In this document: piece by piece, positions 1 through 64,000 of the stretch | Layout of the letters: the number at the start of each line of letters is the position of its first letter | Position numbering within the stretch: the first letter of the stretch is position 1 | Assembly (NCBI GenBank): GCA_001821935.1 | Contig: MHOU01000003.1 | Coordinates: forward strand, 11,873-75,872 | Length of the DNA: 64,000 bases | Direction of reading: 5' to 3' | Source of the DNA: Candidatus Staskawiczbacteria bacterium RIFCSPHIGHO2_02_FULL_43_16 | Lineage (GTDB): Bacteria; Patescibacteriota; Minisyncoccia; Minisyncoccales; Staskawiczbacteraceae | Position numbers and translations under genes: made by a program | Notes under the pieces: model-generated | Seen by the model: the letters and a program-made list of their open reading frames with translations, nothing else | What the model was told of the DNA's origin: nothing | Database searches by the model: none

Positions 1-2
1 TT

Positions 3-125
3 GTATTAAATAATAGTGAGCATAAAGATATTAGATGGTTTAGTAGAGAAGATTTGGATAAACCGGAGTTTAATCTTAATGAAGCTGTTAAGTTATATGC
101 AAAAGAGGCGATGAATAGAACTTAA
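3..125 (+). CDS. C-terminal fragment of an upstream gene (partial, hypothetical)
   Basis: Frame 3 from the window edge is open to TAA at 123-125 (…VLNNSEHKDIRWFSREDLDKPEFNLNEAVKLYAKEAMNRT*). No start in window; no recognisable family. Confidence 0.2.
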   Translation, partial: VLNNSEHKDIRWFSREDLDKPEFNLNEAVKLYAKEAMNRT

Positions 126-265
126 CACCAAATTAGATAATTCTATTTTATTTCGTTATCGTCAATCATATAAGGGATTCCACCTCTTCTTCAATATAGG
201 TTCTAATCTGGTCTAATCCCTTCCACAGAATTGAATTTTGACGAAAATTAAGCTAGTATCATTGA

Positions 266-1843
266 ATGATAAAGAAGAAAACTGCTTCGGCAGTCAAGCC
301 CAAAAAGACAAAGGCTCAAGTAATTCCGGAAACGCCGAAAAAACCAATTGAACCCGTCATCAAACGCCCGCCGGTGGTGGTGGTTTTGGGGCACGTGGAT
401 CATGGAAAATCTTCCCTGCTTGAAGCCATCAGAGATTTTAAAATTACCGCCAAAGAGTCCGGCGGAATCACCCAGCATATTGGAGCTTATGAAGTGGAGC
501 AACACGGCAAGCATATCACCTTTATTGATACTCCCGGCCACGAGGCCTTTTCCGCCATGCGTACGCGCGGCGCCAGTGTGGCTGACATTGCGCTTTTAGT
601 GGTTGATGCCGCCCAATCTGTGCAGCCCCAAACCAAAGAGGCCATCAGTGCCATAAAAAATGCTGGTATTCCCATGATTGCGGTGCTAAATAAAATTGAC
701 TTACCCAGCGCCAACCCCCGTAAAATAAAAGAAGAACTTTCGCGCGCCGATGTGTTTGTGGAATCATTGGGCGGCACCGTGCCCTGCGTTGAAGTTTCTG
801 CCAAAGAAAAAACGGGTATAGACGAATTGTTGGAAATTATTTTACTGGTGGCCGATTTGCAGGATTTGACGGCCGATATAAAAAGCCCGGCCGAGGCCCT
901 GGTGATAGAATCGTACATGGACAGCTTAAAAGGTCCCGTGGCGACGGTAATTGTGCAAAAGGGCATTCTGCTTGCCAAAGATATTGTCGCCACCCAGACG
1001 GCCATGGCCAAGATAAAACTGTTGCAAGATTTCCAGGGTAAAACCGTGGAAAAGGTCATGCCCGGATCGCCCACCATTATATTGGGGTTTGAAAAGGTGC
1101 CGGGAGTTGGTGAAGTGTTAAAAAGTTACCCCAGCATGGAAGCGGCCGGCGCGGCTATCAAAACGCATGGCGATAAAAAAGAAATTAATTATGGCGGGGC
1201 GGCAGAGGGTGATGGCTCAAGGAAAACCGCCAATATTATTTTAAAAGGCGATGTCTTCGGGTCACTGGAAGCGATTGATGGCATGTTAAAAACTTTGCCA
1301 AGTGACCAGGTAACCCTGCGCGTCATTAAAGCCGAAGTGGGGGATATCAACGAAAGTGATGCCAAGCTGGCCGAAACCACCGGCGCCCATATCATTGGCT
1401 TTCGGGTGAAAATCAACCCGGGCGTGCTGGCCCTGATGCGCAATGACACCCAAAAAAGGGTGCGCATCAAAACCTTTGATATTATTTATGAACTAATCCA
1501 AGAGGTGCGCAATGGCATGGAAAAATCATTGGACGCCGAAAATGTACGCAAAGAAGTGGGGAAATTGAAAACCATTTTGGTATTCTGGGCTGAAAAAAAC
1601 CGCCAAATTGTGGGCGGAAAAATTACGGAAGGTGAATTGAAAAAAGGCTTGAAGCTGGACGTGGTGCGCGCCGATGTAAAAGTGGGCGCAGGCCGGATTG
1701 TTAATTTACAGCGCGACAAAAAAGATATTGACTTGCTTAAAAAAGGGGACGAGGCCGGGATTTTATTTGAAGGCAACATCAAAATTGAACAGGGGGATAT
1801 TCTGGTGGCGTACGTTGAGGAACGGCAAAAAGGAATACTCTAA
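266..1843 (+). CDS. infB: Translation initiation factor IF-2 (short form lacking the long N-terminal region)
   Basis: G-domain motifs VVVLGHVDHGKSSLLEAIR, DTPGHEAF, NKID. Domain order and length match IF-2. rbfA follows, as in the classical infB-rbfA arrangement. Confidence 0.9.
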   Translation: MIKKKTASAVKPKKTKAQVIPETPKKPIEPVIKRPPVVVVLGHVDHGKSSLLEAIRDFKITAKESGGITQHIGAYEVEQHGKHITFIDTPGHEAFSAMRTRGASVADIALLVVDAAQSVQPQTKEAISAIKNAGIPMIAVLNKIDLPSANPRKIKEELSRADVFVESLGGTVPCVEVSAKEKTGIDELLEIILLVADLQDLTADIKSPAEALVIESYMDSLKGPVATVIVQKGILLAKDIVATQTAMAKIKLLQDFQGKTVEKVMPGSPTIILGFEKVPGVGEVLKSYPSMEAAGAAIKTHGDKKEINYGGAAEGDGSRKTANIILKGDVFGSLEAIDGMLKTLPSDQVTLRVIKAEVGDINESDAKLAETTGAHIIGFRVKINPGVLALMRNDTQKRVRIKTFDIIYELIQEVRNGMEKSLDAENVRKEVGKLKTILVFWAEKNRQIVGGKITEGELKKGLKLDVVRADVKVGAGRIVNLQRDKKDIDLLKKGDEAGILFEGNIKIEQGDILVAYVEERQKGIL

Positions 1844-1887
1844 TTTGAAATTTACAATTTAAAATTTGAAATCAATTTGAAATATTT
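1842..1887. repeat. 45-nt AATTTGA-heptamer element; near-identical inverted copy at 63245..63290
   Basis: aatttgaaatttacaatttAaaatttgaaatcaatttgaaatatt matches the reverse complement of 63245-63290 with one substitution. Both copies lie immediately 3' of a gene (infB here; the pilB-like gene there), in the same orientation relative to that gene. Confidence 0.7.
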
Positions 1888-1899
1888 GAATTTTCAAAT

Positions 1900-1928
1900 G
1901 AGAAAAACCCAGATATCACTACCTGGGT
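1900..1928 (-). terminator. Rho-independent terminator hairpin for the minus-strand small ORF
   Basis: Plus strand has aaaaACCCAGatatcactaCCTGGGT. On the minus strand the stem CCCAG/CTGGG is followed by a T-run (TTTTTCTCATTT). Confidence 0.5.
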
Positions 1929-1949
1929 CTCGACAAACTCACGCGGGCT

Positions 1950-2180
1950 TTATTTAGCCTTGACGGTATTGCGATCATGCACCCGAAAAACCTTCTTGCC
2001 GCCATTTCCCTCCACGGGCTTGCCGCCGGGCCAGTAGAGCCTGCGGCACAAGGGGCATTCACACACATCGATTACAGTCCAATAGCCAGGATTAGCATTG
2101 GCAAGATTGGCCAACACCCCTTTGATATTGGTAATATCTACTTGGCCACTGCAACCAAGTTCCACGCAGGGCTTGAGCAT
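1950..2180 (-). CDS. Hypothetical small Cys-containing protein (76 aa)
   Basis: ORF with CECPLC pair. A terminator hairpin plus T-run lies immediately downstream on the same strand. No recognisable family. Confidence 0.35.
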   Translation of the reverse strand: MLKPCVELGCSGQVDITNIKGVLANLANANPGYWTVIDVCECPLCRRLYWPGGKPVEGNGGKKVFRVHDRNTVKAK

Positions 2181-2249
2181 AGAAATGCCCCTTTCTCGCT
2201 AAGGTGTGGTTTCCCAAAACTAATGGAATATTAATAAAAACTAGTAGCA

Positions 2250-2591
2250 ATGTCAACACGTATTGAAAAAGTGAATTCACTCCTGCAACACGAAATCAGC
2301 AAGATTTTGGCTGCGGATTTTGGGTTTAGCGGGGCTTTGGTGACGCTGACCCACGTTGATACTTCGCCCAATTTAATCCAAACTAAAGCCTATATTTCTG
2401 TCATGCCCGAAGAAAAAACCGACCATGTTATTGGGGTGCTCAACAGAGGCGTCTATGATGTGCAAAAAAAAATTAACAAGATGGTCAACATGCGCCCGGT
2501 GCCTAAAATTATGTTCGTGCGCGACAAAGAAGTTGCGGAAGCTTCACGAGTGGAAGAATTGTTAGAAAAAATTAAGGAAATTGAAAAGTAG
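2250..2591 (+). CDS. rbfA: Ribosome-binding factor A
   Basis: 113 aa. N-terminal RIEKVNSLLQHEISKIL… matches the RbfA pattern. Position after infB is the conserved operon order. Confidence 0.85.
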   Translation: MSTRIEKVNSLLQHEISKILAADFGFSGALVTLTHVDTSPNLIQTKAYISVMPEEKTDHVIGVLNRGVYDVQKKINKMVNMRPVPKIMFVRDKEVAEASRVEELLEKIKEIEK

Positions 2592-2618
2592 CGAAAAGGT
2601 GATAATATAATACCCATT

Positions 2619-2690
2619 GGCCTAGTAGCAAAGTAGTAATGCAAGGGACTGCAAATCCCTTATACGTGGGTGCGATTCCCGCCTAGGCCT
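2619..2690 (+). tRNA. tRNA-Cys (GCA)
   Basis: Cloverleaf read by hand. Acceptor GGCCTAG/CTAGGCC. Anticodon stem AGGGA/TCCCT with loop CTGCAAA (anticodon GCA). T-arm contains GTTCGATTC-like loop (GCGATTC). Confidence 0.75.
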
Positions 2691-4485
2691 CAAGTTGTAA
2701 TTTTTGCCCGGGTGGCGGAAAGGCATACGCGCGACACTTAAAATGTCGTGAGTTTCGACTCATGTGGGTTCGAGTCCCACCCCGGGCACAAGGAGCAACA
2801 AAACGAGTTTCAAAACGGCTTTCAAGCGATTGGAAGCCGTTTTTAGCTTTAAAATCAAGTGTTTTGCCGGATAAATTGAGTTCGGAAAATACAATCTTGG
2901 CTAATTCCTCTTTTTCTTGCGGACTGGCTAAATGGTAGGTGGGAAGGGCTTCTTTTAGCAGTTCGGAAAGTTTTATCACTTCTTGGATAGTTTCTATCAT
3001 AGAAGCCCCGGAAGCCTGTTGTACATTATTTAATGCGTTCAAGCTAAGGTTCAAAGTTGCTTCTTCAGAGGCTAGTTTTTCCGGGCTATATGCACGAGAT
3101 TTAAGAAGCGACAATCTATTGGCGTCCATATAGGCTAAGTCTTCAAGGATTTTCTTTTTCTTGCGCTCAGCTTCTTCCAGGTGATTGGTGCGTTTTTTAT
3201 CCAATTCAACGGCATCAGTATTCGCTAGTTTATCCAAACCAGCAAGCTCGTCTTCTGTAAGCAAGAGTTTGCCCATGATTTCTGTAGTTTCTTTAGTAAG
3301 AAAATTCAAATTGAAGTTCTTATTGGGGTTAGTGCAACCCGGAGCACAGCGTGAACCAAAGTAGATAATCCCCTTTTTCACATAAGGAGTGTACAAGCGA
3401 CTACAGTCCGTACAACGTACTATTCCCCGAAATGGGTAATCAATTACTTTAATGTAGTGAGCACTCTTGTTGCTCTTTTTCAGTTGTGCTTGAACCCTAG
3501 CAAAGAGTTCAGGCTTAGCTAATCCTTCATGGCTGGTGCTCTTGATATACTGCCCATCATTACCTCGTATCATGCCCATATAGAACGGATTTATTAGGAT
3601 TTTATGAATACTGTTATAGGTGGGAATACGGGCTATTTGCTCAATTTTTGCCGGATCATCATCCCCATCATCCGCCAGCATTTCTTCTTTTGTTCGGTGC
3701 CGACGAGCAGGCACCATAGTGAATCCTTGCTCAATCGCCCATCTGGAAAGGTCCATCAAGCTCCATTCTCCGGTCGCATACATTTCAAAGAGCTTGGCTA
3801 TAATCGGCGCACGCTGGGGGTCTTTTGGCTTGTGGAGCATATTTCCCTCATTCAGATAGCCAACCGGCGCCTTATTAATACACAAGCCCGCCGCACGGCT
3901 TTTATGAATGGTTAGCATTACTTTTTCCCTAGTAACGCGGGAATGATGGATTGAAAATGTGCCTTCTATGTCCATCTGTAACTCGCCCGAACTTGTTTTA
4001 TCATAAGTAGCCAGCGCAAATTGTACATCAATTCCAGCTCTCATTAATTTTCGGAGTATGGTTTCGTCGCCCTTGTTTCTGCATGCTCTATCATAGCAAA
4101 GGAATATCACTCCTTTAAAATAGCGCTTGTTAAGCCATTCGGCCAACTTATAGAACTTGGGACGCTCAACGCGGTACTGGACGCTATTATTCGCCCCAAA
4201 CACCATGTCAAAGTCTTCCTTAAAGGCAGAGTGTTTTTCGGAAATAACTCCGTCCTTGATAAAGTTGTCCAGAGAAATGGGGGCAATCGGAATCTTTTTT
4301 ACGAAAGCGAACCTGGTATTTTCTGCCAGTTGGTATTTTATAGAATTTTTCTGATTATCTGAGTCGTCCGTGCTTTTACGGTTATAGATGAGGTAATAAT
4401 CACGGTATTTGCCAGCAATGATGTCTTTTTCTATTTGTGTAATTTCCATATGTTTATTTATGGTTAATATTATTTTACAAAACAC
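2683..4485 (-). CDS. Large serine recombinase (resolvase/invertase-family integrase); its 3' end runs antisense through tRNA-Leu and tRNA-Cys
   Basis: N-terminal resolvase domain with the catalytic Ser context (YNRKSTDDSDNQ…SIKYQ) and the DRxxR-like motif (FLCYDRACRN). Recombinase domain follows. Zinc-ribbon (CTDCSRLYTPY…CAPGC) and coiled-coil tail as in large serine recombinases. The last ~35 codons are the reverse complement of the two tRNAs. Confidence 0.85.
   Translation of the reverse strand: MFCKIILTINKHMEITQIEKDIIAGKYRDYYLIYNRKSTDDSDNQKNSIKYQLAENTRFAFVKKIPIAPISLDNFIKDGVISEKHSAFKEDFDMVFGANNSVQYRVERPKFYKLAEWLNKRYFKGVIFLCYDRACRNKGDETILRKLMRAGIDVQFALATYDKTSSGELQMDIEGTFSIHHSRVTREKVMLTIHKSRAAGLCINKAPVGYLNEGNMLHKPKDPQRAPIIAKLFEMYATGEWSLMDLSRWAIEQGFTMVPARRHRTKEEMLADDGDDDPAKIEQIARIPTYNSIHKILINPFYMGMIRGNDGQYIKSTSHEGLAKPELFARVQAQLKKSNKSAHYIKVIDYPFRGIVRCTDCSRLYTPYVKKGIIYFGSRCAPGCTNPNKNFNLNFLTKETTEIMGKLLLTEDELAGLDKLANTDAVELDKKRTNHLEEAERKKKKILEDLAYMDANRLSLLKSRAYSPEKLASEEATLNLSLNALNNVQQASGASMIETIQEVIKLSELLKEALPTYHLASPQEKEELAKIVFSELNLSGKTLDFKAKNGFQSLESRFETRFVAPCARGGTRTHMSRNSRHFKCRAYAFPPPGQKLQLEA
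2706..2788 (+). tRNA. tRNA-Leu (TAA), long variable arm
   Basis: Acceptor GCCCGGG/CCCGGGC. Anticodon stem CGACA/TGTCG with loop CTTAAAA (TAA). Long variable arm tgagtttcgactcat. T-arm GTGGGTTCGAGTCCCAC. Confidence 0.8.
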
Positions 4486-4775
4486 ACATCTTCTTCACTA
4501 ATTTCGACTTCGCAGAATGGGATTGGCGCACATTTGAAAATATTCCACATCTTGCCGCCAGAATATACATAAAGGTATTCCTCAGCAACTAGACGTTTGC
4601 GGATACGCCTTAATACACCGCCAAAAGCAGTGATATTTTTAGTGGCTTCATCATCAAATCCATTTTTAACGCTGATAGCACTATTTTCTATATTTTCATT
4701 CATAAGATTGGGAAATTTAGTATTATTATTACTAATATTACTAAAGTCCCTCACCGCCAATCGGTTAGCGAACAT
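4470..4775 (-). CDS. Hypothetical protein (start chosen at internal Met MFANR…; the ORF track gives 4470..4859)
   Basis: ORF on the element side of the recombinase. Using the longer start it overlaps the upstream ORF by 95 nt. No family recognised. Confidence 0.3.
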   Translation of the reverse strand: MFANRLAVRDFSNISNNNTKFPNLMNENIENSAISVKNGFDDEATKNITAFGGVLRRIRKRLVAEEYLYVYSGGKMWNIFKCAPIPFCEVEISEEDVCFVK

Positions 4776-5145
4776 CGGCTTTGGGAATAACCGGATACTG
4801 TAAGGTCTTGGAGCAACCACTGCTTCCAAAATGTGGGCAGCCGAAGAAAATTCCGGCATCTGCCCTCCTAGTTCGCATAAGCATCTTAACCTTATGGTCT
4901 GGGCATTCTGGGAAAGCCATAACCTCTTTGGGGTTTACTTGTCCACCCATGCTCTTTTCAACGACTTCAATCTGTTCTTTTATCTCTCGGTATAGTTTAA
5001 CGGCACCTTCAACACTTTCTTCATAAAGATTGACCATTATTGATGACCTGATAATTGTGCCATCACTTGCCCGATCTACGGAGTAGTTAACGTGGACTCT
5101 ATTATTTGGATCAAACATATTTTTATTTGATGTATTAAAAAACAC
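4765..5145 (-). CDS. Hypothetical protein with a degenerate topoisomerase-type zinc-ribbon-like C-terminus
   Basis: C-terminal CPDH…FFGCPHFGSSGC resembles the CPxCG…FxGCSxYPxC zinc-ribbon pattern. Otherwise unassigned. Confidence 0.4.
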   Translation of the reverse strand: MFFNTSNKNMFDPNNRVHVNYSVDRASDGTIIRSSIMVNLYEESVEGAVKLYREIKEQIEVVEKSMGGQVNPKEVMAFPECPDHKVKMLMRTRRADAGIFFGCPHFGSSGCSKTLQYPVIPKADVR

Positions 5146-5186
5146 TCCGGACTAGGGAGTGTTGATGATTATTAATCATTTAACGT

Positions 5187-5387
5187 CTATTTTGAACCGC
5201 CAGCCGGTTCACCTTGAACCGGCAGACGAGTAATAGTAATAACTCCTTGGCCGTATTTGACTTCGAACTTACTGCCAATAGAGAAATCTGCCTTGAGCAA
5301 AAAACTATTGGTAATCCTTAGCATAGGTTTGCTGTTATCATCCCCGGGAGCACGTGTGATGGTCATAACTCTTTTTATGTTATTCAT
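5187..5387 (-). CDS. AbrB/MazE/SpoVT-family (swapped-hairpin) DNA-binding protein
   Basis: 66 aa. MLRITNSFLLKADFSIGSKFEVKYGQGVITITRL fits the looped-hinge beta-barrel pattern of AbrB/MazE antitoxins and regulators. Confidence 0.5.
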   Translation of the reverse strand: MNNIKRVMTITRAPGDDNSKPMLRITNSFLLKADFSIGSKFEVKYGQGVITITRLPVQGEPAGGSK

Positions 5388-5608
5388 AATAATGTGAATG
5401 CTTGTGCCAGGCTGGTTCGACTAGCCAGCCAAAGAATATCAGTGGCGTTTTATTTAAAAATATTCCACTTATAAAAGTTGGTAGACCATGGTTGTGCTGA
5501 TGAATGAGTATTGGGCGATAGACATTGGGGGGTCGTTTAGCTAACTTCAAGGCGTGACTTGAGCCTCAGACTGAGAGGAACCGAGAGACGGTTATTTCAC
5601 CACAGGGA

Positions 5609-6076
5609 ATGGGACCCCTTTTGAAACGATCCCCGGTTCAGTCTGAAAATTTTGCGCATTTTTTTTCAAAACGAGGAAAACAGTGGGCTTGTTGTATGAT
5701 TTATGATATGGCATGGAAACCAGATATAGGGCATTTAAAAAGTAAAGAACTGCTAAATCGGCGGAGGTTTTATCGGTTACTTAGCGAACAAAGCAATTTC
5801 GTTGACCATGACTTGGCTCTGATTTTTTATACCGGCTTGCTGGTATTGGTGCATGAGGAACTGCGTCAAAATAAGTTTTGCAGATTACCGGGATTGGGGG
5901 ATTTTGTATCGATGGAACAGAAAAGACGGCCGGCGTGGTGCGGGAAAGCACATTTAGTAATTGAGCCAAGACAAATCATAAAATTTTACCCAGCTGAGCG
6001 CTTAAGACGATACTTTGGCAAGCGTCAAGGGTTTCCGCGCTATAGCGAGGTGATGCCGCCAAAACCAATCCAATAG
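5609..6076 (+). CDS. Divergent HU/IHF-like DNA-binding protein (start uncertain, possibly near 5712 at MAWKPD)
   Basis: C-terminal half CRLPGLGDFVSMEQKRRPAWCGKAHLVIEPRQIIKFYPAERLRR matches the HU/IHF arm pattern (GFGxF…RxGRNPxTGxxIxIxAxxVxxFxxGxxLK). It is divergently transcribed from the AbrB-like gene. Confidence 0.45.
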   Translation: MGPLLKRSPVQSENFAHFFSKRGKQWACCMIYDMAWKPDIGHLKSKELLNRRRFYRLLSEQSNFVDHDLALIFYTGLLVLVHEELRQNKFCRLPGLGDFVSMEQKRRPAWCGKAHLVIEPRQIIKFYPAERLRRYFGKRQGFPRYSEVMPPKPIQ

Positions 6077-6224
6077 CCCCTGTATATCGGAGATTTGAAG
6101 CCATCCTGCGTGCAGGGGAGTTGTGGATATTATCTAGGTATAGCTCAGTAAAAATGGCAATTTGACACAGCTTTGCTCGATTATTCAAAAGCATCCTCTG
6201 GTAGAACAAGCTTAAAAGTACACA

Positions 6225-6261
6225 AAAAGCCCCTATTTCCAGACTAAATATGGGCTTTTTG
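6225..6261 (+). terminator. Terminator-like hairpin after the HU-like gene
   Basis: AAAAGCCCC-ctatttccagactaaatat-GGGCTTTTT: stem plus 3' T-run. Confidence 0.4.
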
Positions 6262-6375
6262 CTTAAATCAAGAATAAAAAGGGACTGAGCTATGATTACA
6301 AATAAGGTATTGCTGAATAAAAAGCAATACGGTCGATAATGATCAAATCATTAACAATAAGTAGTAATAAAATCT

Positions 6376-6558
6376 ATGGATACAAAAGATATAAATGAAT
6401 TATTTATTTTTAGGCGTTCATGCGAAAAGTGTGATCATCAATGGTTTCCTCGTGCAAGTAGTCCCCAAAGGTGTCCACGATGCCAAACCTGGCTCGATAA
6501 GCCTAGTAGCAAGGGAGCGCCGAAAGTAAACGAAGTGCCTGCTGGTAAATTCCAGTAG
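6376..6558 (+). CDS. Small zinc-ribbon protein (CxxC…CxxC)
   Basis: 60 aa with CEKCDHQW…CPRCQTW. It lies just upstream of the replicase gene. Confidence 0.4.
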   Translation: MDTKDINELFIFRRSCEKCDHQWFPRASSPQRCPRCQTWLDKPSSKGAPKVNEVPAGKFQ

Positions 6559-6619
6559 CACTGTAAACAAAACCCCACGCTAGAAACGTGGGGCAATACT
6601 AATTAAATTAATCAATCAA

Positions 6620-9154
6620 ATGTATATAAATTATAGCACAATTCTGTGCGAAGAGATAGAGTTGAGTGAGTGGGTAAATATCAAAATAATTAACCCTTTT
6701 CTTGGCTTTAAAGAAACCTATGGACTTTCCGAGCCAAGCGATGAATACTGGGTAAATTGGCGTCTTGAGATGCGAAATGCCAAAAAAACAAAAGTGCCCT
6801 ATATGCCAAATGGGAAACTAGCAAGCACTACTGATCCGGTGACTTGGAGTACCTTTGACGAAGTAATAGCCGCACAAAGCCGTTTTAGCGGCATTGGTAT
6901 CGTGTTCACAGGTCTATTACTGGGAATAGATGTGGACAAATGCCTTGAAGGCAGGGATATAACGCACGAACAAAGGAAAAAGATAGCAGAACTTATCACA
7001 AGGGCAAATACTTATACAGAAGTATCACCATCTGGAACTGGTTTGCATCTTTTTCTCAAACTTACTGCTCCGCTTAATCTTAAGGCAAATCGCCATGGTA
7101 ATTTTGAGGCTTATACTTTAGGAAGGTACTTCACTGTGACGCAAAACTTCTACCAAGATATAAAGTCTGTTAGGCTAGTGACACCAGAGGAAGCTGAATC
7201 TTTGCTTTCAATCATTGGTTATCCTTGGGAAAAAGGCGAACAGCCCAAAAATACACTCCATAGCCCAACAAGCAAAGAGATTGAATTAAGCGACGATGTG
7301 GTTCTTCAAAAAATGTTTGCTTCTAAGAATGGTTCAGCTATCAAGTTGTTATACAACGGAGATACTTCAGAATTTGATGGAGATGAATCAGTGGCTGATG
7401 CTTCTCTCTGTTCACACCTTGCTTTTTGGGTCGGCAAGGATGCTTCTCGCATAGAATCTTTGTGGCTTGCTTCTCCGCTTGGCAACAGAGAAAAGACACA
7501 ACAGCGCAAGGATTACCGAGACCACACCGTCGAATTTGCTATACAACACTGTACAGGAGTATACGATAATTCGGTTTCTATGGAAAAAATAGAGGGAATG
7601 CTAGAGCAAATACCTGTTGACATGTCAAAATTGAAATTAATGGAGGTGTTGAGTCCCATTTTTCAGGCTCTTATCCATATTGAAAGGACAACTGCAGAAT
7701 TGTTCATTCTGAACAATATTAAAGAACACTTCAGTATCACCAAGGCGGACGCCCAGAAGTATATTCCCCATTTGAATAACCTAAGGTTAAAATCACTGGC
7801 GGCAGACAAAGAGGAGAGGGAAAAGGAAGAAAAACTACCACTGCTGGCTAGGGACATAGACTACGGAGAGGTATTTGATGCTATATCTGAAATAGGTATT
7901 ATCCATGAAAGTACGCTAAAAATAATCACAGCGGTCATTATCTCTTCCCAATTACGATGCAATCCTCCTTTGTGGTTATTTCTCATTGGAGTACCATCGT
8001 CGTTAAAAACCGAGCTTGTTGGTTTATTTAGCGCGACAGATGAAGTCTATACATTGGATACGCTTACAGAGAATGCGTTTGCTTCTGGGTTTGTGCCAAA
8101 AGACGGTAAAGAACCACAGGATTTACTGCCACTCATTGATAACAAGGCATTTATCATAAAGGATCTGAACACTCTCTTTTCATTGAACGAGGAAACGGTA
8201 AAAAAGATCCTTGGCGATCTGACAAGCATCTTTGACGGTAAATTCGAAAAGTTCACAGCCACAAGGGGACTGATTAGCTATAGCTCGTTGTTTTCAATGA
8301 TCGGATGCATCACGCCTTCAATTTTGATTAAACACTATAACTATGCGACACAGCTTGGCCCACGATTTTTGTTCCTGCGACTTCCGGAATTAGACAGTGA
8401 TGAAATGAACCAAAGTTTAGAGAACTTTTGGAATGAGAAAAACAGGAAAGAAAAAATCATAAAAACACGGCAAATAGTGTCCTCCTATTGCACTCAACTC
8501 ATCAAAAAAATCAAACAATACGAACCTGCTGATGAAACTAAGGAAATCCAGGATAAAATTAGTGATATTTCTCTGCTTATTTGCCGGGCTCGTGGCATTG
8601 CTATTACGCAAAAATCAAGTTTTACAGACGAAAAAACAGGGAAAAAGGTGGAATATTATGAAATAAATAACTTTCAGGTAGAGCAGCCCTGGAGAATAAT
8701 CAATCAGCTAAAGTCCTTACTTCAAATCTTGAGTTTTATCAACGGAAACGCTGGTGTGGGCGAAGATGAAATAAATGTTATCAGGCCTGTCATCCTATCA
8801 ACTATGCCGGTAGATAGGTCAGAAGTAATGGGTATTCTTGTGAAAACATGCGGACGTTCGGCAACTGAAATTGGCAAACAAGTCGGAAAATCAGGGAAAA
8901 CCGCGCGTAGAACCCTAAAAGAGTTAGAAGCACTTGGGCTTGTTGACTGGTATCAAGACCCAAGCAATACATCAGGAAAAGCCGCCAAATTATACTTTGT
9001 CTCTGATAAATTTGCTTCTATCCTTCAGGCACCCATGCCCTCCCCGGAGTGTCTGTCCCTTTCAAAGATTGTGGCTGACGTGAATACGGCGATTTTTGAC
9101 GAAGCAGAGTACGAAATAGAAGATACTAACCCCCAACTTCCTGTGAATGGTTAA
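6620..9154 (+). CDS. Prim-pol (archaeo-eukaryotic primase-fold) domain protein, with a primase C-terminal-like region, a degenerate P-loop segment and a C-terminal winged-helix; putative replicase of the element
   Basis: AEP motifs hhhDVD (GIDVDKC) and sxSGxGxH (VSPSGTGLHLFLK). A PriCT-like block follows (DASLCSHLAFWVGKDASRIESLWLASPLGNREKTQQRKDY). Then a GxxxxxKT-like segment (GVPSSLKTE). C-terminal HTH-like region GRSATEIGKQVGKSGKTARRTLKELEALGLV. Confidence 0.7.
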   Translation: MYINYSTILCEEIELSEWVNIKIINPFLGFKETYGLSEPSDEYWVNWRLEMRNAKKTKVPYMPNGKLASTTDPVTWSTFDEVIAAQSRFSGIGIVFTGLLLGIDVDKCLEGRDITHEQRKKIAELITRANTYTEVSPSGTGLHLFLKLTAPLNLKANRHGNFEAYTLGRYFTVTQNFYQDIKSVRLVTPEEAESLLSIIGYPWEKGEQPKNTLHSPTSKEIELSDDVVLQKMFASKNGSAIKLLYNGDTSEFDGDESVADASLCSHLAFWVGKDASRIESLWLASPLGNREKTQQRKDYRDHTVEFAIQHCTGVYDNSVSMEKIEGMLEQIPVDMSKLKLMEVLSPIFQALIHIERTTAELFILNNIKEHFSITKADAQKYIPHLNNLRLKSLAADKEEREKEEKLPLLARDIDYGEVFDAISEIGIIHESTLKIITAVIISSQLRCNPPLWLFLIGVPSSLKTELVGLFSATDEVYTLDTLTENAFASGFVPKDGKEPQDLLPLIDNKAFIIKDLNTLFSLNEETVKKILGDLTSIFDGKFEKFTATRGLISYSSLFSMIGCITPSILIKHYNYATQLGPRFLFLRLPELDSDEMNQSLENFWNEKNRKEKIIKTRQIVSSYCTQLIKKIKQYEPADETKEIQDKISDISLLICRARGIAITQKSSFTDEKTGKKVEYYEINNFQVEQPWRIINQLKSLLQILSFINGNAGVGEDEINVIRPVILSTMPVDRSEVMGILVKTCGRSATEIGKQVGKSGKTARRTLKELEALGLVDWYQDPSNTSGKAAKLYFVSDKFASILQAPMPSPECLSLSKIVADVNTAIFDEAEYEIEDTNPQLPVNG

Positions 9155-9178
9155 GAGCTTCATTGCTTAATATCTACC

Positions 9179-9210
9179 AAAAAAGCCACAATACTATCGT
9201 GGCTTTTTTG
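9179..9210. terminator. Bidirectional rho-independent terminator
   Basis: aaaaAAGCCACaatactatcGTGGCTTtttttgg lies between the convergent replicase (+) and the acidic protein gene (-). Confidence 0.6.
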
Positions 9211-9404
9211 GATGAGAATTATTTTCTAACTTTTACAATTAAATCCGTAACCATTTTATCTGTTTTCCTAACAAAAAAATTTATTTCTTTCAGTAGTTTT
9301 AATTTTTCTTTGGGAGAAACGCTGGCTTTATTTAATTTTTCCAATGCCTCTTTAATTGCTTTTTTTGTTAATGTTTTTGCCATAGTTTTTTATTTATTGT
9401 TAGT

Positions 9405-10037
9405 TTATTCTGTCTTATCTTTATACTTTTCATCAAGGTCATTTTTTAGCTTTTTTATTTGATTTTCAGTATCATCTTCTGATGGTAATGCCTCCTCTAC
9501 TTCCTCAACTGGTTGAGCCTCCACGACTTCGCCATCTTCTACTGGCACAGCCTCTTGCGCTTCATTATCTCTTTCAGCTCTTGCCATTTCTTGTTGTTGC
9601 GCCTTTCTTCCCCATCCTAAATAAGCCACGGCTTTGGCAATTCCCCAAAATACTACTCCGCCTAACACCGTGGTAGCCACTTCTTTAATATCTTTGTCGC
9701 CCGATGCCAATTCGCGAATACTTTCACCCACGGTTCCAGCCATAGCAATTCCCGCCAACATATTAACCATAGAATTGGCAGATACATAGTCCTTAATTTC
9801 TTTAATACCTGCCATTAGAACATTCTTTGCTTTTTCGGACAAACTTTCATCGCTTTGCAATTCTTCTAATTCGTCCAAATGCTCATTAAGCTCGCCGACA
9901 CCCTCTCGAAGTTCCGCTTGGACTTCCCTTATCTCCTCCTCTATGCGAGTTTCTTCTGCTTGTTCAATTCCTGCTTCCGCCACTTGTTCTTGTGGAGATT
10001 CTAATTCTTCGCGATTTAAGCCGTCTGGATTTTTCAT
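9405..10037 (-). CDS. Hypothetical acidic coiled-coil protein with a central hydrophobic segment
   Basis: 210 aa, strongly E/D-rich. Central MVNMLAGIAMAGTV…VVFWGIAKAVAYLGW looks like a TM or amphipathic segment. No family recognised. Confidence 0.5.
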   Translation of the reverse strand: MKNPDGLNREELESPQEQVAEAGIEQAEETRIEEEIREVQAELREGVGELNEHLDELEELQSDESLSEKAKNVLMAGIKEIKDYVSANSMVNMLAGIAMAGTVGESIRELASGDKDIKEVATTVLGGVVFWGIAKAVAYLGWGRKAQQQEMARAERDNEAQEAVPVEDGEVVEAQPVEEVEEALPSEDDTENQIKKLKNDLDEKYKDKTE

Positions 10038-10151
10038 ATCTTGATTTTAATTAATGGTATATTTTTTCTTTAAGTAATCATACATTTTAAAAAAGAAAAG
10101 AAAAAGACCTCGAGGGAGCAAAGGTGCTCTTTCGAGGTCATGTTTAGTGGG

Positions 10152-10805
10152 TTATTTCCCCCACTTTTTGTAGTGCTTGTCTTTGACGGCCTGTTCAACG
10201 AACGGCCACATAGCCAGTCCGCCTTGCACGAAACAGCAGAGGATAAGGTGAAGACGCAACTTCACCCCAAGCCACGCTTGGCCACTCATCGGGTACTCCT
10301 TCCGAGAGTCATTAAGTAACATCTCGCCACCCGCCTGAGCGATCTCATTGCGGACCTCGTCCTGAACGCCACGGCGCTCTTCTTCCAGCCATTTTGCCGG
10401 ATCGAAATCCTTGGGCGCCTTGAAGACGGTGATGCTGTAGGTGATGTGACTGGAAACAAAGTCCATCAGCCAGGAGAAGAAGCCGTATCCTCCGTAAGAA
10501 GGGTCATGAATCGTCTTTTCCACGATGCATCCCATGTTCTGGATGCCGAGACGGTTGAGCGTGTCGTTGAGGGTTCTGTCCCACAACGCACTCGTTTCTC
10601 CGAGCAAGACCCCCTGCCTGTCGAAGACATAGAAATCTCCCTGCGCCTTCACGGTGGCCAGATTCACTCTCGACACCTTGACTTCGCAGGTTTTCCTCTC
10701 TTTGACAATCCTTGTCAAAAAGGGAAACTCTTGGAAGAACGCGGCGATCTTCTCCCTACTCTGATGCTGACACATGACGCACCTCTTTCTGTGGCATCTC
10801 GCCAC
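10152..10805 (-). CDS. Hypothetical protein encoded in a GC-rich segment
   Basis: 217-aa ORF. Local GC is visibly higher than the flanks (for example ccacggcgctcttcttccagccattttgccggatcgaaatccttgggcgcc). No family recognised. Confidence 0.5.
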   Translation of the reverse strand: MARCHRKRCVMCQHQSREKIAAFFQEFPFLTRIVKERKTCEVKVSRVNLATVKAQGDFYVFDRQGVLLGETSALWDRTLNDTLNRLGIQNMGCIVEKTIHDPSYGGYGFFSWLMDFVSSHITYSITVFKAPKDFDPAKWLEEERRGVQDEVRNEIAQAGGEMLLNDSRKEYPMSGQAWLGVKLRLHLILCCFVQGGLAMWPFVEQAVKDKHYKKWGK

Positions 10806-10997
10806 ATTTGGGACTTTAGCATCTCGCCAAAGTCGGATGGATGCCTTTAGCTTCTCGCTAAGAGCAACGTTTCAGAAACTACTTATACCATACACTTTTT
10901 ACAGTTCATTGTCAAATTTTTCGTGTTCTATGCAGTAATTAAAAACCCCAAAAAAGCATCGTGCTTTTTCGGGGTAATGGTAGGCGAAAGTGATCAC

Positions 10998-11702
10998 CTA
11001 CTTTTTGGGGTTGGCTGTTTGTTGAGCCTTTTTGTGTGCTACGACTACTGCCATAGCACCTGGGTAAAAGATCCAAGCGCAGATCCATCCTATGGCCTCG
11101 AATACCTGGAAAACAGGTGACTTTGGCGCTGGCGGAATTTCATCGTCCGCCAGAAGGAATGTCGCCGGGTTCAATTGGTCGAAATTACCCGACTTCATTT
11201 CCATGATGAAACACAAGATGTAGAATACTCCGCCGACGAGTGCAGTCCACATCACCGGACCTCGAAGGTCACCTGTGATAAGGTTCCACACGCACATCAC
11301 GCTGGCCGCGATTCCTACTCCAAAGTAGAATAGGTGCAGGATTCCAGCAAAGCTCACTTTGTCGCGATCGGGAAATCCGTAATCGGGCTTGTGGGCGTTG
11401 CCAAGGCACATCTTCAGGAAGCCCAAGCCACTGACCACGACGATTGGCAGACTCCACCACAAGTTGGTGATGTCTTTGACCGCCAGATGCACAAAGGCGT
11501 TGGTAATCAGCAGAACTCCGATCCCGTCGCCCCAGGTCATTGTCCAGAAGTCTTGGATGTACAGGAACCTCTGCTTGGTCATCGGAATGAATGAGTTGCG
11601 CGACGGCAGATTTCTGTCCACCGCCTGCGCCAGAAGCATCACACCGATGCACGCGACATTGGCGACCATTACCGATGCAAAAATCAGCCAAGAAAATTCC
11701 AC
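10998..11702 (-). CDS. Hypothetical multi-pass membrane protein (GC-rich segment)
   Basis: Six or more hydrophobic helices (LIFASVMVANVACIGVMLLA, WWSLPIVVVSGLGFL, GILHLFYFGVGIAASVMCVW, WTALVGGVFYILCFIM, IGWICAWIFYPGAMAVVVA). Confidence 0.55.
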   Translation of the reverse strand: MEFSWLIFASVMVANVACIGVMLLAQAVDRNLPSRNSFIPMTKQRFLYIQDFWTMTWGDGIGVLLITNAFVHLAVKDITNLWWSLPIVVVSGLGFLKMCLGNAHKPDYGFPDRDKVSFAGILHLFYFGVGIAASVMCVWNLITGDLRGPVMWTALVGGVFYILCFIMEMKSGNFDQLNPATFLLADDEIPPAPKSPVFQVFEAIGWICAWIFYPGAMAVVVAHKKAQQTANPKK

Positions 11703-11803
11703 GATATCCTCCCTTAAAGAACGCCCTTAAACAGATTTAACACCAACAAGGTGAAAAAGAGCTGTTTATTTGTCAAAGTTCACTATACCCTAATTATAGC
11801 ATA

Positions 11804-12658
11804 TTATGGTATAATGTCAATAGTTGAGGGGTGAACGCCCTCTATCCAATTCCTTATGATATTTGCCGTGATTTTGGGTTTTTCTAACGGTAAAAGATGT
11901 CCGCAATTTTTCATAATTTCCAATGTGGAGCCAGATAACTGCTGGCTAAATTCTTGTATTGAATATAGGGGTGCAACTCGGTCTAATTCACCAGCGATTA
12001 TCAAAGATTTTATTTTTATTTTTTTACCAAATGGAATAAGGCTGAATTTATGAAATTCATCAAATAAATCATTGCTCACCTGCGGACTTAATTTTTTAAT
12101 TTCTTCAATATCCCTGATTATTATTTCTGTATGTATTCTTTGGTTGGCTGATTTAAAAATAATCATATCCCCTAATTTTTTACCAAAACCATTAGATATC
12201 ATTATTTTTTGCAAATATTCTGGTAGCATTTCTGTAATTTCAAAGTAGAGCGAAGCAATCCTATCAAGCAATCCCTCAACTTTTAAAACGGGGGCAATAA
12301 GAATAAGTTGCTTAACCTTTTTAGAATAATGATTAGTAAAAATTAAGGCAACTCTTGAACCAAAAGAATGACCAATAATAATCACTTCTTCCACAGACAA
12401 AATTTCCAAAAAATCATTCAACCAATCGCTATAATTTTTTAAATTATGTTTTTTATGCAAGGGTTCTGAAAACCCACAAGCAGGTAAATCGGGTATTATA
12501 AATCTGTAATCACCAAGGTCATTTGCTAAATCAAGCAATCCCCTGTGATTGCCAGGAAAGCCATGCAACAAAACTATGACCTTTTTATGCATATGGTTTT
12601 TCTGCCAATAAAAAAACTTCCTCCCGTTAATCGTAATTACGTTTTTTTTAAATTTCAT
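11804..12658 (-). CDS. Alpha/beta-hydrolase fold protein (start taken at MKFKK; the ORF track extends to 12844)
   Basis: HGFPGNHRGLLDLANDLGD… and the nucleophile-elbow motif IIGHSFGSRVALIF (GxSxG). Typical esterase/lipase/haloperoxidase-family layout. Confidence 0.7.
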   Translation of the reverse strand: MKFKKNVITINGRKFFYWQKNHMHKKVIVLLHGFPGNHRGLLDLANDLGDYRFIIPDLPACGFSEPLHKKHNLKNYSDWLNDFLEILSVEEVIIIGHSFGSRVALIFTNHYSKKVKQLILIAPVLKVEGLLDRIASLYFEITEMLPEYLQKIMISNGFGKKLGDMIIFKSANQRIHTEIIIRDIEEIKKLSPQVSNDLFDEFHKFSLIPFGKKIKIKSLIIAGELDRVAPLYSIQEFSQQLSGSTLEIMKNCGHLLPLEKPKITANIIRNWIEGVHPSTIDIIP

Positions 12659-12662
12659 TTTT

Positions 12663-12798
12663 GTCGCAGTGGATTTGGGAGTACAGAAAAGGCACCTCCC
12701 CTTGCCAATAACACCCTTTCGGATATTATCTCCTATCCTCGCGAATAGGAACCACTGCGACGTGTGGCAGGTAGAAATGCCATCTCTATGTCGCAGTG
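12663..12798. promoter_or_regulatory. Repeated 10-mer GTCGCAGTGG (two direct copies and one inverted copy) upstream of the hydrolase gene
   Basis: GTCGCAGTGG at 12663-12672 and 12789-12798; CCACTGCGAC at 12755-12764. The 12755/12789 pair forms a 10-bp stem with a ~24-nt loop. Possible operator or leader structure. Confidence 0.3.
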
Positions 12799-13059
12799 GT
12801 CTTTGCCATGCTCCGTAAAAATTTACAGAGTTTAGGCAATTCAATTATTAAATTGTTATCTTAATACTAACTCAAAATCATTAAAAAATAAAGAGGTTTG
12901 TATCATTAAAAAGCCCCACGGGATTGGGGACTTTTCACGATATTACTCCCGGATAGTAAGACTAGATAGTGCATTGATGCTATTTCTGATATTATGGATT
13001 TGAGGCAATAGTTCGGAAAGCCAACCTTCTTCGGCACTATTTTGTAGTAAAAAGGTCGG

Positions 13060-13563
13060 TTGAAGTTTAATAGCAAAAAAGAGATGAAATTACTTATTAG
13101 ATTAATTCCCTTGTGGATTATCCTTATTGCCACCTTGGTGCTGACATTTTGGTCAGTGCGGCAATTGGCCGTATCCGTTATAAAAACCACCACAGCCCCT
13201 GAAGCCGCTTCGGTTAAAATGGACCCGTACGCCGGAGGAATGGGCATGGGCCCAGGATATAGCAATTATTGTTTGACACCGCCCATGTACCCTGCGCTAT
13301 CTTCCGCCATGATGCCCGGAACGGTTATGACCAAAGAAGACAAGGCTGCCATGGAAAAGTACGAGAAAGAAATGCAAAAGTATAATGAAGAATACACTGC
13401 CGCTTGCAAGGCAGAACAGCAAAAGCAGGAAAAACTGAAAGAACGAGGGTTGAATTCAGCCTGGTTTTCAAGCGTAGCGGTGTATTCCATTCTTTTCTTA
13501 TTCGGAATATTCGCAACGGCTCTTACGTTATTGGTGATAAAAAAGAGTGAAACAGAGGGATAG
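13060..13563 (+). CDS. Hypothetical membrane protein (N- and C-terminal TM helices, Met/Pro/Gly-rich and coiled-coil middle)
   Basis: LIRLIPLWIILIATLVLTFWSV and AWFSSVAVYSILFLFGIFATALTLLVI. A strong terminator follows. Confidence 0.5.
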   Translation: MKFNSKKEMKLLIRLIPLWIILIATLVLTFWSVRQLAVSVIKTTTAPEAASVKMDPYAGGMGMGPGYSNYCLTPPMYPALSSAMMPGTVMTKEDKAAMEKYEKEMQKYNEEYTAACKAEQQKQEKLKERGLNSAWFSSVAVYSILFLFGIFATALTLLVIKKSETEG

Positions 13564-13573
13564 CTTGTAGGAC

Positions 13574-13608
13574 AAAAAAACCGGGCCGCCCAGCGGCCCG
13601 GTTTTTTT
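13574..13608. terminator. Bidirectional rho-independent terminator
   Basis: aaaaaaACCGGGCCGCccagGCGGCCCGGTttttttt between convergent genes. Confidence 0.75.
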
Positions 13609-14107
13609 AACTTTGCACGATTAACATAGTAGCCCTTCTTGCTCCAAATTCTATTGCTTTTTGTCTTCCCTCTTCTTTATTCGGAAAGAAAATATCCACT
13701 CGATTCTTGCCGGTATACTTTTTGTTCATCCTGTCTTCAACCACGAATTTCTTGTCTCCAAACAATTCGGGGATCATGACAATTGTTCCGAAGGGATAGT
13801 CGTTGGTAGCAATGAACCCGTCGGCCACGTGCTTCCCAGAGGCTGTTTCCCATTCCCTATCGTCAGTTTGATCTTTTGTGTCTGAATATCCGGTAAATAC
13901 CACGCCCTTTATAGTTTTTACCACTTCATAGTGAGATTTATCCAACTTGCAAATGGTAAGGTGTCCATTGTAGACCAAAGTGACTTTTGTGTCACTTGCG
14001 GTGTTATTAGGTTCGGCATGGGTAGTGTTTGGGGCTACGATGGCATATAAGGCGATTCCCACAATAAAGCCCATAAGGATAGATCTAATCAATAAAGATT
14101 TATTCAT
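13607..14107 (-). CDS. Secreted 3D-domain protein (YuiC/MltA-type lytic-transglycosylase-like fold)
   Basis: Signal-peptide-like N-terminus. C-terminal 3D-domain pattern …ASGKHVADGFIATNDYPFGTIVMIPELFGDKKFVVEDRMNKKYTGKNRVDIFFPNKEEGRQKAIEFGARRATMLI. Confidence 0.6.
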   Translation of the reverse strand: MNKSLLIRSILMGFIVGIALYAIVAPNTTHAEPNNTASDTKVTLVYNGHLTICKLDKSHYEVVKTIKGVVFTGYSDTKDQTDDREWETASGKHVADGFIATNDYPFGTIVMIPELFGDKKFVVEDRMNKKYTGKNRVDIFFPNKEEGRQKAIEFGARRATMLIVQS

Positions 14108-14305
14108 AAATTAGGCTTAATAGTATAAAATCCACTAAAAAATGCCCTTCTTTGAGCATGTCTTGATATTAGCATACTCAAGCACCTTTGTCAATAGCTA
14201 TCCCACATTTATCCGCAGGTGTCAAATAGGCGTTTTAGAGGGTAAAATGGCTCAAAAAACCCCAAAAAAAGAGCCTAAAAATAGGCTCTTTTTTGGGGTT
14301 TTGGT

Positions 14306-14379
14306 TGGAGCGGGTATGGGGAGTCGAACCCCACTCATTAGCTTGGAAAGCTAAGGTAATACCGATATACGATACCCGC
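14306..14379 (-). tRNA. tRNA-Gly (TCC), CCA encoded
   Basis: Minus-strand cloverleaf. Acceptor GCGGGTA/TACCCGC. Anticodon stem TTAGC/GCTAA with loop TTTCCAA. T-arm GGGGTTCGACTCCCC. 3' CCA present (TGG on the plus strand at 14306-14308). Confidence 0.75.
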
Positions 14380-14446
14380 CTGCGCCCGCCATATCGGGCT
14401 TCGGCGGGCAATGCCCACTAAGACCGCAAAGGAAGGGGCTCTTTTG

Positions 14447-14517
14447 TCGGGGTACTCGGATTCGAACCGAGATTAAGTCGTCCCAAACGACTCGTGCTGC
14501 CGTTACACTATACCCCG
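14447..14517 (-). tRNA. tRNA-Pro (TGG)
   Basis: Acceptor CGGGGTA/TACCCCG. Anticodon stem AGTCG/CGACT with loop TTTGGGA. T-arm TCGGTTCGAATCCGA. No CCA encoded. Confidence 0.75.
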
Positions 14518-14964
14518 TTTTGCTATCTTAGGTAATTTTTGAAACCGCTGATCGTGATGCCAAACCTGCCCATAATGTATTATTCTGTGACAATTAGCAC
14601 AGACAACAACACATTTTCCAATTTCTTTTTTCACTCTTTCTATCCCAAAATGATTATAGCGCGCAGATCCAATTGAGAACTCCTTATCATTGCCAGTGTG
14701 GTGAAAATCTAGGATTCGATGATCCTTTGTGCCACATTTTATGCACCCACTTTTTATCTTATACCCATCCAATATTTTTTGGTATTTTTCTACAAGCGCC
14801 TTCTTAGTTTTACCATAACAAAACCGACATTTTAAGCGACGGTAGATTTTATCGGGCGTTGAAAGGGCAACCCCAAAATCAGATTCAGGATAATATTGAC
14901 TGCAATATTTGCATAGCTTCATTAGTCTATCATAATATCTTTGGGAGCGGGAATCAAGGTGCAA
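14503..14964 (-). CDS. HNH endonuclease
   Basis: Cys-rich with C-terminal HNH motif (…VVVCANCHRIIHYG…) and zinc-ribbon CxxC pairs. The 3' end overlaps the tRNA-Pro 5' end by ~15 nt. Confidence 0.65.
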   Translation of the reverse strand: MHLDSRSQRYYDRLMKLCKYCSQYYPESDFGVALSTPDKIYRRLKCRFCYGKTKKALVEKYQKILDGYKIKSGCIKCGTKDHRILDFHHTGNDKEFSIGSARYNHFGIERVKKEIGKCVVVCANCHRIIHYGQVWHHDQRFQKLPKIAKRGIV

Positions 14965-15071
14965 ATTACCAAAAACTTAAAAGTAGAATCTGCTTAGGAT
15001 TATATCTCAAAAAATCTTCCTTGTCAAAGGCAAAAAATCATGATAACATCCAAAATAACCCCAGGGGATAT

Positions 15072-15143
15072 GCCCTCGTAGTTCAATGGACAGAACAGCG
15101 CTCTTCTAAGGCGCATATGTGGGTTCGATTCCTACCGAGGGCA
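15072..15143 (+). tRNA. tRNA-Arg (TCT)
   Basis: Acceptor GCCCTCG/CGAGGGC. D-stem GTTC/GAAC. Anticodon stem GCGCT/GGCGC with loop CTTCTAA. T-arm GTGGGTTCGATTCCTAC. Confidence 0.8.
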
Positions 15144-15160
15144 CATGGTTTAAAAATCAT

Positions 15161-15234
15161 GGCGGTCGTAGTGTAGTGGCCTAGCACAGCGCTCTGTGGC
15201 AGCGCTAGCGGGAGTTCGAATCTCCTCGATCGCC
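15161..15234 (+). tRNA. tRNA-His (GTG) with encoded G-1
   Basis: Extra 5' G then acceptor GCGGTCG/CGATCGC. Anticodon stem GCGCT/AGCGC with loop CTGTGGC (GTG). T-arm GGGAGTTCGAATCTCC. Discriminator C. Confidence 0.8.
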
Positions 15235-15240
15235 CATACC

Positions 15241-15270
15241 AAAAGCCGCCCCGTTCGCGGGGCGGCTTTT
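15241..15270 (+). terminator. Rho-independent terminator after the tRNA pair
   Basis: AAAAGCCGCCCCGttcgCGGGGCGGCTTTT. Confidence 0.75.
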
Positions 15271-15296
15271 GCATAGACAGGAGTATAAAAAAGTTC

Positions 15297-15815
15297 TTGA
15301 CATATCAAAAATATTTGTTAGAATATGATTGTCGCCCTTTTCCAACCCACAATCCAGCTACGGAGAATCACATGGTAAGTAAAATTTTTTCCGCGTCTGA
15401 ACAAAGAAAAGAAAGAAAGCTTGAAAGATTCATCAAGAGAAAGAACAAACTAATATCGGCTGCCCAACCGCCCTCCGGCAACACTAAAAATCCCAAGCCG
15501 TGGACATTTTTTTGCAGACTAAATGGCTTAGAAGAAGCACTGCCGCCAGACAAAGAAGGATTTGTGAAAAAACTCGCCCAAATCATGGCGAATGCCAACT
15601 ATCAAAACCTTAATCCCACTATCGTTTACAAGAAGCTTTGCGGGATTCTGGAAATGGAGGTGGCTCAACGGCAAATGATAGGCAAAGCCATAGACCATCG
15701 AGAGTGCAAAAAATGGTCTGTCGGAAAGCACCGCGTATTCTTTGCGGTGGATGAATCCAATCGTATCGTACGCATTTCATTTTTATGGAGAAAAGATGCG
15801 TACGGAGGGCACTAA
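15297..15815 (+). CDS. Protein with a C-terminal RelE/ParE-like toxin domain and a long basic N-terminal extension
   Basis: C-terminus …WSVGKHRVFFAVDESNRIVRISFLWRKDAYG fits the RelE/ParE pattern (yRiiYxvddexxxvxvlrighRkdxY). The N-terminal ~80 aa are unassigned. No separate antitoxin ORF is obvious. Confidence 0.4.
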   Translation: MTYQKYLLEYDCRPFPTHNPATENHMVSKIFSASEQRKERKLERFIKRKNKLISAAQPPSGNTKNPKPWTFFCRLNGLEEALPPDKEGFVKKLAQIMANANYQNLNPTIVYKKLCGILEMEVAQRQMIGKAIDHRECKKWSVGKHRVFFAVDESNRIVRISFLWRKDAYGGH

Positions 15816-15859
15816 CTTCCCAAGGCACCAACCGAAGTTGGTGTCTTTTTTTGTAAACT

Positions 15860-15891
15860 AAAAGCGTCGCGCCTTCGGGCGCGACGCTTTT
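15860..15891. terminator. Bidirectional rho-independent terminator
   Basis: AAAAGCGTCGCGCCttcgGGCGCGACGCTTTT between the RelE-like gene (+) and rny (-). Confidence 0.75.
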
Positions 15892-15894
15892 AGT

Positions 15895-17436
15895 TTATCT
15901 GGCATATTCAATCACCCGGTTCTCCCTAATCACTGTCACTTTAATTTCCCCCGGATATTTCAATTCTTCTTCAATACTGGCGGCAATTTGGCGAGCCATT
16001 TTTGCCACGCCCAAATCATCCACTTTATCGGCCTTCACAAATACCCGGATTTCCCGACCGGCTTGAATAGCATAAGTTTTTTCTACCCCTTCAAAGCGGT
16101 TGGCGATATCTTCTAAGGCCTTCAAGCGCTGCAAGTAATTTTCAATGCTGTCTTTGCGGGCTCCTGGGCGCGAAGCGGAAATGGAATCGGCCACAATGAC
16201 AATGGTGCCTTCAATAGAATCAATAGGGTAGTCACCGTGGTGGCTGCGCATAGCATGGATAATTTCTTCTTTTTCACCAAACTTTTCCAAAATTTTAATG
16301 CCAATCTCAATGTGACTACCTTCCATTTGCTGGTCCAGTGCCTTCCCAATGTCGTGGAACAGGCCGGCGCGTTTAGCCACCTGGGCGTTGGCCCCCAGTT
16401 CTTCGGCAATGGTTTCGGCGATTAAGGCTACTTCCATGGAATGTTGCAATACATTCTGGCCATAGGAAGTTCGGTAATGCAGCCGGCCCAAAATTTGCAC
16501 CAGTTTTTCATGGGCGGCCAGCTGGTTCATTTCAAACATAGTTTTTTCCCCGGCCTTTTTAATTACATCGGCAATTTCTGCCGTGGCTTCCGCGATTTTT
16601 TCTTCAATTTTGGCGGGCTGGATCCTGCCGTCGGCGATCAATTTATCCAGTGCCATTTTGGCAATCTGCCGGCGAATGGGGTTAAAACAGGAAATAACCA
16701 CCGAATCGGGGGTTTCATCTAAAATCAGTTCAACCCCGGTCAGTTTTTCAAAAGTTTTAATGTTTCTGCCTTCTTTGCCGATGATTCTGCCTTTTAAATC
16801 TTCGCTAGCCAGGGTGATGGTGGTGGTGCTTAATTCCAGCGTGTGAGCCACGGCGCATTTTTGGATGGCCAGGGTTACAATTTCCCGCGCCTTGGTTGCC
16901 AGCGCATCCTGGCCGGATTCTTCCATTTTACGCATGCGCTCTAATAAATCTTTTTCTGAATCTTTTTCAACCAAGCCCAATAATTCTTTTTTGGCATCTT
17001 CGCGCGTAAGGCTGGCTACTTTTTCCAGTTTGCCCTCAGCTTCAAGACGCAGTTTGTCTAAGTTTTCTTTGACTTCTTTTAATTTCTCCACTCTCTGGCC
17101 AAGGTCTTCTTCTTTCTTTTCAAACCCGGTTATTTTTTCTTCCAGCAGTTTTTCTCGGTCTAAAATAAGTTGCTGGGCTTTCAAAAACTCTCTCCGCCTA
17201 TCATCAACTTCTTTTTGGGAATCTTGTAAAATCTTTGAAGATTTTACTTCGGCTTCTTTTATTAACTTTGCCGTTTCTTCTTTGGTGTCCTGTACCTTTT
17301 TGACCAGTTTCGCTTCTAAAGAGCCAGCCCGTTGCTTGGCAATGGATTGGCGGATATAGTAGCCCACAATAGTTCCGCCACCCAGCGCTAATGCCAGGAG
17401 CAGTGATAGTATAATAGTGTCCATGTTTTTTAACAT
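15895..17436 (-). CDS. rny: Ribonuclease Y
   Basis: N-terminal TM helix, long coiled-coil, KH domain, and HD domain (…LFHDIGKA…HHGD…). 513 aa. Confidence 0.9.
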   Translation of the reverse strand: MLKNMDTIILSLLLALALGGGTIVGYYIRQSIAKQRAGSLEAKLVKKVQDTKEETAKLIKEAEVKSSKILQDSQKEVDDRRREFLKAQQLILDREKLLEEKITGFEKKEEDLGQRVEKLKEVKENLDKLRLEAEGKLEKVASLTREDAKKELLGLVEKDSEKDLLERMRKMEESGQDALATKAREIVTLAIQKCAVAHTLELSTTTITLASEDLKGRIIGKEGRNIKTFEKLTGVELILDETPDSVVISCFNPIRRQIAKMALDKLIADGRIQPAKIEEKIAEATAEIADVIKKAGEKTMFEMNQLAAHEKLVQILGRLHYRTSYGQNVLQHSMEVALIAETIAEELGANAQVAKRAGLFHDIGKALDQQMEGSHIEIGIKILEKFGEKEEIIHAMRSHHGDYPIDSIEGTIVIVADSISASRPGARKDSIENYLQRLKALEDIANRFEGVEKTYAIQAGREIRVFVKADKVDDLGVAKMARQIAASIEEELKYPGEIKVTVIRENRVIEYAR

Positions 17437-17508
17437 TTAATAATTTTACAAACAAATAAACCCACCAACGTAGTGGGCCCGTACATGACACATGATATTT
17501 TTGAAAAT

Positions 17509-18093
17509 CTACTTAGTTCCCTCTATGACTTCGTCAATCAGCCCGTACTTTTGGGCCTCAACGGCTGTCATATAAAAATCGCGGTCGGTGTCTTTTTCAA
17601 TCGTGGCCATGGGTTGGCCCGTTTTACCGGCCAGAATCTCGTTGATCTTACCTTTGATTTTTATAATCTGCTTGGCTGCAATTTCAATTTCCGTTGCCTG
17701 TCCCTGGACTCCGCTGGCCACCTGGTGAAGCATGATTTCGGCGTTAGGCAAGGCAAAGCGTTTGCCTTTTGAACCGGCTGCTAAAAGCACTGCTCCCATG
17801 GAAGCCGCAAGACCCACGCAAATGGTGGAAACGGGGCATTGGATGAACTGCATCGTGTCATAGATTGCTAAACCGGCAGTTACTGAACCGCCAGGGCTGT
17901 TAATGTAAAGCTTAATATCTTTTTTGGGGTCCTTGCTAACCAAGTAAAGCATTTGCGCTATCACCACATTTGCGTTCATATCGGTTACCGGCCCAGCCAA
18001 AAAAATAATACGCTCTTCTAAAAGCCTAGAAAATATGTCGTATACGCGCTCACCGCGCTGCGTTTTTTCTACAATAGTTGGTACTATTGGCAT
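17509..18093 (-). CDS. clpP: ATP-dependent Clp protease proteolytic subunit
   Basis: [19 protein letters not shown]…[33 protein letters not shown], the ClpP catalytic-triad context. Position after tig is conserved. Confidence 0.9.
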
Positions 18094-18106
18094 CTTTTAA
18101 TTTTTA

Positions 18107-19438
18107 CTATTTTGCCTCGCCCGTTTGGCTACGGCCAAGGGAAAAACTCTCTAATTTTTCAAACACTTTCTCGTTAAACTTCGCTCCTTTACTATACTCC
18201 CTTAACTGCCCCATGTCAATTTTCTCTAACTGCTCTTTACTGTAATTTTTGACGGCTTTGTTCATCTCCTCTTGCAACTCCGCCGTTGAAACTTCCACCT
18301 TTTCAGCCTTGCCAACCTGGCGCAATACCAAAAAATCTTTAATGCGCTTTTCCGCTTCTAACTTGAAAGAATCTTTCACTTCTTGTTCGGTTTTTTTCAC
18401 GTTCTGCAAGTATTGCTCCAGTGTCATCTTAAACCGGCTAATTACGCCATTTTTCATGTCTTCAAATAACCTTTCCTGTTCATACTGGACCATTTTTTCT
18501 GGTAGTTCAAACTTAACTTTTTCAGCAATTTTGTTTAATAATTCACCGCGTTTGCGTTGTTTTTCGGTTTCTTGTTTTTCAGCTGTAATGCCTTCTTTTA
18601 AATTTTCTTTCAAAGCCACCAGGCTCTCAAATACGCCTAGCGCTTTAGCAAAATCATCATTAATCTCCTGTAATTCCATGGTTTGCACGGAAATCATTTT
18701 CACCTTAAAATCTCCCATCTTACCACCAAGGTTATTTATAGCATTGTCCGGAAACTTAGCGGAAAATTCTTTTTGGTCACCCGCCTTCATTCCCAAAACA
18801 TTATCTTCAAAGTCTTTCAAAAACCCTCCTTCACCCAAAATAAACCGGTCCTTGACGGTTTTACCTTCATTGATATCTTTGTTAGTATATTCAATTTCCA
18901 CAAAGTTTTTATTTGCGGCCGGGGCGTCAACTTGGGAAAACTTGGCCCGGCTTTTTTGCAAATATTCCAGCGTTTCCTGGATTTCCTTGTCATACACCGC
19001 CACTTCATTGCTTTTTATACCCTTGGCAATTTCTTTGTAATCAGGCAATTCAATTTCCGGCAACACGGCAACGGTTACTTTAAACAAAAAGGGATTTCCT
19101 TTGGCAATTTTTACAATTTGCACATCCGGGTCGCCAATGGGTTCCAGTTTATTTTCTGCCACAAATTTGCTATACGTTTTTTTCACCGCCAATTCTCCCG
19201 CTTCCATCAGCACATTTTCCGCCCCCGCCTTTTTCTCAACCATTTCCAAAGGCACCTGCCCCTGCCTAAAACCATCCATTTTCACATGGCCTTTTAAATG
19301 TTCCAGTGCCTTTTGCCAATATTCCGCAAACTCTTTTTCATCTAACTCAAAGTTAATCTCTACTTGCGACTTTGGCAATTTTTTTAGTTCTGCTTTCATG
19401 AATTTATGGAGCGAAGCTAAGGGAGCCTTGGCGAACAC
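18107..19438 (-). CDS. tig: Trigger factor
   Basis: N-terminal ribosome-binding region with the GFRQGQVP motif, PPIase-like middle, C-terminal arm. tig-clpP synteny. The C-terminus ends …SLGRSQTGEAK (see the in-frame repeat finding). Confidence 0.85.
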   Translation of the reverse strand: MFAKAPLASLHKFMKAELKKLPKSQVEINFELDEKEFAEYWQKALEHLKGHVKMDGFRQGQVPLEMVEKKAGAENVLMEAGELAVKKTYSKFVAENKLEPIGDPDVQIVKIAKGNPFLFKVTVAVLPEIELPDYKEIAKGIKSNEVAVYDKEIQETLEYLQKSRAKFSQVDAPAANKNFVEIEYTNKDINEGKTVKDRFILGEGGFLKDFEDNVLGMKAGDQKEFSAKFPDNAINNLGGKMGDFKVKMISVQTMELQEINDDFAKALGVFESLVALKENLKEGITAEKQETEKQRKRGELLNKIAEKVKFELPEKMVQYEQERLFEDMKNGVISRFKMTLEQYLQNVKKTEQEVKDSFKLEAEKRIKDFLVLRQVGKAEKVEVSTAELQEEMNKAVKNYSKEQLEKIDMGQLREYSKGAKFNEKVFEKLESFSLGRSQTGEAK

Positions 19439-19606
19439 TTATCCCAGACTTTTATTTTTTATAATAAAATGGGATTTGGAAATTCACCTCGAAAATGGGG
19501 TTTGAGGGAGCGTAGCGACACTCAGTTCGCATTTTGTAAAAAATGAGAACATACCATTCCCTTGTGACCCCATTTTCGCTGGATACCTTGCTACGCTTTT
19601 TATTCT

Positions 19607-19930
19607 TTATATATTATCTATCTTTGCCGCCATTATAAAATCATTTTCCGACAACCCGTTTACAAAATGGGTCCAAAGCGTAATTTCCACTTTACTATAA
19701 TTGATTGCAATATCCGGATGATGCCCCTCTTCTTCTGCCAACACGGCTATTTTATTTACAAACTCCATTGCCTTTACAAAATCTTCAAATTTGAATTCTT
19801 TTACAATTTTTTGAGTCTCTAAAAACTCCCATCTCTCTTTCAATTCAGAAAGATAACCTTTAATTTCGTGCTCGCCAAGCAAAACTAATTTATCATGAGG
19901 CAAACATTTCTTGTTAAGTAAATTTTCCAT
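19607..19930 (-). CDS. Pterin-4a-carbinolamine dehydratase (PCD/DCoH family)
   Basis: 107 aa. …EEGHHPDIAINYSKVEITLWTHFVNGLSENDFIMAAKID matches the PCD signature (EGHHPxI…THxxGGLSxxDF). Confidence 0.75.
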   Translation of the reverse strand: MENLLNKKCLPHDKLVLLGEHEIKGYLSELKERWEFLETQKIVKEFKFEDFVKAMEFVNKIAVLAEEEGHHPDIAINYSKVEITLWTHFVNGLSENDFIMAAKIDNI

Positions 19931-20152
19931 AAGTTTATTTGGGGATGTAAAGTATTTAATATGGACGTCGCCTGCCTGCCGGTAGGCAGGGGCGTCTACG
20001 CTATTTTACTCGGTACCGTGAATTTAACGACCGTGAGATTTATGGTACTTTTTATTTAAAATGGTGGCTGTTCCCATTCTGTCCCCATTTTCACTTGCTT
20101 TTTATTATTTCTCAAATACAATTAAATCAGTTCCCCTTCAAAAGGAGGCTTT

Positions 20153-20353
20153 ATGCCAAGCAGACTGACGATTCACTGGTTTGTAGCGATTATACTGATA
20201 ATCGCATTTGCGCTTGTCTATTCAAATCCCTCGGTGGGACAATGGATAGAAGAAATCTTCGGCCAGGGAAGCCGAAATATCCTGGCATTCGCCATCGTTG
20301 TCATCACGGCCATTCTTGCCCTCGCTTTCAACACAAACTGGAGAAAGCAGTAA
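20153..20353 (+). CDS. Small two-helix membrane protein
   Basis: 66 aa with two hydrophobic helices. A terminator follows immediately. Confidence 0.4.
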   Translation: MPSRLTIHWFVAIILIIAFALVYSNPSVGQWIEEIFGQGSRNILAFAIVVITAILALAFNTNWRKQ

Positions 20354-20357
20354 TCGC

Positions 20358-20394
20358 CCAAGCCCAACGACGCGTCGTTGGGCTTCTTTTTTTA
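20358..20394. terminator. Bidirectional rho-independent terminator
   Basis: GCCCAACGACGcgTCGTTGGGCttcttttttt. It also sits at the 3' end of the convergent pyrophosphatase gene. Confidence 0.7.
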
Positions 20395-22422
20395 TACTAA
20401 GAAAGCAACGATCAACAACGCCACGATATTCAACACCTTAATCATAGGATTTATTGCGGGTCCCGCTGTATCCTTATAGGGATCGCCGACGGTATCTCCG
20501 GTAACCGCTGCCTGGTGGGCAAAACTGCCTTTTCCGCCCAGGTTTCCTTCTTCAATGTACTTTTTAGCATTATCCCAAGCGGCGCCTCCAGTGGTCATAG
20601 AAATGCCCACAAAGAGTCCTGTAACAGTAGCTCCAATTAACAATCCCCCCAGTGCTTCAACTCCCAAAAACATACCCACCAAAATTGGGGCAACTACCGG
20701 AATTAATGCTGGAATCATCATTTCTTTAATGGCGGCTTTGGTTACAATATCAACGCACTTTCCGTATTCTGGTTTGACAGTGCCTTCCATTAAACCTTTG
20801 ATGTCGCGAAATTGTCTGCGAACTTCTTCAACCACTTTACCGGCAGTTTTTCCAACCGCACCCATCAAAAAGCTTGCAAACAAGTAGGGAAGCAAACCTC
20901 CAATTAACAAACCAACAATCACTTTTGGGTTAGACAAATCAAATACCAGCATTCCGCCGCCCATCCTGCTTGAAACTTCTTGAGTGTAAGCAGAAAACAA
21001 TACCAAGGCGGCTAAACCAGCCGAAGCAATGGCATAACCTTTGGTTACGGCTTTGGTGGTGTTTCCAACAGCATCAAGGGCATCGGTAATTTTTCTGATT
21101 TCCGGTGGCATTCCACTCATTTCAGCAATTCCACCGGCGTTATCGGTGATTGGGCCATAGGCGTCAACACCAACTACAATTCCTGAAATGGATAACATGC
21201 TGACTACGGCCAGTGCCACTCCGTAAATGCCCGCGAAATAAAAGCTCAGCATGGTTCCGGCGGCAATTAACAAAACCGGGAAAGCGGTTGATTGCATACC
21301 CAAACCAATTCCTCGGATAATGTTGGTGCCATGGCCAGTTTCAGAAGCTTTGGCGATTGAACGCACCGGCGTAAACTTTTTAGAAGTGTAATATTCTGTG
21401 ATAACAAACATTCCAACCGCAATTACCAAACCAACTAAGGTTGATAAGTACAAATTCATAACGGTAATATCTTGGCCTACCATCATTTTGCTGATAAGTG
21501 GATAAAAAGCGATGGCTGAAAGCACCACTGAAACTGCTAAGCCTTTATACATAGAGCCCATGATTGATTTGCTTTTGCCAAGCCTTACAAAGAAGCTTCC
21601 AATGACGCTGGTTAACATTGAAACGCTGGCCAACATTAGTGGCAGTAAAATAAACTGTGGGCTTCTTGGGAATAATAGGGCGCCCAAAATCATAGTGGCT
21701 ATCATGGCAACCGAATAGGTTTCAAAAATGTCTGCGGCCATACCTGCGCAGTCCCCCACATTGTCACCAACCTGGTCAGCAATTGTGGCCGGGTTTCTTG
21801 GATCATCTTCGGGAATGTTTTTTTCAACTTTTCCCACCATGTCGCCTCCCACGTCGGCGGCTTTGGTGTAAATTCCGCCTCCAACTCTGGCAAATACGGA
21901 AATCAAGCTAGCTCCAAAACCTAAACCAATCAAACCTTCAATTCCGGTGGCAAAATAATATCCGGCAACGGCAATCAATCCTAAGCTCACCACCATTAAA
22001 CCGGTAATTAATCCCCCTTTAAATGAAATGTCTAAGGCGTGGTCCATACTGCGTTCAGCGGCTTTAGCAACTCTGGTATTCGCTTGTGTTGAAACAATCA
22101 TACCAATAAACCCTGAAAGTCCTGACAATACTGCTCCCAATAAGAATCCAATGGCTATTTCCCAACCTAAGAAAATCCAAAGCGCTATAAACAAAATTAC
22201 CGCAACCACAGCCACGGTTTTATACTGACGTTTTAAGTAAGACATTGCGCCTTCTTGAATCGCTTGAGTAATAGCAACGGCTTTATCTTTGGCAGCTGGA
22301 GATTTTTGAATCTGCATTACCAAAAACACCACAAACGCGATGGTAAACAACGAAACGATAATTGGGAAATAAGTTATGAGAGCCATGAATTGATGAGCGA
22401 AGCGAGGAAATTCACTTCGCAA
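20392..22422 (-). CDS. hppA: Membrane-bound proton/sodium-translocating pyrophosphatase
   Basis: 676 aa, many TM helices. Signature motifs [18 protein letters not shown] and [18 protein letters not shown]. Confidence 0.9.
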
Positions 22423-22512
22423 ATCAGGCTGAAATTTTTATATATAATATTCAGCTAGGCCTAATTTGCGTTGCGACACCTTACTTGCTATTAATTATTT
22501 TTATTAATTTTA

Positions 22513-23223
22513 TTATTTTGTAATTTTAAACGTGGAAAGTATTCTAGTATTTAAATCTTCTAATTCAAAAAAGTCAGAGTAATCTTTTCTTTTTAATTTC
22601 TCAATGTCTATCTCTTTATTTCCTAATATTGATAATACTATTGATCCATTACCATACTTTATAATCGTTGCGATAGTAGGAGTAAGTGAATAATAGGAAT
22701 AAACATTTTCTTCTTTTATTATATCTGTTTCTTTATAATCTTTTGCTATATATTTGGAATCTACCCTTTCGAAAGACAATGCTTCTACATTCTTTGTATT
22801 CTGATTTAAAACTCTTTGAAAATATACATATCCACCCTTTACTGCAAATGGATCGTTCATTTCACCAGTCACAGCAACATTAAATGGGCTGGGCTCATTG
22901 CACATCTCGCATATATTTAATCTCAAAGAGAACAACCTAATACTATCGTTATCAATATTCTTCTCAAAAAAGACATATGGCGAATCATTATCTTCGATTG
23001 TAAAATATTCTGGATATTTTATTTCAAATTTATAGCCCCCAAAAAATTTATTACTTTCACTTCTATACGTTTTCCAATTGGACATTTCATTTTGAAATTT
23101 TGCATTGTCATTTCGATTTTTGATATTTGCATTTTGCATTATCAAAAAACCCCCGCCAAACAATACTATTGCCGCGACCAGAATAATTAAAATTCCCTTG
23201 GACGTTAAAATTCTTTCTTTCAT
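22513..23223 (-). CDS. Hypothetical membrane-anchored protein
   Basis: N-terminal TM (ILIILVAAIVLFGGGFLIM) then a ~200-aa Asn/Tyr-rich domain. No family recognised. Confidence 0.5.
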   Translation of the reverse strand: MKERILTSKGILIILVAAIVLFGGGFLIMQNANIKNRNDNAKFQNEMSNWKTYRSESNKFFGGYKFEIKYPEYFTIEDNDSPYVFFEKNIDNDSIRLFSLRLNICEMCNEPSPFNVAVTGEMNDPFAVKGGYVYFQRVLNQNTKNVEALSFERVDSKYIAKDYKETDIIKEENVYSYYSLTPTIATIIKYGNGSIVLSILGNKEIDIEKLKRKDYSDFFELEDLNTRILSTFKITK

Positions 23224-23229
23224 TTATTT

Positions 23230-24753
23230 TTAATTTTGAATGTATCTGATGCCGACGTATTCATTGGAAGATATTGTCTGATTTTTAACTACCTGACCTT
23301 TCGCCACGGTGATCCCAGAAAGCCTACCAAGCTGATTTTTCAGTCGTTCATATAATGCCTCTATTTTTTGATCATCGGGAGTATTTATAAAATCTTCTTG
23401 CCCATGACTTATTGCGGCCACCAGGCGAACTTGGCCGGTTTTAAAATCATATTCTTTAATTTTTATCGCGTAAGCACCCGCATCGCCAAAAGTCCATCTC
23501 ATATATAATTTATTTAGAGCGGGATCGTAACCAACGATAGACGGGAAATCAATGTTTTCTGCTAATATTTTCCCCTGTTTTGAAACCAAATCGTACTGCC
23601 AAAGAGTTAATCTGCAATCTGCCATATAATAATTGCAATTTTCCCCAGAAAGATAGTACAAAATATCTTTGTAAATAAAGAAGTCATTTATTACGTCATC
23701 AGGTAACGTGGATTTTTGTGCACGACGAACCCCTGGCAAATCAATACTTTCAATTTGCTTTGACAAAAGATCGATAGAAGAAAGTTGCCCATACAAATCC
23801 ACGAAGTAGGCCTTGTTTCCCACAAGCTGCATTTGAGGCTCAGAGTTACTATACAAGTCAAGGTAAGCCATAACCTCTTTGTCACCGCCTTGATCCTTAA
23901 AAATTAAAACTGTTTTTGTTTTTGCCCATTGCGGATCACCACTGAAGCCCACCGAGTTAAAAATTACTTCTGTTTGAATTAATCCATTTGATTCTGGAGT
24001 AATAGAATACAGCGAACTAGATAAGTTAATTCCACTCGTTAGTAATGCGAGAAAGTCATTCGTACAGTCGCCATCAATAGCTAGTCCGTTTTCATGCAAC
24101 ACCAAACTATTCTGGCTGTCTTTTTGGGGGAAATGATTTATATACACACCAATATTTTTAGTTCCGCCACCATTTTGATTTCTTTGCCAAAAAGAGGTAA
24201 TCCGAAAATAACTGTCTGACAGATAAATATCCTTAGTTTCCTTCTCAAAAAAATCTCGCGTAGATTCATCGAGATGATAATCGTAGTTGCTGCTTAACGC
24301 TTCAGTATCTAGTTTTCCATAAGAAAGCATGCATCCAGAAGAATGTTTTAACTGCAAGGGCATATTTTTGTCGCTTGTGTTAATGGCAGACCATTTTCCA
24401 TTATAATTTATTTTAAATCCATACTCATTATTGGTATATGTTTCCCAGTGGGAAACAATTTTAGCAGTCCTGTAATCTTGGTACATAAAGGTTCCAACTG
24501 CAATAATGGGTAAAAGTATCATGATAATTGCTAAAATCGGAAAAACTTTTTTTTCATTCTCTCTCCGTAATGCGAAAGTTGAAAGAACAAAAGTGGTAAC
24601 TGCAAGAAAGATAAATAAAATAATGAACACCAAGTAGGTAGAAATTTCTACAGAATCAGTGGCACTAAGCGGGGAAGTAAGAGGGAGAACAAAAAACAGA
24701 ACAATGGGAAAGAGAGCAATAGCCAACGCCGTAATCCCTAATTTATTTTTCAT
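23230..24753 (-). CDS. Hypothetical membrane protein with a large extracytoplasmic domain
   Basis: Three to four N-terminal TM helices then a ~400-aa domain. Co-directional with the preceding gene, and both lie downstream of nusA. Confidence 0.5.
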   Translation of the reverse strand: MKNKLGITALAIALFPIVLFFVLPLTSPLSATDSVEISTYLVFIILFIFLAVTTFVLSTFALRRENEKKVFPILAIIMILLPIIAVGTFMYQDYRTAKIVSHWETYTNNEYGFKINYNGKWSAINTSDKNMPLQLKHSSGCMLSYGKLDTEALSSNYDYHLDESTRDFFEKETKDIYLSDSYFRITSFWQRNQNGGGTKNIGVYINHFPQKDSQNSLVLHENGLAIDGDCTNDFLALLTSGINLSSSLYSITPESNGLIQTEVIFNSVGFSGDPQWAKTKTVLIFKDQGGDKEVMAYLDLYSNSEPQMQLVGNKAYFVDLYGQLSSIDLLSKQIESIDLPGVRRAQKSTLPDDVINDFFIYKDILYYLSGENCNYYMADCRLTLWQYDLVSKQGKILAENIDFPSIVGYDPALNKLYMRWTFGDAGAYAIKIKEYDFKTGQVRLVAAISHGQEDFINTPDDQKIEALYERLKNQLGRLSGITVAKGQVVKNQTISSNEYVGIRYIQN

Positions 24754-24770
24754 AAATTATAATTTGTTCT

Positions 24771-26171
24771 TTATTCCGCTGATTTTTCCTCAGCTGGCTT
24801 TTCCTCTACAGAAGTTTCCTCGGCAGGGGACTCTTCCGAAGGCGTGCCTTCGTCCACCGAAGCTTCAGCGGAGGCGGATTCCTCCTCCTTAACTTTTTTT
24901 GCTCTTTTCTTTTTTGCCTCGCCCGTCTGGCTACGGCCAAGGGGCTTTTCCCCAGTAGTAGAATCCATGGATTCACTACGGGGCTGCGCTTCGCTTGCTT
25001 CTTTTGCTTCTTCTCCTTCCGCGGCCTTTGGCTTATCAGCTGTCTTAATATCTATTTTCCAACCGGTTAATTGGGCGGCTAATCTTACATTCCTGCCCTC
25101 TTTTCCAATGGCAAGCGAAAGCTGATCTTCTGGCACAAAAACCGTGGCGGAATTATTTTCTTGAATTTTTACCGCGGCTATTTTAGCGGGGGACAGCGAG
25201 TTACCAATAAACTTTTCCGGATCTTCATTCCAAGCAATCACATCAATTTTTTCTCCGCCCAATTCATTGATGACCGCCATAATGCGCGTTCCGCGCTGGC
25301 CAACACAGCTACCAATTGGATCAATGCGCTCTTCCGTTGAAGCCACTGCCATTTTGGTGCGATAGCCCGGTTCGCGGGCGATGGATTTAATCACCACAAT
25401 TCCACTGGCAATTTCCGGCACTTCAAGTTCAAATAATCGTGAAACCAATTTTGGATATGCGCGGCTCAAAAGCACGGCCGAGCCTTTCGGGGTATCTTCC
25501 ACTTTTACAATGTAAAATTTCAAGCGCTGGCCTTGTTTGTAAAATTCACCGGGAATATGTTCTTCGCGGTTTAAAATGCCCAGGGTTTTGCCAATGTCCA
25601 CCAATACCGTACTACCCTCAATACGCTGAATAATTCCGGAAATAATTTCACCTTCTTTGCTTTTGTATTCGGCGGCAATCACCCCTTTTTCCGCCTCGCG
25701 GATTTTTTGCAAAATCACCTGTTTGGCGGTTTGGGCGGCGATACGACCGTAATCTTGCTTTGAAACCAGGGGAATTTCCAGTTCTTCACCCAGCTTGATA
25801 TCCGGATTTTTTTTCCGGGCCTCGTCAATCATAATGTGCTTTTCCGGGTTAAAAACCACTTTTTTGGGCGCCTCCTGACCTTCTTGCAAACGGTCAAAAT
25901 CTTCGGCCGGCACCAATTTTTGGGCTTTTAATTCTTCAATTTCTTCTGGTGTGTACAACATAGATTCATCAACCACTAATTTTAATTGCCAAAACTGCCC
26001 GTCACCGGACACCTGGTTGAACTTGGCTTTGATTTTTTGCCCCTTTTGCCCGTAATCTTTTTTATAGGCGGTTGCCAAAGCCGCTTCAATCGTTTCTATG
26101 ATTGATTCGGGTGAAATTCCGCGCGCCTCCGCAATTTGGGCCAACGCCCGTTGAAAAGATTTTATGTCCAC
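24771..26171 (-). CDS. nusA: Transcription termination/antitermination factor NusA with an acidic C-terminal extension
   Basis: N-terminal domain, S1-like domain, and KH domains (…PIGSCVGQRGTRIMAVINELGGEKIDVIAWNEDPEKFI…). The C-terminal tail is E/S/A-rich and contains PLGRSQTGEAK. Confidence 0.85.
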   Translation of the reverse strand: MDIKSFQRALAQIAEARGISPESIIETIEAALATAYKKDYGQKGQKIKAKFNQVSGDGQFWQLKLVVDESMLYTPEEIEELKAQKLVPAEDFDRLQEGQEAPKKVVFNPEKHIMIDEARKKNPDIKLGEELEIPLVSKQDYGRIAAQTAKQVILQKIREAEKGVIAAEYKSKEGEIISGIIQRIEGSTVLVDIGKTLGILNREEHIPGEFYKQGQRLKFYIVKVEDTPKGSAVLLSRAYPKLVSRLFELEVPEIASGIVVIKSIAREPGYRTKMAVASTEERIDPIGSCVGQRGTRIMAVINELGGEKIDVIAWNEDPEKFIGNSLSPAKIAAVKIQENNSATVFVPEDQLSLAIGKEGRNVRLAAQLTGWKIDIKTADKPKAAEGEEAKEASEAQPRSESMDSTTGEKPLGRSQTGEAKKKRAKKVKEEESASAEASVDEGTPSEESPAEETSVEEKPAEEKSAE

Positions 26172-26186
26172 AACTTTTGCTCCGCA

Positions 26187-26290
26187 AAAGAAACTCTAAA
26201 TTCTAAACACTAAACTCTAAACGTCTTAAGGCTTAGAATTTTGGATTTGTTTAGGATTTAGGGTTTCGGATTTAGGATTTTAAAAAAAGA
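26187..26290. repeat. Inverted arrays of telomere-like heptamers (CYCTAAA x4 then TTTAGGN x4)
   Basis: aaactctaaattctaaacactaaactctaaacg … tttggatttgtttaggatttagggtttcggatttaggatttt. An imperfect long palindrome built from heptad repeats, between yraN and nusA. Confidence 0.6.
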
Positions 26291-26312
26291 TGTCCGCTTT
26301 CAGACGGACATG
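26283..26312 (-). terminator. Rho-independent terminator downstream of yraN (minus strand)
   Basis: Plus strand aaaaaaagATGTCCGctttcagaCGGACAT. On the minus strand the hairpin is followed by a T-run. Confidence 0.55.
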
Positions 26313-26363
26313 AGTTAATTCAGCATTAATTAATTATGAGTTTAGCAGAATGCAAGTCCGATG

Positions 26364-26762
26364 TCAAACATCTTGGACTGCATTAGGGAAATAATGGAGC
26401 TTGGCATTGCGGGTGGCTTCATTGACCAAAATGCCAATGACGTCAATTTGATAGGGGATATCTTGGGGATAGTTGTTTTTTTGCAGCCAAATCTGGGCCA
26501 TATTGCGCAACTTGCGCTGTTTTTTATAATCCACCCGCTCTTCGGGGAAAAAATCCTGCTGGCCGTTGCCCATAATGGCTTTCACTTCAACAAAATGGAT
26601 GGTTTTATCAAAGCGCGCAAAAAGCTTTTGCTTTTTGCGCGCGATAATATCAATTTCTCCAAACTTTATACTATAGTTTTTCCCCAAAATCTTAAACCCC
26701 TTCTTCACAAGATACTCACAGGCTATGCGCTCACCAAGCGCGCCTAATTCTTTAGTGGTCAT
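26364..26762 (-). CDS. yraN: YraN-family (UPF0102) endonuclease
   Basis: 132 aa. …GERIACEYLVKKGFKILGKNYSIKFGEIDIIARKK…HFVEVKA… matches the UPF0102 pattern. Confidence 0.8.
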   Translation of the reverse strand: MTTKELGALGERIACEYLVKKGFKILGKNYSIKFGEIDIIARKKQKLFARFDKTIHFVEVKAIMGNGQQDFFPEERVDYKKQRKLRNMAQIWLQKNNYPQDIPYQIDVIGILVNEATRNAKLHYFPNAVQDV

Positions 26763-27787
26763 TTCGCCGGATTAGTGATGGGCGGATAGAGCTGCTTATC
26801 AATGGTCCGGTCAAAACAGACCCGGCCGGCGGCATGGTCAAAGTTTTGCGAATACGCGTCGTAATAACCTGCCGGAACCGGCGCAGTTTTGGGATTATTG
26901 GCCATAGCCGCGGTTTCAAAGGTGGCACATAGTTCAAAACTCAAATTAGTCGCATCTTTGACAGTATACTCATATGGCAATTTAGTTTTGGGGTCAACGG
27001 GTACGGCGTAGCCGGAAATCGGATCATTTAAATCTTTCAAGTTGGTTGGCAATGCCTGTTTGCGCTGCCAATAATTGACTACTTGGTATTGAATACCCTG
27101 TAAATCATTAACGCGCTGCTGGTCAACCCTTGCCAAACCGGCGTTCATGGGAGAGCCGATAATAAAGAACGAACCAATAATGGCCAATGCCACCACCAAT
27201 GAAGAAACCCAAGCAAAATATTTGGCTGATGGCGAAGAAATATTCCTTCTGACATCATCTAAATAATAGCCAAAGATCGCCCCGGCTACCATGATAATGG
27301 AAAGAGCTTTTAAAATAAACCGTATGGTAACTTCGCCGTTTAAAAAGGTGTTAATGACAAACACCAGGTCACCAATGATGACCAGCGCAGCCACAAACAA
27401 GGTTAAGTAAATGAGCCACTTGCGGATTTTGCTTTCGCGCACGGCCGATTCTTTGGCGTAAATCCGGTTTAAAAACCAGGAAGACAAAATAAAAATTGGG
27501 AAAACAATAATGAGCGATGAAACGGCAAATCGCATAGACCCGGTTACACCCATGTAGCCATAATTTATAATATCCGGGAAAAAATAATTTAATGCTTCGT
27601 GGCACAGGGTAATAAAACTGATGGCTGACCAGTACAGGGTTACCATGGCCAGAAGATGCAAAAACACATCACGGGGCAAGTTTCTTTTTACCTCGCCCAT
27701 AGGCTCGCCCGTCGGGCTATGCCCCAAGGGGCTACGGCCGAGGGGGCCAGCTGTTAATTCGTTACTTGGAGTGATATTATTTTCCAT
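26759..27787 (-). CDS. Hypothetical polytopic membrane protein with a Pro/Gly-rich N-terminus
   Basis: About six TM helices. N-terminus …GPLGRSPLGHSPTGEPMGE… is encoded by a diverged, duplicated copy of the in-frame repeat. Confidence 0.55.
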   Translation of the reverse strand: MENNITPSNELTAGPLGRSPLGHSPTGEPMGEVKRNLPRDVFLHLLAMVTLYWSAISFITLCHEALNYFFPDIINYGYMGVTGSMRFAVSSLIIVFPIFILSSWFLNRIYAKESAVRESKIRKWLIYLTLFVAALVIIGDLVFVINTFLNGEVTIRFILKALSIIMVAGAIFGYYLDDVRRNISSPSAKYFAWVSSLVVALAIIGSFFIIGSPMNAGLARVDQQRVNDLQGIQYQVVNYWQRKQALPTNLKDLNDPISGYAVPVDPKTKLPYEYTVKDATNLSFELCATFETAAMANNPKTAPVPAGYYDAYSQNFDHAAGRVCFDRTIDKQLYPPITNPAK

Positions 27788-27913
27788 ATTTTTATCTCTT
27801 TAATGATATATATTGATTTTACCATACCATTTTTAACAATTAAATGCTATGATAGGGCATATAGGCAAAGGTCGCAGTTGCAATTCTAAAAAAATTAAGT
27901 TTTACTTAAAAAT

Positions 27914-28093
27914 ATGGACGAAGCACAAAAAGCTAAATTAGAAGCCACCTGCTCTTGCGGCTCCGGCAAAATGTACGGAGTTTGCTGTGGCAAAGAAGAA
28001 ATGTGTTTTTGCGGGTCAGGCAAAGCGGTCAAAGACTGCTGCATGGTAGCCCCAGAAGCGCACGGAGTTGATCCAAGCGCCGTTAAAGAATAA
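27914..28093 (+). CDS. Small SEC-C-motif (zinc-binding) protein, 59 aa; below the ORF-track length cutoff
   Basis: Two SEC-C-like repeats CSCGSGKMYGVCCG and CFCGSGKAVKDCCM (SecA C-terminal metal-binding motif, CxCGSGKKYKxCCG). ATG at 27914, TAA at 28091. A strong terminator follows. The annotated antisense 73-aa ORF is less plausible. Confidence 0.55.
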   Translation: MDEAQKAKLEATCSCGSGKMYGVCCGKEEMCFCGSGKAVKDCCMVAPEAHGVDPSAVKE

Positions 28094-28114
28094 GCCTTTC
28101 GCAACAAACAACAC

Positions 28115-28140
28115 AAAAAACCGCCTCGGCGGTTTTTTGT
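28115..28140. terminator. Bidirectional rho-independent terminator
   Basis: aaaaaaCCGCCtcgGCGGtttttt. Confidence 0.65.
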
Positions 28141-28145
28141 TTTTC

Positions 28146-28523
28146 TTAAAATTTGAATAATCGTTTCAGAAATCCTGCAAGCGTTTTCTTGGGGGCGGGC
28201 GCTGATTGAATAAATTTTAATTTGGGAGATCTTTTCAGCAAATCTTTTTCTACCTCAAGGGCATTTTCTTCTTGGCCTTCTCCCATTGCCCTGTCTAATT
28301 CTTCATACATTTCTGGCGGAATCTGAGGCACTTTTATCCTGGCTATTTTTTCTTTTTCTTCTAGTTCTTTCAATTCTTCGGGAGTTAAAACTTCAAACGG
28401 ATTGCCGTAGCGCGTTCCGTCTTCGTTTTTATCATCGGTTTCTCTTTCTTCAATGGGGCGCACAACAGGATTTCCCCCTGCCCCTTCCCTGTCTAGCCAT
28501 CGCTCCTTAAATTTTCCGATCAT
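28146..28523 (-). CDS. Hypothetical acidic protein
   Basis: 125 aa, E/K-rich. No family recognised. Confidence 0.45.
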   Translation of the reverse strand: MIGKFKERWLDREGAGGNPVVRPIEERETDDKNEDGTRYGNPFEVLTPEELKELEEKEKIARIKVPQIPPEMYEELDRAMGEGQEENALEVEKDLLKRSPKLKFIQSAPAPKKTLAGFLKRLFKF

Positions 28524-28524
28524 A

Positions 28525-28710
28525 TTATTTTTTGTAAAGACTCTCTATTTGTTTTTGAGTAAAATAATTACCCTTTTTAATTTCTTTTTTTGCCAGTTTC
28601 AATTTAGCAAGTAAAGTAGCGTCTTTGGAGACTGAATCATCCGAAACCGGTTTTTTAATTTGCATAAAAAGTATTGACAATAAGATTTTAATATAATAGC
28701 ATAGCCTCAA
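28525..28710 (-). CDS. Hypothetical small protein (start uncertain)
   Basis: 61-aa ORF abutting the previous gene (4-nt gap). K-rich helical C-terminus. Confidence 0.25.
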   Translation of the reverse strand: MRLCYYIKILLSILFMQIKKPVSDDSVSKDATLLAKLKLAKKEIKKGNYFTQKQIESLYKK

Positions 28711-28724
28711 GGAAGATGCTCTTA

Positions 28725-28797
28725 GCCTCTGTGGTCCAATTGGTCAGGACGCTACCTAGTCACGGTAGAGGTATAGGTTCGAATCCTATCAGGGGAG
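28725..28797 (+). tRNA. tRNA-Asp (GTC) with a G1-A72 mismatch
   Basis: Acceptor GCCTCTG/CAGGGGA (G1-A72 mispair, T4-G69 wobble). D-stem GTCC/GGAC. Anticodon stem CTACC/GGTAG with loop TAGTCAC (GTC). T-arm ATAGGTTCGAATCCTAT. Confidence 0.6.
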
Positions 28798-28822
28798 TTT
28801 CAAAAACCAGAACATCATTCAA

Positions 28823-28862
28823 AGGCCTTGCTATTCTTTCAGCAAGACCTTCTTTTTTTGCA
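28823..28862 (+). terminator. Terminator-like hairpin plus T-run after tRNA-Asp
   Basis: GGCCTTGCTattctttcAGCAAGaCCttcttttttt. Confidence 0.5.
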
Positions 28863-29010
28863 AAACGAAGCGAGGGTGTATTGTTCAAGGGACGCTTCGG
28901 AAGCGATTTTGCATGGTTCGCCGATGAGGCGAAAAATCGCTGAGACGCGAACTGTGATTTTGCGCTGGCAAAATCAACAGTGACCCTTGAGCAATATACC
29001 CGAGCGCAGC
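28863..29010. other. Highly structured intergenic segment (three consecutive stem-loops); candidate small RNA or complex terminator region
   Basis: GAAGCG…CGCTTC; AGCGATTTTgcatggTTCGCCgatgaGGCGAAAAATCGCT (nested); ACTGTGATTTTGCgctgGCAAAATCAACAGT. No protein-coding potential seen. Confidence 0.3.
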
Positions 29011-30479
29011 TATTTCACCCAATATTTCTTCTTAGTACTCTCATCTTGCTCCGTCTGCACTTCTGATTTTTCTTCTTTGCTCTTTCCAGCTAACTCTTTT
29101 AACTTTTTATCATCTATCGCACCCAAAGCTAAAATTTCTTTTTCTAACAATACCTTAGTGTTTTTTTTAGGGTCGTCTAACACATAACCTAATAGGACAT
29201 CTAATATTTGTCCTATCTTCGGTCCGGGTTCTATCTTTAATACATCCATCACGCTTTTTCCATCAACTTTTAGCATTTTCACTGAAATAGGATCTTTGGA
29301 AACCTTTTCTATAATGTATTTTAAGTGGCGCAGTTTATAAGGTTCTGCCTTGGGCACCCCGCTGCCAATTCTATCCGCCTCACGAAGCTGTAAGAGTTCT
29401 TCCATATTTTCCGGACCCATATTTTTTACCAGGCGCCGCACCGAAGATTCTGAAACTTCGTCCACATTGTAATAAAACATGTGGTATTTTATCAGCTTTA
29501 CAATCTTTTCAATATCTTTTTTGGAGAATTTCAAACGATCTAAAATAGTATAAGCCATTTTTGCCCCCACCACTTCATGGTTGTAAAAGGTAGACTCTTT
29601 GCCATCGCCAACCTTCACCCTGGGCTTGCCAACATCATGCAAAAGCGCTGCAAGCCGTACCTGCATATTGAATTTCTTTTTTGCGGTGTATTCCAAGGCC
29701 TTTAAGGCGTGTTGGTAACAATCATAAATGTGATGCTTATTCTGGCCAACACCGTAATTTTCCAGAAGCTCCGGCACGATAAATTTCAGTAAATCCATTT
29801 GGCGCAACAGCTCAACACCATCGGCGGCACGGTCAGCCATAATGGTTTTTACGAATTCATCCCGGATTCTTTCTTGTGAAACTTTTGCCAGCCACTGGCT
29901 GTGTTTTTTAATGGCCGTGGCAGTTTCCGGCTCAATTTCAAAATTCAACACGGTAGCCAGCCTTACCGCCCGCAACATCCGCAAAGCATCTTCAGAAAAT
30001 CTTTCATCCGGATTTCCCACGGCCCGAATTATTTTCTTTTTTAAGTCTTCCTTCCCTTCAAACAAATCCGTTATTTCTTTTTTCTCATTCATTGCCATGG
30101 CATTTACCGTAAAGTCACGGCGAGCCAAATCTTCTTCCAGTGTTTTTGCGTACTGCAATGTATCGGGGTGTCGTTTGTCTGAATATTCAGCTTCCAGGCG
30201 ATAGGTAGTCACCTCAACAATACCAATATCTGTTTGCACTCCAACCGTCAGAAAATTATTTTCATAAAAACTATCAGGAAATACTTTTTGGATTTCTTCG
30301 GGCTTGGCATTGGTAGTTACGTCCCAATCGTTCGGCTCCACCCCAACCAAAAAATCGCGGACACAACCGCCCACAATGTAAGCTTCAAAGCCCGCCTTTT
30401 TTAACTCTGTCAAAATATTTTTTACTTCTTTGGGAATAACCATTATGGTTATGCTATCGTAAAAATTGATTAATTTCAA
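29010..30479 (-). CDS. cca: CCA-adding tRNA nucleotidyltransferase with C-terminal HD domain
   Basis: Pol-beta-like head GGCVRDFLVGVEPNDWDVTT, HD motif LLHDVGKP. 489 aa. Confidence 0.85.
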   Translation of the reverse strand: MKLINFYDSITIMVIPKEVKNILTELKKAGFEAYIVGGCVRDFLVGVEPNDWDVTTNAKPEEIQKVFPDSFYENNFLTVGVQTDIGIVEVTTYRLEAEYSDKRHPDTLQYAKTLEEDLARRDFTVNAMAMNEKKEITDLFEGKEDLKKKIIRAVGNPDERFSEDALRMLRAVRLATVLNFEIEPETATAIKKHSQWLAKVSQERIRDEFVKTIMADRAADGVELLRQMDLLKFIVPELLENYGVGQNKHHIYDCYQHALKALEYTAKKKFNMQVRLAALLHDVGKPRVKVGDGKESTFYNHEVVGAKMAYTILDRLKFSKKDIEKIVKLIKYHMFYYNVDEVSESSVRRLVKNMGPENMEELLQLREADRIGSGVPKAEPYKLRHLKYIIEKVSKDPISVKMLKVDGKSVMDVLKIEPGPKIGQILDVLLGYVLDDPKKNTKVLLEKEILALGAIDDKKLKELAGKSKEEKSEVQTEQDESTKKKYWVK

Positions 30480-30515
30480 ATATTCTGGTAAAATAACACA
30501 ACGGTTTGATTTCCC

Positions 30516-30587
30516 GCTCCCGTGGTGAAATGGATATCACGACAGGCTTCGAACCTGTTATTGGGAGTTCGAATCTCTCCGGGAGCA
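30516..30587 (+). tRNA. tRNA-Arg (TCG)
   Basis: Acceptor GCTCCCG/CGGGAGC. Anticodon stem ACAGG/CCTGT with loop CTTCGAA (TCG). T-arm GGGAGTTCGAATCTCTC. Confidence 0.8.
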
Positions 30588-30615
30588 CCCTTCGATAAAC
30601 TCAGGGTAAACCATT

Positions 30616-31134
30616 ATGAAAAAAATTTTACCAATATTTTTACTATCATTCGCCTTTTTGTTTTTACTTTCCACCACAAGCTACGCGGCCAATTTGTGCG
30701 ATGAATCGGTAAAGCGGGGATCAAACGGAATTGTCCCATGCGGACGCGGCGGTTGTTTTGACCCTGCTACCTGCGTCAACCCAAATACTGGCGAAGTGGC
30801 TGCCTGCGACACCCCTGGGGCTGTTTACAAAACCGTAACTTGCAGCGCCGAATTCACCAGAAAATGCAATTGCACAATAGACCACTTCTTTTTAATGGTA
30901 AGAAGTATTTACATATTCATCACCTGGTTTTTAGCTATCCCGCTGGCGGGACTATTGATTGTCATCGGAGGAGTCATTATGCTGGTTTCTGGCGGTAACC
31001 CGGGGATGTTTGATAAAGGAAAAACTGTCTTGTGGGGGGCCGCCTGGGGGCTTATCTTGGTCTTTGGCGCCTGGTTGGTAGTCAACATTATTTTCATGGC
31101 GCTGGGATACGCCGGTTCGTGGTTCGCGTTTTAA
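30616..31134 (+). CDS. Secreted Cys-rich protein with two C-terminal TM helices; VirB2/TrbC-pilin-like topology
   Basis: Signal peptide, Cys-rich ~70-aa domain, then LAIPLAGLLIVIGGVIMLVSGGNPGMFDKGKTVLWGAAWGLILVFGAWLVVNIIF (two helices separated by a short charged loop). Sits between two tRNAs. Confidence 0.45.
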   Translation: MKKILPIFLLSFAFLFLLSTTSYAANLCDESVKRGSNGIVPCGRGGCFDPATCVNPNTGEVAACDTPGAVYKTVTCSAEFTRKCNCTIDHFFLMVRSIYIFITWFLAIPLAGLLIVIGGVIMLVSGGNPGMFDKGKTVLWGAAWGLILVFGAWLVVNIIFMALGYAGSWFAF

Positions 31135-31139
31135 GACAG

Positions 31140-31212
31140 GCCTCCATAGCTCAACTGGTAGAGCAGGACCCTCTTAAGGTCAAGGTTTCAGGTTCGAGCC
31201 CTGATGGAGGCA
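31140..31212 (+). tRNA. tRNA-Lys (CTT)
   Basis: Acceptor GCCTCCA/TGGAGGC. D-arm TAGCTCAACTGGTAGAGCA. Anticodon loop CTCTTAA (CTT). T-arm TCAGGTTCGAGCCCTGA. Confidence 0.8.
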
Positions 31213-31279
31213 CACATTTTGCTGGACAATTAGGGTAAAATATATTATACTAGCCCTATCAATAATTAAATTAATCATT

Positions 31280-31549
31280 ATGTCGCTAAAAAAGGAAAAA
31301 AAGATAAAAATTATCAAAGACTTGGCCATTAACGAAAAAGATACTGGTTCAGCAGACGTGCAAGTCGGGCTGCTTTCCGAAGAAATGGAAAAATTGGTTG
31401 GCCACTTAAAAGACCATCCCAAAGACCTGCACTCAAAACGGGGATTGATTGGCATGGTGGTAAAACGGAAAAAACTGCTGGCTTATTTGAAGAAAGACAA
31501 CGAAAAAAGATATAACGAAGTCATCAAAAAAATCGGTTTGAAAAAGTAA
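31280..31549 (+). CDS. rpsO: 30S ribosomal protein S15
   Basis: 89 aa. …TGSADVQVGLLSEEMEKLVGHLKDHPKDLHSKRGLIGMVVKRKKLLAYLKKDNEKRY… is the S15 signature. Confidence 0.9.
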   Translation: MSLKKEKKIKIIKDLAINEKDTGSADVQVGLLSEEMEKLVGHLKDHPKDLHSKRGLIGMVVKRKKLLAYLKKDNEKRYNEVIKKIGLKK

Positions 31550-31558
31550 GCACTTTTA

Positions 31559-32086
31559 GTGCTTCTTTTTGTTATTAAAGATATGGCCGTAAAACCAAAA
31601 GAACAACGAGTGGAAATATTGATAGACGTGCAGAATTTGTATTATTCGGCGCGAAATTTGTATTCCAAAAAAGTAAATTTCGGCAAGGTGCTGGAAGAGG
31701 GCGTGGCAGGAAGAAAGTTTATCCGATCATTTGCTTACGTGGTGCGAACTAAAACCGGCGAAGAAAAGCCTTTTTTTGAAGCGCTTACTAAGTTAGGCAT
31801 TGAAACCCGGGTGCGCGATTTGCAAGAATTTTATGACGGCACCAAAAAAGCGGATTGGGATGTGGGAATTGTGATTGACGCCATTAGGACAGCATCAAGT
31901 TTAGATGTGATTGTGCTGGCTTCCGGCGATGGTGATTTTATTCCCCTGGTTGAATATTTAAAAAACCAGGGCAAGCGGGTTGAAGTAATGGCATTTGGCA
32001 AAACCACCTCATCAAGATTAAAGGAAGCGGCTGACGAATTTATAGATTTGGATTTTGGACTAGAAAAGTTTTTATTAAAAAAGTAA
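31559..32086 (+). CDS. NYN-domain (LabA-like) protein
   Basis: ILIDVQNLYYSA… and LASGDGDFIPLVEYLKNQGKRVEV, the NYN/LabA acidic-residue pattern. Inserted between rpsO and pnp. Confidence 0.65.
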   Translation: MLLFVIKDMAVKPKEQRVEILIDVQNLYYSARNLYSKKVNFGKVLEEGVAGRKFIRSFAYVVRTKTGEEKPFFEALTKLGIETRVRDLQEFYDGTKKADWDVGIVIDAIRTASSLDVIVLASGDGDFIPLVEYLKNQGKRVEVMAFGKTTSSRLKEAADEFIDLDFGLEKFLLKK

Positions 32087-32094
32087 TTAATCGG

Positions 32095-32165
32095 CGATCC
32101 TAATTTACGAATAGCATCCGAATGCTCCGAATACATTATTCGGATAATTCGGATGAAGATTCGGA
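32095..32165. repeat. Inverted arrays of heptamer repeats (TCCGAAT x3 then ATTCGGA x3)
   Basis: tttacgaatagcatccgaatgctccgaatacattattcggataattcggatgaagattcggatcatt, 3' of the NYN gene. Confidence 0.6.
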
Positions 32166-32188
32166 TCATTAGCCTCGCTTCAAAATAA

Positions 32189-34306
32189 ATGCAAAAGGAT
32201 GTATTTGAGTTAGAAATTGGGGGCAGGCTGATGAAAATCAAGATCACCGACTGGGCTTCGCAGGCCTCGGGGTCTTGTTTGATTAGTTATGGAGATACCG
32301 AACTGATCGCCACGGCAACCGTGAGCAATAAAGACGTTTCGGGACAAGATTTTTTCCCGCTAAGCGTGGACTACGAAGAAAAGTTTTACGCCGCCGGAAA
32401 AATTTATGGCAGCCGTTTTTTAAAACGCGAAAGCCGGCCAACCGATGATGCCATTTTAACTTCACGAATGATAGACCGAGCCGTGCGGCCACTTTTCCCT
32501 AAAGATTTCAAAAAAGAAGTTCAGGTTATTACCACCTGCCTTTCGTGGGACGGCGAAAACGATCCTGATCTTTTTGGCATGATTGGTGCTTCGTTTGCTC
32601 TGGCAAGCTCGCCTATTCCGTGGAACGGCCCACTGGCCGCGGTGCGTGTGGGCAAAGTAGGTGGAAATTTTATCATCAACCCAACGTACGCTCAGCGCGC
32701 CGAAGGCTCTATGGACCTAACCCTGGCCGCATTGGAACGCGATGGCAAGGTGCTCATCAACATGGTTGAAATGGGCGCCAAAGAAGTGATGGAAGAAGAT
32801 GTGGTGGCGGCCATGGAATTTGCCGGAAAAACTCTGCACCAGATTATTGAATTCCAAAAAGACATTGTCAAAAAAATCGGTAAAGAAAAAGTGGTCTTTG
32901 AAGCGGCGGTTCATTTGGATGTGCAAAAAGATATTGAAGATTTGCTGGGCAATCGGTTGGAGCAGGCCATTACGGGGGCACCCAAAGGAGAAAAAAATAT
33001 GGACGGCGTGGACGCGCTTAAAAAAGAGTGCGTGGACATGGTCAAAGAAAAATACCCGGACCAAGGCAAAGAAAAACAGGTATTATATTTTTTTGAAAAG
33101 GAAACAGAAAAAATACTTATCCACAATATTTTAGAAAAAAACCAGCGGCCCGATGGCAGAACTCCGGAAGAAATCCGTCCCCTGTGGTGCGAAGTGGCCG
33201 TGTTGCCGCGCACCCACGGCAGTGGAGTCTTCCACCGTGGACTGACTAAAATTTTGTCTATTTTAACCCTGGGCGGCCCGGGAGACCAGCAAATTTTAGA
33301 AGGCATGGAAATTGTGGGCAAAAAACGCTTCATGCACCACTATAATTTCCCGCCATTCTCCACCGGTGAAACCGGCTTTATGCGCGGTCCAAAACGGCGT
33401 GAAATCGGCCACGGCCACTTGGCGGAAAAAGCCTTGCTGCCATTAATCCCCGATCCGAAAGATTTCCCCTATACTATCAGAATTGTATCCGAAGCTTTGA
33501 GCAGTAACGGATCAACTTCCATGGCTTCCGTGTGCGCCGCTTCCATTGCTTTGATGGACGCGGGTGTGCCCATCAAAGAACCGGTAGCCGGCATTTCCAT
33601 CGGACTGGCCAAAAACGAAGAGACGGGAAAATATAAAGTTTTGACCGACATCCAGGGCCCGGAGGACCATTTTGGCGATATGGATTTTAAAGTGGCTGGC
33701 ACCAAAAACGGTATTACCGCCATTCAGATGGATGTTAAAATTGACGGCATCAATATGGACATTGTCAAAGAGGCTTTACAAAAAGCAAAAGATGCAAGAT
33801 TTAAAATTCTTGATATAATAAAGCAGGGCATTGCCGAGCCGCGCAAAAACCTTTCGGTGTACGCGCCCAAGATGCTTTCCCTGCAAATTAATCCGGCCAA
33901 GATTGGCGAAGTAGTGGGCCCTAAGGGAAGTGTAATCAATAAACTGATTGAGGAATTTGGCGTGACCATTGATATTGAAGACTCCGGTCTGGTGTTCATC
34001 ACCGGCGACAAGCAAGAAGGTGTTGATGGCGCGGCAGACAAAATCCGCAGCATCGCCCGCGAAATTGTGATTGGCGAAGTCTTCCAGGGAACGGTGCGCA
34101 AGATTATGGAATTTGGCGCCTTTGTTGATATTTTACCGGGACAATCGGGCTTGGTGCATATCTCAAAATTTGTGCCGGGCAAAATTAATAGCGTCAAAGA
34201 TGTGGTAAAAGAGGGCGATATCATCCCGGTAAAAGTGGTTGAAATTGACGCCATGGGCCGCCTGAACTTATCAGCCATTGACGCGGGGTTTAAACCTAAG
34301 AAATAG
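32189..34306 (+). CDS. pnp: Polynucleotide phosphorylase
   Basis: 705 aa. Two RNase PH domains, then KH and S1 domains. rpsO-pnp synteny. Confidence 0.9.
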   Translation: MQKDVFELEIGGRLMKIKITDWASQASGSCLISYGDTELIATATVSNKDVSGQDFFPLSVDYEEKFYAAGKIYGSRFLKRESRPTDDAILTSRMIDRAVRPLFPKDFKKEVQVITTCLSWDGENDPDLFGMIGASFALASSPIPWNGPLAAVRVGKVGGNFIINPTYAQRAEGSMDLTLAALERDGKVLINMVEMGAKEVMEEDVVAAMEFAGKTLHQIIEFQKDIVKKIGKEKVVFEAAVHLDVQKDIEDLLGNRLEQAITGAPKGEKNMDGVDALKKECVDMVKEKYPDQGKEKQVLYFFEKETEKILIHNILEKNQRPDGRTPEEIRPLWCEVAVLPRTHGSGVFHRGLTKILSILTLGGPGDQQILEGMEIVGKKRFMHHYNFPPFSTGETGFMRGPKRREIGHGHLAEKALLPLIPDPKDFPYTIRIVSEALSSNGSTSMASVCAASIALMDAGVPIKEPVAGISIGLAKNEETGKYKVLTDIQGPEDHFGDMDFKVAGTKNGITAIQMDVKIDGINMDIVKEALQKAKDARFKILDIIKQGIAEPRKNLSVYAPKMLSLQINPAKIGEVVGPKGSVINKLIEEFGVTIDIEDSGLVFITGDKQEGVDGAADKIRSIAREIVIGEVFQGTVRKIMEFGAFVDILPGQSGLVHISKFVPGKINSVKDVVKEGDIIPVKVVEIDAMGRLNLSAIDAGFKPKK

Positions 34307-34380
34307 GTGTTAGGTAATAGGTGTTAGGTGTTAGCCGAACGCGGCGCACTAATACCCAACACCAAGCACCCAACACCCAT
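34307..34380. repeat. Inverted arrays of heptamer repeats (TAGGTGT x4 then ACACC-type x4)
   Basis: taggtgttaggtaataggtgttaggtgttagcc … taatacccaacaccaagcacccaacaccc, immediately 3' of pnp. Confidence 0.6.
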
Positions 34381-34971
34381 ATGGAGCCACAGGGCAAAAT
34401 TTTGTTCAAAAGAACCGATATCGTCACCATGCGAAAGGACATTAAGATGTTGCGGGAATTTGATACGCAAAAAGAGGCTGAAAAAATTGTTACGCCCGCA
34501 TCTGCAAATCCGGCAGAGGCCATGGAAATAGAAAAACAAAGAGCATTCACCCTGAAAACAGAAAAGGAGCAGGTGGAAGCTACATTAAAGCAGCTTGAAG
34601 CTAGCAAAGAATCTGTGTTGACCAAAGAAAAAGAACAGCCTGCGGCAGTGTCAAAAAATGTACAGTTAGACGAAATGGAAAAAAGGCGCTGGGCAGCCGA
34701 ACGAAGCGCCCTGGAAGCGAAAAAGCGAGCCAATGAAGTGGAGGCAAAAAACAAAGAAGCAGAACGCCAAAAAATCCAGCTTCAGGAAAAAATCGCTCAA
34801 ACCAACGATGCTTTGCAAGCAGCCAGCGCCGCTATCAACAAACAAAAAAACCAGCCCGCCCAGCCTGTCCAGCCTGCTTCTAGTCCTGCTCCGGTTGGCG
34901 AAAACGAGCGCCGAAAAAAATTCATGGAAGACATTGAAGCTTGGGCGAATTCCGCGGATAAAAAATCTTAA
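34381..34971 (+). CDS. Hypothetical coiled-coil protein (start taken at MEPQGK, downstream of the repeat array)
   Basis: E/K/Q-rich helical protein. The annotated longer start would translate the heptamer repeat array. Confidence 0.5.
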   Translation: MEPQGKILFKRTDIVTMRKDIKMLREFDTQKEAEKIVTPASANPAEAMEIEKQRAFTLKTEKEQVEATLKQLEASKESVLTKEKEQPAAVSKNVQLDEMEKRRWAAERSALEAKKRANEVEAKNKEAERQKIQLQEKIAQTNDALQAASAAINKQKNQPAQPVQPASSPAPVGENERRKKFMEDIEAWANSADKKS

Positions 34972-34980
34972 TATAAAAAT

Positions 34981-35361
34981 ATGGATACAAAACTCATTGA
35001 AGAATTAACACTAAAATTAAACCACCAAAAAGCCAGCCTGGAAAAAGAATTGGCCAGTTTTGCGGTGGAAGATAAAAAGGTGAAGGGCAACTGGGACGCC
35101 AAACGCGTCAACAATGAAGATTCCGATATGGAAGAAAAAGCCGATGAAGTGGAGGAATATGATAATTTGTTAAGCCTGGAACACAGCCTTGAATTAAAAC
35201 TGAAAAACGTGAACGCGGCTCTGGAAAAAATTACCCGTTCAACAAGCTCAGGGCAGGCCGCGGGCAGCTACGGCACATGTGAAAAATGCGGCAAACAAAT
35301 TGAAACAGATAGGCTGCAAGTGGCTCCGGAAGCACAATTATGCATGAACTGCAATAAATAA
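34981..35361 (+). CDS. DksA/TraR-family C4 zinc-finger protein
   Basis: Coiled-coil N-terminus and C-terminal CEKCGKQIETDRLQVAPEAQLCMNC (CxxC-x17-CxxC). Confidence 0.65.
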   Translation: MDTKLIEELTLKLNHQKASLEKELASFAVEDKKVKGNWDAKRVNNEDSDMEEKADEVEEYDNLLSLEHSLELKLKNVNAALEKITRSTSSGQAAGSYGTCEKCGKQIETDRLQVAPEAQLCMNCNK

Positions 35362-36882
35362 ATGCCAAGCAAAGTTTTTTCAGCGGCTATCGCGGGGCTG
35401 GACGCCAAGTTGGTGGAAATTGAAGTGGATGTTTCAAAAGGGTTACGTTCATTTACCATTGTCGGGCTGGCCGACAAAGCCGTGGAAGAATCCAAAGAAC
35501 GCATAGAAGCCGCCATTAAAAGCGCCAAACTGTTGTCACCCCATTCGCGGACTTTCAGGATTTTAGTCAACCTGGCGCCCGCCGATTTAAAAAAAGAAGG
35601 CTCTCTCTACGACCTGCCAATTGCCTTGGCTTTTTTAATGGCTTCGGGGCAGACAAAGCTCAATTCCCAAAAAAAATTATGCCTGGGAGAACTTTCGCTA
35701 GACGGAACACTGCGGCCCATCAAAGGAGCCCTCTCATTTGCCCTGCTGGCTAAAAAACTGGGCTTTACCGAAATCATTTTACCCAAGCACAACGCCCGGG
35801 AAGCGGCGCTCATCAAAGAAGTAAACATCATCGGAGCCGAAACCCTGGGCCAGGCGCTGGCCCACCTTGAAGGTAGGAACGTTATCGCGCCACTGGTTTT
35901 AGACCGGGAAGATTTACAAAAGCATGGTAATGATTCCGTTGATATCAGCTGGATCCAGGGCCAAGAATACGCCAAGCGAGCTTTGGAAATCACTGCCGCC
36001 GGAGCCCATAATTTATTTTTCTTCGGCCCGCCCGGGGGCGGTAAAAGCCTGTTGGCCAAATCATTACCTTCCATTTTACCTTCGCTGACCTTTGAAGAAT
36101 CACTGGAAGTGACTAAAATTTACAGCGTGGCGGGATTATTGCAAGATGGACAAACATTGGTTAGTCACCGGCCGTTTAGAATGCCTCACCACGTTTCCAG
36201 CGATGTGGCGCTGGTGGGCGGTGGCAGCCCACCACGACCAGGGGAAATAACCCTGGCTCACCGGGGCGTGCTGTTTTTAGACGAATTCCCAGAATTTCAC
36301 CGCGACGTTTTGGAATCACTGCGCCAGCCCATTGAAGACGGCAAAATCACCATTTCCCGCGCCAAACATTCCTTTAGTTTCCCCAGCCGCTTCATGCTGG
36401 TAGGAGCCAGCAACCCCTGCCCTTGCGGATATTTAAACAGCCCTGACATTGCCTGCACCTGTTCCAATGCCCAAATTTCCATGTATAAACGCAAGCTTTC
36501 CGGGCCGCTCATGGACCGGATGGATATTTTTATTGAAGTGCCGGCGGTAAAATTTGAAAAATTGATTTCCACCGGCATTGACGGCCGCAGCACCGCCATG
36601 AAAGAAAATATAGAGAAAGCCAGAACCCTGCAAACGGCGCGGTTTGCGGGGTCAAAAGTGCTGGTAAATGCTGAAATGCAAATTCCGGAAATTAAGAAGT
36701 ATTGCGCCTATGATTCCCAATCTGAAAGCTTGTTGAAAAAATATGTGGATTCAGGAAAATTATCAGCCCGGGGATACCATCGGATTTTAAAAGTAGCCCG
36801 AACCATTGCCGACCTGGCAGCCTCGTCCAATATCAAATACGACCACATTGCCGAAGCCTTAATGTATAGGATTAAGAGTTAG
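35362..36882 (+). CDS. comM: YifB/ComM-family Mg-chelatase-like AAA+ ATPase
   Basis: N-terminal Lon-like domain (MPSKVFSAAIAGLDAKLVEIEVDV), Walker A FFFGPPGGGKS, C-terminal ChlI-like region. Confidence 0.85.
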   Translation: MPSKVFSAAIAGLDAKLVEIEVDVSKGLRSFTIVGLADKAVEESKERIEAAIKSAKLLSPHSRTFRILVNLAPADLKKEGSLYDLPIALAFLMASGQTKLNSQKKLCLGELSLDGTLRPIKGALSFALLAKKLGFTEIILPKHNAREAALIKEVNIIGAETLGQALAHLEGRNVIAPLVLDREDLQKHGNDSVDISWIQGQEYAKRALEITAAGAHNLFFFGPPGGGKSLLAKSLPSILPSLTFEESLEVTKIYSVAGLLQDGQTLVSHRPFRMPHHVSSDVALVGGGSPPRPGEITLAHRGVLFLDEFPEFHRDVLESLRQPIEDGKITISRAKHSFSFPSRFMLVGASNPCPCGYLNSPDIACTCSNAQISMYKRKLSGPLMDRMDIFIEVPAVKFEKLISTGIDGRSTAMKENIEKARTLQTARFAGSKVLVNAEMQIPEIKKYCAYDSQSESLLKKYVDSGKLSARGYHRILKVARTIADLAASSNIKYDHIAEALMYRIKS

Positions 36883-36887
36883 CGCGC

Positions 36888-36926
36888 AACAAAAAAGTGG
36901 ACGCCCGACGTCCACTTTTTTGTTGC
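36888..36926. terminator. Bidirectional rho-independent terminator
   Basis: caacaaaaaaGTGGACGcccgaCGTCCACttttttgttg. Confidence 0.75.
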
Positions 36927-36935
36927 TAAGAAATT

Positions 36936-38021
36936 TTACTTAAAGGTGACAGGAGTATGCAACAATAGAGATGTTAGAAAGTTTTTTGCCCCCCTTACTT
37001 CAAAGTGAAGATGGCATCCCGTTGCGGCCGTTCCTGTTTTTCCCATCAACCCAATTCTTTGGCCCACGCTCACCGGGTCCCCAGACTTTACTTCCAGAGT
37101 CTGTAAATGACCAGAATAAGTAGAAACGTTGCTAGAATGAGCAATTATAACAAAATTTCCATACAGCCTATTAAATTGCGCTCCCTTTACCACTCCGGCG
37201 GCTGCGGCATACACTGGGGTTCCGCACTTGTTGGCAATATCCACTCCTCTGCCACCAACGCCATGAGCCCGTTGGCTAATTTCCCCATTGGTAGGATTAA
37301 TAAAGAAGGTATTTGGTAATATATTCTGAATACCAATAGACGCAGCAATTGATGTTTTTGGAGCTACCGTACCGCCTGGAACTATAGCAATATCTCCGAC
37401 AAAAATATTTCCATCAGAAAAACCATTAATTTCAATAATGTCTTCTGCTTTGGCTTTATAGGTTTTGGCAATACTTTCAACCGTATCTCCAGATTTTACA
37501 ACGTGTAGTGCACCATCTACCGGTAGGATGGCCAGTGATTGGCCAGTTTTTAAGACGGTGTTTTTGGTAATATCATTGGCTAACAATAAGGTGGTTAGTG
37601 AAATATTAAAATCGCTCGCAATGCTGGCGGAGCTATCGCCCGGCTTTACCTCATAATCAATAATCTCATTGCGGTTTTGATCTTGATTGGCGCCCCCCAT
37701 AATAGCCCCCAGTGTTTGAGGGCTAACTATGCTGGGAGTGGCAACGCCGTACACAAAACTATCGGCTATCTTTAACTCAGGGGTTTCCATGGCAACGGCG
37801 CCTTGCTGGGTAAAATATAAATCGCCGTTATCGGGCGTGTTTTCAGGAGAAATATCGGCCAGCACCATCAGCTTATTGCTATCCAACTGGGCCAATGTGC
37901 CGGAACCAAAAAACAGCATGCCCAGCAATATCATTGATATGCTGCCAAAATATAAAAAAGGATTTTTGTGAAAATCCCCAGAGTTTTTCTTTATGTGTTT
38001 TTTACCGGAAAATATAGACAA
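36936..38021 (-). CDS. LysM-domain M23-family peptidoglycan endopeptidase
   Basis: LysM (HVVKSGDTVESIAKTYKAKAEDIIEINGF) and C-terminal M23 motifs (…GVDIANKCGTPVYAAAAGVV…GHLQTLEVKSGDPVSVGQRIGLMGKTGTAATGCHLHFEV). Confidence 0.8.
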   Translation of the reverse strand: MSIFSGKKHIKKNSGDFHKNPFLYFGSISMILLGMLFFGSGTLAQLDSNKLMVLADISPENTPDNGDLYFTQQGAVAMETPELKIADSFVYGVATPSIVSPQTLGAIMGGANQDQNRNEIIDYEVKPGDSSASIASDFNISLTTLLLANDITKNTVLKTGQSLAILPVDGALHVVKSGDTVESIAKTYKAKAEDIIEINGFSDGNIFVGDIAIVPGGTVAPKTSIAASIGIQNILPNTFFINPTNGEISQRAHGVGGRGVDIANKCGTPVYAAAAGVVKGAQFNRLYGNFVIIAHSSNVSTYSGHLQTLEVKSGDPVSVGQRIGLMGKTGTAATGCHLHFEVRGAKNFLTSLLLHTPVTFK

Positions 38022-38119
38022 TTCGTCAAGAAACCTTATCTGTTACAAAATGTTAATATTACATTAAAAATATCATTTCCAAGCACCTCGGTCAATAGGT
38101 ACTACAACCCTTTTTATTT

Positions 38120-38989
38120 TTGTCAAATCTGCTATACTCAACCCAAATGAATCTTCTTCCCCCATCACAAATCAAAGAATTATTGGCAAGCCATGGCGCC
38201 GTGCCCTCAAAACGGCTGGGGCAGAATTTTTTAATAGACAAAAATGCGCTGGCCAAGGTTGTGGAAGCGGCAAATTTACAACCAACTGACGTTATTTTAG
38301 AAATTGGCCCCGGTATCGGCACCCTAACCCAAGCCCTGGCTCAAAAAGTGAGAAAGGTGATTGCCATAGAGAAAGATGCCGGCATGGTGGATATATTGGG
38401 GAAAACCCTGAAAGACTTTAAGAATATTGAAATTGTCCAAGGCGATGCCTTAAAACTAGACCCTAGCCCCTATACCCTAGCCCCTTACAAGGTTATCGCC
38501 AACATTCCCTATTATATTACATCTCCATTGATTAGAAAATTTTTGGAAACACCAAGGCAACCGGAACACATGGTGCTCATGCTGCAAAAAGAAGTGGCTC
38601 AACGCATCGTGGCTCGCCCGCCAGACATGAGTATTTTAGCAGTTTCAGTGCAATTTTATGCGGAGGCTAAAATAGTTTCTTACGTTTCAAAAGGCTGTTT
38701 TTGGCCGGTGCCGAATGTGGATTCTGCCATCATTGCCATAAGATCGCGGAATGACGCAAAACCAAGCGGAAAAATTAACACTGATTTATTCTTTAGAATT
38801 GTAAGGGCCGGCTTTTCCCAACCAAGAAAGCAACTAGGTGGGAATTTGGTAAAAGAATTAAAGGGGAATAAAAAGGGGATAACCGAATGGCTTTTAGCCA
38901 ATAATATTCAACCCACCCAGCGGGCAGAGACCTTGAGCCTCAAAGACTGGCAAAACCTAACCAAAAATTCACCCTTAGGTGAAAATTGA
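38120..38989 (+). CDS. rsmA: 16S rRNA (adenine1518/1519-N6)-dimethyltransferase
   Basis: LGQNFLIDKNALAKVV… and SAM-binding EIGPGIGTLTQAL. Length as for KsgA. Confidence 0.85.
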   Translation: MSNLLYSTQMNLLPPSQIKELLASHGAVPSKRLGQNFLIDKNALAKVVEAANLQPTDVILEIGPGIGTLTQALAQKVRKVIAIEKDAGMVDILGKTLKDFKNIEIVQGDALKLDPSPYTLAPYKVIANIPYYITSPLIRKFLETPRQPEHMVLMLQKEVAQRIVARPPDMSILAVSVQFYAEAKIVSYVSKGCFWPVPNVDSAIIAIRSRNDAKPSGKINTDLFFRIVRAGFSQPRKQLGGNLVKELKGNKKGITEWLLANNIQPTQRAETLSLKDWQNLTKNSPLGEN

Positions 38990-39419
38990 ATATTTTTGGC
39001 TAACGTGCTATTATTTCATCATGGATACTCTTCCGTTAATACAGTATTGGGAGAAATCTTCAAAAAACGATTTTGCGGTAGCGCAGTATCTTTTCAAGTC
39101 TAAAAAATATTCCTACGCCTTGTTTTTCTGCCACCTCTCATTAGAAAAATTGTTAAAAAGTTTTATCGTCAAGCACAGTAAAAAGTCAGCGCCACTAGAG
39201 CATAATTTAGTGCGACTTGCCAATAAAGCTGGCTTCACCTTAAGCGGAGAACAAAAAGACTTATTATCAGAAATCACCACGTTCAATATCAAGGCCCGAT
39301 ATGACGATTACAAAACTAATTTTTATAAAAAAGCTACTCGGGTATATGCTCAAAGCTACATTACTGAAACAAAAAATCTCATAACATGGTTAAAAAAAAA
39401 TTACCCGCACATATCTTAA
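38979..39419 (+). CDS. HEPN-domain protein (probable start at MDTLPL, ~39000)
   Basis: …YALFFCHLSLEKLLKSFIV… matches the HEPN helix pattern. Paired with the downstream nucleotidyltransferase. Confidence 0.55.
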   Translation: MKIEYFWLTCYYFIMDTLPLIQYWEKSSKNDFAVAQYLFKSKKYSYALFFCHLSLEKLLKSFIVKHSKKSAPLEHNLVRLANKAGFTLSGEQKDLLSEITTFNIKARYDDYKTNFYKKATRVYAQSYITETKNLITWLKKNYPHIS

Positions 39420-39712
39420 AAACCGTGAATGAATTCAAAAAAACCTTGCAGGCGTCGGGAATGACGGTTGATTTTTTGATTGTGTTTGGATCCTACGCTA
39501 AAGGATTGGCCCGGGCCGATAGCGACATTGACGTGGGCGTTGTTTCAAAAATGTTCGGCAAAGACGATGTTGTGGAAATGCAGGAGCTTTTCAAAAAAGC
39601 TTCGCGGGTCAATACTTTTATAGAACCCTATCCCCTCAATCCCAAAGACCTAAAAGACACCTATAATCCTATTATCCAGGAGATTCTCAATACGGGTGTG
39701 GCGGTTTATTAG
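39386..39712 (+). CDS. Minimal nucleotidyltransferase (MNT; polymerase-beta-fold)
   Basis: LIVFGSYAKGLARADSDIDVGVV (GS…DxD). Overlaps the HEPN gene by ~30 nt. Confidence 0.7.
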   Translation: MVKKKLPAHILKTVNEFKKTLQASGMTVDFLIVFGSYAKGLARADSDIDVGVVSKMFGKDDVVEMQELFKKASRVNTFIEPYPLNPKDLKDTYNPIIQEILNTGVAVY

Positions 39713-39723
39713 ACTCTACTCTT

Positions 39724-39756
39724 GGGCCGAACTTGCGCGGCGGTTTTGCCGCGGCA
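39724..39756. terminator. Perfect GC-rich palindrome / terminator after the MNT gene
   Basis: GCGCGGCGGTTTTGCCGC|GGCAAAACCGCCGCC. Confidence 0.5.
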
Positions 39757-39901
39757 AAACCGCCGCCACTCCATTTTCCGCAAAAAATTAATCAATAATT
39801 TAACTAAAAAAATTACAATGGGGGAAGCTGCGCTACTACTTGGTTCTTTAACAATCCAGACCTCCCCCAACCCCTAGACACACTACACCAAAATCGGCCT
39901 C

Positions 39902-39929
39902 TTGACACCAGGCCTTGATGTGATAAAAT
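39902..39929 (+). promoter_or_regulatory. Sigma70-type promoter (TTGACA-16-TGaTAAAAT, extended -10)
   Basis: cTTGACAccaggccttgatgTGaTAAAATg at the head of the VirB-like cluster. Confidence 0.45.
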
Positions 39930-39961
39930 GAAGGCAGTACAAAAAGGGGCTTTGTCGCCCT

Positions 39962-40138
39962 GAGACGAGAATTACGAAACCCCTCGGCGGTATTTTCCCA
40001 AAATTTAGAGATAGAAGTTTGATAGAATTTTTAGGCTTAGCCAAAGGCTCCGCCTAAAAATTATAGCGAACTTATAGCCTAAATTTTGGGAAAAGACCCC
40101 GAAACTCTTTTAAAATGGGGTTTCGTAATTCTCGTCTC
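39962..40138 (+). other. Structured ~180-nt leader with nested inverted repeats (22-bp outer arms); candidate riboregulator or MITE-like insertion
   Basis: Outer arms GAGACGAGAATTACGAAACCCC (39962-39983) and GGGGTTTCGTAATTCTCGTCTC (40117-40138). Inner pairs CCCAAAATTT/AAATTTTGGG and TTTTTAGGC/GCCTAAAAA. Confidence 0.4.
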
Positions 40139-40184
40139 CCGAAATCACAGTTCTTTCACCTCCTCATTCGAAAGGGGAATTTCC

Positions 40185-40490
40185 ATGGCCATCGGCACCG
40201 CCTCTGTGCCCCAAAAAACTGGGCAAACCGATCAACTTGTCGACCTGTTCGCCAAAGCCGTGCTTTTCGCGAAAAAGCACTGGATTGCCTTCGCCTTTCT
40301 GGCGATTGCGCTCTTGTTCGTAGGCATTCCCGTCGCGGGAACAGCCACCTACTTCGGCGTCAAGGCTTTCGCGGACACGAAAGCTACCAGCCCAGAAGGA
40401 AGGGAAAAAACCCAGCAGATTGAACAAGAAGTCATGGATGGCTACAACAAAAATGGAGACAACTTGGCAAACTCGTTTAGGGTTCCATAG
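40185..40490 (+). CDS. Small single-pass membrane protein (start at MAIGTASVP; the ORF track's longer start would translate the structured leader)
   Basis: AGGGG-type RBS 8 nt upstream of ATG at 40185. TM helix WIAFAFLAIALLFVGIPVAG. First gene of the cluster. Confidence 0.4.
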   Translation: MAIGTASVPQKTGQTDQLVDLFAKAVLFAKKHWIAFAFLAIALLFVGIPVAGTATYFGVKAFADTKATSPEGREKTQQIEQEVMDGYNKNGDNLANSFRVP

Positions 40491-40503
40491 TGGAACTGCT
40501 CAA

Positions 40504-40536
40504 TAAAGACTTTGACGCCCAATCAAAGTCTTTTTT
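40504..40536 (+). terminator. Rho-independent terminator or attenuator
   Basis: AAAGACTTTgacgcccaatcAAAGTCTTTTTTC. Confidence 0.55.
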
Positions 40537-40595
40537 CATACTTAAAAATAAAAATTTCTTGCTAAAGGCTATTGCTGTGGATTACCTGTTAATTA

Positions 40596-40620
40596 TTGAC
40601 ATTCAAATTCATGATATAAT
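40596..40620 (+). promoter_or_regulatory. Extended -10 promoter (TTGACA-13-TGaTATAAT)
   Basis: aTTGACAttcaaattcaTGaTATAATg, just upstream of ATG 40619. Confidence 0.35.
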
Positions 40621-42892
40621 GAAAAAATGTTTTATGTATAAATTCCCTTCATTTATCTATCAAAATAAAAAAGCACCCCTGTTTGCTGTTTTATTATTTT
40701 TTACTCTTATAGGTCTTGTGATGCCCAACATTTCAAATGCTGCCCCTGAAGATTGCGGCGTTTTAAATGCTGTTAGTTGCAATATAGGTTATGCAGTAAA
40801 AGGACTCATTTCGCTACTTGGATATCTAGTCTTAATTGCCCAAGTGATCGTAAATCAAACACTTAAATGGATTATTGGGTTTACAATAGATCGCATTAGC
40901 TATACTAGCCTTGACCCAGTTGAAAATTCAGCAGTTGCTTTGGGGTGGCCCATCGTAAGAGATTTTGCCAATATCCTTGTGGTGCTTGGCTTTATTGCAA
41001 TAGCGCTAGCCACCATATTGCGCTTTAAAGAATATGAAGCAAAAGCCCTGTTGGCAAAACTCATAATAGCTGCTCTCTTAATCAATTTCTCTTTGATAAT
41101 ATGCGGAGTTGCAATTGACGCATCACATATAGTTATGAAAAATTTCCTAGATGTGAATCAAACATTTATGGGAGAGTTCCAGTCCTCCGCTGACGCCTTA
41201 AGTAGGGGTGTAAATAATAATGGTAGCGTCGAATCTGGCGGCGTAAGTGTAATGAGTTTTGCCTTAGTAGTTTTGTCTATGGCGGTTGTAGGAATACTAA
41301 AAACAGCCGCTTATGGCTTGTTTGCTATTTTATTTCTCTTCCGAATGATGGCACTTTGGATATTGGTCATTTTATCACCCCTGGCTTTTGTATGCTATGT
41401 TTTTCCTGCAACAAAGAAAGTATGGGATATGTGGTGGAGTAATTTTTCGCAGTGGGTCTTTATTGGTATTCCTGGAGCTTTTTTCCTTAATCTTTCTGGT
41501 CAATTAGTGGTAGCACAACTCAATAGGCCCGCTCCCTTAAATTTCACGGGGAATGGCCTTGCTGGACTTGGCAATAGCGTTGCAAATCTTTTAGGGTTTT
41601 TAGTGCCGGGAGTATTTTTAATCATTGGTTTTATTTTCTCGCTACAAATTTCGGCTATGGGTGGAACAATGGCAATTTCAACAGCCAAAAAGGTTGGTGG
41701 ATGGACCGGTAAATTTGCAACAGATAAAACACAACTAACAAGATTAAAAAATTCAGTAGTAGATAGAGCAACCTCTTTTGGCGAGAGAATAGGCGCCATA
41801 GATCAAGGAACCACCAAAGCAAGACAGGGGAATAGGCTAGAAGAGGCGAAGAAGCGACTAGCTTATGCAAAAGATGATCATGAAAAGCTTGCAGAAATTG
41901 CAGCAACGCCAATAGGAAGAATGACTTCTGAGAAAGTGCGAGAGGAAAAAGCGGCGGCGGCGGCCATGCTGGCCAAAGAGAATAAATTCAATATGATTGA
42001 TGTCAGCGAGAGAGAATCTGTTGCATCCCATGCCGTTGCTTATGGGGCCAGCAAAGATGCTATTACAAAAAATAATCCCGAACTCTTAACGGGAGCAAAA
42101 GATAAAAATCCAATATCACAGGGAATACTAAGAAAGGTGCCGGGGCTTAAAGGTGTTATGGGAAAGAAAAGATCGGCCGCAGAACAAACTGCAGAGCAGT
42201 CGCTCGTATTAGAAGAAAGAGCAACGCTGGAGGCAGCGGGAACCAGCCCGGAAGAAGCAAAAAGATTGGCAGAACACCGCACGTTCTCTGATCTTGAAGT
42301 TAAAGTAGCTCAACAGAAAATACACGAAAACACTGTCAGGCAGAGGGCTTTAGGATATTCTCCAACATCCGAAAAAGAAGTACGTAACAAAGCTATTGAT
42401 GATAGGCTGGAGAACGAAAAAGATGGCATGAAAAATGTAGTAAGACTTCAAAATGTTGGTGCCACAGATAAGCAGGTGGAAATTTTGCTAGAGGAAGAAA
42501 TAGCAAGAAAGAAGAAAGAATACCAGCAAACATACATCCCATCTGCTTCAGCCACTATACAAGCCAAGGAACATGCTATCAAAGAAAAGGTAGCGAAAAC
42601 AGTAGGGAAATTATCCCCCTCCAAAGCTGCAGAGCTTCCTAAAGAGGCAATATCAGCCCAGGTGCTCTCAGTTCTAAGCGACAGCCAGATAGAACAAATT
42701 GGAAAGCGAGGTGGACCAAACCTAGTTAGCGAGATTAAAAAATATGTACGAGATACAAGCAAGTCACTCGCAGACCAGTCTCAAGAGTTTAAAGATATTC
42801 GAGCTCTGCTTTTAACATTGCCCGCCGGCTCACCAGAACGCATGCGTATTGGTGAAATCATGAGAAAAATACGACGACCTGACTTTAAGTAA
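40619..42892 (+). CDS. Large polytopic membrane protein with a long C-terminal coiled-coil; VirB6/TrbL-like candidate (start at MKKCFMYKF)
   Basis: Signal-peptide-like N-terminus, then at least six TM helices spread over ~400 aa (for example ILVVLGFIAIALATIL, LIIAALLINFSLIICGVAI, ALWILVILSPLAFVCYVF, VPGVFLIIGFIFSL). Hydrophilic K/E-rich tail. Similarity to VirB6/TrbL is by topology only. Confidence 0.45.
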   Translation: MKKCFMYKFPSFIYQNKKAPLFAVLLFFTLIGLVMPNISNAAPEDCGVLNAVSCNIGYAVKGLISLLGYLVLIAQVIVNQTLKWIIGFTIDRISYTSLDPVENSAVALGWPIVRDFANILVVLGFIAIALATILRFKEYEAKALLAKLIIAALLINFSLIICGVAIDASHIVMKNFLDVNQTFMGEFQSSADALSRGVNNNGSVESGGVSVMSFALVVLSMAVVGILKTAAYGLFAILFLFRMMALWILVILSPLAFVCYVFPATKKVWDMWWSNFSQWVFIGIPGAFFLNLSGQLVVAQLNRPAPLNFTGNGLAGLGNSVANLLGFLVPGVFLIIGFIFSLQISAMGGTMAISTAKKVGGWTGKFATDKTQLTRLKNSVVDRATSFGERIGAIDQGTTKARQGNRLEEAKKRLAYAKDDHEKLAEIAATPIGRMTSEKVREEKAAAAAMLAKENKFNMIDVSERESVASHAVAYGASKDAITKNNPELLTGAKDKNPISQGILRKVPGLKGVMGKKRSAAEQTAEQSLVLEERATLEAAGTSPEEAKRLAEHRTFSDLEVKVAQQKIHENTVRQRALGYSPTSEKEVRNKAIDDRLENEKDGMKNVVRLQNVGATDKQVEILLEEEIARKKKEYQQTYIPSASATIQAKEHAIKEKVAKTVGKLSPSKAAELPKEAISAQVLSVLSDSQIEQIGKRGGPNLVSEIKKYVRDTSKSLADQSQEFKDIRALLLTLPAGSPERMRIGEIMRKIRRPDFK

Positions 42893-42910
42893 AAATAGAA
42901 TAATTTAATC

Positions 42911-43849
42911 ATGCAAGAAAATAACGAACAAAAAATAGTATTTCCAGATAATACTTCGGGGATAATTTCAGATATCCTAAGAAAACACGGCATCAAAGAT
43001 ACCGATCAAGAAATTGAGGATAAACTATTTGGAGAAAATAATGAGCCCTTGAAAGAAGAGGCTATATTAAATTCGGCGATAGAGGTTATTAACGGAAAAA
43101 CACAAAAGGAGAACTTGGCTACTTTATTACAAAAAGAATTAAAGGTGCCATTGCCAACAGCAGAGGATATAGCGAAAGTTATAGAAGAAAAAATCATTAA
43201 CCTGTCTAAAAGAGTTTCTGCGGAAGAATGGGCAAAGGGGAGATTAAAAGATACTATATATAAAGAAGAATCAGACGAATCGTTAAATGCAAAGATAATT
43301 TTTGAATTGCCAGAAACTACCATAATAGAGAAAATTATCAATGAAATACTAAAAGATAATAATTTAGAAGAAAGCAGTGATGAAGCTTCAAGAAAATCAA
43401 CGCAAGGTGGTGAATCAAGGGCAATTATATTGAAAGATACTATCTCGGTTGTTTTACAGAAAAAAATACCTGATGAAAAATTAGTTGAATTTTTAGTAAA
43501 ACATCTTGAAATCTCTGAAGAGGTTGCTATGAAAATAATACGGGCCATACACGAAAAAATCATTACTTTTGCAAAAATAACGAATGCAAATGAAGAAAAT
43601 TCTGTTTACGATAAAGAAAAATATAAGGAAGCGTTATTAAATAAAATACGTGGAAATAAAAGCACTGCTGGTGCAAATAAAGAAGCGTCTGCTATGCCCT
43701 ACAAAAAAAATCCTAGCATTACTGATGTAGAAGATAATGCTGAAGCCATGCAAAAAGAAAATAAGTTGATCATTCCAAATAGTGAAAAACTAGCACCTCA
43801 GCAGAAACAGGAGAAACAACCAGACCCATACAAAGAAGCTATTGAATAG
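42911..43849 (+). CDS. Hypothetical acidic coiled-coil protein
   Basis: 312 aa, E/K/I-rich. No family recognised. Confidence 0.5.
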   Translation: MQENNEQKIVFPDNTSGIISDILRKHGIKDTDQEIEDKLFGENNEPLKEEAILNSAIEVINGKTQKENLATLLQKELKVPLPTAEDIAKVIEEKIINLSKRVSAEEWAKGRLKDTIYKEESDESLNAKIIFELPETTIIEKIINEILKDNNLEESSDEASRKSTQGGESRAIILKDTISVVLQKKIPDEKLVEFLVKHLEISEEVAMKIIRAIHEKIITFAKITNANEENSVYDKEKYKEALLNKIRGNKSTAGANKEASAMPYKKNPSITDVEDNAEAMQKENKLIIPNSEKLAPQQKQEKQPDPYKEAIE

Positions 43850-43864
43850 CATTTATAAATAAAG

Positions 43865-43893
43865 AAAGGTTGGACTTATGTCCAACCTTTTTG
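43865..43893. terminator. Bidirectional rho-independent terminator
   Basis: aaAGGTTGGACttatGTCCAACCTttttg. Confidence 0.75.
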
Positions 43894-43895
43894 CG

Positions 43896-45131
43896 TTATT
43901 TCCCCCCTTTCAAATCAAACAATTCATCTTCATCATCATCGTCATCGTCGTCATCCTTGGGTGGTCGCGGTTTTTGGCCTCCCTTTTTGCCTTTGCGATT
44001 CTTTCCACCGCCCTGGTTTTGGCCACCTCCAGACCCACCGACCAAAATGCCCGTACCACCAGTTCCACCCCCAACAACTGCGGTGGTAGCGTTTTCAAGC
44101 CCCTTGATGTGGACTTGTTGATATCCGGGAGTCTTGGCAAGAGACCGCTGACGAAGCTCTTCCTGCTTTTCACGAATCTGGTCTGGAGTAGCATTGGGGT
44201 GGGCTTCCCGCCAAGTTTTCAAAGCTTGGTTGGTGTCATCAAACAATATGGCGCTTGCTTCTGCTTGATGTTTAGCGGCCTCTTTCTCTCTCTGCGCTTT
44301 GTAGGGCGCGAGAGTGGTGGCACGCCAATCTGGTGGTGGGTCAACATTTCGAAGTTGGACTGACTTGATTTTGATACCGTAAAGATTAAGTAGTCCGTCC
44401 AAAACCGAATCCTTGTCACCTTCCTTGTTGTTCAGTCTTTCCCACAAGCGCGTAGAGAAAGTTTGCAGTTCCTGCTCCTCCTTCTTATTCCGCCCAACGA
44501 TATCATCGTCATACGAAACTTGAGCCAGAACGTTGCGGAAGCAAGGCATGACCTCGCTGTTCACAATTGAGTACCAGTCGCTTGCCTTAAAAAAGGCCTT
44601 ACCGTAATCCTCAATAACACCAATGACCGCCAAAGTGCCGGACAGGGGCAAGCCATGGCTATCCTCTTCATCTTGAAAGGGGAGAGCGTAGGGGTAGTCA
44701 GTAGTCTTAAAGCTACTGATGTCCGGGTCATCATGAGGCTCGGCTTGAGCCCTGCCGTCTTTGTCAGTCACACTCTTGAAAAACGTCATCTTGCGTTTGT
44801 AAAGAGAGTGGGTGCCGGGCAGACCAATCCATCTCAGTCCGGGTCCAATGGTTTTTCCATAGTCTCCCCAGACCAGAACAATCTTACACCAACCTTTGTC
44901 CACGATGGTCCACAGGATGTTTGCTTTGGCTAGGAAAAAAACAAGGTAATATCCTGCCCCAGGAGCAATCAACCCAAGCGAAAAGATGAGCCAACCGAGC
45001 CAGGTGAACGAATCCCAGTCGACGATGAAAATCACCGCTAAAAGGATTGCAAGAACTGCCACAAAAGACCAGAAAGTTACCGACCGAAGAATGGAGCGAA
45101 ACATGGCTATTTCCTTCCAGAAAATTCCCAA
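43896..45131 (-). CDS. SPFH/band-7 (stomatin/prohibitin/HflK-like) domain membrane protein with a Gly-rich, poly-Asp C-terminal tail; GC-rich gene
   Basis: Two N-terminal TM helices. SPFH core …IKSVQLRNVDPPPDWRATTLAPYKAQREKEAAKHQAEA…. Tail …GGGTGGTGILVGGSGGGQNQGGGKNRKGKKGGQKPRPPKDDDDDDDDEDELFDL. Base composition is visibly GC-richer than the neighbours. Confidence 0.65.
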   Translation of the reverse strand: MGIFWKEIAMFRSILRSVTFWSFVAVLAILLAVIFIVDWDSFTWLGWLIFSLGLIAPGAGYYLVFFLAKANILWTIVDKGWCKIVLVWGDYGKTIGPGLRWIGLPGTHSLYKRKMTFFKSVTDKDGRAQAEPHDDPDISSFKTTDYPYALPFQDEEDSHGLPLSGTLAVIGVIEDYGKAFFKASDWYSIVNSEVMPCFRNVLAQVSYDDDIVGRNKKEEQELQTFSTRLWERLNNKEGDKDSVLDGLLNLYGIKIKSVQLRNVDPPPDWRATTLAPYKAQREKEAAKHQAEASAILFDDTNQALKTWREAHPNATPDQIREKQEELRQRSLAKTPGYQQVHIKGLENATTAVVGGGTGGTGILVGGSGGGQNQGGGKNRKGKKGGQKPRPPKDDDDDDDDEDELFDLKGGK

Positions 45132-45312
45132 TTAAATGTTCTGCCCCAAGCAGAGTTTAATGGGAAAAGATAGTTTTCAAAGGACGACCCAGAACATCTG
45201 GGTTAATACTTAACCATATCATACTCATACGCCCTTGTCAATAGTGAATAATCTGTGCGCTTGCCAAGTGTTTTAATATGCTATAATTATCTATTAATTA
45301 GGAAATAATAAC

Positions 45313-45352
45313 GTAGCCGCCTAGACCCTAACCCCTAGACCCTACACCCTAA
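45313..45352. repeat. CTAGACCCTAACCCCTAGACCCTAYACCCTAA-family intergenic element (copy 1)
   Basis: cgcctagaccctaacccctagaccctacaccctaagc. Related copies at 48858-48900 (inverted), 49266-49306, and 52025-52062 (inverted, adjoining (TTTAGGG)6). Confidence 0.65.
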
Positions 45353-45355
45353 GCA

Positions 45356-45781
45356 ATGCCTCAATATCCCATTCCACAATTTATAGAAGAAGAGGGCAAA
45401 ATCATTTCCTTCCTCACCTTCCGGCAGTTTTGGTGGCTGGTGGGTGGCGGGGCGGTTATTGTTTTACTGTATTATATTTTGCCGTTTTATTTTTTCATTT
45501 TGACGGCACTTTTGGTGGCGGCCCTGGTGGGCACCATCGCCTTTGTGAAAATTAACAACATGTCACTGATAAAAATATTTTTGAACTTTTTAGGGTTTAG
45601 CCTGGGCGCCAAAACCTACACCTGGGAACGCAAAGAAACGCCGCGGAATAACGCAGAATCTTACGCGGAAAAACGCGGAATAAAAAACATCCCAGAGACT
45701 CTTGCGCGACCGCCCTTAAACTCAACTTTACGACCCAGCAGATTACAACAGATACAGAAAATAGTAGAAACAAAGCGATAA
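45356..45781 (+). CDS. PrgI/VirB3-like small membrane protein
   Basis: MPQYPIPQFIEEEGKIISFLTFRQFWWLVGGGAVIVLLYYIL… matches the PrgI-family N-terminal pattern (IPxxxxxxxKIxgxfTxRQfxxL). Two TM helices. A VirB4-like ATPase lies downstream. Confidence 0.5.
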   Translation: MPQYPIPQFIEEEGKIISFLTFRQFWWLVGGGAVIVLLYYILPFYFFILTALLVAALVGTIAFVKINNMSLIKIFLNFLGFSLGAKTYTWERKETPRNNAESYAEKRGIKNIPETLARPPLNSTLRPSRLQQIQKIVETKR

Positions 45782-45847
45782 TTTGATTATCGCCGCGAAA
45801 CGAAGCGAAATCTTACGCGGAAAGACGCGGAATAAAACGAATACAAT

Positions 45848-46246
45848 ATGTTATTATATGAAAAAGAGTCATATAAAATTAGGAAGGCAGTATTTAATGT
45901 TTACAAAGAATTGGGATGCGGCCACAAAGAAACCGTTTATCAAAAAGCGTTTTACATAGCGCTACTAAAAGAAGAATTAAAAATAGAAAAAGAAAAACGC
46001 CTGCCAGTAATATTTGATGGCGCCAATGTCGGCACATATATTCCAGATTTCCTTATTGAAGAAGCCATTATTGTTGAACTAAAATCCAAATCATTTATTA
46101 CCAAAGAAGACACATTGCAATTCTGGCAATATCTTAAAAGCACAAACTATAAGTTAGGTTTTTTAATAAATTTCGGCATACCCGGCAAAGCACAAATCAT
46201 TCGGCGCGTGTATGATACAGCAAGAAATAATTCACTAAACTATTAA
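45848..46246 (+). CDS. GxxExxY-family (PD-(D/E)xK-like) protein; cassette flanked by inverted CGCGGAAT repeats
   Basis: …LPVIFDGANVGTYIPDFLIEEAIIVELKSKSFITKEDTLQFWQYLKSTNYKLGFLINFG… matches the GxxExxY family. Flank 45815-45845 is tcttacgcggaaagacgcggaataaaa (a direct copy also lies at 45656-45690 inside the upstream CDS). Flank 46250-46300 is ttccgcgtgattccgcgttaatttccgcgcgattccgcg (inverted). Confidence 0.7.
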   Translation: MLLYEKESYKIRKAVFNVYKELGCGHKETVYQKAFYIALLKEELKIEKEKRLPVIFDGANVGTYIPDFLIEEAIIVELKSKSFITKEDTLQFWQYLKSTNYKLGFLINFGIPGKAQIIRRVYDTARNNSLNY

Positions 46247-46303
46247 AGGCTTTCCGCGTGATTCCGCGTTAATTTCCGCGCGATTCCGCGAAAATCCATC
46301 ATC

Positions 46304-46966
46304 ATGGATTCCGCTACACAGGATTTTTTAGAAATCAAAGACATCCGCGAGGGGGTTTTGGTGTTGAAAAATAACGGCTTGCGGGGAATTTTGATGGTTT
46401 CTTCCTTGAATTTCGCCTTAAAATCTTCCGAAGAACAGTCTTCCATTATTTACGCCTATCAGAGTTTTTTAAATTCCCTGGATTTTTCCTGCCAAATTGT
46501 CATCCAATCACGCAATGTCAACATCACCCCCTATTTGGACACGGTTAAAAACTTGGCAGAAAAACAAACCAATGAATTGCTGAAAGTGCAAACTTCTTCA
46601 TACGCGGATTTTATCAAAGAACTGGTACAGGGTGATAACATCATGACCAAAAGTTTTTACGTGGTGGTCCCCTACACCTTGACCGAGGCGTTAGGGGCGG
46701 GGGCGGCCCTTAATAAATCTGGCTTATTTGATATTTTTAAAAAAAATAAAAACAAAAACCAACAGCTGGGCGATGAAGATTTTGAAAAATGCAAAAACCA
46801 GCTGTGGCAAAGGATGGAATTCTTGGCTATGGGACTAAAACGCTGCGGGCTGGATGTCATGCCCCTGACCACCCCGGAACTGATTGAACTGTTTTGGGCC
46901 ATGCACCACCCCGACCAAGCAGAAGTGGGATATTACCCGGAAATACTGCCTGAATTATTGAAATAA
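46304..46966 (+). CDS. Hypothetical protein resembling the N-terminal region of VirB4-type ATPases (no NTPase motifs)
   Basis: LEIKDIREGVLVLKNNGLRGILMVSSLNFALKSSEEQSSIIYAYQSFLNSL… parallels the N-terminus of the next gene (IINIRDIIAPPYIGIGQDSIKLGEK…FFIFSYPRYLNTGWLSPAINL…). Confidence 0.45.
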   Translation: MDSATQDFLEIKDIREGVLVLKNNGLRGILMVSSLNFALKSSEEQSSIIYAYQSFLNSLDFSCQIVIQSRNVNITPYLDTVKNLAEKQTNELLKVQTSSYADFIKELVQGDNIMTKSFYVVVPYTLTEALGAGAALNKSGLFDIFKKNKNKNQQLGDEDFEKCKNQLWQRMEFLAMGLKRCGLDVMPLTTPELIELFWAMHHPDQAEVGYYPEILPELLK

Positions 46967-46968
46967 AT

Positions 46969-47077
46969 TTTTAATTTCCAATTTTTAAATAATTTTTTAA
47001 TGTTAAAATTTATAAAATACCACGCGCTTAAAAATTAGCAAATTAAAATATTATTTAAAAATTGGAAATTAAAAATT
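46969..47077. repeat. AT-rich palindromic element, core TAATTTCCAATTTTTAAATAAT with its inverted copy ~55 nt away; second locus at 60433..60500
   Basis: tttttaatttccaatttttaaataat … attatttaaaaattggaaattaaaaatt. The same 22-nt core and inverted partner occur at 60433-60500. Confidence 0.65.
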
Positions 47078-47084
47078 AATAGCT

Positions 47085-48872
47085 ATGGCATTTTTTAAGA
47101 AAAAAATTGAAGCTGAAGAAAAGATTTTTGAGCAGGAGACCATCAACATCCGCGACATCATTGCCCCGCCCTACATTGGTATTGGACAGGATTCCATAAA
47201 ACTGGGCGAAAAGATTGCCAAGTCTTTTTTCATCTTTTCGTATCCGCGCTACTTAAACACGGGCTGGCTTTCACCTGCCATCAATTTAAATGTGCCCATG
47301 GACATTTCCTTTTTCATCCACCCAGTTTCCAGCCAACTTATCTTAAAAAAATTACGTTCAAAAATTACCCAGGTGTCTTCAGAATTAATAGAGCGGCAGG
47401 AAAAGGGGTTGATCCGCGATCCCGCTCTTGAAACCGGCTACCAAGACATTGAAAACCTACGGGATAAAATCATCACCGCCCAGGAAAAAATGTTCCGCTT
47501 CGGGTTGTATATTACGGTTTATGAAGATACTCCGGAAAAGTTAAAAGAAACCGAAAGCACCTTCCGGTCTATTTTTGAATCGCGGCTGATTTACATCAAG
47601 CCAGCTATCTTTAAACAAAAAGAGGGCTTTATATCCACCAGCCCTTACGGCATGGATTTGCTGGACGTAAACGTGCCCATGGACACCGAACCGCTTTCCA
47701 CCACCTTCCCATTCGTTTCCTTTGACCTAAGCAGCAATGAAGGCATTTTATACGGCATCAACCGCCACAATAATTCCTTAGTGTTATTTGACCGTTTCAC
47801 GTTAGAGAATGCAAATATGGTTGTCTTCGCTAAATCAGGATCCGGTAAGAGCTACGCCATAAAATTGGAAATTTTGCGCTATTTGATGTGGGGCGTAGAT
47901 GTGATTGTCATTGACCCGGAAAACGAATATGAATTTTTGGCAGACGGGGTGGGGGGTGACTTCTTTAAAATTTCCCTTACTTCGGGCAACCATGTCAACC
48001 CCTTTGACCTACCGGTGCCCGGCCCGGACGACAGCCCCGAAGATATTTTGCGCTCAAACATCATTAACCTGGTGGGGCTGCTGCGCATCATGCTGGGCGG
48101 CTTAACCGCCGAAGAAGACAGTATTTTAGACCAAGCCATCACAGAAACTTACGCCGTACGTGACATTACCCCGCAGAGCGACCCGGCCAAATGGCAGGAG
48201 AACATTCCCATCATGTCTGATTTTGCCGAAGTGTTGGAAAACATGACCGGGGCCGAAAGCCTGGCCCGACGCCTTAAAAAATTCACCACCGGAACCTTTG
48301 GCGGATTCTTCAACCAAAGGTCAAACCTTAAAATTGATAAGAATTTTATTGTCTTTGGCATTCGTGACATGGAAGAATCGCTCAAAACCATCGCCCTGTA
48401 TATCATTATGCGCTATGTTTGGAACATTGTGCGCACTAATTTGAAAAAGCGAATTTTGGTGGTGGACGAGGCTTGGTGGCTAATGCAATCTGAAGATGGC
48501 GCTTCATTTTTGTTTGGTCTGGTCAAGCGCGGCCGCAAATATTGGCTGGGGGTTACCACCATCACCCAAGACATTGAAGACTTCATGCGCTCAAGCTACG
48601 GCAAAGCCATTATTACTAATTCTTCACTGCAACTATTACTTAAACAATCTCCGGCGGCCATTGAAATACTGCAAAAAACCTTTGACCTGACCGAACAGGA
48701 AAAAATGCTTTTGACCGAGGCTTCGGTAGGCGAAGGGCTCTTTTTTGCCGGCAAAAAACATGTCTTTATGAGTGTTAAAGCCAGCTACACCGAAGACCAG
48801 ATTATTACCACCAACCCCGGTGAAGTGGAAAAAATCAAAGAAGCGCGAAGACAATTAGGGTCTAGGGGATAG
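47085..48872 (+). CDS. VirB4/TrbE/PrgJ-family type IV secretion ATPase
   Basis: VirB4-type N-terminus. Walker A VVFAKSGSGKSYAIK. Walker B RILVVDEAWWLM. C-terminal …GKKHVFMSV…. 595 aa. Confidence 0.75.
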   Translation: MAFFKKKIEAEEKIFEQETINIRDIIAPPYIGIGQDSIKLGEKIAKSFFIFSYPRYLNTGWLSPAINLNVPMDISFFIHPVSSQLILKKLRSKITQVSSELIERQEKGLIRDPALETGYQDIENLRDKIITAQEKMFRFGLYITVYEDTPEKLKETESTFRSIFESRLIYIKPAIFKQKEGFISTSPYGMDLLDVNVPMDTEPLSTTFPFVSFDLSSNEGILYGINRHNNSLVLFDRFTLENANMVVFAKSGSGKSYAIKLEILRYLMWGVDVIVIDPENEYEFLADGVGGDFFKISLTSGNHVNPFDLPVPGPDDSPEDILRSNIINLVGLLRIMLGGLTAEEDSILDQAITETYAVRDITPQSDPAKWQENIPIMSDFAEVLENMTGAESLARRLKKFTTGTFGGFFNQRSNLKIDKNFIVFGIRDMEESLKTIALYIIMRYVWNIVRTNLKKRILVVDEAWWLMQSEDGASFLFGLVKRGRKYWLGVTTITQDIEDFMRSSYGKAIITNSSLQLLLKQSPAAIEILQKTFDLTEQEKMLLTEASVGEGLFFAGKKHVFMSVKASYTEDQIITTNPGEVEKIKEARRQLGSRG

Positions 48873-48900
48873 GGTTTAGGGTCTAGTAAAACCAAAAACG
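48858..48900. repeat. CTAGACCCTAA-family element (inverted copy), left flank of the four-helix-bundle cassette
   Basis: aattagggtctaggggatagggtttagggtctagtaaaac. Confidence 0.6.
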
Positions 48901-48910
48901 CAACATCCTG

Positions 48911-49267
48911 ATGTTAAAATCACATAAAGAACTTATTGTTTGGCAAAAATCTATTAAATTAGTAAAGGAAATTTATATTCTTACTAGTAACTTTCCTCAA
49001 AATGAGATTTATGGACTATCTTCTCAAATGAGACGCGCGGCGGTATCTATACCATCAAACATTGCCGAAGGATATTCAAGAAAGAACATAAAAGAGTATT
49101 TACAGTTTTTAAGGATCAGCTTTGGATCTTCCACAGAACTGGAAACACAAATAATTATTGCAAAAGATTTATACAAAAGCGTGGATTATAAGCCCGCCGA
49201 ATTATTACTAGAAGAAGTATTGAAAATGTTAAATACTATGATAGAAAAATTAGAAAATAACGCGTAG
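48911..49267 (+). CDS. Four-helix-bundle protein (the family formerly called '23S rRNA intervening-sequence protein')
   Basis: …WQKSIKLVKEIYILTSNFPQNEIYGLSSQMRRAAVSIPSNIAEGYSRKNIKEYLQFLRISFGSSTELETQIIIAKDL… matches the family consensus. Confidence 0.7.
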   Translation: MLKSHKELIVWQKSIKLVKEIYILTSNFPQNEIYGLSSQMRRAAVSIPSNIAEGYSRKNIKEYLQFLRISFGSSTELETQIIIAKDLYKSVDYKPAELLLEEVLKMLNTMIEKLENNA

Positions 49268-49306
49268 CCGTCTAGACCCTAACCCCTAGACCCTATACCC
49301 TAAAGC
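49266..49306. repeat. CTAGACCCTAA-family element, right flank of the four-helix-bundle cassette
   Basis: tagccgtctagaccctaacccctagaccctataccctaaagc. Confidence 0.6.
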
Positions 49307-49310
49307 AGAG

Positions 49311-49742
49311 ATGAAAAATTTGACGTCGCCAGAGGCAATTTTAATACTACCCATAGCAGTGGTGCTAGATTTGGTGGGTTTTATTATATTTTGCCTGGGA
49401 ACTTGGGTTGGCATTGACGACTATGGTATACTTGAAATAATCGGGGGGGCGATTATTGGGCTATGGATGATATTGCGGGGCAGCGGCAGTTCCGTGGGCC
49501 AGCAAAAAAGTGCAGAGCCCCAAGAAAAACCGGTGCCGCCCAAAAAAGAACTATCAACGGATAAAAATACCCTGGCGCCTAAAGCTAAAACCCTGCAAGC
49601 GAAAGATTTGGTAAAAAATCCAAAGGAATTCGCAAAAAAAACCTTTAAAACCTTTATTTGGAATTATATTGTAGAGTTAATTCCTTTTGTCGGGGGATTT
49701 TGGCCGGGGTGGACCATTATTGTTTATAAAACACTAGATTAA
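49311..49742 (+). CDS. Hypothetical membrane protein (three to four TM helices)
   Basis: ILILPIAVVLDLVGFIIFCLGTWVGI, ILEIIGGAIIGLWMIL, C-terminal ELIPFVGGFWPGWTIIVY. Confidence 0.5.
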   Translation: MKNLTSPEAILILPIAVVLDLVGFIIFCLGTWVGIDDYGILEIIGGAIIGLWMILRGSGSSVGQQKSAEPQEKPVPPKKELSTDKNTLAPKAKTLQAKDLVKNPKEFAKKTFKTFIWNYIVELIPFVGGFWPGWTIIVYKTLD

Positions 49743-51436
49743 TGAAGAGAAATTATTCAATATATATCTTGTTATTTGCGGCAACCATGTTGCTGGTTTC
49801 AATGGCTCAACCGGCGCTGGCACTTGAAGTAACTTATCCTAAAATAGGGACTTTTGAAATAACCTCAGACTCAACCCTGCTTCAATATATAGAATATTTT
49901 TTTGCTTTTGCCATTGCTATATCCGGCATACTGGCAGTTGTTATTTTGGTTATTTCCGGCCTGCAAATACTGGTATTTGCGGGCAGCCCGGAAAAAATAA
50001 ATGAAGCCAAAGAAGGCTTATGGGCCGCAGTTTTGGGGATTGTCCTTTTATTTGCTTCTTTTATTATTATGATGACGATTAATCCCAACCTTGTTAACCC
50101 CAGCACCCAAGCACTACCCCAATCTGACCCTGATGGGGTATTTTTAGATGTTCAATATACTCAGATAACATTTGAAGGTTTCCCTAATCCTGGGCGCGGC
50201 CCCTGCACTGAAGCTCGGTGCAAAAAAACATTTCTCGCCCCGCAAGAGAATCCAAGCATAGGAGAAACCACAGATTTTTCATACAATACCGGTGTTTCAG
50301 CATTTGGCATGGCGACAATGCATGGCGATACTGCAACAAGCCGTATTAGATATAGGTGCACCCCGCCCACCAGCGGCAAAGATGGCACCAGGCTTATGGT
50401 TTCGGTATATGCTAACAAAAATTTTCAAATAGATCGAATTGCCAATGGGGTTGGCGGCAATGTAAGAACATATTTTTTAAAATGCAATAAGAATGACAAT
50501 AATTTTGTCATTGTAGATGCAGGTGTTGTAGAATCTTATAAGTGGGAATATGAAAAACCTGGCGTTTATTTTTATTTAAAAGAAAATTGCCAGGAAAACC
50601 CGGTAACCACTGGACTTACAAGTGCCACGGGCGCGAGCTATACCAGCATAAACTCTAAATTATATACTGGAAGTTCAATAATAGAGCCTTTTGATTGCGA
50701 AGTTGGTGGAGGTGGTGATGATTGGGGCGAAGGGAATGATACTAATACGAACACGTGTCAACCCAGACAAGGCGTACTCCAGGTGCCCACCTGCATGAGA
50801 ATTGTAAATAGTGAACAAGAACAATACGGGACTATTTTAAACCAAAGCGAAGCGGCTGTTGGAGCGTGTACCGAACCTATTTTAAATAAAGATATTCCCA
50901 CTGGTAATGAAATAATAAAAGAAGTTTCTAAGCCTGTACCAACTTTTAATGAATCGCCGAATAATGAGGGTCCCAAATTTGCCTATGTGTTCAAGCATGT
51001 TCCGGCAGATAAATACCCATCCGGAGAAATCAGGTTTGAAAGCGCAGCTACCTATAATGAAGTACTGCCGAATGACTTCACGCTCGAAAACAAGCGCCTT
51101 TACCATTTGCCTGATCTTTATGGTGGAAGCCTTAATTATTTTATTAAAGCAGGGTATCTCCTAAATCCCAACACCACCCCCCTTCCAGAAGAATGTGATA
51201 CCAGTAAAGAGTGTTTGAAATTTATAAGGTCACCCCGTACCGGAGCTTTCAGAACAGTGCTTTATAGTGAAGATGAAAACGGTTTTCGCGATAATGTTTG
51301 CCAAGTGTATACTTGCCAAGAAAATAACTTTGGTGAATTTGTATCAAACAATAATCGTTGGATTTTCAATTCCAGAAGAAAGGTATATGACATGTTTATT
51401 ATTCCCATGCCCAAGCAAACTTGCGACAGGTCATAA
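49742..51436 (+). CDS. Large secreted/membrane protein: signal peptide, two pilin-like (VirB2/TrbC-like) TM helices, then a ~430-aa Cys-containing extracellular domain
   Basis: MKRNYSIYILLFAATMLLVSMAQPALA. Then FFAFAIAISGILAVVILVISGLQILVFAGSPEKINEAKEGLWAAVLGIVLLFASFIIMMTI. Large hydrophilic domain. A strong terminator follows. Confidence 0.5.
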   Translation: MKRNYSIYILLFAATMLLVSMAQPALALEVTYPKIGTFEITSDSTLLQYIEYFFAFAIAISGILAVVILVISGLQILVFAGSPEKINEAKEGLWAAVLGIVLLFASFIIMMTINPNLVNPSTQALPQSDPDGVFLDVQYTQITFEGFPNPGRGPCTEARCKKTFLAPQENPSIGETTDFSYNTGVSAFGMATMHGDTATSRIRYRCTPPTSGKDGTRLMVSVYANKNFQIDRIANGVGGNVRTYFLKCNKNDNNFVIVDAGVVESYKWEYEKPGVYFYLKENCQENPVTTGLTSATGASYTSINSKLYTGSSIIEPFDCEVGGGGDDWGEGNDTNTNTCQPRQGVLQVPTCMRIVNSEQEQYGTILNQSEAAVGACTEPILNKDIPTGNEIIKEVSKPVPTFNESPNNEGPKFAYVFKHVPADKYPSGEIRFESAATYNEVLPNDFTLENKRLYHLPDLYGGSLNYFIKAGYLLNPNTTPLPEECDTSKECLKFIRSPRTGAFRTVLYSEDENGFRDNVCQVYTCQENNFGEFVSNNNRWIFNSRRKVYDMFIIPMPKQTCDRS

Positions 51437-51450
51437 AAATGTTGGTGACT

Positions 51451-51487
51451 AAAAGCGCTCCGATGCCCATCGGAGCGCTTTTTTATT
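51451..51487. terminator. Bidirectional rho-independent terminator
   Basis: aAAAGCGCTCCGATgcccATCGGAGCGCTTTTttatt. Confidence 0.75.
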
Positions 51488-51499
51488 ACTGATTTGGTT

Positions 51500-51976
51500 T
51501 CACTTGGGGGTAATCACCACCCGCCGATCAAGGCCTTCCCCCTGGCTTTCCGTGGCCACGTCATCACGCCCGGCAAGTTCGGCGTGAATGATCCGGCGTT
51601 CATAAGAACTCATAGGAGGCAGGGTTTTGCTGATTTTGGTGAGTGAAACCTGGTCGGCCAACTCGTTGGCTGTTTTTTTCAAGTAAGCCAATTTTTGGGC
51701 CTGGTAGTTATTAATATCAAGCAGAATGTGGCAGGCCCGGCCAAGCTTTTTGGTGGCCAGCATGCGCAAGGTGCGCTGAAGGTCTAACAGGGTTTTGCCG
51801 TTTTCGCCTATTAAAAACTGGGGTTCTGAAAGCGTAACACGCACCTGAGCCGAGTCAACAGTTTCATCGGCCGCCACACCCTCCACCACATCCAGAGTAA
51901 AACCATCCACGGTCATATTGGTCAACAGTTCTTGCGTTAAACCTTTTATTATTTCCAATTCCTCTTTGGTAATCAT
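51500..51976 (-). CDS. jag: Jag/SpoIIIJ-associated RNA-binding protein (KH plus R3H)
   Basis: 158 aa. C-terminal R3H-like …IHAELAGRDDVATESQGEGLDRRVVITPK. Position downstream of yidC in the rpmH-rnpA-yidC-jag cluster. Confidence 0.75.
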   Translation of the reverse strand: MITKEELEIIKGLTQELLTNMTVDGFTLDVVEGVAADETVDSAQVRVTLSEPQFLIGENGKTLLDLQRTLRMLATKKLGRACHILLDINNYQAQKLAYLKKTANELADQVSLTKISKTLPPMSSYERRIIHAELAGRDDVATESQGEGLDRRVVITPK

Positions 51977-52062
51977 AGTTAGGGTTTAGGGTTTAGGGTT
52001 TAGGGTTTAGGGTTTAGGGTTTTACTATACCCTAGACGCTAGCCCCTAGACCCTATCTTTTT
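51977..52062. repeat. Telomere-like tandem heptamer (TTTAGGG) x6 followed by an inverted CTAGACCCTA-type element
   Basis: gttagggtttagggtttagggtttagggtttagggtttagggttttactataccctagacgctagcccctagaccctatc, between yidC and jag. Confidence 0.75.
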
Positions 52063-52765
52063 GTTTGAGAATGAAGTATTGCTGGACAATGGAAAAAGCG
52101 CCGCTGATAATCCAGTACAAACCAAGGGCAGAGGGGAGTTTCCATAAAATAATGACGGTGATGAAGGGGAAAAAATACACCATCTGTTTTTGCATCATGG
52201 TGGCCATGGTGGTGTCTTTGGGCTTAGATTTATCCTGGGCCGGCAACAGCATTTTTGTCTGGAAAAATTGTAACAGCCCTGCCACAAAGGCCAGGGGAAT
52301 GTTTGGCTTTGCTAAATCCACCAAACCAACAAACATGGCGTTAATCTGGCCCGGGTTTGCCACAAAGCTGTACAAATGATCCAGGGCCTCAGGGCGCAGG
52401 CCATGCCAGAACACTTGATAAAGGGCAATGAGAATAGGAATTTGCACCAGCGCCAACAATAAGCCGCTAAACGGGTTTATCTTTTCTGTACGGTACATTT
52501 CTAAGGTTTCCTTGGCCTGTTTTTCTTTATCATCTTTATACTTTTTTTGTATCTCTTGCAGCTTGGGCTGAAGGGCCTGCAAAGCTTTCTGGGAATGCAA
52601 AGCCTTTACGGCAACCGGGTACAAAATAACCCTGATAATCAGGGTCAGTAAAATAATGGCCAGGCCGAAGTCATGGCCGGGCAGGTAATTATAAATAAAA
52701 ATCAGGGAATTAAAAAGCGGGTAGTATAGGGCGGCGTTAAAAATATCAGCAATAAAACCAAACAT
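52046..52765 (-). CDS. yidC: Membrane protein insertase YidC (short form)
   Basis: 239 aa, five TM helices. …YPLFNSLIFIYN…, conserved Oxa1/YidC C-terminal region. Synteny with rnpA and rpmH. Confidence 0.85.
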   Translation of the reverse strand: MFGFIADIFNAALYYPLFNSLIFIYNYLPGHDFGLAIILLTLIIRVILYPVAVKALHSQKALQALQPKLQEIQKKYKDDKEKQAKETLEMYRTEKINPFSGLLLALVQIPILIALYQVFWHGLRPEALDHLYSFVANPGQINAMFVGLVDLAKPNIPLAFVAGLLQFFQTKMLLPAQDKSKPKDTTMATMMQKQMVYFFPFITVIILWKLPSALGLYWIISGAFSIVQQYFILKQKDRV

Positions 52766-52767
52766 TA

Positions 52768-53094
52768 TTATAGTTTCTTAAATAAATGATCCACACTTTC
52801 TTTTAACTCAAAAAGCTCTTTTTTTTGTATTCCCGGCAGGGCGATAAACACAACGTCGGCGGGCGGGGTTGTTTTTGTGGCAGCAGAAATAATACTGCGC
52901 AGTTGGCGCTTAACCTTATTGCGCACAGTGGCCTTATTGGAAACTTTCTTGCTGACAATGAACCCAAACCGGCTTTCTGGCAAATTACTGTCCAAAACTT
53001 TGGCGATTAAAAAATTCCCCTTAATACTTTTGCCCGCGCCAAACACCGCGTCAAAATCTTTTTTTTTGGTTAACCGATTTTGTTTGGGGAGCAT
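52768..53094 (-). CDS. rnpA: Ribonuclease P protein component
   Basis: MLPKQNRLTKKKDFDAVFGAGKSIKGNFLIAKVL…, the RnpA pattern. Immediately downstream of rpmH. Confidence 0.85.
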   Translation of the reverse strand: MLPKQNRLTKKKDFDAVFGAGKSIKGNFLIAKVLDSNLPESRFGFIVSKKVSNKATVRNKVKRQLRSIISAATKTTPPADVVFIALPGIQKKELFELKESVDHLFKKL

Positions 53095-53098
53095 AAGG

Positions 53099-53233
53099 TT
53101 AAACAGTCAGCTTTGCCCTTCCTTTGGCCCGCCTGCGCGCCACCACCTGCTTACCGCTTTTGGTTTTTTTACGCTTCAAAAAACCGTGGGTCCTGGCCCT
53201 TTTCTTCTTTTTTGGGTTATAGGTGAAGCTCAT
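53099..53233 (-). CDS. rpmH: 50S ribosomal protein L34 (44 aa; below the ORF-track cutoff)
   Basis: Minus-strand ATG at 53233. Translates [44 protein letters not shown], the canonical L34 sequence. TAA at 53099-53101. Confidence 0.8.
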
Positions 53234-53337
53234 AGTTGTTGTATTTAATATTAATTTTGTATAATATTGTTAGTGTACTAGAAAATGCGCCCTTGGTCAA
53301 ATGTATTGTGCGTCTGCCCAAAAACACTCCACACAGG

Positions 53338-53346
53338 TTATCCACA
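53338..53346 (+). promoter_or_regulatory. DnaA box (TTATCCACA) upstream of dnaA
   Basis: Perfect consensus 9-mer in the rpmH-dnaA intergenic region. Confidence 0.6.
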
Positions 53347-53451
53347 GCTTAATAACAGATGGGGGCATTTTCCCCTCATTTGACTCTTGGCTTTAAGATT
53401 GATATTTTTATATATACTATTATTTTTGCGCGCTTGGCGATAACCGTATCC

Positions 53452-54816
53452 ATGAACAATAACGAACTCTGGCAATCAGTGCTGGCCCAAATGCAACTTT
53501 CCATATCTAAGGCCAATTTTGCCACTTGGTTTCAAAATACCGAAATTTCCCAAAAAGAAAATGAAAAAGTGGTTATTTCGGTTCCCAATGCCTTTTCTAA
53601 AGAATGGCTGAGCAACAAATACTATAAAATCATGCTCAAAACCATGCGTGACATTGATGGGGGTATTAAAGAATTGGAATTTGTAATAAACCCACAAGCC
53701 CTGCGAAGCCTGCCCACCCAAAGCCAGCCCCAAAAAGAGATTGAAAAAATAGACGCGGAGCAGTTAAAATTTGACGAGTTTAAAGTTAATAAAGAAACCA
53801 ATTTAAACCCCCGGTATACCTTTGAAAATTTTGTGGTGGGCTCTTTTAATGACCTGGCTTACGCCGCCGGCCAAGCGGTTTGTGAAAATCCTGGATATGC
53901 CTATAATCCACTGTTTATTTACGGCGGGGTGGGGCTTGGTAAAACCCACCTTATGCAGGCTATTGGCAATAAAATAGCCGGCGACCCTAAAAAAAAGAAG
54001 GTAAAATACATTCCTTCTGAAAAGCTTATTTCAAACATTGTGGCGGCGATCAGGTCCAACACCATGGAAGCATTTAAGGCCAGCCTGGCCCCTATTGATG
54101 TCTTAATTATTGACGACGTCCAGTTTATTGCCGGAAAGGTCAAAACCCAGCAGGAATTTTTCCATGCCTTTAATTCCCTTTACGAAAAAAACAAGCAAAT
54201 TATCCTATCTTCCGACCGCCAACCTAACGCCATCCCAGAGCTTGAAGAGCGCCTGCGGTCACGCTTTGAAGGAGGGATGATTATAGATGTTAACTTACCT
54301 GATTATGAAACCCGGCTGGTAATATTAAAGCAAAAATTACAGGAAAAAAACCTGAAACTGCCCGAAGAAATTTTAGAATACATCGCCTCTCATGTAAAAA
54401 AGAATGTCAGGGAATTGGAGGGGGCCCTCAATAGTGTACTGATTTACTATAAAATTAACAGTAATATCCCCACCCTGGATGTGGCCAAAAAACTGCTCAA
54501 AAGCTTTATTTTTTCACCCTTTGACGTGACTAATTATAAAAAAATCATTGAAGTGGTTTCTAAATTTTACAACCTTGAAGAAAAACACCTCTTTGATGTT
54601 ACGCGGCGCAAAGAAATAGTAAAGCCCCGCCAAATTGCCATGTTTTTGTTGCGCAAAGAATTAAAATACTCATTTCCCGCCATCGCCCGCAAATTCGGCG
54701 GTAAAGACCACACTACCGTAATTTACGCCTACAAAAAAATCTTGCGGGAAGTGGAAGAAAACAATAAACTAACCGAAGAAATAAACTTAATAAAGCAGCG
54801 GGTATATAGTGGATAA
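53452..54816 (+). CDS. dnaA: Chromosomal replication initiator DnaA (start at MNNNELWQ)
   Basis: N-terminal W…ATWF pattern. AAA+ Walker A GGVGLGKTHL. Walker B LIIDDVQF. C-terminal DNA-binding helix …FGGKDHTTVIYA…. Confidence 0.9.
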   Translation: MNNNELWQSVLAQMQLSISKANFATWFQNTEISQKENEKVVISVPNAFSKEWLSNKYYKIMLKTMRDIDGGIKELEFVINPQALRSLPTQSQPQKEIEKIDAEQLKFDEFKVNKETNLNPRYTFENFVVGSFNDLAYAAGQAVCENPGYAYNPLFIYGGVGLGKTHLMQAIGNKIAGDPKKKKVKYIPSEKLISNIVAAIRSNTMEAFKASLAPIDVLIIDDVQFIAGKVKTQQEFFHAFNSLYEKNKQIILSSDRQPNAIPELEERLRSRFEGGMIIDVNLPDYETRLVILKQKLQEKNLKLPEEILEYIASHVKKNVRELEGALNSVLIYYKINSNIPTLDVAKKLLKSFIFSPFDVTNYKKIIEVVSKFYNLEEKHLFDVTRRKEIVKPRQIAMFLLRKELKYSFPAIARKFGGKDHTTVIYAYKKILREVEENNKLTEEINLIKQRVYSG

Positions 54817-54900
54817 TATAGGGGATAACTTGAAGGTATTTTAAAAAAGAAAAAACTCACCCCTTTATTCCCCTAACTGGTTATACATATAAAAAACACC

Positions 54901-54909
54901 TTATCCACA
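54901..54909 (+). promoter_or_regulatory. DnaA box (TTATCCACA) in the dnaA-dnaN intergenic AT-rich region
   Basis: Perfect consensus. The adjacent 54930-55020 is extremely AT-rich (candidate DNA-unwinding element). Confidence 0.6.
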
Positions 54910-55029
54910 ATTTATAGGTAAAAAAATTAATCCTACTTTGGGATTAAAAAAGATTAAAAATAGATTAAAAAGCCATTAATAATAACAATAATAATATATT
55001 AAATATATTATTTACTATTATAGGGTTGG

Positions 55030-55038
55030 TGTGGATAA
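55030..55038 (-). promoter_or_regulatory. DnaA box (TTATCCACA, reverse orientation)
   Basis: tgtggataa on the plus strand, just upstream of dnaN. Confidence 0.6.
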
Positions 55039-55049
55039 TATAACTTATT

Positions 55050-56177
55050 ATGAAGATTGAAATATTGAAAGAAAATTTAAAATCGGGAATTAATGTAGTG
55101 GAAAGGGTAGTGGGGAAAAATATCTCATTGCCTATTTTAGATAATATGTTAATGACAGCCGAAGACACTTTTTTAAGCTTGGTTTCCACAGATTTGGAAA
55201 CCGCCATTAAACTTTGGATATTGACCAAAATCATTAAAAAAGGAAGTGTGGTGGTACCGGCAAAATTCCTTTCCAGTCTTATTACCTCGCTGCCTAATGA
55301 AAAAATTACCATTGAGGCCAAGGGCCAGGATTTATCTGTGGAGTCCAGCGCCATAAAAACCCAAATAAAAGGTTTTAATCCTGAAGATTTTCCTATCATC
55401 CCGGAATTTAACCGGGACGAATTTTTAGAAGTGGATAACAAGATTTTTTTTGAAGGGCTGGGGCAGGTTATTAATATTGCTTCGCCCTCACAAAGCCGGC
55501 CGGAAATTTCCGGTATTTATTTTCATTTTTTGAAAAATATTATTACCATAGCGGCCACAGACAGTTTTAGGTTGGCGGAAAAACATATCACCCTCAAAGA
55601 GCCGGTCAAAAAAGAATTTTCTTTTATTTTACCACAAAAACCAGCCCGTGAATTAATGGCTATTTTAGAAAATCAGGAAGGGATTCTGAAAATATTTTTT
55701 TCCCAAAACCAAGCCCTTTTTGAACTGCCTATGAAAGAAACCAACCACCCCAAAGCCCAAATTACCTCCCGGCTCATTGACGGCGAATACCCCAACTACC
55801 AGGATATTATCCCCGCCAAATTTAAAACCAATGCCGTGGTGAAAAAAGATGAATTTTTAACTCAGATAAAAACCGCTTCGCTGTTTTCGGGCAAGGTGAG
55901 CGAGGTGAAAATCGCCCTGAATGCCGAAAAAAAAGAGCTGGAAATTTTTTCTAAAAATCCGGATATTGGTGAAAACCGGTCCAGTATGCCCATTCAAATA
56001 AGCGGCCAGTCCATAGAAGTTTCTTTTAATTATAAATATATTATTGACGGGCTGGCTAATATTAAAGGTTCAGAAGTGATGTTTGATGTAAGCAAGGAAG
56101 AGGGTCCCTGTATTTTGCGGCCGGTGGGAGATGGCAGTTACATGTATGTGGTCATGCCCATTAAATCAATGCAGTAA
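55050..56177 (+). CDS. dnaN: DNA polymerase III beta sliding clamp
   Basis: 375 aa. MKIEILKENLKSGINVVERVV…, three-domain clamp length. dnaA-dnaN synteny. Confidence 0.9.
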   Translation: MKIEILKENLKSGINVVERVVGKNISLPILDNMLMTAEDTFLSLVSTDLETAIKLWILTKIIKKGSVVVPAKFLSSLITSLPNEKITIEAKGQDLSVESSAIKTQIKGFNPEDFPIIPEFNRDEFLEVDNKIFFEGLGQVINIASPSQSRPEISGIYFHFLKNIITIAATDSFRLAEKHITLKEPVKKEFSFILPQKPARELMAILENQEGILKIFFSQNQALFELPMKETNHPKAQITSRLIDGEYPNYQDIIPAKFKTNAVVKKDEFLTQIKTASLFSGKVSEVKIALNAEKKELEIFSKNPDIGENRSSMPIQISGQSIEVSFNYKYIIDGLANIKGSEVMFDVSKEEGPCILRPVGDGSYMYVVMPIKSMQ

Positions 56178-56227
56178 TAATAGTCCAGCAAAAAAGCCCC
56201 GCGGGGCTTTTTTGCTGGACTGCGATC

Positions 56228-58483
56228 TTAAAGCGGTAATGATATGGGGATTGGTGTCGGGGTTGGCGCAGGGGTGGGTGAGCTGTTTGGTGGCTGGGTT
56301 TGGTCTGGTTTTGGTGGCAAAGTTCCCAGGTAATTTTGTACCGCCGCTTCCCAAAATAAGTAAAAAGGGTCTTTGCTTGGATCTTGGGGCGTTGGCCCTA
56401 GAGGGTTGTTCTTATCAACGTAATGTAAAATACTATGCGGAGGGTCTTGGAGCGGAGTTTGGCCCACCAGCGCCGGATTTGGGGCTTTAGGGGGCTCTGG
56501 TGCGGTGAAGTTTTCCTCCGGATGATCTTTTAGTATTTTTTCCATCACTTTTCTCCACACAGGGGCGGCAAGCCCAATACCGGTTTTTTTATTAGTTGAG
56601 GCGTTGTTGTTGTTGCCAACCCACACTCCCACCGCAGCAAAGGGACTATAACCCATAGTCCAGGCGTCATTGTAATATTGGGTGGTACCGGTTTTTGCCG
56701 CCACCTGGTAATTATTAAAATACAGGGCGTTGTTGGTTCCAAAAATCGGCGCGCGCGCTGCATTATCGGAAAGGATACTGTTAATTTGGCGCGCCACCTG
56801 GGTGCTAAGTACCTTGGTTGACTCGTTGGCATTTTCTTCAATAACCACGCCGCTTGAATCCTCTATTTTTAAAATGCTCACCGGGTCTGTTTTAAATCCT
56901 TCGGTGGCAAAAATTCCATAAGCCGAGGTCATTTCCAATAAGGTTACTTCGCCGCCACCCAACACCAATGACAGCCCGTAGCGTTCGGGTTCGTTTAGGG
57001 TGGTAATACCCATATCCTGGGCTACTTTCAGACTATCTTTCAGCCCGGCCAAATACAGCAATTCTACCGAAGGAATGTTAAGTGATTGGGCCAGCGCCGA
57101 GCGCAGCGAGGTTTTCCCCCGGTAAAGCCCGTCGTAATTTTGCGGGTTATAGCAGGCAGATCCATCGGCGCCCCTGAGGCTGTTGCCGTCCGGGCTGCAG
57201 CTGGTATTAAATTCCGTTTTTACGTCCCAGAGCACCGTGTCAGGTGTATAGCCTTTTTTAAAGGCGGTAGCGTACACAAATGGTTTAAAGGAAGATCCTG
57301 GTTGACGTTGGCCAATAGTGGCCACATCATAGTTGGGGTCAAACAAGCAGTTGCCATTGGTTTTTTTGTCACAGCCGGCCGGATAAGATTCTGCGAAATA
57401 ATCTTTTGAACCAATGAGTGACAATATTTCTCCGGTTTTAGGATCAATCACCACCATGGCGGTATTGTTGGCGTTAAATTGCATATTGGTTTTGTCGGCT
57501 TCCTGGACCGTTTTTTGGGCATATTCTTGGAGTTCCCAGTCTAAGGTGGTATAGACCCGGAGCCCCTTTTCTTTTAAAAAATCTTCCCCATATTTTTCTT
57601 CCAGGTATTTTTTCACATACATGACAAAATGGGGGGCTTTGATCGGGGTGGCCGAATCGGCAAAATCCAGCACCTCTTCTTTGGCGTTTTTGGCCTGGGT
57701 GCTGTCAATAAACCCGGCCGCCAGCATACTGGCAATGACGTAATCTTTGCGCCCGAGCAGTTGGTCTTTATGGGAGCCGTAGGGCGAGTAATAGCTTGGC
57801 GCCGGCAACAGGGCGGCCAGGGCCGCGGCTTCGGCGATAGAAACATCGGCAGCGGGCTTGTTAAAGTAGGTTTGGCTGGCGGATTCAATGCCGTAGGCGT
57901 TTTCCCCGAACGGAACCTTATTTAAATACCAGTCAAATATCTGGTCTTTGGAATAGCGGCGTTCCAACTCTATACTCAACACAATTTCGCGGATCTTCCT
58001 TTCCAGGGTTTTTTGGCGGGTAAGATAGACCGACCTGATAAGTTGCTGGGTGATGGTGGATGCTCCCTGTTTCGCTGATTGTAGTTTTAAATCAACCAAA
58101 ATAGATCGTATAATAGAAACAATATCAATGCCCCCGTGCTGGTAAAAGCGGGCATCTTCAGAGGCCAACACCGCGTGTTTTACGTTGTCGGAGATTTTAT
58201 CAAACGGCACAATGGACCGCTTCTCTTCCCCGTAAATATCATAGAGCAGCACTTTTCCGGTGCGGTCGTATATTTTAGTTGATTGGATGAACGGGTTTTC
58301 AGTGAACTTTTCCGGCCGGGGTAAGTTATAGGTATAATAAAAAAATAAAAACAGCAGGGCGCCGCAGCCTATTAAAACCAAAAAAAGCAGGTATTTGCCG
58401 GCCAGCAAAGCCAGTTTCATTTTTTTGCCTTTCAGGTAGGCCGGAATTTTTTTGAAAAATCCTATCGCGTGTTTGTGTGCCAT
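56228..58483 (-). CDS. Class A penicillin-binding protein (glycosyltransferase GT51 plus transpeptidase) with a Pro-rich C-terminal tail
   Basis: GT51 motifs (…LASEDARFYQHGGIDIVSIIRS…). Transpeptidase SSFKPFVYATA (SxxK), SxN, and KTG. N-terminal TM helix. Confidence 0.85.
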   Translation of the reverse strand: MAHKHAIGFFKKIPAYLKGKKMKLALLAGKYLLFLVLIGCGALLFLFFYYTYNLPRPEKFTENPFIQSTKIYDRTGKVLLYDIYGEEKRSIVPFDKISDNVKHAVLASEDARFYQHGGIDIVSIIRSILVDLKLQSAKQGASTITQQLIRSVYLTRQKTLERKIREIVLSIELERRYSKDQIFDWYLNKVPFGENAYGIESASQTYFNKPAADVSIAEAAALAALLPAPSYYSPYGSHKDQLLGRKDYVIASMLAAGFIDSTQAKNAKEEVLDFADSATPIKAPHFVMYVKKYLEEKYGEDFLKEKGLRVYTTLDWELQEYAQKTVQEADKTNMQFNANNTAMVVIDPKTGEILSLIGSKDYFAESYPAGCDKKTNGNCLFDPNYDVATIGQRQPGSSFKPFVYATAFKKGYTPDTVLWDVKTEFNTSCSPDGNSLRGADGSACYNPQNYDGLYRGKTSLRSALAQSLNIPSVELLYLAGLKDSLKVAQDMGITTLNEPERYGLSLVLGGGEVTLLEMTSAYGIFATEGFKTDPVSILKIEDSSGVVIEENANESTKVLSTQVARQINSILSDNAARAPIFGTNNALYFNNYQVAAKTGTTQYYNDAWTMGYSPFAAVGVWVGNNNNASTNKKTGIGLAAPVWRKVMEKILKDHPEENFTAPEPPKAPNPALVGQTPLQDPPHSILHYVDKNNPLGPTPQDPSKDPFYLFWEAAVQNYLGTLPPKPDQTQPPNSSPTPAPTPTPIPISLPL

Positions 58484-58520
58484 GAGTTTATAGTTCCATA
58501 ATTTTCAGTAAAAATCAACC

Positions 58521-58550
58521 AAAAAAGCCGCCCGCGGGCGGCTTTTTTGG
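58521..58550. terminator. Bidirectional rho-independent terminator
   Basis: aaaaaAGCCGCCCGcgGGCGGCTtttttgg. Confidence 0.7.
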
Positions 58551-58560
58551 GTTATGGGTT

Positions 58561-58737
58561 ATTCCTCTTCAATAGGGTTGTCATCCAAATCATCATCCCC
58601 TTCTTTGTCATCGTCTTTTTCTTCTTCGTCTAATTCTTCCTTCTCTTCTTCATCGTCGTCGCCAAGGATGACGGCGTCGTCATCAAAGTCATCGGCTTGG
58701 TTCATGGCGTTTTTTACAAAATCCTCCTCCATCTTTT
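58561..58737 (-). CDS. Small highly acidic protein (58 aa; below the ORF-track cutoff)
   Basis: Minus-strand ATG at 58737. Translates MEEDFVKNAMNQADDFDDDAVILGDDDEEEKEELDEEEKDDDKEGDDDLDDNPIEEE*. A terminator follows. The listed plus-strand ORF over the same bases is low-complexity Ser-rich. Confidence 0.25.
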
Positions 58738-58744
58738 GAAAACT

Positions 58745-58830
58745 CGAAACTCGAATTTCGAAATTCGAAACATATTTTGAATTTGTTTCGTATTTCGGAT
58801 TTCGTATTTCGGATTTAATTTTTATTAACT
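58745..58830. repeat. Inverted arrays of heptamer repeats (NCTCGAA x4 then TTTCGNA x4)
   Basis: actcgaaactcgaatttcgaaattcgaaacatattttgaatttgtttcgtatttcggatttcgtatttcggattt. Confidence 0.6.
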
Positions 58831-58888
58831 TCTACCATTATATTTTTTCAGGCACTATTGTCAAGGGCTCGTTCGTCCACAGGGGCTT

Positions 58889-59161
58889 GGGAGTGCGGGA
58901 TCCGAACTAAAATCATCTTGAGAAGCGCAAAAATGAGATCAGTTTTTCGGATTTTTGAGAAGGCGATGTTGCAAGACATCGCCGCCGATAAAATTTGAAG
59001 AAATGAGCCATTTTTGCGCTTCCCTCCAGGCGTCAAGATTTTGCCTCATCTGCGCGCGTTTTGCTCGTCAGCGATGTTAAAAACATCGCTTCCTCACAAG
59101 AACCCGCGCATCTAAAGCAAAATCTTGACGCTCAATCGATTTAGTTCGGATCCCGCACTCC
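58889..59161. mobile_element. MITE-like ~273-bp element with perfect 22-bp terminal inverted repeats and internal hairpins; right end overlaps the last codons of ruvC
   Basis: Terminal inverted repeats GGAGTGCGGGATCCGAACTAAA (58889-58912) and TTTAGTTCGGATCCCGCACTCC (59140-59161). Internal GGCGATGTtgcaagACATCGCC and AGCGATGTTaaaAACATCGCT hairpins. No ORF of its own. Confidence 0.45.
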
Positions 59162-59665
59162 TAACACTGCACAGAGCGCGATTCCCAGGGCATCGGCCGC
59201 GTCATCTTTTTTACGGCCCTTGGTTTTATGGTCAAAACCATCCATGTCCAGCAGCTGCTTGGTCATTTCTTGCACCTGTTTTTTTTCCGCCCGGCCATAG
59301 CCCACCACAGTCATCTTTACTTGCAACGGGGTAAATTCCATAACCGGGATCTTCTTTTGGGCTGCCGCCAACAAAATAACCCCCTTGGCTTGGCTCACCG
59401 GCATGGCGGTTTTTAAGTTCTTAAAGAAGAAAAGGCTTTCAATAGATATTAAATCCGGTTTATGTTTATCAATCAACTTTCCGATTTCTTTATGAATAAT
59501 ATTCAACCTGTCTCCGGGCGAATCAAATTTTGTAGTAGTAATGCATCCAAAATCAATCACTTTGGGTTTTTCGTTTCTATCCTGGCGCAGGTGTTTGGAG
59601 ACGTTGGTTTTGATAATCGCGTATCCCATCAAGGCCACGCCCGGATCCACGCCTAAAATGATCAT
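59141..59665 (-). CDS. ruvC: Crossover junction endodeoxyribonuclease RuvC
   Basis: MIILGVDPGVALMGYAII… (catalytic Asp). 174 aa. yebC-ruvC synteny. Confidence 0.9.
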   Translation of the reverse strand: MIILGVDPGVALMGYAIIKTNVSKHLRQDRNEKPKVIDFGCITTTKFDSPGDRLNIIHKEIGKLIDKHKPDLISIESLFFFKNLKTAMPVSQAKGVILLAAAQKKIPVMEFTPLQVKMTVVGYGRAEKKQVQEMTKQLLDMDGFDHKTKGRKKDDAADALGIALCAVLGVRDPN

Positions 59666-60396
59666 ACCTTGAGATTGGAGTAAATATTTTGCACCGCGTC
59701 ATTGTCATCAAGCATTTCAAATAGTTTTTCCGATTTTTCTTTGTCTTTGTCGCTAATCATCACCTCTTCTTTGGGGACCCAATCCAGCGATCCCGATTCG
59801 GTTTTTATCCCTTTTTGTTCCAGGGATTTTTTAACCGCCTCCAGGTCTTCGGGCTTGGTGTAAACAATATTTTCGCGTATGTCATCTGCCCCCGCTTCAA
59901 TGGCGGTCTCTTCTAAATTTTCTTGCCCTGAGCCTGCCTGCGGTGAGCCTGTCGAACCCGTCGAAGGGTCGGCCACAATAACCCCTCTTCGCTCAAACAT
60001 CCAGCGCACCGCTCCTTCGCCTGCCATTTTTCCTTCATATTGCCCTAAAATGCCTTTTATTTCGCCTAGGGTCCGGTTTTTGTTGTCTGTAATGCCTTCA
60101 ATAATCAAGGCAATGCCGCCCGGGCCGAAGCCTTCAAATGAAACTTCTTGAAGATCTTCGCCCACCAATTCGCCCGTGCCTTTTTTAATGGCGCGTTGAA
60201 TATTTTCGTTGGGCATATTAAACTCGCGCGCTTTTTCAATCAAAGCTTTCAATTGGATGTTGCTGGTAACATCGGCCCCCTTTTCTTTTACGGCAATAGT
60301 AATAACCCTTCCCATTTTGGAAAAGATTTTACCCTTTTTGGCGTCGTTGGCATTTTTGGTGGCCGCGACGGTTTTTGCATGGCTATGGCCTGACAT
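59662..60396 (-). CDS. yebC: YebC/PmpR-family transcriptional regulator (start at MSGHSHAK)
   Basis: MSGHSHAKTVAATKNANDAKKGKIFSKMGRVITIAVKEKG… is the YebC N-terminus. ~245 aa. Confidence 0.85.
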   Translation of the reverse strand: MSGHSHAKTVAATKNANDAKKGKIFSKMGRVITIAVKEKGADVTSNIQLKALIEKAREFNMPNENIQRAIKKGTGELVGEDLQEVSFEGFGPGGIALIIEGITDNKNRTLGEIKGILGQYEGKMAGEGAVRWMFERRGVIVADPSTGSTGSPQAGSGQENLEETAIEAGADDIRENIVYTKPEDLEAVKKSLEQKGIKTESGSLDWVPKEEVMISDKDKEKSEKLFEMLDDNDAVQNIYSNLKV

Positions 60397-60432
60397 AATG
60401 TGAATTTTTAATTTTGTAATTTCCAATTTTTA

Positions 60433-60500
60433 AATAATATTTAAAACATGCCGTAAATTTAGGAATTATTTAAAAATTAAAAATTGGAAATTTAAAATTA
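60433..60500. repeat. Second locus of the TAATTTCCAATTTTTAAATAAT palindromic element
   Basis: ttttgtaatttccaatttttaaataat … aattatttaaaaattaaaaattggaaatttaaaatt. Confidence 0.65.
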
Positions 60501-61514
60501 TTTCTTTAACTTTAATACAAGAAATGCTATTCCAGAAACAATGGCTATTACCCCCGCAACCGCAAAGAGCAACCAAGGGTTTTGGCCACCGCCTTTTAGT
60601 GGCCCGGAAAGTCCGGCAGTGGCCAAGTTTGCCAAATAATCAGTGCTTGTTGATGCCGCTGTTGTTTTATTATCAGTTTTTCTGGCTTTTAGCAAGGTTT
60701 TTGGTTTTGCCGCTACCACGGTAATTTTGTTTGGGTTTGATGGCGTGGGCGTGGTGCTCCAGCTCCAGCCCGATCCTGTTTTGTTGTATGATTGTTTGGC
60801 GGGCGCGCTGGTATAGGAAGTGGTGTCGGCGGTTTGGCCGTTGGGAAACAACAGCGCTATTTGGTCAGTATCGTTGAGCAGAATTTTAGTGACGGGCCGG
60901 GCCAGTGTTAAATATCCGCCCGCCGCCATGGTGGTGTTCGGGAAAGTGTAGGTGGCCTGGGTTCCTTGGGTGTCTTGCAATTTCCAGCCGGTCAGATTAA
61001 TGTCACCACCACTGCCATTATAAAGTTCAATAAATTCATTGGTTTCATCGGCGCCGTCCGGACTGGGTAAGATTTCATTAACAATAACTCCCACAGGGTA
61101 CGTTTTTGGTGTTTCGGGATTTGATATTATTTCGGATTTGCCAGACGCGAGAGTTGCCGGCTTTGCCGGAACTCCCGTCTCCGGATTTTGAGTTTCGAAT
61201 TTCCCTGGCGAGGCCTGGGCTACGGTGGCTAACCCCTGATCCTTTATATTTTGCAAGGTTTTCTCTCCAATACCCTTCACTTTCAGCAAATCATCAATTG
61301 AAGAATATGGCCGGGCGTCAATAATTCTTTGGGCCAGTGTCGGCCCAATCCCCACAATTTCATCTAATTGCCCAAGAGGAGCCGTATTGATATCAACCCT
61401 TTCGGCTGCCAATATAAAAACCGGCCAAAAAAGAAATATTAAAAATAAGAATAAAGACCTCTTCATATTAAATAAGTGGACCCTGTTTAGTATATTTAAT
61501 CCCCAAATGGTCAT
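60498..61514 (-). CDS. comEA: ComEA-like helix-hairpin-helix DNA-binding protein fused to a lamin-tail domain, with a C-terminal TM anchor
   Basis: HhH …VDINTAPLGQLDEIVGIGPTLAQRIIDARPYSSIDDLLKVKGIGEKTLQNI…. Lamin-tail domain …VIVNEILPSPDGADETNEFIELYNGSGGDINLTGWKLQD…. Confidence 0.7.
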   Translation of the reverse strand: MTIWGLNILNRVHLFNMKRSLFLFLIFLFWPVFILAAERVDINTAPLGQLDEIVGIGPTLAQRIIDARPYSSIDDLLKVKGIGEKTLQNIKDQGLATVAQASPGKFETQNPETGVPAKPATLASGKSEIISNPETPKTYPVGVIVNEILPSPDGADETNEFIELYNGSGGDINLTGWKLQDTQGTQATYTFPNTTMAAGGYLTLARPVTKILLNDTDQIALLFPNGQTADTTSYTSAPAKQSYNKTGSGWSWSTTPTPSNPNKITVVAAKPKTLLKARKTDNKTTAASTSTDYLANLATAGLSGPLKGGGQNPWLLFAVAGVIAIVSGIAFLVLKLKK

Positions 61515-62511
61515 AGGCTAATTTTGAAGCCACTCGGCCCTTTGGCGAGCGCTGCAAAAATCCCAGTTGCATCAAATAAGGTTCATACATATCTAAAATG
61601 GTATCCTCTTCTTCAAGGGCGGCGGCGGCCAGTGACTGCAGGCCAACCGGGCCGCCGTCAAATTTTTCAATTAAGGCCAGTAAAATTTTGATGTCGCCTG
61701 GTTCAAGGCCCATTTCATCAACTTCCAGGCTAGCCAAAGCATGTTCGGCAATTTGGCGGGTGGCAATGCCGGTGCTTTTGACTTCGGCAAAATCGCGCAC
61801 CCGTTTTAACAGGCGGTTGGCCACACGCGGGGTAAAGCGCGAACGCGCCGCAATTATTTTTACGGCATCTGGTTCAATGTTGACCCCCAGCAACTTGGCG
61901 GAGCGTTCAATGATTTTTTCAATATCTTCGGGTTTATAAAAATTCAACTGGAAGGTGGCGCCGAAGCGGTTTCTTAATGGCGAGGAAAGCATTCCCGGAC
62001 GGGTGGTGGCGCCAATCAAAGTAAAACGGGGCAATTTTAATTCCATGGTGCGGGCCATGGGGCCTTTGCCTAAAATTAAATTTAGTTTATATTCTTCCAT
62101 GGCCGGGTAAATATATTCTTCAATGGATTTATGCATCCGGTGGATTTCGTCTAAAAACAGCACGTCACCTTCTTGTAGATTAGTTAAAATGGCCGCCAAA
62201 TCTCCCGCCCGTTCAATGGCCGGGCCGCTGGTCATACGGATTTTTTTGCCCATTTCCAGAGCCACTAATTGGGCCAGGGTGGTTTTACCCAAACCTGAAT
62301 TGCCATACAGCAAAAGATGATCGGGGGAGCCGCCACGCCCCTTGGCCGCGGCGATAATCACTTTGATATTTTCTTTGATATTTTCTTGGCCAACGTAATC
62401 AGCCCAATTTTTAGGGCGCAGGGCGGAATCTATAAATTGTTCATCAGAAGGCGGTTTTTCGGGTAATGGGCTTGAGTCTTCACCCATCTTTTTTGATATT
62501 TCTTGTGCCAT
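61468..62511 (-). CDS. ruvB: Holliday junction branch-migration helicase RuvB
   Basis: Walker A LLYGNSGLGKTTLA. Walker B VLFLDEIHRM. Sensor and winged-helix C-terminal regions. Confidence 0.9.
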   Translation of the reverse strand: MAQEISKKMGEDSSPLPEKPPSDEQFIDSALRPKNWADYVGQENIKENIKVIIAAAKGRGGSPDHLLLYGNSGLGKTTLAQLVALEMGKKIRMTSGPAIERAGDLAAILTNLQEGDVLFLDEIHRMHKSIEEYIYPAMEEYKLNLILGKGPMARTMELKLPRFTLIGATTRPGMLSSPLRNRFGATFQLNFYKPEDIEKIIERSAKLLGVNIEPDAVKIIAARSRFTPRVANRLLKRVRDFAEVKSTGIATRQIAEHALASLEVDEMGLEPGDIKILLALIEKFDGGPVGLQSLAAAALEEEDTILDMYEPYLMQLGFLQRSPKGRVASKLAYDHLGIKYTKQGPLI

Positions 62512-62573
62512 ACTTCTTTGGTTTTGCCAAATCTCATAAAAGACCCATTTTTACCGAAAAGATGGGTGAAGAC

Positions 62574-62602
62574 TTGACATAGTTTCTTGATTATGCTACT
62601 AT
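62574..62602 (+). promoter_or_regulatory. Sigma70-type promoter (TTGACA-17-TACTAT) facing the ruvB-upstream intergenic region
   Basis: cTTGACAtagtttcttgattatgcTACTATtggg. Confidence 0.4.
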
Positions 62603-62608
62603 TGGGAC

Positions 62609-62803
62609 ATTGTCTGTATTGAGACTATTTTCTCTATACTACCACAAAAATACTACCACAAAAAAACAGCTGTGGAGTTGGAGGCCTTATATGGGCTTTT
62701 CTTAGTAATGGATAGTTTTGCTCCGGCTCAACTATTCCTCAGAAAAACCTTTACTGCTATCCCAGATAGCACGCGCCTCCAACTCCAGAGCTGTTTTTGT
62801 TTG
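62609..62803 (+). ncRNA. Candidate ~190-nt structured small RNA (promoter, 19-bp closing stem, then U-run)
   Basis: CAGCTGTGGAGTTGGAGGC (62667-62685) pairs with GCCTCCAACTCCAGAGCTG (62775-62793; one mismatch), followed by TTTTTGTTT. Internal GGATAG/CTATCC stem and direct repeat tactaccacaaaaa x2. No ORF. Confidence 0.3.
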
Positions 62804-62822
62804 AGCTTAGAAAACTAATTAG

Positions 62823-63233
62823 TCACGATTTTGATCTTTTTTGTATTGCGCCAAATTGGTTAACAGATTCTTGGAGATTTGCCCTTGCTCGATCGCTAAG
62901 ATCAAAGTCATTTCGTCCACTCTCATCAAAGTCAGCCTTGGCAATTTTATTATCTTCAACTGTAAAGTTTATATCTATAATTATTCCAAAATCAGTTTCC
63001 CTAAGCTCTGAGTATTTTACCCCATTACTCATTTTTGCAATTTCTCCCGTTTGGGCATTAACGACTGCCACCCTAGAGACTCCGCGGTGACGGTAGGAAA
63101 TATTACCTTGCTTTTCTTCAAGCATCTTAATGTTCCGATCAACAATATCTTCATCAATCTTTATTTCAAGAATTCCCTCTTGTTTTTCTTTCCAATTATC
63201 TGGATTTTCTGATCCCAAAACTTTTTCTCCCAT
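62823..63233 (-). CDS. Hypothetical protein
   Basis: 136-aa ORF. No family recognised. Confidence 0.45.
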   Translation of the reverse strand: MGEKVLGSENPDNWKEKQEGILEIKIDEDIVDRNIKMLEEKQGNISYRHRGVSRVAVVNAQTGEIAKMSNGVKYSELRETDFGIIIDINFTVEDNKIAKADFDESGRNDFDLSDRARANLQESVNQFGAIQKRSKS

Positions 63234-63244
63234 ATTTTTAAATT

Positions 63245-63290
63245 TAATATTTCAAATTGATTTCAAATTTCAAATTGTAAATTTCAAATT
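63245..63290. repeat. Inverted copy of the 45-nt AATTTGA-heptamer element seen at 1842..1887
   Basis: Reverse complement reads aatttgaaatttacaatttGaaatttgaaatcaatttgaaatatt, differing by one base from 1842-1887. It lies 3' of the pilB-like gene. Confidence 0.7.
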
Positions 63291-63300
63291 CCGCGCGCGG

Positions 63301-64000
63301 CTAGTCTGCCTCAACCACCTTCTTCACTTCTTCAAGGGTGGTTTCACCCAGTGCCACTTCAATCAGCCCCGCTTGGTACATGGTGACCATGCCGTTTTTG
63401 ACGGCTTTTTCTTTGAGGGCCGATTCGGCCGGGTTGGTCAAGATAAACCGCTCCATGCTGCTTTCCACCAAAAATACTTCGTAAATTCCTTTTCTGCCTT
63501 TGTATCCGGTCAAGTTGCAAGCGGCGCAGCCGCCTTCTTTGGCTTTGGTAATGCGCAGGCCGGCCAAATCCGGCACCTGGACTTCTTTGGGCAATCCCTT
63601 TAATCCTTTTTTCAGTTCCGCCAATTCTTGGGCGGAGGGCGCTTGCATCAGGGCGCATTCTTTGCAGACTTTGCGTATCAATCTTTGGCCGACAGACATT
63701 TTTAAGGCCGAGGCGATGGAAGAGGGATCGGCGCCCAAGTCCACCAGCCGGGGAATGGCGCCCACAGCGCTGTTGGTGTGCAGGGTGGTTAAAACCAAGT
63801 GCCCGGTCAGCGAAGCTTGCAGGGCAATCTTGGCGGTTTCCAAATCACGGATTTCGCCCACTAAAATCACGTCCGGATCCTGGCGCACAATGCTCCTTAA
63901 ACCTTCTGCAAAACCGTAGCCCTTCTCCGGAGCCACCTGGGTTTGTGACAGGCCGGTGATGTGATATTCAATGGGGTCTTCAATGGTGATGATTTTAATT
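63301..64000 (-). CDS. Type II/IV secretion-system assembly ATPase (PilB/GspE family), partial; N-terminus beyond the window
   Basis: The reading frame is open to the window edge upstream of the GTG start given by the ORF track (…IKIITIEDPIEYHITGLSQTQ…). Motifs TIEDPIE, DPDVILVGEIRD, TLHTNSA, and a C-terminal tetracysteine (CKEC…CAAC) typical of GspE/PilB. Confidence 0.75.
   Translation of the reverse strand, partial: IKIITIEDPIEYHITGLSQTQVAPEKGYGFAEGLRSIVRQDPDVILVGEIRDLETAKIALQASLTGHLVLTTLHTNSAVGAIPRLVDLGADPSSIASALKMSVGQRLIRKVCKECALMQAPSAQELAELKKGLKGLPKEVQVPDLAGLRITKAKEGGCAACNLTGYKGRKGIYEVFLVESSMERFILTNPAESALKEKAVKNGMVTMYQAGLIEVALGETTLEEVKKVVEAD

Follow-up and report, generated by a model that had tools for sequence, protein, structure and literature searches.

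Tandem heptamers recur between the protein-coding genes of a Candidatus Staskawiczbacteria contig, and the array that begins at the stop codon of infB raises the question of what such repeats are and how they arise. A preliminary description of the 64-kb stretch analysed here (the window) treated this array and at least six others as a single architecture, in which copies of a locus-specific heptamer are followed by copies of its reverse complement. Period-7 arrays, defined as at least 16 of 21 self-matches at lag 7, number 15 in the window against 0.13 in shuffles, and no other period from 4 to 15 yields more than eight by the same criterion. Their modal length is 30–32 nt, about 4.4 units by TRF, and at least seven unit families coexist within 64 kb. 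Most arrays pair with an inverted partner, with hairpin fold z-scores from −3.5 to −7.2. The shared, palindromic layout is therefore right for most loci but not for all, as those at 1842-1895 and 63245-63297 are one-armed. The same repeat search, with its period-7 enrichment and symmetric organization, speaks against ordinary low-complexity spacers, which the preliminary description had named as the outcome that would undo its proposal.

The answer favored here, at a probability of about two in three, is that the arrays represent terminal inverted repeats of compact selfish cassettes resembling intervening sequences (IVSs), along with derivatives that have no ORF or only one arm. Two inverted pairs in the window enclose small genes, and the preliminary description had not recognized the arrays as the ends of gene cassettes. 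The GxxExxY cassette (45794..46290, + strand) consists of an arm (45794-45832), an ORF (45848-46246) of the PDDEXK_3 family of GxxExxY PD-(D/E)XK nucleases (Pfam PF13366, E 3.7e-33), and a second arm (46252-46290). Its arms form inverted repeat I6 and are 72% complementary. They had been listed as CGCGGAA heptamers at 45790-45850 and 46250-46300; the inversion holds, but the period is about 10 and a gene separates the arms, which lie 419 nt apart. The second example is the IVP cassette (48855..49306, + strand), with a TAGGGTC-type arm (48855-48886), an ORF (48911-49267) for a four-helix-bundle 23S rRNA intervening-sequence protein (IVP; Pfam PF05635, 23S_rRNA_IVP, E 7e-36) and a closing arm (49272-49306). 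These arms, inverted repeat I5, span 32 nt at 88% complementarity, and comparison of virB4 tails shows that the upstream one supplies the last four codons and the stop of virB4. In predicted MFE and centroid folds the arms of both cassettes pair across 385–419 nt, and the closing stem of the IVP cassette has a z-score of −4.0. An Rfam search found no rRNA in the 64-kb window; the elements sit between protein-coding genes. Exact-protein look-ups were uninformative for comparison: every contig they retrieved came from the same Rifle population, with 98.3–100% identity over the aligned stretches.

Other paired arrays enclose no gene. In the nusA leader, downstream of the terminator of a UPF0102 gene, AAACTCT x4.6 faces TTTAGGA x4.4 (26190..26281, − strand; fold z −5.4 and −7.2), and an array followed by its inverted array is found as proposed, at 26190-26224 and 26249-26281. 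The layout is equally clear at 34303-34338 and 34351-34379, where TAGGTGT x4.4 and ACCCAAC x3.7 form a hairpin (34303..34379, + strand; z −4.8 and −6.1) whose first TAG doubles as the stop codon of pnp and whose end immediately precedes the next ATG. The hairpin at 58737..58819 (− strand; z −4.2 and −3.6), of the same family as that at 26190-26281, has arms of AAACTCG / TTTCGKA type and lies in a 5′ leader, past a consensus promoter (58864 to 58837) and ahead of an acidic ORF of 57 aa. Its layout was correctly described for 58745-58830 (arms 58737-58772 and 58782-58819), but the units are the heptamers AAACTCG and TTTCGGA rather than hexamers. Between an NYN gene and pnp, the locus given as 32095-32165 is a strong hairpin filling the spacer (32093..32179, + strand; z −6.0), yet its TCCGAAT and ATTCGGA units are irregularly spaced at 9–12 nt and do not make tandem heptamers. 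Three further hairpins were missing from the original list, as were the arms at 48855-48886 and 49272-49306. An AT-rich hairpin with 53-nt arms of 87% complementarity (I1) fills the traC-virB4 spacer (46963..47080, + strand; z −6.5) and has arms in common with another AT-rich hairpin (I3) that lies between the stop of a comEA/LTD-like gene and the start of yebC (60406..60497, − strand; z −3.5 and −4.4). The third joins a perfect (TTAGGGT)6.3 to CTAGACC x4.4 after the yidC stop codon and ahead of the R3H gene start (51973..52056, − strand; z −5.5 and −5.1), and its unit family is also that of the IVP cassette. Rfam returned no match at any array at the gathering score and nothing relevant at permissive thresholds; 58736-58820 drew only sub-threshold matches to generic hairpins (miRNA precursor).

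That nearly all of these elements lie just 3′ of a gene, as was first remarked, proves uninformative, given that they span whole spacers from stop codon to next start and at least two are in 5′ leaders. Unconventional, possibly bidirectional, transcription terminators had been suggested, and stable hairpins directly after stop codons, some of them between operons, would suit such a role. However, a terminator scan found no heptamer hairpin with a T-run, while classical sites with a GC-rich stem and T-run stand elsewhere (56182-56221, 58519-58550, 51451-51482 and 26290-26311). Many elements lie within one operon: hairpins and cassettes interrupt the conserved prgI-traC-virB4 operon in many genomes, where termination would be harmful. 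The two leader elements, 26190-26281 and 58737-58819, are themselves downstream of a terminator or promoter. Termination is very improbable as the explanation.

The locus with which this analysis began is a solo arm of the upstream type. At 1842..1907 (+ strand), AATTTGA x4.4 and AATCAATTTGAAATATT are followed by a vestigial ATG and about four codons, and the arm has homologs in three related genomes (L106, L109 and L120), where they form the upstream arms of IVP cassettes. It is not a palindrome, contrary to the original reading of 1842-1895, but a direct array accompanied by one inverted unit (fold z −2.9). Likewise, 63245-63297 had been taken for an inverted array, whereas 63236-63297 is a direct array without a hairpin (z −0.5). 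It belongs to a second solo arm of AATTTGA units (63222..63297, − strand) that lies between the stop of a T2SSE gene and the first codon of an uncharacterized 136-aa ORF; no inverted partner flanks that ORF. The two solo arms (1842-1907 and 63222-63290) are near-identical, oppositely oriented copies that agree at 61 of 69 positions.

Remnants of other kinds extend the inventory. Directly upstream of the prgI start, 45296..45354 (+ strand) retains the last ~7 codons and the downstream CTAGACC arm of an IVP cassette; it matches the 3′ end of the intact IVP cassette (49248-49308) at 54 of 60 positions, and the corresponding junction is occupied by an IVP cassette in four relatives (L097, L119, L140 and L159). 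An extra copy of the CGCGGAA arm (45642..45680, + strand) lies in the 3′ part of a prgI-like ORF and is 79% complementary to 46252-46290 (inverted repeat I4). Both solo arms, 45309-45354 and 45642-45680, had escaped the earlier list, as had array-like DNA inside two ORFs. One case, a period-7 stretch (23083..23140, − strand) in the N-terminal part of ORF 22513-23223, is a candidate member of the system. The other comprises four CTAGNCC units in frame inside ksgA (38456..38485, + strand) that encode a variable loop, LDPSPYTLAP. The alignment gave no support to an in-frame insertion in ksgA, as the array-coded segment coincides with the variable loop and adds no length.

Related genomes display the same spacers in three states of occupancy. 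Among 139 prgI-traC and traC-virB4 junctions measured in 80 relatives, 88 are empty (46 nt or less), 19 measure 64–145 nt and hold mostly hairpins, four measure 216–301 nt, and 28 reach 372–551 nt. Wherever an ORF was called in a long junction it is a single + strand ORF of 86–147 aa. Ten ORFs were checked against Pfam, nine from junction cassettes and one from the window. By family the nine comprise seven IVP ORFs, one PDDEXK_3 and one GIY-YIG, each scoring above its Pfam cut-off, and the seven, like the window IVP ORF, match PF05635. Each relative's cassette has one sense-strand gene (IVP, GxxExxY or GIY-YIG) within inverted periodic arms, and the junction that carries it differs from genome to genome. 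An inverted partner accompanies 56 of 85 arrays, at distances that are bimodal: 5–170 nt, or mostly 375–430 nt.

The arms follow their cargo. Three genomes (L097, L102 and L163) each contain two IVP subfamilies, and the arms of the two differ. ORF-less hairpins in L116 and L153 have arms in common with the IVP cassettes of L129 and L116, and family arms are common to the window and to L102 and L103 at non-orthologous sites. For instance, the arms of 58737-58819 are ~90% identical to an element of L102, and an element found 3′ of virB4 in L103 is a homolog of the left arm of 32093-32179. The GxxExxY arms contain a CRCGRAWT core that CPR relatives (L103, L131 and L134) share with Treponema and Fusobacteria.

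The association crosses phyla. Around 80 IVP genes from many phyla, a period-7 array is present in 55 of 157 flanks, compared with 8 of 233 control flanks; periods 4–6 and 10–12 give none, period 9 gives one and period 8 gives 14. The median inverted-repeat score is 28 for the IVP genes and 16–17 for controls, and the median arm length is 27–28 nt (53–56 loci). Heptamer arms adjoin IVP genes of Nostoc, Anabaena and Riemerella plasmids, inverted CAGAGGA arrays enclose a GxxExxY gene of Bacteroides finegoldii, and the flanks of a Fusobacteria GxxExxY gene (L184) are direct, not inverted. The same small genes lie in repeat-flanked cassettes of this kind in many bacteria, among them cyanobacteria and Bacteroidetes. 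G outnumbers C in the upstream arm of 48 IVP loci, and the opposite is true of five; polarity is nevertheless a property of the family and not universal, as in the CTCGAAA family, where the C/A-rich arm comes first. Stop codons in all three frames occur in 41% of upstream arms against 9% in shuffles, a hint only, since much of this is automatic from periodicity and a T/A/G-rich composition.

An unlikely alternative is that these are RNA elements of benefit to the host, akin to REP/BIME sequences or the RNase III sites of phage T7, whose stem-loops guard the mRNA upstream of them against 3′ exonucleases or establish differential expression, the cargo genes being later insertions into the loops. 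Their intercistronic position, the family-specific polarity relative to transcription and the frequency of ~100-nt ORF-less hairpins accord with this view, as does orientation: the ORFs on the two sides both run in the direction of the IVP gene at 59 loci, and both run against it at only two. However, the elements are sporadic among close relatives, as the empty junctions attest, their arms track cargo subfamily and not host junction, and the solo arms and truncated remnants resemble decay. Mismatches between arms display no RNA-specific wobble bias either (53 G:T and 57 A:C in 56 loci), and this equality gives no support to a strand-specific RNA stem. Four hairpins of the window fold better as the antisense than as the sense strand.

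The arrays might instead be read by a protein, with one heptamer for each subunit of a pentameric IVP toroid or with another repeat-reading protein, so as to regulate neighboring genes or the element itself. Such a function would fit the stereotyped length (about five cores, or 31 nt), unit types that follow cargo subfamily and the shared core of the GxxExxY arms. Homologs of IVP such as Xcc0516 form homopentamers (cited in PMC4990558 and PMC3936711), and the match of five units to a pentamer is numerically attractive. Yet a length of 31 nt fits the requirement for a ~30-bp duplex equally well, and many hairpins occur away from any cognate cargo in the sequence at hand; as a full account of the arrays, protein binding seems quite improbable.

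It is hardly credible that the arrays are ordinary low-complexity spacers made by slippage, or that they are MITEs belonging to a conventional DDE transposon. Slippage, raised in the preliminary description, is plausible for the perfect (TTAGGGT)6.3 at 51979-52022, an expansion paralleled by (GTGTTAG)15 in L127, and dispersed terminal inverted repeats are MITE-like. But slippage leaves the symmetry, the ~31-nt length and the link to cargo unexplained: period 7 alone is enriched, and array lengths peak at 31 nt instead of decaying geometrically, with the 30–32-nt mode of the window recurring in the 80 relatives and at the 80 IVP loci. As for transposition, a direct repeat of at least 3 nt bounds 1 of 53 loci, compared with 3.6% of permuted controls, and no recognizable transposase, Y1 (RAYT) included, is found in or near any cassette, the cargo being only IVP, PDDEXK_3 or GIY-YIG. 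With neither target-site duplication nor transposase, it is possible that the distribution reflects repeated loss from an ancestral full set instead of insertions.

Under the favored reading of selfish cassettes and their derivatives, a full element measures ~430–550 nt (from ~370 nt in the junction range) and consists of an arm, a ~15-nt spacer, one small gene and a complementary arm. The first arm is purine- or G/T-rich and ~30 nt long, with roughly five heptamer cores, and the gene encodes a four-helix-bundle IVP/S23p protein or a nuclease of the GxxExxY PD-(D/E)XK or the GIY-YIG type. Each cassette lies in the sense orientation between two host genes, often supplying the stop codon of the first and extending to the start of the next, and its cargo would therefore be transcribed by read-through. 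Loss of the interior would leave the ~100-nt hairpins or solo arms that make up most of the loci first described. In the transcript, the arms may pair into a ~30-bp duplex closing off the cargo, like the RNase III-cut stem of 23S rRNA IVSs; RNase III processing of cassettes is proposed by this analogy only. Cleavage of the stem could yield non-stop mRNAs where arms overlap the final codons and stop of virB4, pnp and yidC. Spread may be driven by the nuclease cargos or by a DNA hairpin intermediate, and the heptamer periodicity may reflect slippage-driven growth to a preferred length, binding of pentameric IVP, or both.

Of the small proteins that still lack an explanation in CPR bacteria, cyanobacteria and Bacteroidetes, those of the IVP/S23p and GxxExxY families rank with the commonest. 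To our knowledge, the function of IVP has long been missing, and tandem-heptamer arrays, noted in bacteria since 1990, have no accepted origin or mechanism. Linking the two offers an evolutionary account of each, as selfish cassettes or what is left of them, and accounts for IVP and GxxExxY genes turning up in cas, T4SS and other operons. For annotation it provides a rule by which to recognize the limits of cassettes, solo arms and protein tails that derive from arrays. A broader and tentative proposal, possible rather than probable, is that cyanobacterial STRRs, GGGAATC pairs and TAACTGA repeats come largely from a single widespread class of IVS-like mobile cassettes (IVP, GxxExxY or GIY-YIG; in mRNA spacers and rRNA), either as terminal repeats or as debris; a five-core arm would then bind the pentameric IVP toroid, and IVP would be an arm-binding or mobility factor. 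No paper in the full-text literature searched ties IVP or GxxExxY genes to heptamer arrays, although subscription journals may contain an earlier description.

Several known systems resemble these elements in part. STRRs and the GGGAATC and TAACTGA repeats are likewise intergenic tandem heptamers of few units, often in convergent (inverted) pairs and adjoining start codons, with a unit that varies by lineage; GGGAATC forms 70–75 inverted pairs per Xanthomonas genome (PMC4692102), and TAACTGA repeats occur in Beggiatoaceae, cyanobacteria and Bacteroidetes (PMC4679880). The parts of those papers that were searched report no enclosed or associated cargo genes, propose G-quadruplex or translational roles, and describe one (or three) fixed units per genome, unlike the many cargo-linked units in the CPR phylum studied here. 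MITEs are small, non-autonomous and dispersed, with terminal inverted repeats, but the present elements have no target-site duplications or related transposase-encoding parent. REP/REPIN-RAYT systems also combine dispersed, short palindromic intergenic repeats with a putative mobilizer gene flanked by inverted repeats, and non-autonomous copies outnumber gene-bearing ones. Here, the RAYT is replaced by IVP or small nucleases, and the fixed REP sequence by periodic arms of many families per genome. Free-standing homing-endonuclease genes of phages (GIY-YIG, PD-(D/E)XK) are another parallel, being small nuclease genes that sit sporadically, in sense orientation, between conserved genes at junctions that vary among related genomes; they are without inverted periodic arms, however, and the present elements most often carry IVP, a non-nuclease. 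The IVSs of 23S/16S rRNA in Leptospira, Coxiella and Xanthomonas (PMC4990558) occupy rRNA helices (23S helix 25 or 45), in contrast to protein-operon spacers and 5′ leaders, and tandem-heptamer arms, the additional GxxExxY and GIY-YIG cargos and an RNase III excision that is only putative set the present elements apart. Both nonetheless carry PF05635 cargo within a terminal stem of ~28–30 bp, have short ORF-less forms and are distributed in a sporadic, selfish-looking manner; the Coxiella IVS, cut by RNase III, is 428 nt long with a 28-bp terminal stem around an S23p ORF (PMC4990558), compared with 372–551 nt for the elements described here.

Arrays of period 7 are strongly enriched in the window: a lag-autocorrelation scan with a threshold of at least 16/21 matches finds 15 of them against 0.13 in shuffles, and 0-8 arrays for each other period from 4 to 15. 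TRF returns 20 rows of period 7, most often 30-32 nt long (~4.4 units). The preliminary description ascribed one layout, an array followed by its inverted copy, to seven loci, and this holds at five: compact hairpins at 26190-26281, 34303-34379, 58737-58819 and 32093-32179 (the last with irregularly spaced units), and distant arms at 45794-45832 and 46252-46290. Folded as RNA, the four compact hairpins reach z-scores between -3.6 and -7.2, and the distant pair, folded solely as a whole cassette, has -1.0. The other two loci, 1842-1895 and 63236-63297, are not palindromes; they are direct arrays (fold z -2.9 and -0.5, respectively), and each is a copy of the other in reverse orientation, with 61/69 positions shared and a likeness that reaches an ATG and the initial codons. 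Further hairpins lie at 46963-47080, 60406-60497 and 51973-52056, and solo arms at 45296-45354 and 45642-45680. The stop codons of infB and pnp are each the first triplet of an array.

The window's Candidatus Staskawiczbacteria (Parcubacteria/CPR) originates from the Rifle aquifer, and exact-protein matches are found solely on contigs from the same Rifle population (98.3-100% identical). Its genes include infB, rbfA, nusA, pnp, ksgA, yidC, ruvC, a PBP1 and a T4SS-like prgI-traC-virB4 operon. [quoted passage not shown] This IVP has 100% identity to a protein recorded for the Staskawiczbacteria MAG. When whole cassettes are folded, the arms of each pair together and close off the gene in both MFE and centroid structures. 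The IVP cassette's upstream arm starts within virB4, whose product ends in EARRQLGSRG, and the tails of its relatives after EAR+KL are short and unrelated; thus, the last four virB4 codons and the stop are arm-supplied. Similarly, the C-terminal tail of the prgI-like ORF (45356-45781) appears array-derived, as is the virB4 tail at 48861-48872, because this ORF reads through the duplicated CGCGGAA arm at 45642-45680. Within ksgA, four CTAGNCC units (38456-38485), the unit of the IVP cassette's downstream arm, stand in frame and encode a variable loop; one of them has TAT where TAG would be an in-frame stop.

Three other features were observed. A non-coding stretch of ~290 nt at 58880-59170 (minus strand), flanked by ruvC and a perfect TTGACA-16-TATAAT promoter, is predicted to be extremely structured (MFE -153 kcal/mol, z -15.2): a 25-bp stem (58887-58911 / 59140-59164) would close it, and a 31-nt stem would lie within. 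It matches no Rfam family and may represent a novel structured RNA or a further palindromic element. The near-perfect hairpin of ~190 nt at 39955-40145 (MFE -95.8, z -14.6), also without an Rfam family, contains nested inverted repeats, among them a 22-nt 100% pair, and is not heptamer-based. A LOOT RNA (RF03000) match at 12707-12838 (minus strand; 58.3 bits, exceeding the gathering score) overlaps a predicted, possibly miscalled 346-aa ORF at its 5' end.

Operon junctions in related genomes are variably occupied by such cassettes. Scanning metagenomes with the VirB4-like protein yielded 80 loci (66-86% identity, operon conserved), here numbered with the prefix L. Their 139 prgI-traC and traC-virB4 spacers measure at most 46 nt in 88 cases, 64-145 nt in 19 (clustering at 100-111 nt), 216-301 nt in four and 372-551 nt in 28. 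Wherever an ORF was called, the longest class holds a single one of 86-147 aa, on the operon strand every time, and the nine cassette ORFs tested by Pfam comprise seven IVP, one PDDEXK_3 and one GIY-YIG. The occupied junction varies by genome (upstream of prgI, prgI-traC, traC-virB4 or downstream of virB4). In the IVP and PDDEXK_3 cassettes examined, inverted periodic arms bound the gene, one arm beginning at the stop codon upstream and the other ending at the next ATG. The 64-145-nt class consists mostly of hairpins whose arms match cassette arms; for instance, those in L116 and L153 match the IVP cassettes of L129 and L116. An inverted partner is present for 56/85 period-7 arrays in these loci, at distances that are bimodal (5-170 nt, or mostly 375-430 nt). 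The sole GIY-YIG cassette (L098) carries non-periodic GC-rich inverted repeats and, downstream, an ACGAATT array. The distinct palindromic repeat flanking it, of GTCATTGCGAGG...GAAGCAATC and GTCATTCCCGCGAAAGCGGGAATC types (L098 4036-4495), also stands by itself at this junction elsewhere (L136 4378-4483; L149 4319-4426). A 301-nt spacer element at L097 4199-4501 has CTAATTA-type arms, as in the adjoining IVP cassette, around a structured interior (MFE -87.9) that contains no ORF; it resembles a cassette whose cargo is non-coding.

Arm type tracks the cargo rather than the host. Two IVP subfamilies with different arms coexist inside single genomes (L097, L102, L163). TAGGGT/TAGCGT arms accompany IVP proteins 73-82% identical to that of the window, GAATCTTG-type arms a second subfamily, and AT-rich AATTTGA/AATTTCT arms a third; CRCGRAWT or TACTAAT cores spaced 8-11 nt accompany GxxExxY genes. 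The array at 1842-1895 matches the third subfamily's upstream arm in L106, L109 and L120. The solo arm at 45296-45354 corresponds to the last codons and downstream arm of the window's IVP cassette (54/60 positions), and its junction holds an IVP cassette in L097, L119, L140 and L159. The arms of two window hairpins recur in L102 and L103, in elements whose sites are non-orthologous. Judged by sequence, the subfamily-specific arms, shared arms and cassette-end copy indicate dispersal followed by decay into hairpins and solo arms. A 136-aa ORF without family assignment (62823-63233, minus strand) directly follows a solo AATTTGA arm and may be a further cargo type, since 1842-1907 retains the same arm and a vestige of the ORF start. 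Some cassette-family arrays are perfect (TTTAGGG)n runs, the plant-type telomere repeat (window 51979-52022; L164 4975-5018; L165 1795-1838); these and (GTGTTAG)15 at L127 5119-5237 look like recent slippage expansions.

The pattern extends across phyla. An IVP-alignment scan with one genome per species yielded 80 loci from CPR phyla, Gammaproteobacteria, Bacteroidota, Firmicutes, Acidobacteriota, Planctomycetota, Omnitrophota and others. The upstream flank scored against the reverse-complemented downstream flank has a median of 28 (controls, 16-17), and period-7 arrays occur in 55/157 flanks of 120 nt against 8/233 control segments; period 8 is seen in 14 of the same flanks, period 9 in one, and periods 4-6 and 10-12 in none. 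Within a locus the two arms share their unit, which varies among loci. G exceeds C in the upstream arm at 48 loci and the reverse holds at five; in 59 loci the two neighbouring ORFs run in the same direction as the IVP gene, and in two loci both are opposed to it. Median arm length is 27 nt and the arm-to-ATG spacer 15 nt; no target-site duplication was seen at these loci. The same pattern marks IVP genes on annotated Nostoc, Anabaena and Riemerella plasmids; for example, GGTGACA arms flank one between cas6 and cas4 in Anabaena 90. Inverted CAGAGGA arrays lie on both sides of a Bacteroides finegoldii GxxExxY gene. IVP genes within cas operons have been noted (PMC3936711). Inverted heptamer pairs in Xanthomonas and heptamer repeats in Nostoc are documented (PMC4692102), as are TAACTGA arrays (PMC4679880); a full-text literature search for heptamer repeats tied to these cargo genes found no connection.

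The hairpins, initially proposed as possible terminators, are not intrinsic terminators, because the arrays have no T-runs and classical terminators are found elsewhere in the window. Stops in all three frames occur in 41% of upstream arms against 9% of shuffled arms, an excess much of which is explained by periodicity and base composition; an element with stops in every frame could land at a gene end without making a fusion. By analogy with rRNA intervening sequences, the arm duplex might insulate or process the cassette RNA, a role we infer only tentatively because there is no wobble bias between arms, the antisense strand is often the better folder, and the stems contain stop codons. A role as a DNA hairpin in mobility may be equally plausible. 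The nearest known system to the cassettes is the rRNA intervening sequence with an S23p ORF, such as the 428-nt one of Coxiella, which is closed by a 28-bp terminal stem and cut out by RNase III (PMC4990558).

Follow-up and report, generated by a model that had tools for sequence, protein, structure and literature searches.

Genes at the tRNA-Leu locus

The window analysed in this study is a 64,000-nucleotide stretch of DNA from Candidatus Staskawiczbacteria bacterium, an ultra-small groundwater bacterium of the Patescibacteria/CPR from the Rifle aquifer. The region described here lies between the housekeeping genes infB/rbfA and rny/clpP/tig, which bears out the housekeeping flanks of an earlier note on this DNA. 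tRNA-Cys (2619–2691; ARAGORN) and tRNA-Leu(UAA) (2706–2789, plus strand; ARAGORN; Rfam tRNA, 57 bits) form a pair that follows rbfA in relatives too. On the minus strand, 2683–4449 (to a GTG at 4485) encodes a large serine recombinase (integrase) of 588 amino acids as called and 600 amino acids from the GTG. Its translation shows the catalytic motif YNRKS, DRxxR, a Zn-ribbon stretch rich in Cys, and a helical stretch that is charged. The matches to Resolvase (31.5 bits) and Recombinase (41.1 bits), both above the Pfam cut-offs, and to PHROG 95 'integrase' (7e-44) bear out the earlier assignment of 2683–4485 to such an enzyme. An insertion in the catalytic domain restricts the Pfam alignment to profile positions 48–143; no close sequence relative was found among solved structures.

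A 77-aa ORF directly upstream of the recombinase gene (4470–4703, minus strand) is a candidate accessory or directionality factor. Its homologues occupy the same place in L091/L092 (40% identity) and L049, and small ORFs are found in the equivalent position in L094, L097, and L098, that of L098 being HTH_17. Neither the 77-aa ORF nor the adjacent 117-aa Cys-rich (Zn-finger-like) protein (4765–5118, minus strand; ORF and gene call) had an HMM match in Pfam or PHROG, and no recognised directionality factor was identified in the element. A small SymE/AbrB-like protein (5187–5387, minus strand; Pfam SymE_toxin E = 0.11) is a candidate regulator, and its gene is divergent in transcription from that of an HU/IHF-like DNA-binding protein (5696–6076, plus strand), a candidate architectural factor matching Pfam Bac_DNA_binding (E = 0.0021; 18.7 bits against a cut-off of 22.4) and PHROG 379 'DNA binding protein' (E = 0.0025). 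A 60-aa Zn-ribbon protein (6376–6558, plus strand) is encoded upstream of the replicase gene; it has Zn-ribbon Pfam matches at E ~ 0.04 and a 58% identical homologue in the equivalent position of the sibling element L091/L092/L093. The HU-like, AbrB-like, and Zn-ribbon assignments of the earlier note thus stand as weak likenesses, and the small-protein annotations of the element are sub-threshold.

The prim-pol replicase proposed at 6620–9154 (plus strand; 844 aa) was recovered with Pfam matches to Prim-Pol, the NrS-1 helix-bundle domain (HBD), and wHTH. It consists of an NrS-1-type primase-polymerase with a helix-bundle domain (aa ~43–320; PF22763), a helical linker, a putative P-loop ATPase (GVPSSLKT / IIKDL), and a C-terminal winged helix. 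The N-terminal ~280 residues align to NrS-1 primases (PDB sequences 7rr3/6k9a/6a9w/7ola, E ~ 3e-22) and retain the DxD and SPSGxGLH motifs, and matches to PHROG primases reach 9e-63. The nearest annotated relatives of the primase-polymerase domain are siphovirus 'primase/helicase' genes and phage NrS-1. The C-terminal half is predicted to be a P-loop ATPase from its motifs, in which the Walker A/B-like residues do not vary among 27 homologues, and from weak fold matches of an AF2 model (pLDDT 74) to MCM, Cdc6, BchI, and Rep40, together with a MarR-type wH; Foldseek gave no match at E ≤ 1e-3. This ATPase-wHTH half was found only in Patescibacteria-named proteins and had no counterpart in phage or plasmid collections. 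A scan of IMG/VR yielded no relative of the replicase, and neither a replication origin nor iterons were identified in the element.

The genes that follow on the minus strand are presumed to be cargo. They encode an acidic coiled-coil protein of 210 aa whose central segment is hydrophobic (9405–10037; ORF with only low-complexity-type matches), o217 (10152–10775; 207–217 aa), the small integral membrane protein mem234 (10998–11702), and an alpha/beta hydrolase of 262 aa as called (11804–12592; GC 0.35), for which Pfam Abhydrolase_1 at 2.6e-28 upheld the previous annotation. o217 represents a rare family: a search of 1.84 billion representatives gave 21 clusters at E ≤ 1e-3. The 61 homologues of mem234 are mostly ~180 aa long; the named ones come from Staskawiczbacteria or the Patescibacteria group as 'predicted small integral membrane protein', and a perfect sigma70-like promoter is present at 11820→11793. 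The GC contents of o217 (0.53) and mem234 (0.52) against 0.41 for the element agree with the GC-rich two-gene segment noted before.

A structured non-coding RNA, LOOT (Rfam RF03000), which had been missed in the first reading of the sequence, lies 115 nt upstream of the hydrolase gene on the same strand (12707–12838, minus strand). The full-length cmscan match scored 58.3 bits against a gathering score of 46.4 and keeps the conserved single-stranded blocks and hairpins. The region has an MFE z-score of −6.7, scored 36 bits with a CM made for this analysis, and is accompanied by a promoter-like sequence. LOOT is reportedly from the motif survey of Weinberg et al. in 2017. Rfam types it as 'sRNA', and the searchable literature gives neither a function nor a genetic context for it; the accessible text of that survey (PMC5737381) does not describe it. 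In our analysis, all six matches (6/6) were confined to mobile-element DNA, placing this RNA within mobile elements of Patescibacteria.

Insertion site and junctions

The 10,248 bp between 2790 and 13037 are an insertion. In ~40 related genomes, including three close ones, infB-rbfA-tRNA-Cys-tRNA-Leu-(o167)-'3D' lie within 1–2 kb, and the closest relatives found, L111 and L112/L113 (o167 75% and 68% identical), have this gene order uninterrupted and lack the element. When the sequence left of attL was joined to that right of attR, it aligned colinearly with the intergenic DNA of the closest relatives. The comparison with related genomes proposed in the earlier note therefore both found empty sites and defined the exact junctions. 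At attL (core 2785–2789), the chromosomal …CCCCGGGCAC meets the element sequence AAGGAGCAAC, as determined from the empty sites of L012, L015, L020, L111, and L112/L113. At attR (core 13033–13037), the element sequence …CTTCTTCGGCAC meets the chromosomal TATTTTGTAGTAAAAAGGTCGG, where right-flank homology to the empty sites begins; the corresponding empty-site sequence is …GGGCACACTATTTTTATAGTAAAAGGTCG in L112, and L012 and L015 were also compared. The reconstructed attP and attB are …CCAACCTTCTTCGGCACAAGGAGCAAC… and …CCCACCCCGGGCACTATTTTGTAG…, respectively. GGCAC (5 bp) is the only sequence common to attL and attR, consistent with a 2-bp crossover by a serine recombinase, and the tRNA-Leu gene, whose 3' end is the left half of attB, is unbroken. 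With a mean GC of 0.413 against 0.426 for the window, the element is not marked as foreign by average composition.

The attP site lies inside the 3' coding end of the recombinase gene. The last 35 codons of the integrated gene (2683–2789) are chromosomal sequence, antisense to tRNA-Leu/tRNA-Cys. When the reconstructed junction was translated through, the recombinase ORF came to 596 aa with its stop at 12945–12943, and terminator scanning and folding placed a T-run terminator-like hairpin (12929–12914) directly after it (12914–12945, minus strand). That the ORF ends at 12943 in the reconstructed circle, followed by such a hairpin, supports the reading as an integrative element given below. The exchanged segment comprises the last 31 codons and the terminator and begins ~10 codons past the last conserved recombinase segment.

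These results indicate that 2790–13037 is probably an integrative plasmid-like ('cryptic') mobile element of 10.25 kb, whose own large serine recombinase placed it at the very 3' terminus of a chromosomal tRNA-Leu(UAA). The earlier reading of an integrative plasmid-like element against tRNA-Leu, not a prophage, was thereby supported: relatives lack it at exactly this site, and both the serine recombinase, located at the island's edge with intact domains and catalytic motif, and the prim-pol replicase are present. Searches with Pfam and PHROGs detected no virion or conjugation genes in the element, in line with the previous statement that capsid, terminase, and tail genes are missing.

Related islands and known systems

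Such modules form a family. The replicase homologues P0002, P0003, P0004, and P0009 (50–65% identity) each adjoin a small ORF and a serine recombinase gene at an island edge abutting tRNA-Asn or ychF, and in L091/L092 the Zn-ribbon ORF and the small ORF that precedes the recombinase gene are shared too. The recombinase ORF extends into the target gene in six islands. The tRNA-Leu site is itself reused, with a recombinase gene in equivalent place and orientation in L049 (42% identical), L056, L061, and L070.

Large serine integrases of temperate phages and islands (phiC31, Bxb1, and A118 type) carry a Resolvase catalytic domain, a recombinase domain, and then a Zn-ribbon/coiled-coil region, and are site-specific with minimal identity between attB and attP. 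The window recombinase shares this domain order and minimal att identity but differs in its catalytic-domain insertion and in having attP inside its own 3' coding end. In SSV1-type archaeal integrases and intP of Myxococcus phage Mx8, attP also lies inside the integrase gene and integration alters the 3' part of the ORF. Those enzymes are tyrosine recombinases, whereas the window enzyme is of the serine type, and the exchange is confined to the last 31 codons of its gene plus the terminator. The replicase has the N-terminal ~280 residues, DxD, SPSGxGLH, and PF22763 in common with the primase-polymerase of phage NrS-1 (6a9w, 6k9a, 7rr3, 7ola); in contrast, its C-terminal 500 residues do not match the NrS-1 helicase part in sequence and give only weak AAA+/MCM-like fold matches.

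Integrative and conjugative elements of actinomycetes (AICEs) use tyrosine integrases and an FtsK-like transfer protein. The window element has no FtsK-like ATPase, whereas its relative L094 has a DUF87/FtsK/TrwB-like one. According to PMC2440964, the AICE pSAM2 belongs to a class of 10–17 kb elements in a tRNA gene with integration and replication modules, and this size, insertion in a tRNA gene, and the combination of these modules recur in the window element. The cryptic integrated mobile elements encoding archaeo-eukaryotic (AEP) primases surveyed by Kazlauskas et al. 2018 (PMC5862659) are likewise islands with a primase-polymerase fused to replication domains and an integrase at the edge, often in a tRNA gene and without conjugation or virion genes. 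The window element differs in its NrS-1-type primase with a helix-bundle domain, joined to the Patescibacteria-only ATPase-wHTH half, and in junctions without a long direct repeat. That survey mentions neither Parcubacteria nor candidate phyla. The element type is already known, and the present family, including its LOOT RNA, is so far undescribed in CPR/Patescibacteria.

Proposed mobility and alternative explanations

In the proposed cycle, the recombinase would bring the circle's attP together with attB at the tRNA-Leu 3' end, and strand exchange in the short common core GGCAC would leave the tRNA intact. Owing to the position of attP inside the recombinase gene's 3' end, the last 31 codons and terminator would give way on integration to 35 codons of antisense tRNA sequence. 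Excision, probably aided by the conserved small ORF upstream of the recombinase gene, would restore the circle, which the replicase may copy. The HU-like, SymE/AbrB-like, and Zn-ribbon proteins may serve as regulators or architectural factors, and the acidic coiled-coil protein, o217, the membrane protein, the hydrolase, and the LOOT RNA would be carried as cargo. Neither an empty site nor a circular form turned up in the source population, so that present-day mobility is inferred, as is any route of cell-to-cell transfer.

An immobilised, possibly domesticated remnant, inserted by the recombinase in the past and now an ordinary genomic island without excision or replication, appears a less probable alternative. 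In many Rifle samples, all assembled copies are in the integrated form and nearly identical (~100% identity in all ~23 contigs with identical RbfA, ~23 with identical o167, and 22 with identical hydrolase), and the recombinase gene, once integrated, is without its native terminator and tail of 31 codons. Two scans of metagenomes for attB/attP junctions gave no match, but neither did the attL positive control, which leaves these scans uninformative. However, rare excised forms collapse during assembly, which makes their absence a weak argument; all ORFs are intact with the catalytic motifs of the recombinase and primase-polymerase kept, and the gene-splitting architecture recurs in related elements, which argues for a design feature rather than damage. 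It is rather unlikely that the element is a phage satellite (P4/PICI-like) or strongly reduced prophage relying on a helper phage of its host for packaging and transfer. Satellites are of similar size (~10 kb), with an integrase, small regulators, a primase-type replicase, and a few unknown genes, and the window element resembles them in both size and layout. The phage affinities of its primase-polymerase point the same way, as does L023, where LOOT adjoins terminase-like, small-terminase-like, and ParB-methylase genes, which gives these islands and a phage-like region one component in common. On the other side, capsid, terminase, portal, tail, and known capsid-redirecting genes all went undetected with Pfam and PHROGs, and neither the IMG/VR result nor the ATPase-wHTH half connects the replicase to phages.

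The larger unit of the earlier note, a single 11–13 kb element at 2683–15830 running from the recombinase to a 'RelE-like' gene with tRNA clusters on each side, has next to no probability and was refuted by the empty-site alignments; the insertion ends at 13037. o167 (13084–13563) adjoins tRNA-Leu in ~40 relatives, with the '3D' gene (13607–14107) next. The far-side cluster of tRNA-Gly/Pro (14306–14517, minus strand) and tRNA-Arg/His (15072–15235, plus strand; both ARAGORN), taken earlier as the second boundary, adjoins rny in L012, L018, L020, and L037. o167, the '3D' gene, and the tRNA cluster are conserved chromosomal DNA. The HNH gene (14503–14964; E = 0.49, a weak match for the endonuclease proposed), which lies within the cluster in L037, and the 'RelE-like' gene o172 (15297–15815) are variably present among relatives, so the stretch up to rny does hold some non-core DNA, but conserved DNA separates them from the element and they are separate lineage-variable insertions. 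The '3D-domain' and 'RelE-like' labels, based on motifs judged by eye, had no HMM support.

The suggested search for a duplicated tRNA-Leu 3' end on the far side was unsuited to this element because its integrase is of the serine type, and the two junctions have only the 5-bp core in common. A 32-nt match to the tRNA-Leu T-arm at 15117–15148 was rejected as such a duplicate, being the T-arm of tRNA-Arg. The strong terminator reported at 15860 corresponds to a perfect 20-nt hairpin at 15854–15897.

Insertion site and limits of the element

By exact protein matching, the window belongs to contigs from the Rifle aquifer, and sources list its replicase under Candidatus Staskawiczbacteria bacterium RIFCSPHIGHO2_02; exact matching with Rny gave no record. 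The flanking genes within the window are housekeeping genes, with a short IF-2 and RbfA on the left and RNase Y, ClpP, and trigger factor on the right. ARAGORN located tRNA-Cys (2619–2691) and tRNA-Leu(UAA) (2706–2789) on the + strand, tRNA-Gly(UCC)/tRNA-Pro (14306–14517) on the − strand, and tRNA-Arg(UCU)/tRNA-His (15072–15235) on the + strand. A scan of species-representative genomes with IF-2 retrieved Staskawiczbacteria and other Patescibacteria (best identity, 78%), and gene order was compared by tblastn of the window proteins against 80 loci retrieved with IF-2. In ~40 related genomes, infB–rbfA–(tRNA-Cys, tRNA-Leu)–[o167]–'3D' gene, where o167 and '3D' are ORFs lying to the right of the element in the window, was found within 1–2 kb, and tblastn detected none of the recombinase, replicase, and cargo genes in the rbfA–'3D' interval of these relatives. 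The order was likewise uninterrupted in the closer relatives retrieved via o167, the loci L111 (75% identical) and L112/L113 (68%). The conserved site is empty in all of these genomes, and the insertion is a presence/absence polymorphism with a precise junction.

The left and right flanks of the window, when joined, aligned colinearly with the empty sites; therefore, the insertion corresponds to 2790–13037 (10,248 bp). With the junction marked by a slash, attL at the end of tRNA-Leu reads ...CCCCGGGCAC / AAGGAGCAAC, and attR at 13037 reads ...CTTCTTCGGCAC / TATTTTGTAGTAAAAAGGTCGG. The empty site of L112 reads ...GGGCACACTATTTTTATAGTAAAAGGTCG, and those of two other related loci, L012 and L015, are similar. 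From these, attB was reconstructed as GAGTCCCACCCCGGGCAC / TATTTTGTAGTAAAAAGGTCGG and attP as GCCAACCTTCTTCGGCAC / AAGGAGCAACAAAACGAGT. Only GGCAC (2785–2789 and 13033–13037) is common to both junctions, and a repeat scan found no long direct repeat. Serine recombinases exchange strands at a 2-bp crossover; thus, a long direct repeat is not expected, and the result agrees with the short core anticipated for attB × attP. The earlier note had proposed looking for a duplicate of the tRNA-Leu 3′ end on the far side, a test unsuited to this case; its sole match (15117–15148) was the T-arm of the genuine tRNA-Arg and was rejected as an att site. Another of its proposals, a comparison with relatives lacking the insertion, defined both junctions. 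The integrative element is thus genuine, and its limits are exactly defined.

The limits given in the earlier note (2683–15830, bounded by tRNA genes) were too wide on the right, since the insertion ends at 13037 and o167, the '3D' gene, and the tRNA cluster are conserved chromosomal DNA in relatives. o167 (13084–13563) and the '3D' gene (13607–14107) are conserved chromosomal neighbours of tRNA-Leu, and the tRNA-His/Arg/Pro/Gly cluster adjoins rny in the loci L012, L018, L020, and L037. In the window, a small, Cys-rich HNH-like gene (14503–14964, − strand) separates two divergent tRNA pairs, Arg/His and Pro/Gly. L037 has this gene in the same place (68% identity), and L012 lacks it, with only ~75 nt from tRNA-Arg to tRNA-Pro. 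It has the look of a stand-alone endonuclease gene that is present in some relatives only and is independent of the element. o172 (15297–15815, + strand) is situated in a ~650-bp stretch (15236–15894) between tRNA-His and rny that is absent in L012 and L037, in which tRNA-His lies directly against rny. Its C-terminus is RelE/ParE-like by eye, without HMM support. The HNH-like gene and o172 are thus two separate small variable insertions.

The segment tRNA-Arg(CCU)...infB–rbfA–tRNA-Leu–(element)–o167–'3D' is inverted in this genome relative to L012, L018, L020, L037, and L059, so that the order is D′ B C A′ here, and the relatives have A B C D. The inversion sites are at 14107–14306 of the window and at 4098–4171 of L001, upstream of the window (compare L012 5785–5858 and 14811–14883). 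The breakpoints coincide with two oppositely oriented tRNA-Gly genes (UCC and GCC), suggesting recombination between them.

A recombinase gene that spans the junction

The large serine recombinase noticed next to tRNA-Leu/tRNA-Cys (2683–4485, − strand, 588–600 aa) was borne out by the Pfam Resolvase and Recombinase domains, both above the cut-offs, and by PHROG 95 'integrase' (7e-44), whose alignment covers residues 106–536. The catalytic domain matched PF00239 with 31.5 bits (cut-off, 23.3), and the Recombinase domain PF07508 (residues 223–337) with 41.1 bits (cut-off, 21.1). The translation contains 'IYNRKST' with the YxRxS catalytic serine and 'YDRACRN' (DRxxR), and the motif is also present in the homologue of the island locus L049. 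There was no match to PF13408 for the Zn-ribbon/coiled coil; inspection by eye showed a Cys-rich stretch (…CTDCSRLYTPY…GSRCAPGC…) and a long helical stretch with many charged residues.

The recombinase ORF leaves the element on the − strand, traverses tRNA-Leu, and ends within tRNA-Cys; therefore, the last 35 codons of the recombinase are chromosomal. When the reconstructed circle junction was translated, a 596-aa recombinase ending in ...CAEEGWLSELLPQIHNIRNSINALSSLTIRE was obtained, with its stop codon at 12943–12945. Accordingly, attP is situated in the 3′-terminal part of this gene, and in the integrated state the native gene end lies at the opposite side of the element. A terminator-like hairpin with a T-run (12929–12914) follows the stop of the circle form. 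The tRNA-Leu island of L049, whose recombinase is 42% identical, likewise has an ORF ending in antisense tRNA sequence. The same gene-over-junction arrangement occurs at tRNA-Asn in the island loci L092 and L094, and the recombinase ORFs of L097 and L098 extend over the start of ychF. Since the similarity between the window and L049 recombinases fades ~10 residues before the junction, the swapped tail may be functionally neutral. On the other hand, the exchange of the tail and the removal of the terminator on integration could serve as an inherent switch between the integrated and the excised form.

Excision today is plausible because the ORFs and catalytic motifs are intact. Among contigs carrying an identical RbfA (~23), o167 (~23), or hydrolase (22), every one had the integrated form with ~100% identity, and neither an excised circle nor an empty site from the same population was found among them. 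Two short contigs, L118 and L119, with a recombinase-like ORF upstream of the hydrolase, were considered as circle junctions and rejected, as BLAST showed them to be colinear with the integrated form. We also scanned JGI metagenome contigs with one degenerate pattern covering attL, attR, attB, and attP and one for attL and attB, and neither gave any match. These scans are uninformative on mobility because the attL known in the JGI contigs L002/L003, a positive control, was also missed; the collection scanned evidently lacked the records of these contigs.

Replication module, cargo, and affiliation

The replicase (6620–9154, + strand, 844 aa) contains Prim-Pol, NrS-1 helix-bundle, and winged-helix domains by Pfam. 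The first reading as a prim-pol/P-loop/wHTH replicase is thus supported, with Pfam matches for Prim-Pol and wHTH and with motifs and weak fold matches for the P-loop part. Residues 43–319 match the primase-polymerase of phage NrS-1 (E ~3e-22), and the IDVD and SPSGTGLH motifs are kept. No PDB sequence match was found for the C-terminal 500 residues. In 27 aligned homologues, G137, P139, S140, K143, T144, and E145 (GVPSSLKTE) and K194, D195, and L196 (IIKDL) are invariant, and these segments look like Walker A and B motifs. The AlphaFold model (pLDDT 74) gave weak Foldseek matches to MCM subunits, Cdc6/Orc1, BchI, and AAV Rep40, and to MarR-type winged helices at its end. With moderate confidence, we predict from these matches that the C-terminal part comprises an ATPase of AAA+/SF3-like type and, after it, a winged helix.

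Phage and plasmid collections held relatives for the N-terminal third of the replicase only, and a scan of viral contigs with the replicase yielded no relative. Its C-terminal half is 62–71% identical to proteins with a different PrimPol N-terminus, and all homologues named by organism in the sources are from Patescibacteria. In one homologue of the ATPase–wHTH half, P0020 (1413 aa), this half is fused to PrimPol and to a DNA polymerase of family A that has a 3′–5′ exonuclease domain. Another protein of the same genome encoded outside the window, P0033 (A3C50_03000), combines an NrS-1-type primase with an AAA_25 ATPase and shows 55% identity across the N-terminal third; elsewhere in this genome there is probably another element of this kind.

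After each of the homologous replicases P0002, P0003, P0004, and P0009 (50–65% identity) come a small ORF and, at the island edge, a serine recombinase. The Rifle sibling L091/L092 also has counterparts of the 60-aa Zn-ribbon ORF (58%) and of the small pre-recombinase ORF (40%). L049 shares the recombinase and the small pre-recombinase ORF and has a different, wHTH-type replication protein, and in the locus L056 the recombinase at tRNA-Leu lies beside an AAA_25-type ATPase. These combinations indicate reshuffling of the modules for integration and replication. Insertion has occurred repeatedly at tRNA-Leu(UAA) behind rbfA (L049, L056, L061, and L070), and the cargo is wholly different from element to element. 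Besides its related replicase and recombinase, the island in L098 holds genes for a bAvd-like protein and for a reverse transcriptase (1206–2590), which suggest a diversity-generating retroelement, and they are followed by AAA ATPase and S8 peptidase genes.

In the window, the cargo comprises an acidic coiled-coil protein, a 217-aa protein (o217), a small integral membrane protein, and the alpha/beta hydrolase, the last of which had been recognized correctly at first reading. The 217-aa protein is rare (21 clusters in 1.84 billion representatives), and the small integral membrane protein is common in Patescibacteria. The acidic protein was rejected as a defence gene, as its PADLOC matches (LeoBC and BrxC) cover only the low-complexity acidic coiled coil. 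The labels of the small proteins are far less firm: HU-like, SymE/AbrB-like, Zn-ribbon, and HNH were recovered as sub-threshold matches only, and '3D domain' and 'RelE-like' had no match. Tandem-repeat and repeat scans detected no iterons or origin-like arrays.

The middle two cargo genes have GC contents of 0.53 and 0.52, and the hydrolase gene 0.35. Terminator-like hairpins lie at 10106–10139 and 10975–10945, and a perfect sigma70-like promoter at 11820–11793. The proposed nested GC-rich segment is real in composition, and since no variant without the gene pair was found among the contigs with identical proteins, its nested status is compositional only. Composition is no useful marker of foreignness here because the GC content of the window swings from 0.34 to 0.51 in 1-kb windows across 20–64 kb, and down to 0.27 in 600-bp windows. 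It is 0.27–0.36 at 22–24 kb, and 0.34 and then 0.51 at 43–45 kb, all outside the element.

Searches with Pfam, PHROGs, and PADLOC detected no conjugation or virion genes among the listed ORFs of the element, that is, all but a 54-aa ORF (9219–9383). The element is not a prophage, as first judged, because it lacks structural genes, with no capsid, portal, terminase, or tail matches in Pfam and PHROGs. Nor is it an ICE, IME, or AICE, because the window contains no relaxase, secretion, or FtsK-type gene; unlike it, the relative L094 carries a DUF87/FtsK/TrwB-like ATPase. An integrase and a primase-type replicase on an island of ~10 kb are what a phage satellite would also have, and the element may have a life style of the P4 or PICI type; PHROGs gave no matches to capsid-size redirection, small terminase, or helper-sensing regulator genes. 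Among described classes, the element comes closest to the 'cryptic integrated MGE' carrying AEP primases (Kazlauskas et al. 2018, PMC5862659). Like class iii of that study, it has an AEP primase-polymerase whose catalytic motifs are intact and which is fused to domains associated with replication, and conjugation and virion genes were absent from its scanned ORFs. A literature text search found no description of this element family.

Biologically, the element is unsurprising: islands with an integrase and a primase are frequent at tRNA genes in other bacteria. It is a variant of a well-known kind of element, and little is known about the mobile elements of its lineage. To our knowledge, those of the Candidate Phyla Radiation have barely been charted. 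The limits of the present element are exactly known, attB and attP of its native serine integrase can be reconstructed, and it offers a native replicase module as well as evidence for repeated integration at tRNA-Leu(UAA) downstream of rbfA. In our view, an integrase native to these bacteria, with known attachment sites, and a replicon would be a useful start for genetic tools in them. The features worth pursuing are the att site within the recombinase gene and the LOOT RNA.

LOOT RNA in mobile-element DNA

An Rfam scan identified a LOOT RNA (RF03000) at 12707–12838 on the − strand with 58.3 bits (gathering score, 46.4), covering model positions 1–121 of 121. It lies 115 nt upstream of the hydrolase gene and ~200 nt from attR, and the region folds far better than shuffled controls (z = −6.7). 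We scanned ~540 kb with the Rfam model and 1.36 Mb with our own covariance model, which was less sensitive than that of Rfam and missed the match in L098. Within the scanned loci, all six LOOT matches were in mobile-element DNA, and none was in the conserved chromosomal parts. In addition to the window, they were located in recombinase islands of L056 (17122–17241), L091 (7039–7157), and L098 (8739–8872), in the locus L032 (14099–14216) 563 nt from a serine recombinase gene, and in a prophage-like region of the locus L023 (2852–2973) beside terminase-like, HTH_Tnp_1_2, and ParB-methylase genes. A serine recombinase gene is carried by five of the six loci at a distance of ~1–8 kb (563 nt in L032; 7.7 kb in the integrated element of the window). 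Six viral-contig matches to the conserved 5′ block of LOOT were rejected, as none was LOOT by Rfam.

LOOT is always 34–115 nt upstream of a same-strand ORF, and these ORFs are mutually non-homologous. AACAATTTAATAAT immediately precedes LOOT in the window, L056, and L091, and a GC-rich stretch and then T's come after it. Judging from this arrangement, LOOT could be a small RNA transcribed on its own or, equally, a terminator-bearing leader. The searchable literature contained nothing on the function or genetic context of LOOT; its placement in mobile DNA (6/6) makes its function testable. We tentatively raise, as a rather doubtful proposal, that these elements form a Patescibacteria-specific family of serine-recombinase elements with attP inside the recombinase gene and LOOT as a functional part of the family, for example in the control of the neighbouring cargo gene or of the life cycle of the element. 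If true, this would explain the genetic context of an RNA family so far known only as a structure.

In L032, two long inverted-repeat pairs (12898–16293) meet at 14293–14563. Pair one is 119 nt with 100% identity (12898–13016/14293–14411), and pair two is 135 nt with 98% identity (14429–14563/16159–16293). One pair encloses LOOT and a 286-aa gene, and the other encloses most of the serine recombinase gene. These repeats may represent a recombinase-driven invertible switch or an assembly artefact.

Follow-up and report, generated by a model that had tools for sequence, protein, structure and literature searches.

An integrative element in a Candidatus Staskawiczbacteria chromosome that probably splits its own serine integrase gene at the 3' end of tRNA-Leu

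Large serine recombinases (LSRs), among them those of A118/LI, phiC31, Bxb1 and TP901-1, share a domain order in which a resolvase catalytic domain is followed by a recombinase domain and a zinc ribbon with an inserted coiled-coil, and they act on sites with a very short common core and an attP that forms an imperfect inverted repeat. A common core of 5-8 bp is typical of serine systems (PMC8092301), and the zinc-domain motif of the half-site lies 5 bp nearer the centre in attB than in attP (PMC3783163). The 3' ends of tRNA genes are regarded as the classic targets of tyrosine integrases (PMC4383910), and a survey of prim-pol elements described both tyrosine and serine integrases, with many of the elements in tRNA genes and enzyme type not matched to site type (Kazlauskas 2018; PMC5862659). 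In islands of the Islander type the element abuts a tRNA gene that is still functional, the integrase gene lies beside it, the enzyme is a tyrosine integrase, and the displaced 3' part is made good by a tRNA fragment, tens of bases in length, that the island carries.

The integrases of the SSV type are tyrosine recombinases of archaeal viruses with long identity to the tRNA, and on integration into the tRNA gene the integrase gene falls into separate pieces instead of having a short tail exchanged. In these systems (fuselloviruses and pRN-like plasmids) the integrase gene spans attP (PMC4383910). The integrase of myxophage Mx8, a tyrosine recombinase that differs from LSRs in mechanism and has longer identity requirements, also has its attP within its own coding sequence, and integration makes a new 3' end for the gene (IntP to IntX); a functional consequence of this change of tail is documented (PMC6070905, citing Tojo 1996 and Magrini 1999). 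In the integration-dependent immunity of mycobacteriophages attP lies in the repressor gene, the C-terminus of which is remodelled on integration (PMC8092301); there the loss of a degradation tag has been demonstrated and the integrase is again a tyrosine recombinase.

The window, as the whole 64-kb stretch of DNA analysed is called here, appears to hold a 10.2-kb plasmid-like integrative element in the chromosome of a member of Candidatus Staskawiczbacteria (Patescibacteria). The inserting enzyme would be the element's own LSR, with attP contained in the final ~35 codons of the integrase gene, and the exchange would fall in a 5-bp core at a pair of Cys-Ala codons; this core, GTGCC when read on the integrase strand, coincides with positions 70-74 of a host tRNA-Leu(UAA). 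Because the 3' end of the tRNA consists of these very 5 bp, tRNA-Leu would stay intact and its 3' trailer alone would change. Integration would divide the gene: the first 555 codons would stay beside the tRNA, where they read through into 33 host-encoded codons, and the last 29, which encode a conserved amphipathic helix beginning at WLSEL, would come to lie at the far junction, 10.2 kb off. Excision would bring back a gene for 584 amino acids, with ...CCTTGTGCCGAAGAAGGTTGG... across the joint. To this explanation as a whole, in which the element was inserted by its own LSR, attP lies in the integrase gene and the gene is split at the tRNA-Leu end, we assign a probability of roughly 0.88. The features on which it draws are collected in Table 1.

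Table 1. Features at the two junctions of the element, in window coordinates
Feature	Position	Strand	Basis
Promoter-like site	2581..2608	+	TTGAAA-16-TAATAT, extended TG; consensus match only
Host tRNA-Cys(GCA)	2619..2691	+	ARAGORN; same position in insertion-free relatives
Host-encoded read-through tail, 33 codons and stop (RGGTRTHMSRNSRHFKCRAYAFPPPGQKLQLEA, then stop)	2683..2784	-	Translation
Host tRNA-Leu(UAA), intact after insertion; B arm of the attachment site	2706..2789	+	ARAGORN; empty-site alignment (L169, L171, L172)
Element-encoded integrase part, 555 codons, Met to ...RFVAPCA	2785..4449	-	Pfam, PHROG integrase, homologues, fold match
attL common core GGCAC (GTGCC on integrase strand)	2785..2789	.	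Sole bases common to both junctions
Integrative element body	2790..13032	.	Pfam, PHROGs; block absent in relatives L169-L172
P arm of attP, inside last integrase codons	2790..2816	-	Direct reading, family consensus
Orphan integrase C-terminal tail (EEGWLSELLPQIHNIRNSINALSSLTIRE, then stop), without start codon	12943..13032	-	Six-frame motif search, homologue tails, modelled helix
P' arm motif of attP, TGGCTTTCCGAAC, codons W-L-S-E-L; probably bound by the zinc domain	13011..13023	-	Frozen synonymous sites, motif offsets
attR common core GGCAC	13033..13037	.	Sequence reading, empty-site alignment
Host right flank, B' arm (TATTTTGTAGTAAAAAGGTCGG...) and host gene 13060-13563	13038..13563	+	Alignment, gene order in L169-L172

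Counted from a GTG, the minus-strand reading frame at the left junction (2683..4485 in the ORF listing) encodes 600 amino acids, and from the ATG at 4449 it encodes 588, differing from database protein P0001 by two residues. A sequence-only reading of this DNA had noted that the frame stays open to 2683 and runs antisense through both tRNA genes, and the ORF listing and ARAGORN confirm the coordinates and features. The last 33 codons (2784-2686) and the stop are the reverse complement of tRNA-Leu, a 14-nt spacer and the final 9 nt of tRNA-Cys, within which the TAG (2685-2683) is a fortuitous stop of the integrated frame. A stretch antisense to tRNA without stops is in itself unremarkable, since read-through in relatives ranges from a few codons to several tens. 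The tail is without conservation beyond that imposed by tRNA identity when homologues are compared, and in the AlphaFold model of the integrated form residues 547-588 have pLDDT values of 25-39. With G2706-C2787 as the acceptor pair of tRNA-Leu, A2788 is the discriminator and C2789 is position 74 (sequence reading), and the core thus comprises the last three bases of the acceptor stem (positions 70-72), discriminator A73 and C74. The same earlier reading took the family-typical C-terminus to end almost at the tRNA-Leu 3' end. Homology does end at the Cys-Ala codons at the tRNA 3' terminus, and beyond these codons the tails of homologues differ according to the tRNA that was hit, but '...SRFETRF' is not the typical end of the family: intact homologues continue for ~30 further conserved residues with a helix of the pattern 'GWLSEL...I..SI..L', which in the window is encoded 10.2 kb off (13023-12946, minus strand).

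The distal junction was located by a search for the WLSE protein motif in six frames. The orphan reading-frame fragment found there matches the conserved C-terminal tail of intact homologues, and joined to 2785-4449 it gives a 584-residue protein of the intact type, the attP core lying in the Cys-Ala codons 31 codons ahead of the native stop. A core shared with the distal junction, which the sequence-only reading had named as a feature to look for, is present as the 5 bp GGCAC; the two junctions have no other bases in common, and the crossover, as read from these sequences, must lie inside it. A duplicated tRNA 3' end acting as attR was considered and rejected, as the 23-nt end of tRNA-Leu is present once in the 64-kb window even with up to three mismatches allowed. 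With one core copy counted, the element is 10,248 bp long and carries, besides the integrase gene, small ORFs, a prim-pol replicase gene (6620-9154, plus strand), unknown ORFs and an alpha/beta-hydrolase gene (11804-12844, minus strand); Pfam and PHROGs found no virion genes and no recombination directionality factor among its small ORFs. The reconstructed junctions are attP = CTCCTTGTGCCGAAGAAGGTTGGCTTTCC and attB = CCCACCCCGGGCACTATTTTGTAG.

It is clear from domains, residues and fold that the recombinase is a large serine recombinase, or serine integrase. Pfam matches it to PF00239 (Resolvase; E 2.2e-7) and, at residues 223-337, to PF07508 (Recombinase; E 2.3e-10), and PHROGs assign it as an integrase. 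Across 30 homologues R24, S26, D120, R121 and R124 are invariant, as are C346, C349, C368 and C372, and structure models place long helices at 399-507 with beta strands on either side, corresponding to a zinc ribbon with an inserted coiled-coil. A sequence profile search of solved structures got no further than the RD-ZD region of the A118 integrase (4kis, 6dnw), and the full-length structural match therefore came from the fold search, in which 9y66_A, 9dxh_A, 9rah_A, 9iu2_A, phiC31 and Bxb1 were matched over the whole length (E down to 2.8e-16) and the N-terminal domain also matched those of TP901-1 and phiC31. Identity to the solved serine integrases in the fold alignments is 13-18%, and a ~60-residue insertion in the catalytic domain sets the enzyme apart from known LSRs. 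It differs from them further in its target, a tRNA gene 3' terminus rather than a protein-coding gene or intergenic site, and in having attP in its own coding sequence, so that on integration the gene is split and the protein loses a conserved terminal helix. That another enzyme such as a tyrosine integrase inserted the element, with the serine recombinase as a passenger, might be supposed from the classic association of tyrosine integrases with tRNA 3' ends (PMC4383910), but a tyrosine recombinase domain was found by Pfam and PHROGs in no ORF of the element, there is no displaced tRNA fragment and the core is just 5 bp; moreover, the serine recombinase is the sole gene conserved across related loci, the junction always falls within its 3' codons, and the offset between attP and attB motifs fits the serine-integrase model. 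We regard a passenger role as very improbable. Insertion by the element's own LSR sets it apart from islands of the Islander type, which it resembles in abutting a functional tRNA gene with the integrase gene alongside, as does a crossover at the last bases of the tRNA with no tRNA fragment duplicated. The likeness to Mx8 and SSV, where attP also lies within the integrase gene, is one of strategy and not of family, and the principle of mycobacteriophage immunity, integration remodelling the C-terminus of an element protein as attP lies within its gene, would here apply to the integrase itself.

The empty site was sought in several ways. Exact look-up of RbfA returned occupied copies of the same population only, exact look-up of the right-flank protein gave no record, and the reconstructed attB gave zero hits in the metagenome collection. 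Empty sites in related species were reached via homologues of the right-flank protein (this protein, P0121, is named by NCBI as from Candidatus Staskawiczbacteria): in insertion-free relatives (L169-L172) the order infB-rbfA-tRNA-Cys-tRNA-Leu(UAA) is followed directly by the homologue of the 13060-13563 gene, and their sequence past ...GGGCAC aligns with the window flank to the right of 13037. The suggestion made from the sequence alone, that the element had integrated at the tRNA-Leu 3' end, is thus backed by the end of homology, by the shared core and by the empty site in relatives. The same arrangement recurs at 99.6-100% identity in 23 independent metagenome contigs from different samples and assemblers. 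A run-through created artificially, by a sequencing frameshift, a chimeric assembly or tRNA genes borne on the element, has nothing beyond a priori possibility in its favour, and is ruled out for practical purposes by these 23 contigs, by the tRNA-Cys/tRNA-Leu pair at the same place in element-free relatives and by the same architecture in 92 independent loci. No frameshift artefact was seen, and in no homologue is the read-through tail conserved further than the tRNA sequence requires.

Present mobility of the element in the window is a separate and less certain matter. All 23 contigs with identical rbfA carry the insertion, and neither an excised circle nor an empty site of exactly this element was found. 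A fixed, dead remnant, whose integrase can no longer excise it and which records one past event, would account for this uniform occupancy, for the failure to find the attB junction in the metagenome collection and for a viral collection without relatives (from which it follows that such elements are not recognised as viruses). We consider this unlikely, though to be kept in view: no stop or frameshift interrupts the 555-codon part or the 29-codon orphan tail, both cores are intact, a close family member (L126) is a free circle, and elements of differing cargo at tRNA ends in more than 90 loci imply that the family continues to move. The circular contig, which comes from the metagenome set, is 11.8 kb long with a 127-bp terminal overlap and an intact integrase gene, and its attP equals the left part of attL joined to the right part of attR of an integrated relative (L058); circular whole-contig loci were absent from the genome set, and in the metagenome set this was the only one.

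The integration of a serine recombinase at a tRNA gene is not peculiar to this locus. The search returned 824 homologues of the integrase, and in 92 of 160 related loci the reading frame is fused antisense to a tRNA 3' end, the tRNA being Glu in 72, Ala in 11, Leu in six, and Val, Ser and Arg in one each. The WLSEL tail is found in 54 of the 120 best homologues, the remainder mostly ending in an antisense-tRNA tail, and at ~20 loci in the genome set an orphan WLSEL tail lies 4.7-11.6 kb upstream. The cores of relatives are 5-15 nt long and all contain GTG, which is 92-96% conserved over 76 tails and, with few exceptions among the 92 fused loci, is located at the tRNA 3' end. By tblastn with all element proteins, the integrase is the only one shared over the 160 loci, prim-pol recurring in four. 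As read from these loci, this is a large, cross-phylum clade of LSRs with the ends of tRNA genes as target and the LSR gene itself split on integration.

The attachment sites are suggestive of how a serine integrase could read such a target. The tRNA acceptor and T arm would form one attB half-site, with the universally conserved T-loop sequence in the role of the zinc-domain motif, and the equivalent in attP would be the DNA encoding W-L-S-E-L, 5 bp farther out. In the tRNA-Leu B arm the antisense T-loop motif TCGAAC lies 17-22 nt from the core; over the family GAAC starts at +24 in 60 of 75 P' arms, as against +19 in 71 of 80 B (tRNA-side) arms, so that for the one arm pair tested the attP motif is 5 bp farther from the core than its T-loop counterpart, as in known LSRs. 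In the P arm the P' motif has an inverted counterpart, GTTTTGAAAC (2816-2807), and the reverse complement of the family consensus P arm fits the P' motif at 8 of 11 positions; a 12-nt duplication encoding ETRF (2800-2811) holds the P-arm motif at the distance typical of the family. The B' (host-flank) half-site shows weak symmetry with the tRNA side. The core, 5 bp here and up to 15 bp in relatives, compares with the reported serine range of 5-8 bp. A T-loop that acts as the zinc-domain motif, together with an acceptor stem that gives isotype specificity, would offer an explanation for the choice of site.

It is less obvious whether the terminal segment lost on integration is selected as protein or as DNA. 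In the W-L-S-E codons the synonymous sites are frozen, with CTT for Leu in 65 of 67 cases and GAA for Glu in 73 of 73. Part of the conservation there is, on this codon evidence, a constraint at the DNA level, and the case for selection on the entire tail as protein is weaker for it. One plausible explanation, to which we give an even chance, is that the overlap reflects compactness only, the helix being dispensable, its conservation mostly that of a DNA site, and the integrated enzyme equally active. Besides the frozen sites, this accords with integrated reading frames that are still full length in 92 loci, and with read-through tails of varying length and sequence that bear no mark of selection. 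Against it, conserved residues past WLSE are spaced as in a helix (+11, +14, +15 and +18) and are encoded by freely varying synonymous codons, including serines of both the AGY and TCN families; the model of an intact homologue has a confident 25-residue helix (559-583, pLDDT 79-88) after a low-confidence linker encoded by the core; the WLSEL tail is kept across phyla, also where the gene is unsplit; and the analogous swap in Mx8 is reported to change integrase specificity (PMC6070905).

The other possibility is that the exchange of tails matters to the enzyme. Replacement of the C-terminal helix may alter activity or directionality in the integrated state, a suggestion made because such a change has been reported for the Mx8 tyrosine integrase; we hold it tentatively, as somewhat less probable than its negation, and the consequence documented for Mx8 is for the LSR of the window inferred only. 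Going further, and with correspondingly greater doubt, the clade might have evolved to read the acceptor and T arm as an attB half-site and to use integration as a covalent switch of the enzyme. It is similarly doubtful that the switch would work as follows: the free element would make a 584-residue enzyme with its terminal helix, and the integrated element a helix-less one with a disordered, tRNA-encoded tail. If so, directionality or activity would not be the same in the two forms, one effect being perhaps that the element is locked in or that its excision is licensed, and control of directionality would be built into the structure of the gene, instead of or besides a separate directionality factor. 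Since integration removes the extreme C-terminus, these loci amount to a natural experiment on its role in serine integrases.

That tRNA genes are unusual targets for serine recombinases, as the sequence-only reading had remarked, agrees with the Islander survey of 2015 (PMC4383910), and no report of a serine integrase that targets tRNA genes or spans its own attP was found in the open-access literature; this clade, with 92 tRNA-fused loci and 824 homologues, contradicts that view many times over. Targeting of tRNA ends with self-splitting is apparently widespread and undescribed for serine integrases, and it would define a class of small integrative elements common in Patescibacteria, a group about whose mobile elements little is known. 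Software that finds islands by a displaced tRNA fragment or a tyrosine integrase is expected to miss such elements, because the one in the window has neither. For genome engineering the interest lies in natural enzymes whose target sites exist in every genome, since serine integrases work without host factors.

Some loci of the family carry an unsplit gene. Intact WLSEL-tailed genes without an adjacent tRNA occur at 37 loci, some of them on long chromosomal contigs amid conjugation-like genes, and either chromosomal family members are not always split, or these loci are arrays or composite elements; tandem arrays find no support within 10 kb, where no second integrase is present, although at L098 an additional orphan tail lies downstream of an intact gene. 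In the window, transcription from the putative promoter upstream of the tRNA pair would converge on the 3' end of the integrase gene.

It is clear that the integrase gene continues into neighbouring tRNA genes. The sequence-only reading had the recombinase frame running antisense through tRNA-Leu and tRNA-Cys, and this is borne out by the ORF listing, ARAGORN and direct reading of the sequence: the final 33 codons (RGGTRTH...QLEA), together with the TAG stop (2685-2683), are antisense to tRNA-Leu, to the 14 nt between the two tRNA genes and to 9 nt of tRNA-Cys. Assembly error as the source of the run-through is ruled out, the same arrangement being present on 23 contigs from several samples at 99.6-100% identity. 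Read from the sequence with G2706-C2787 as the acceptor pair, A2788 is the tRNA-Leu discriminator and C2789 is position 74. Nine tRNA genes occur in the window, among them Gly/Pro and Arg/His pairs (14306-15235), and no recombinase lies beside any of the others.

The two ends of the element share a short core. On the integrase strand the junction at tRNA-Leu (attL) reads ...TTGTTGCTCCTT-GTGCC-CGGGGTGGGACTCGAACCC... and the distal junction (attR) reads ...CTACAAAATA-GTGCC-GAAGAAGGTTGGCTTTCCGAAC..., GTGCC being the only bases common to both (plus strand GGCAC at 2785-2789 and 13033-13037), which confines crossover to five positions: the three terminal bases of the acceptor stem, the discriminator and the C after it. 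The element spans 10,248 bp, and the window contains no more extended copy of the tRNA end. Homologues of the right-flank protein, at 68-73% identity, lie on four contigs (L169-L172) with the order infB, rbfA, tRNA-Cys, tRNA-Leu(UAA), right-flank homologue and no element, just ~245 nt separating rbfA from the homologue; a protein identical to the right-flank one is named Candidatus Staskawiczbacteria at NCBI. Past ...GGGCAC these relatives continue (AC)TATTTTTATAGTAAAAGGTCGATT..., and the window directly right of 13037 reads TATTTTGTAGTAAAAAGGTCGGTT.... This insertion-free order and matching flank indicate that the two tRNA genes belong to the host and that the 10.2-kb block was inserted exactly at the tRNA-Leu terminus, which supports and extends the earlier proposal of integration at the tRNA-Leu 3' end. 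Neither an excised form nor an empty site of exactly this element was found. The motif AAAGGTCG, ~15-22 nt downstream of tRNA-Leu, is kept in the insertion-free L169, L171 and L172 although the neighbouring spacer diverges, and could be the B' half-site on the host side or else a signal for tRNA processing or termination. The host, whose IF-2 is short at 525 aa, belongs to the Patescibacteria.

A protein search returned 824 integrase homologues, the best 50-62% identical, with two main classes of C-terminus: 54 of the 120 best homologues carry a conserved tail, "...(C)DPTG-WLSEL......I..SI..L...", whereas most of the remainder of those 120 have the ending "...CDPTG-NRTPI...", whose back-translation is a tRNA T-arm in antisense. 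In a six-frame motif search the single convincing WLSE match in the window was on the minus strand at 13023, "...AEEGWLSELLPQIHNIRNSINALSSLTIRE" followed by a stop, in a fragment without a start codon. Joining the 555 element-encoded codons (...RFVAPCA) to this 29-codon orphan tail gives a 584-aa protein whose end, "RFVAPCAEEGWLSEL...", aligns at every residue with intact homologues, for example "RFVSPCDPTGWLSEL...". We hold this structural account of the element, its junctions and its split integrase gene to be correct with a probability of about nine in ten.

Coordinates of features in the window and, in the last row, in related loci
Feature	Position	Strand	Remarks
tRNA-Cys(GCA)	2619-2691	plus	ARAGORN
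Integrase ORF	2683..4485	minus	ORF listing; 588 aa counted from ATG at 4449
tRNA-Leu(UAA)	2706-2789	plus	ARAGORN
12-nt tandem duplication	2800-2811	minus	CGTTTTGAAACT/CGTTTTG...
Perfect 8-bp inverted repeat	2812-2845		AACGGCTT ... AAGCCGTT, ~12-nt loop
Prim-pol / NrS-1-polymerase-like protein	6620-9154		844 aa, winged-helix domain
Alpha/beta-hydrolase	11804-12844
HU-like protein	in element		weak match
Several further unknown ORFs	in element
Motif AAAGGTCG	13052-13059
Right-flank protein	13060-13563
Third tail class	L054:10001-11785; L061:5561-7213		proteins P0042, P0047

The arrangement extends across the family. Of 160 loci, 80 each from metagenomes and from species-representative genomes, 92 have a recombinase ORF whose 3' end overlaps a tRNA gene in antisense, mostly in Patescibacteria, the targets being tRNA-Glu (72), tRNA-Ala (11), tRNA-Leu (6) and, once each, tRNA-Val, tRNA-Ser and tRNA-Arg. 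GTG, the complement of C72-A73-C74, stands at the tRNA terminus in nearly all 92, and an orphan WLSEL tail lies 4.7-11.6 kb upstream on the same strand in ~20 genome loci. In-register cores span 5-15 nt and every one contains GTG, as in the tRNA-Glu elements with GTGACCCCAC. The 11,834-bp contig L126 has a 127-bp terminal overlap, and is therefore probably circular; it carries an intact WLSEL-tailed gene, and the contig's ...CGCTTTCTTGCTATTTGTGACCCCA-TTGCGTGGCTTTCAGAACTT... is exactly the attL left half joined to the attR right half of the integrated relative L058, so that the family shows all four site types, attP, attB, attL and attR. In another locus the 64 nt before the orphan tail are identical to the integrase 3' end at attL (L004:2478-2700 versus L004:10680-10760), an inter-junction repeat far longer than the usual core, which may be the remnant of a second copy.

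The integrase has Resolvase (PF00239) and Recombinase (PF07508) domains by Pfam, and R24, S26, D120, R121, R124 and the four cysteines of its zinc ribbon do not vary in 30 homologues. For an intact homologue the AlphaFold model (mean pLDDT 79) matches the full-length serine integrase structures 9y66, 9dxh, phiC31, Bxb1 and A118, with E down to 2.8e-16; all sequence and structural criteria tested thus agree that the clade belongs to the large serine recombinases. This model has a short helix at 545-551 (...ALESRF), then a linker of low confidence at 552-558, which the att core encodes, and finally a 25-residue terminal helix (559-583, pLDDT 79-88); the model of the window's integrated form has pLDDT 25-39 over residues 547-588. 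Across 76 distinct tails several synonymous sites are frozen (Cys TGT 39/39, Asp GAC 46/46, Leu+1 CTT 65/67, Glu+3 GAA 73/73), which, judged from codon usage, is a DNA-level constraint as expected for a protein-binding site. Further along the helix Ile +11, Ser +14, Ile +15 and Leu +18 are conserved with a free choice of codon, serine being encoded from both the AGY and the TCN family, which indicates selection on the protein. It is possible, if somewhat doubtful, that loss of the terminal helix changes the behaviour of the enzyme.

With the first base of GTG taken as +1, the start of GAAC falls at +24 in 60 of 75 P' arms (element side), inside TGG CTT TCN GAA C. In B arms (tRNA side) it falls at +19 in 71 of 80, GAAC there being the universal T-loop read in antisense. 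This offset is exactly that of Rutherford et al., in which the zinc-domain motif lies 5 bp nearer the centre in attB than in attP (PMC3783163). The left attP arm lies within the ...RF... codons of the integrase, where the opposite strand reads CGGTTTTCAAA and matches TGGCTTTCAGA at 8/11 positions at about the same distance, which makes attP an imperfect inverted repeat. The zinc domain would read the T-loop and the recombinase domain the acceptor stem, a division that would explain the different tRNAs used by different subclades. The tandem duplication adds the residues ETRF to the window's integrase (SRF-ETRF-VAPC versus SRF-VASC in relatives) and holds its left-arm motif at the usual distance. 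The adjacent inverted repeat, within codons KNGFQSLESRF and followed by a T-rich run on the plus strand, could be a putative terminator for tRNA-pair transcripts entering antisense of the integrase gene.

According to the Islander paper, tyrosine-family integrases alone are known to target tRNA genes (PMC4383910), and for serine systems the published description gives cores of 5-8 bp and integration inside ORFs (PMC8092301). No report of a serine integrase that targets tRNA genes or spans its own attP was found in the open-access literature searched. Placing attP inside the integrase gene is a strategy already known for tyrosine integrases: integration of Mx8 gives its integrase gene another 3' end, with altered specificity (PMC6070905), and SSV-type virus integrases likewise extend across attP (PMC4383910). 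The present clade belongs to neither family but resembles both in a single respect, that it remodels itself on integration. The clade overturns a published rule for serine integrases and offers a rationale at the level of mechanism; it is also widespread.

The integrase is the only gene conserved across related loci. The element's ORFs include no virion genes and no tyrosine recombinase, and no relatives were present in a viral contig collection; the element has the appearance of a small, plasmid-like integrative unit. In L083, a contig from the same population, the sequence around the integrase 5' end departs from the window in two short stretches (L083:2167-2705 versus window 4302-4833), the integrase is called at 603 aa versus 588 aa, and the prim-pol gene is apparently interrupted (called at 257 aa). 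A third tail class (...CEPI-LPRVEHY, ...EPIAPRMEHLGKYG...) diverges just past the core codons; in L054 and L061 a tRNA-Glu is found 6-9 kb downstream, not adjacent, which may reflect insertion beside another element, or a different target.

An intact WLSEL-tailed gene without a neighbouring tRNA is found at 37 loci, some of them chromosomal, on long contigs from Bacteroidota and Alphaproteobacteria with ArdC and coupling-protein-like genes around. Six such loci (L079:6791-19164, L072:8406-15462, L019, L029, L016 and L046), from Kordiimonas aestuarii, Mucilaginibacter frigoritolerans, and Bacteroidota and Verrucomicrobia MAGs, have no tRNA within 10 kb and have ArdC, TrwB/TraG-like and HerA-like neighbours. 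A possible tandem-array model would predict chimeric intact genes at internal junctions; loci with several orphan tails (L039, L059, L098) suggest it, but within 10 kb of the intact chromosomal genes there is no support. L059 (3373-6200) has four orphan WLSEL tails and L039 (1-2300) has three, in series upstream of a single tRNA-fused integrase, spaced 0.6-1.2 kb apart and each preceded by GTGACCC, and an additional orphan tail lies 1 kb downstream of an intact gene (L098:3201). Such tails look like what is left when a tRNA has been hit by integration repeatedly and deletion has followed.
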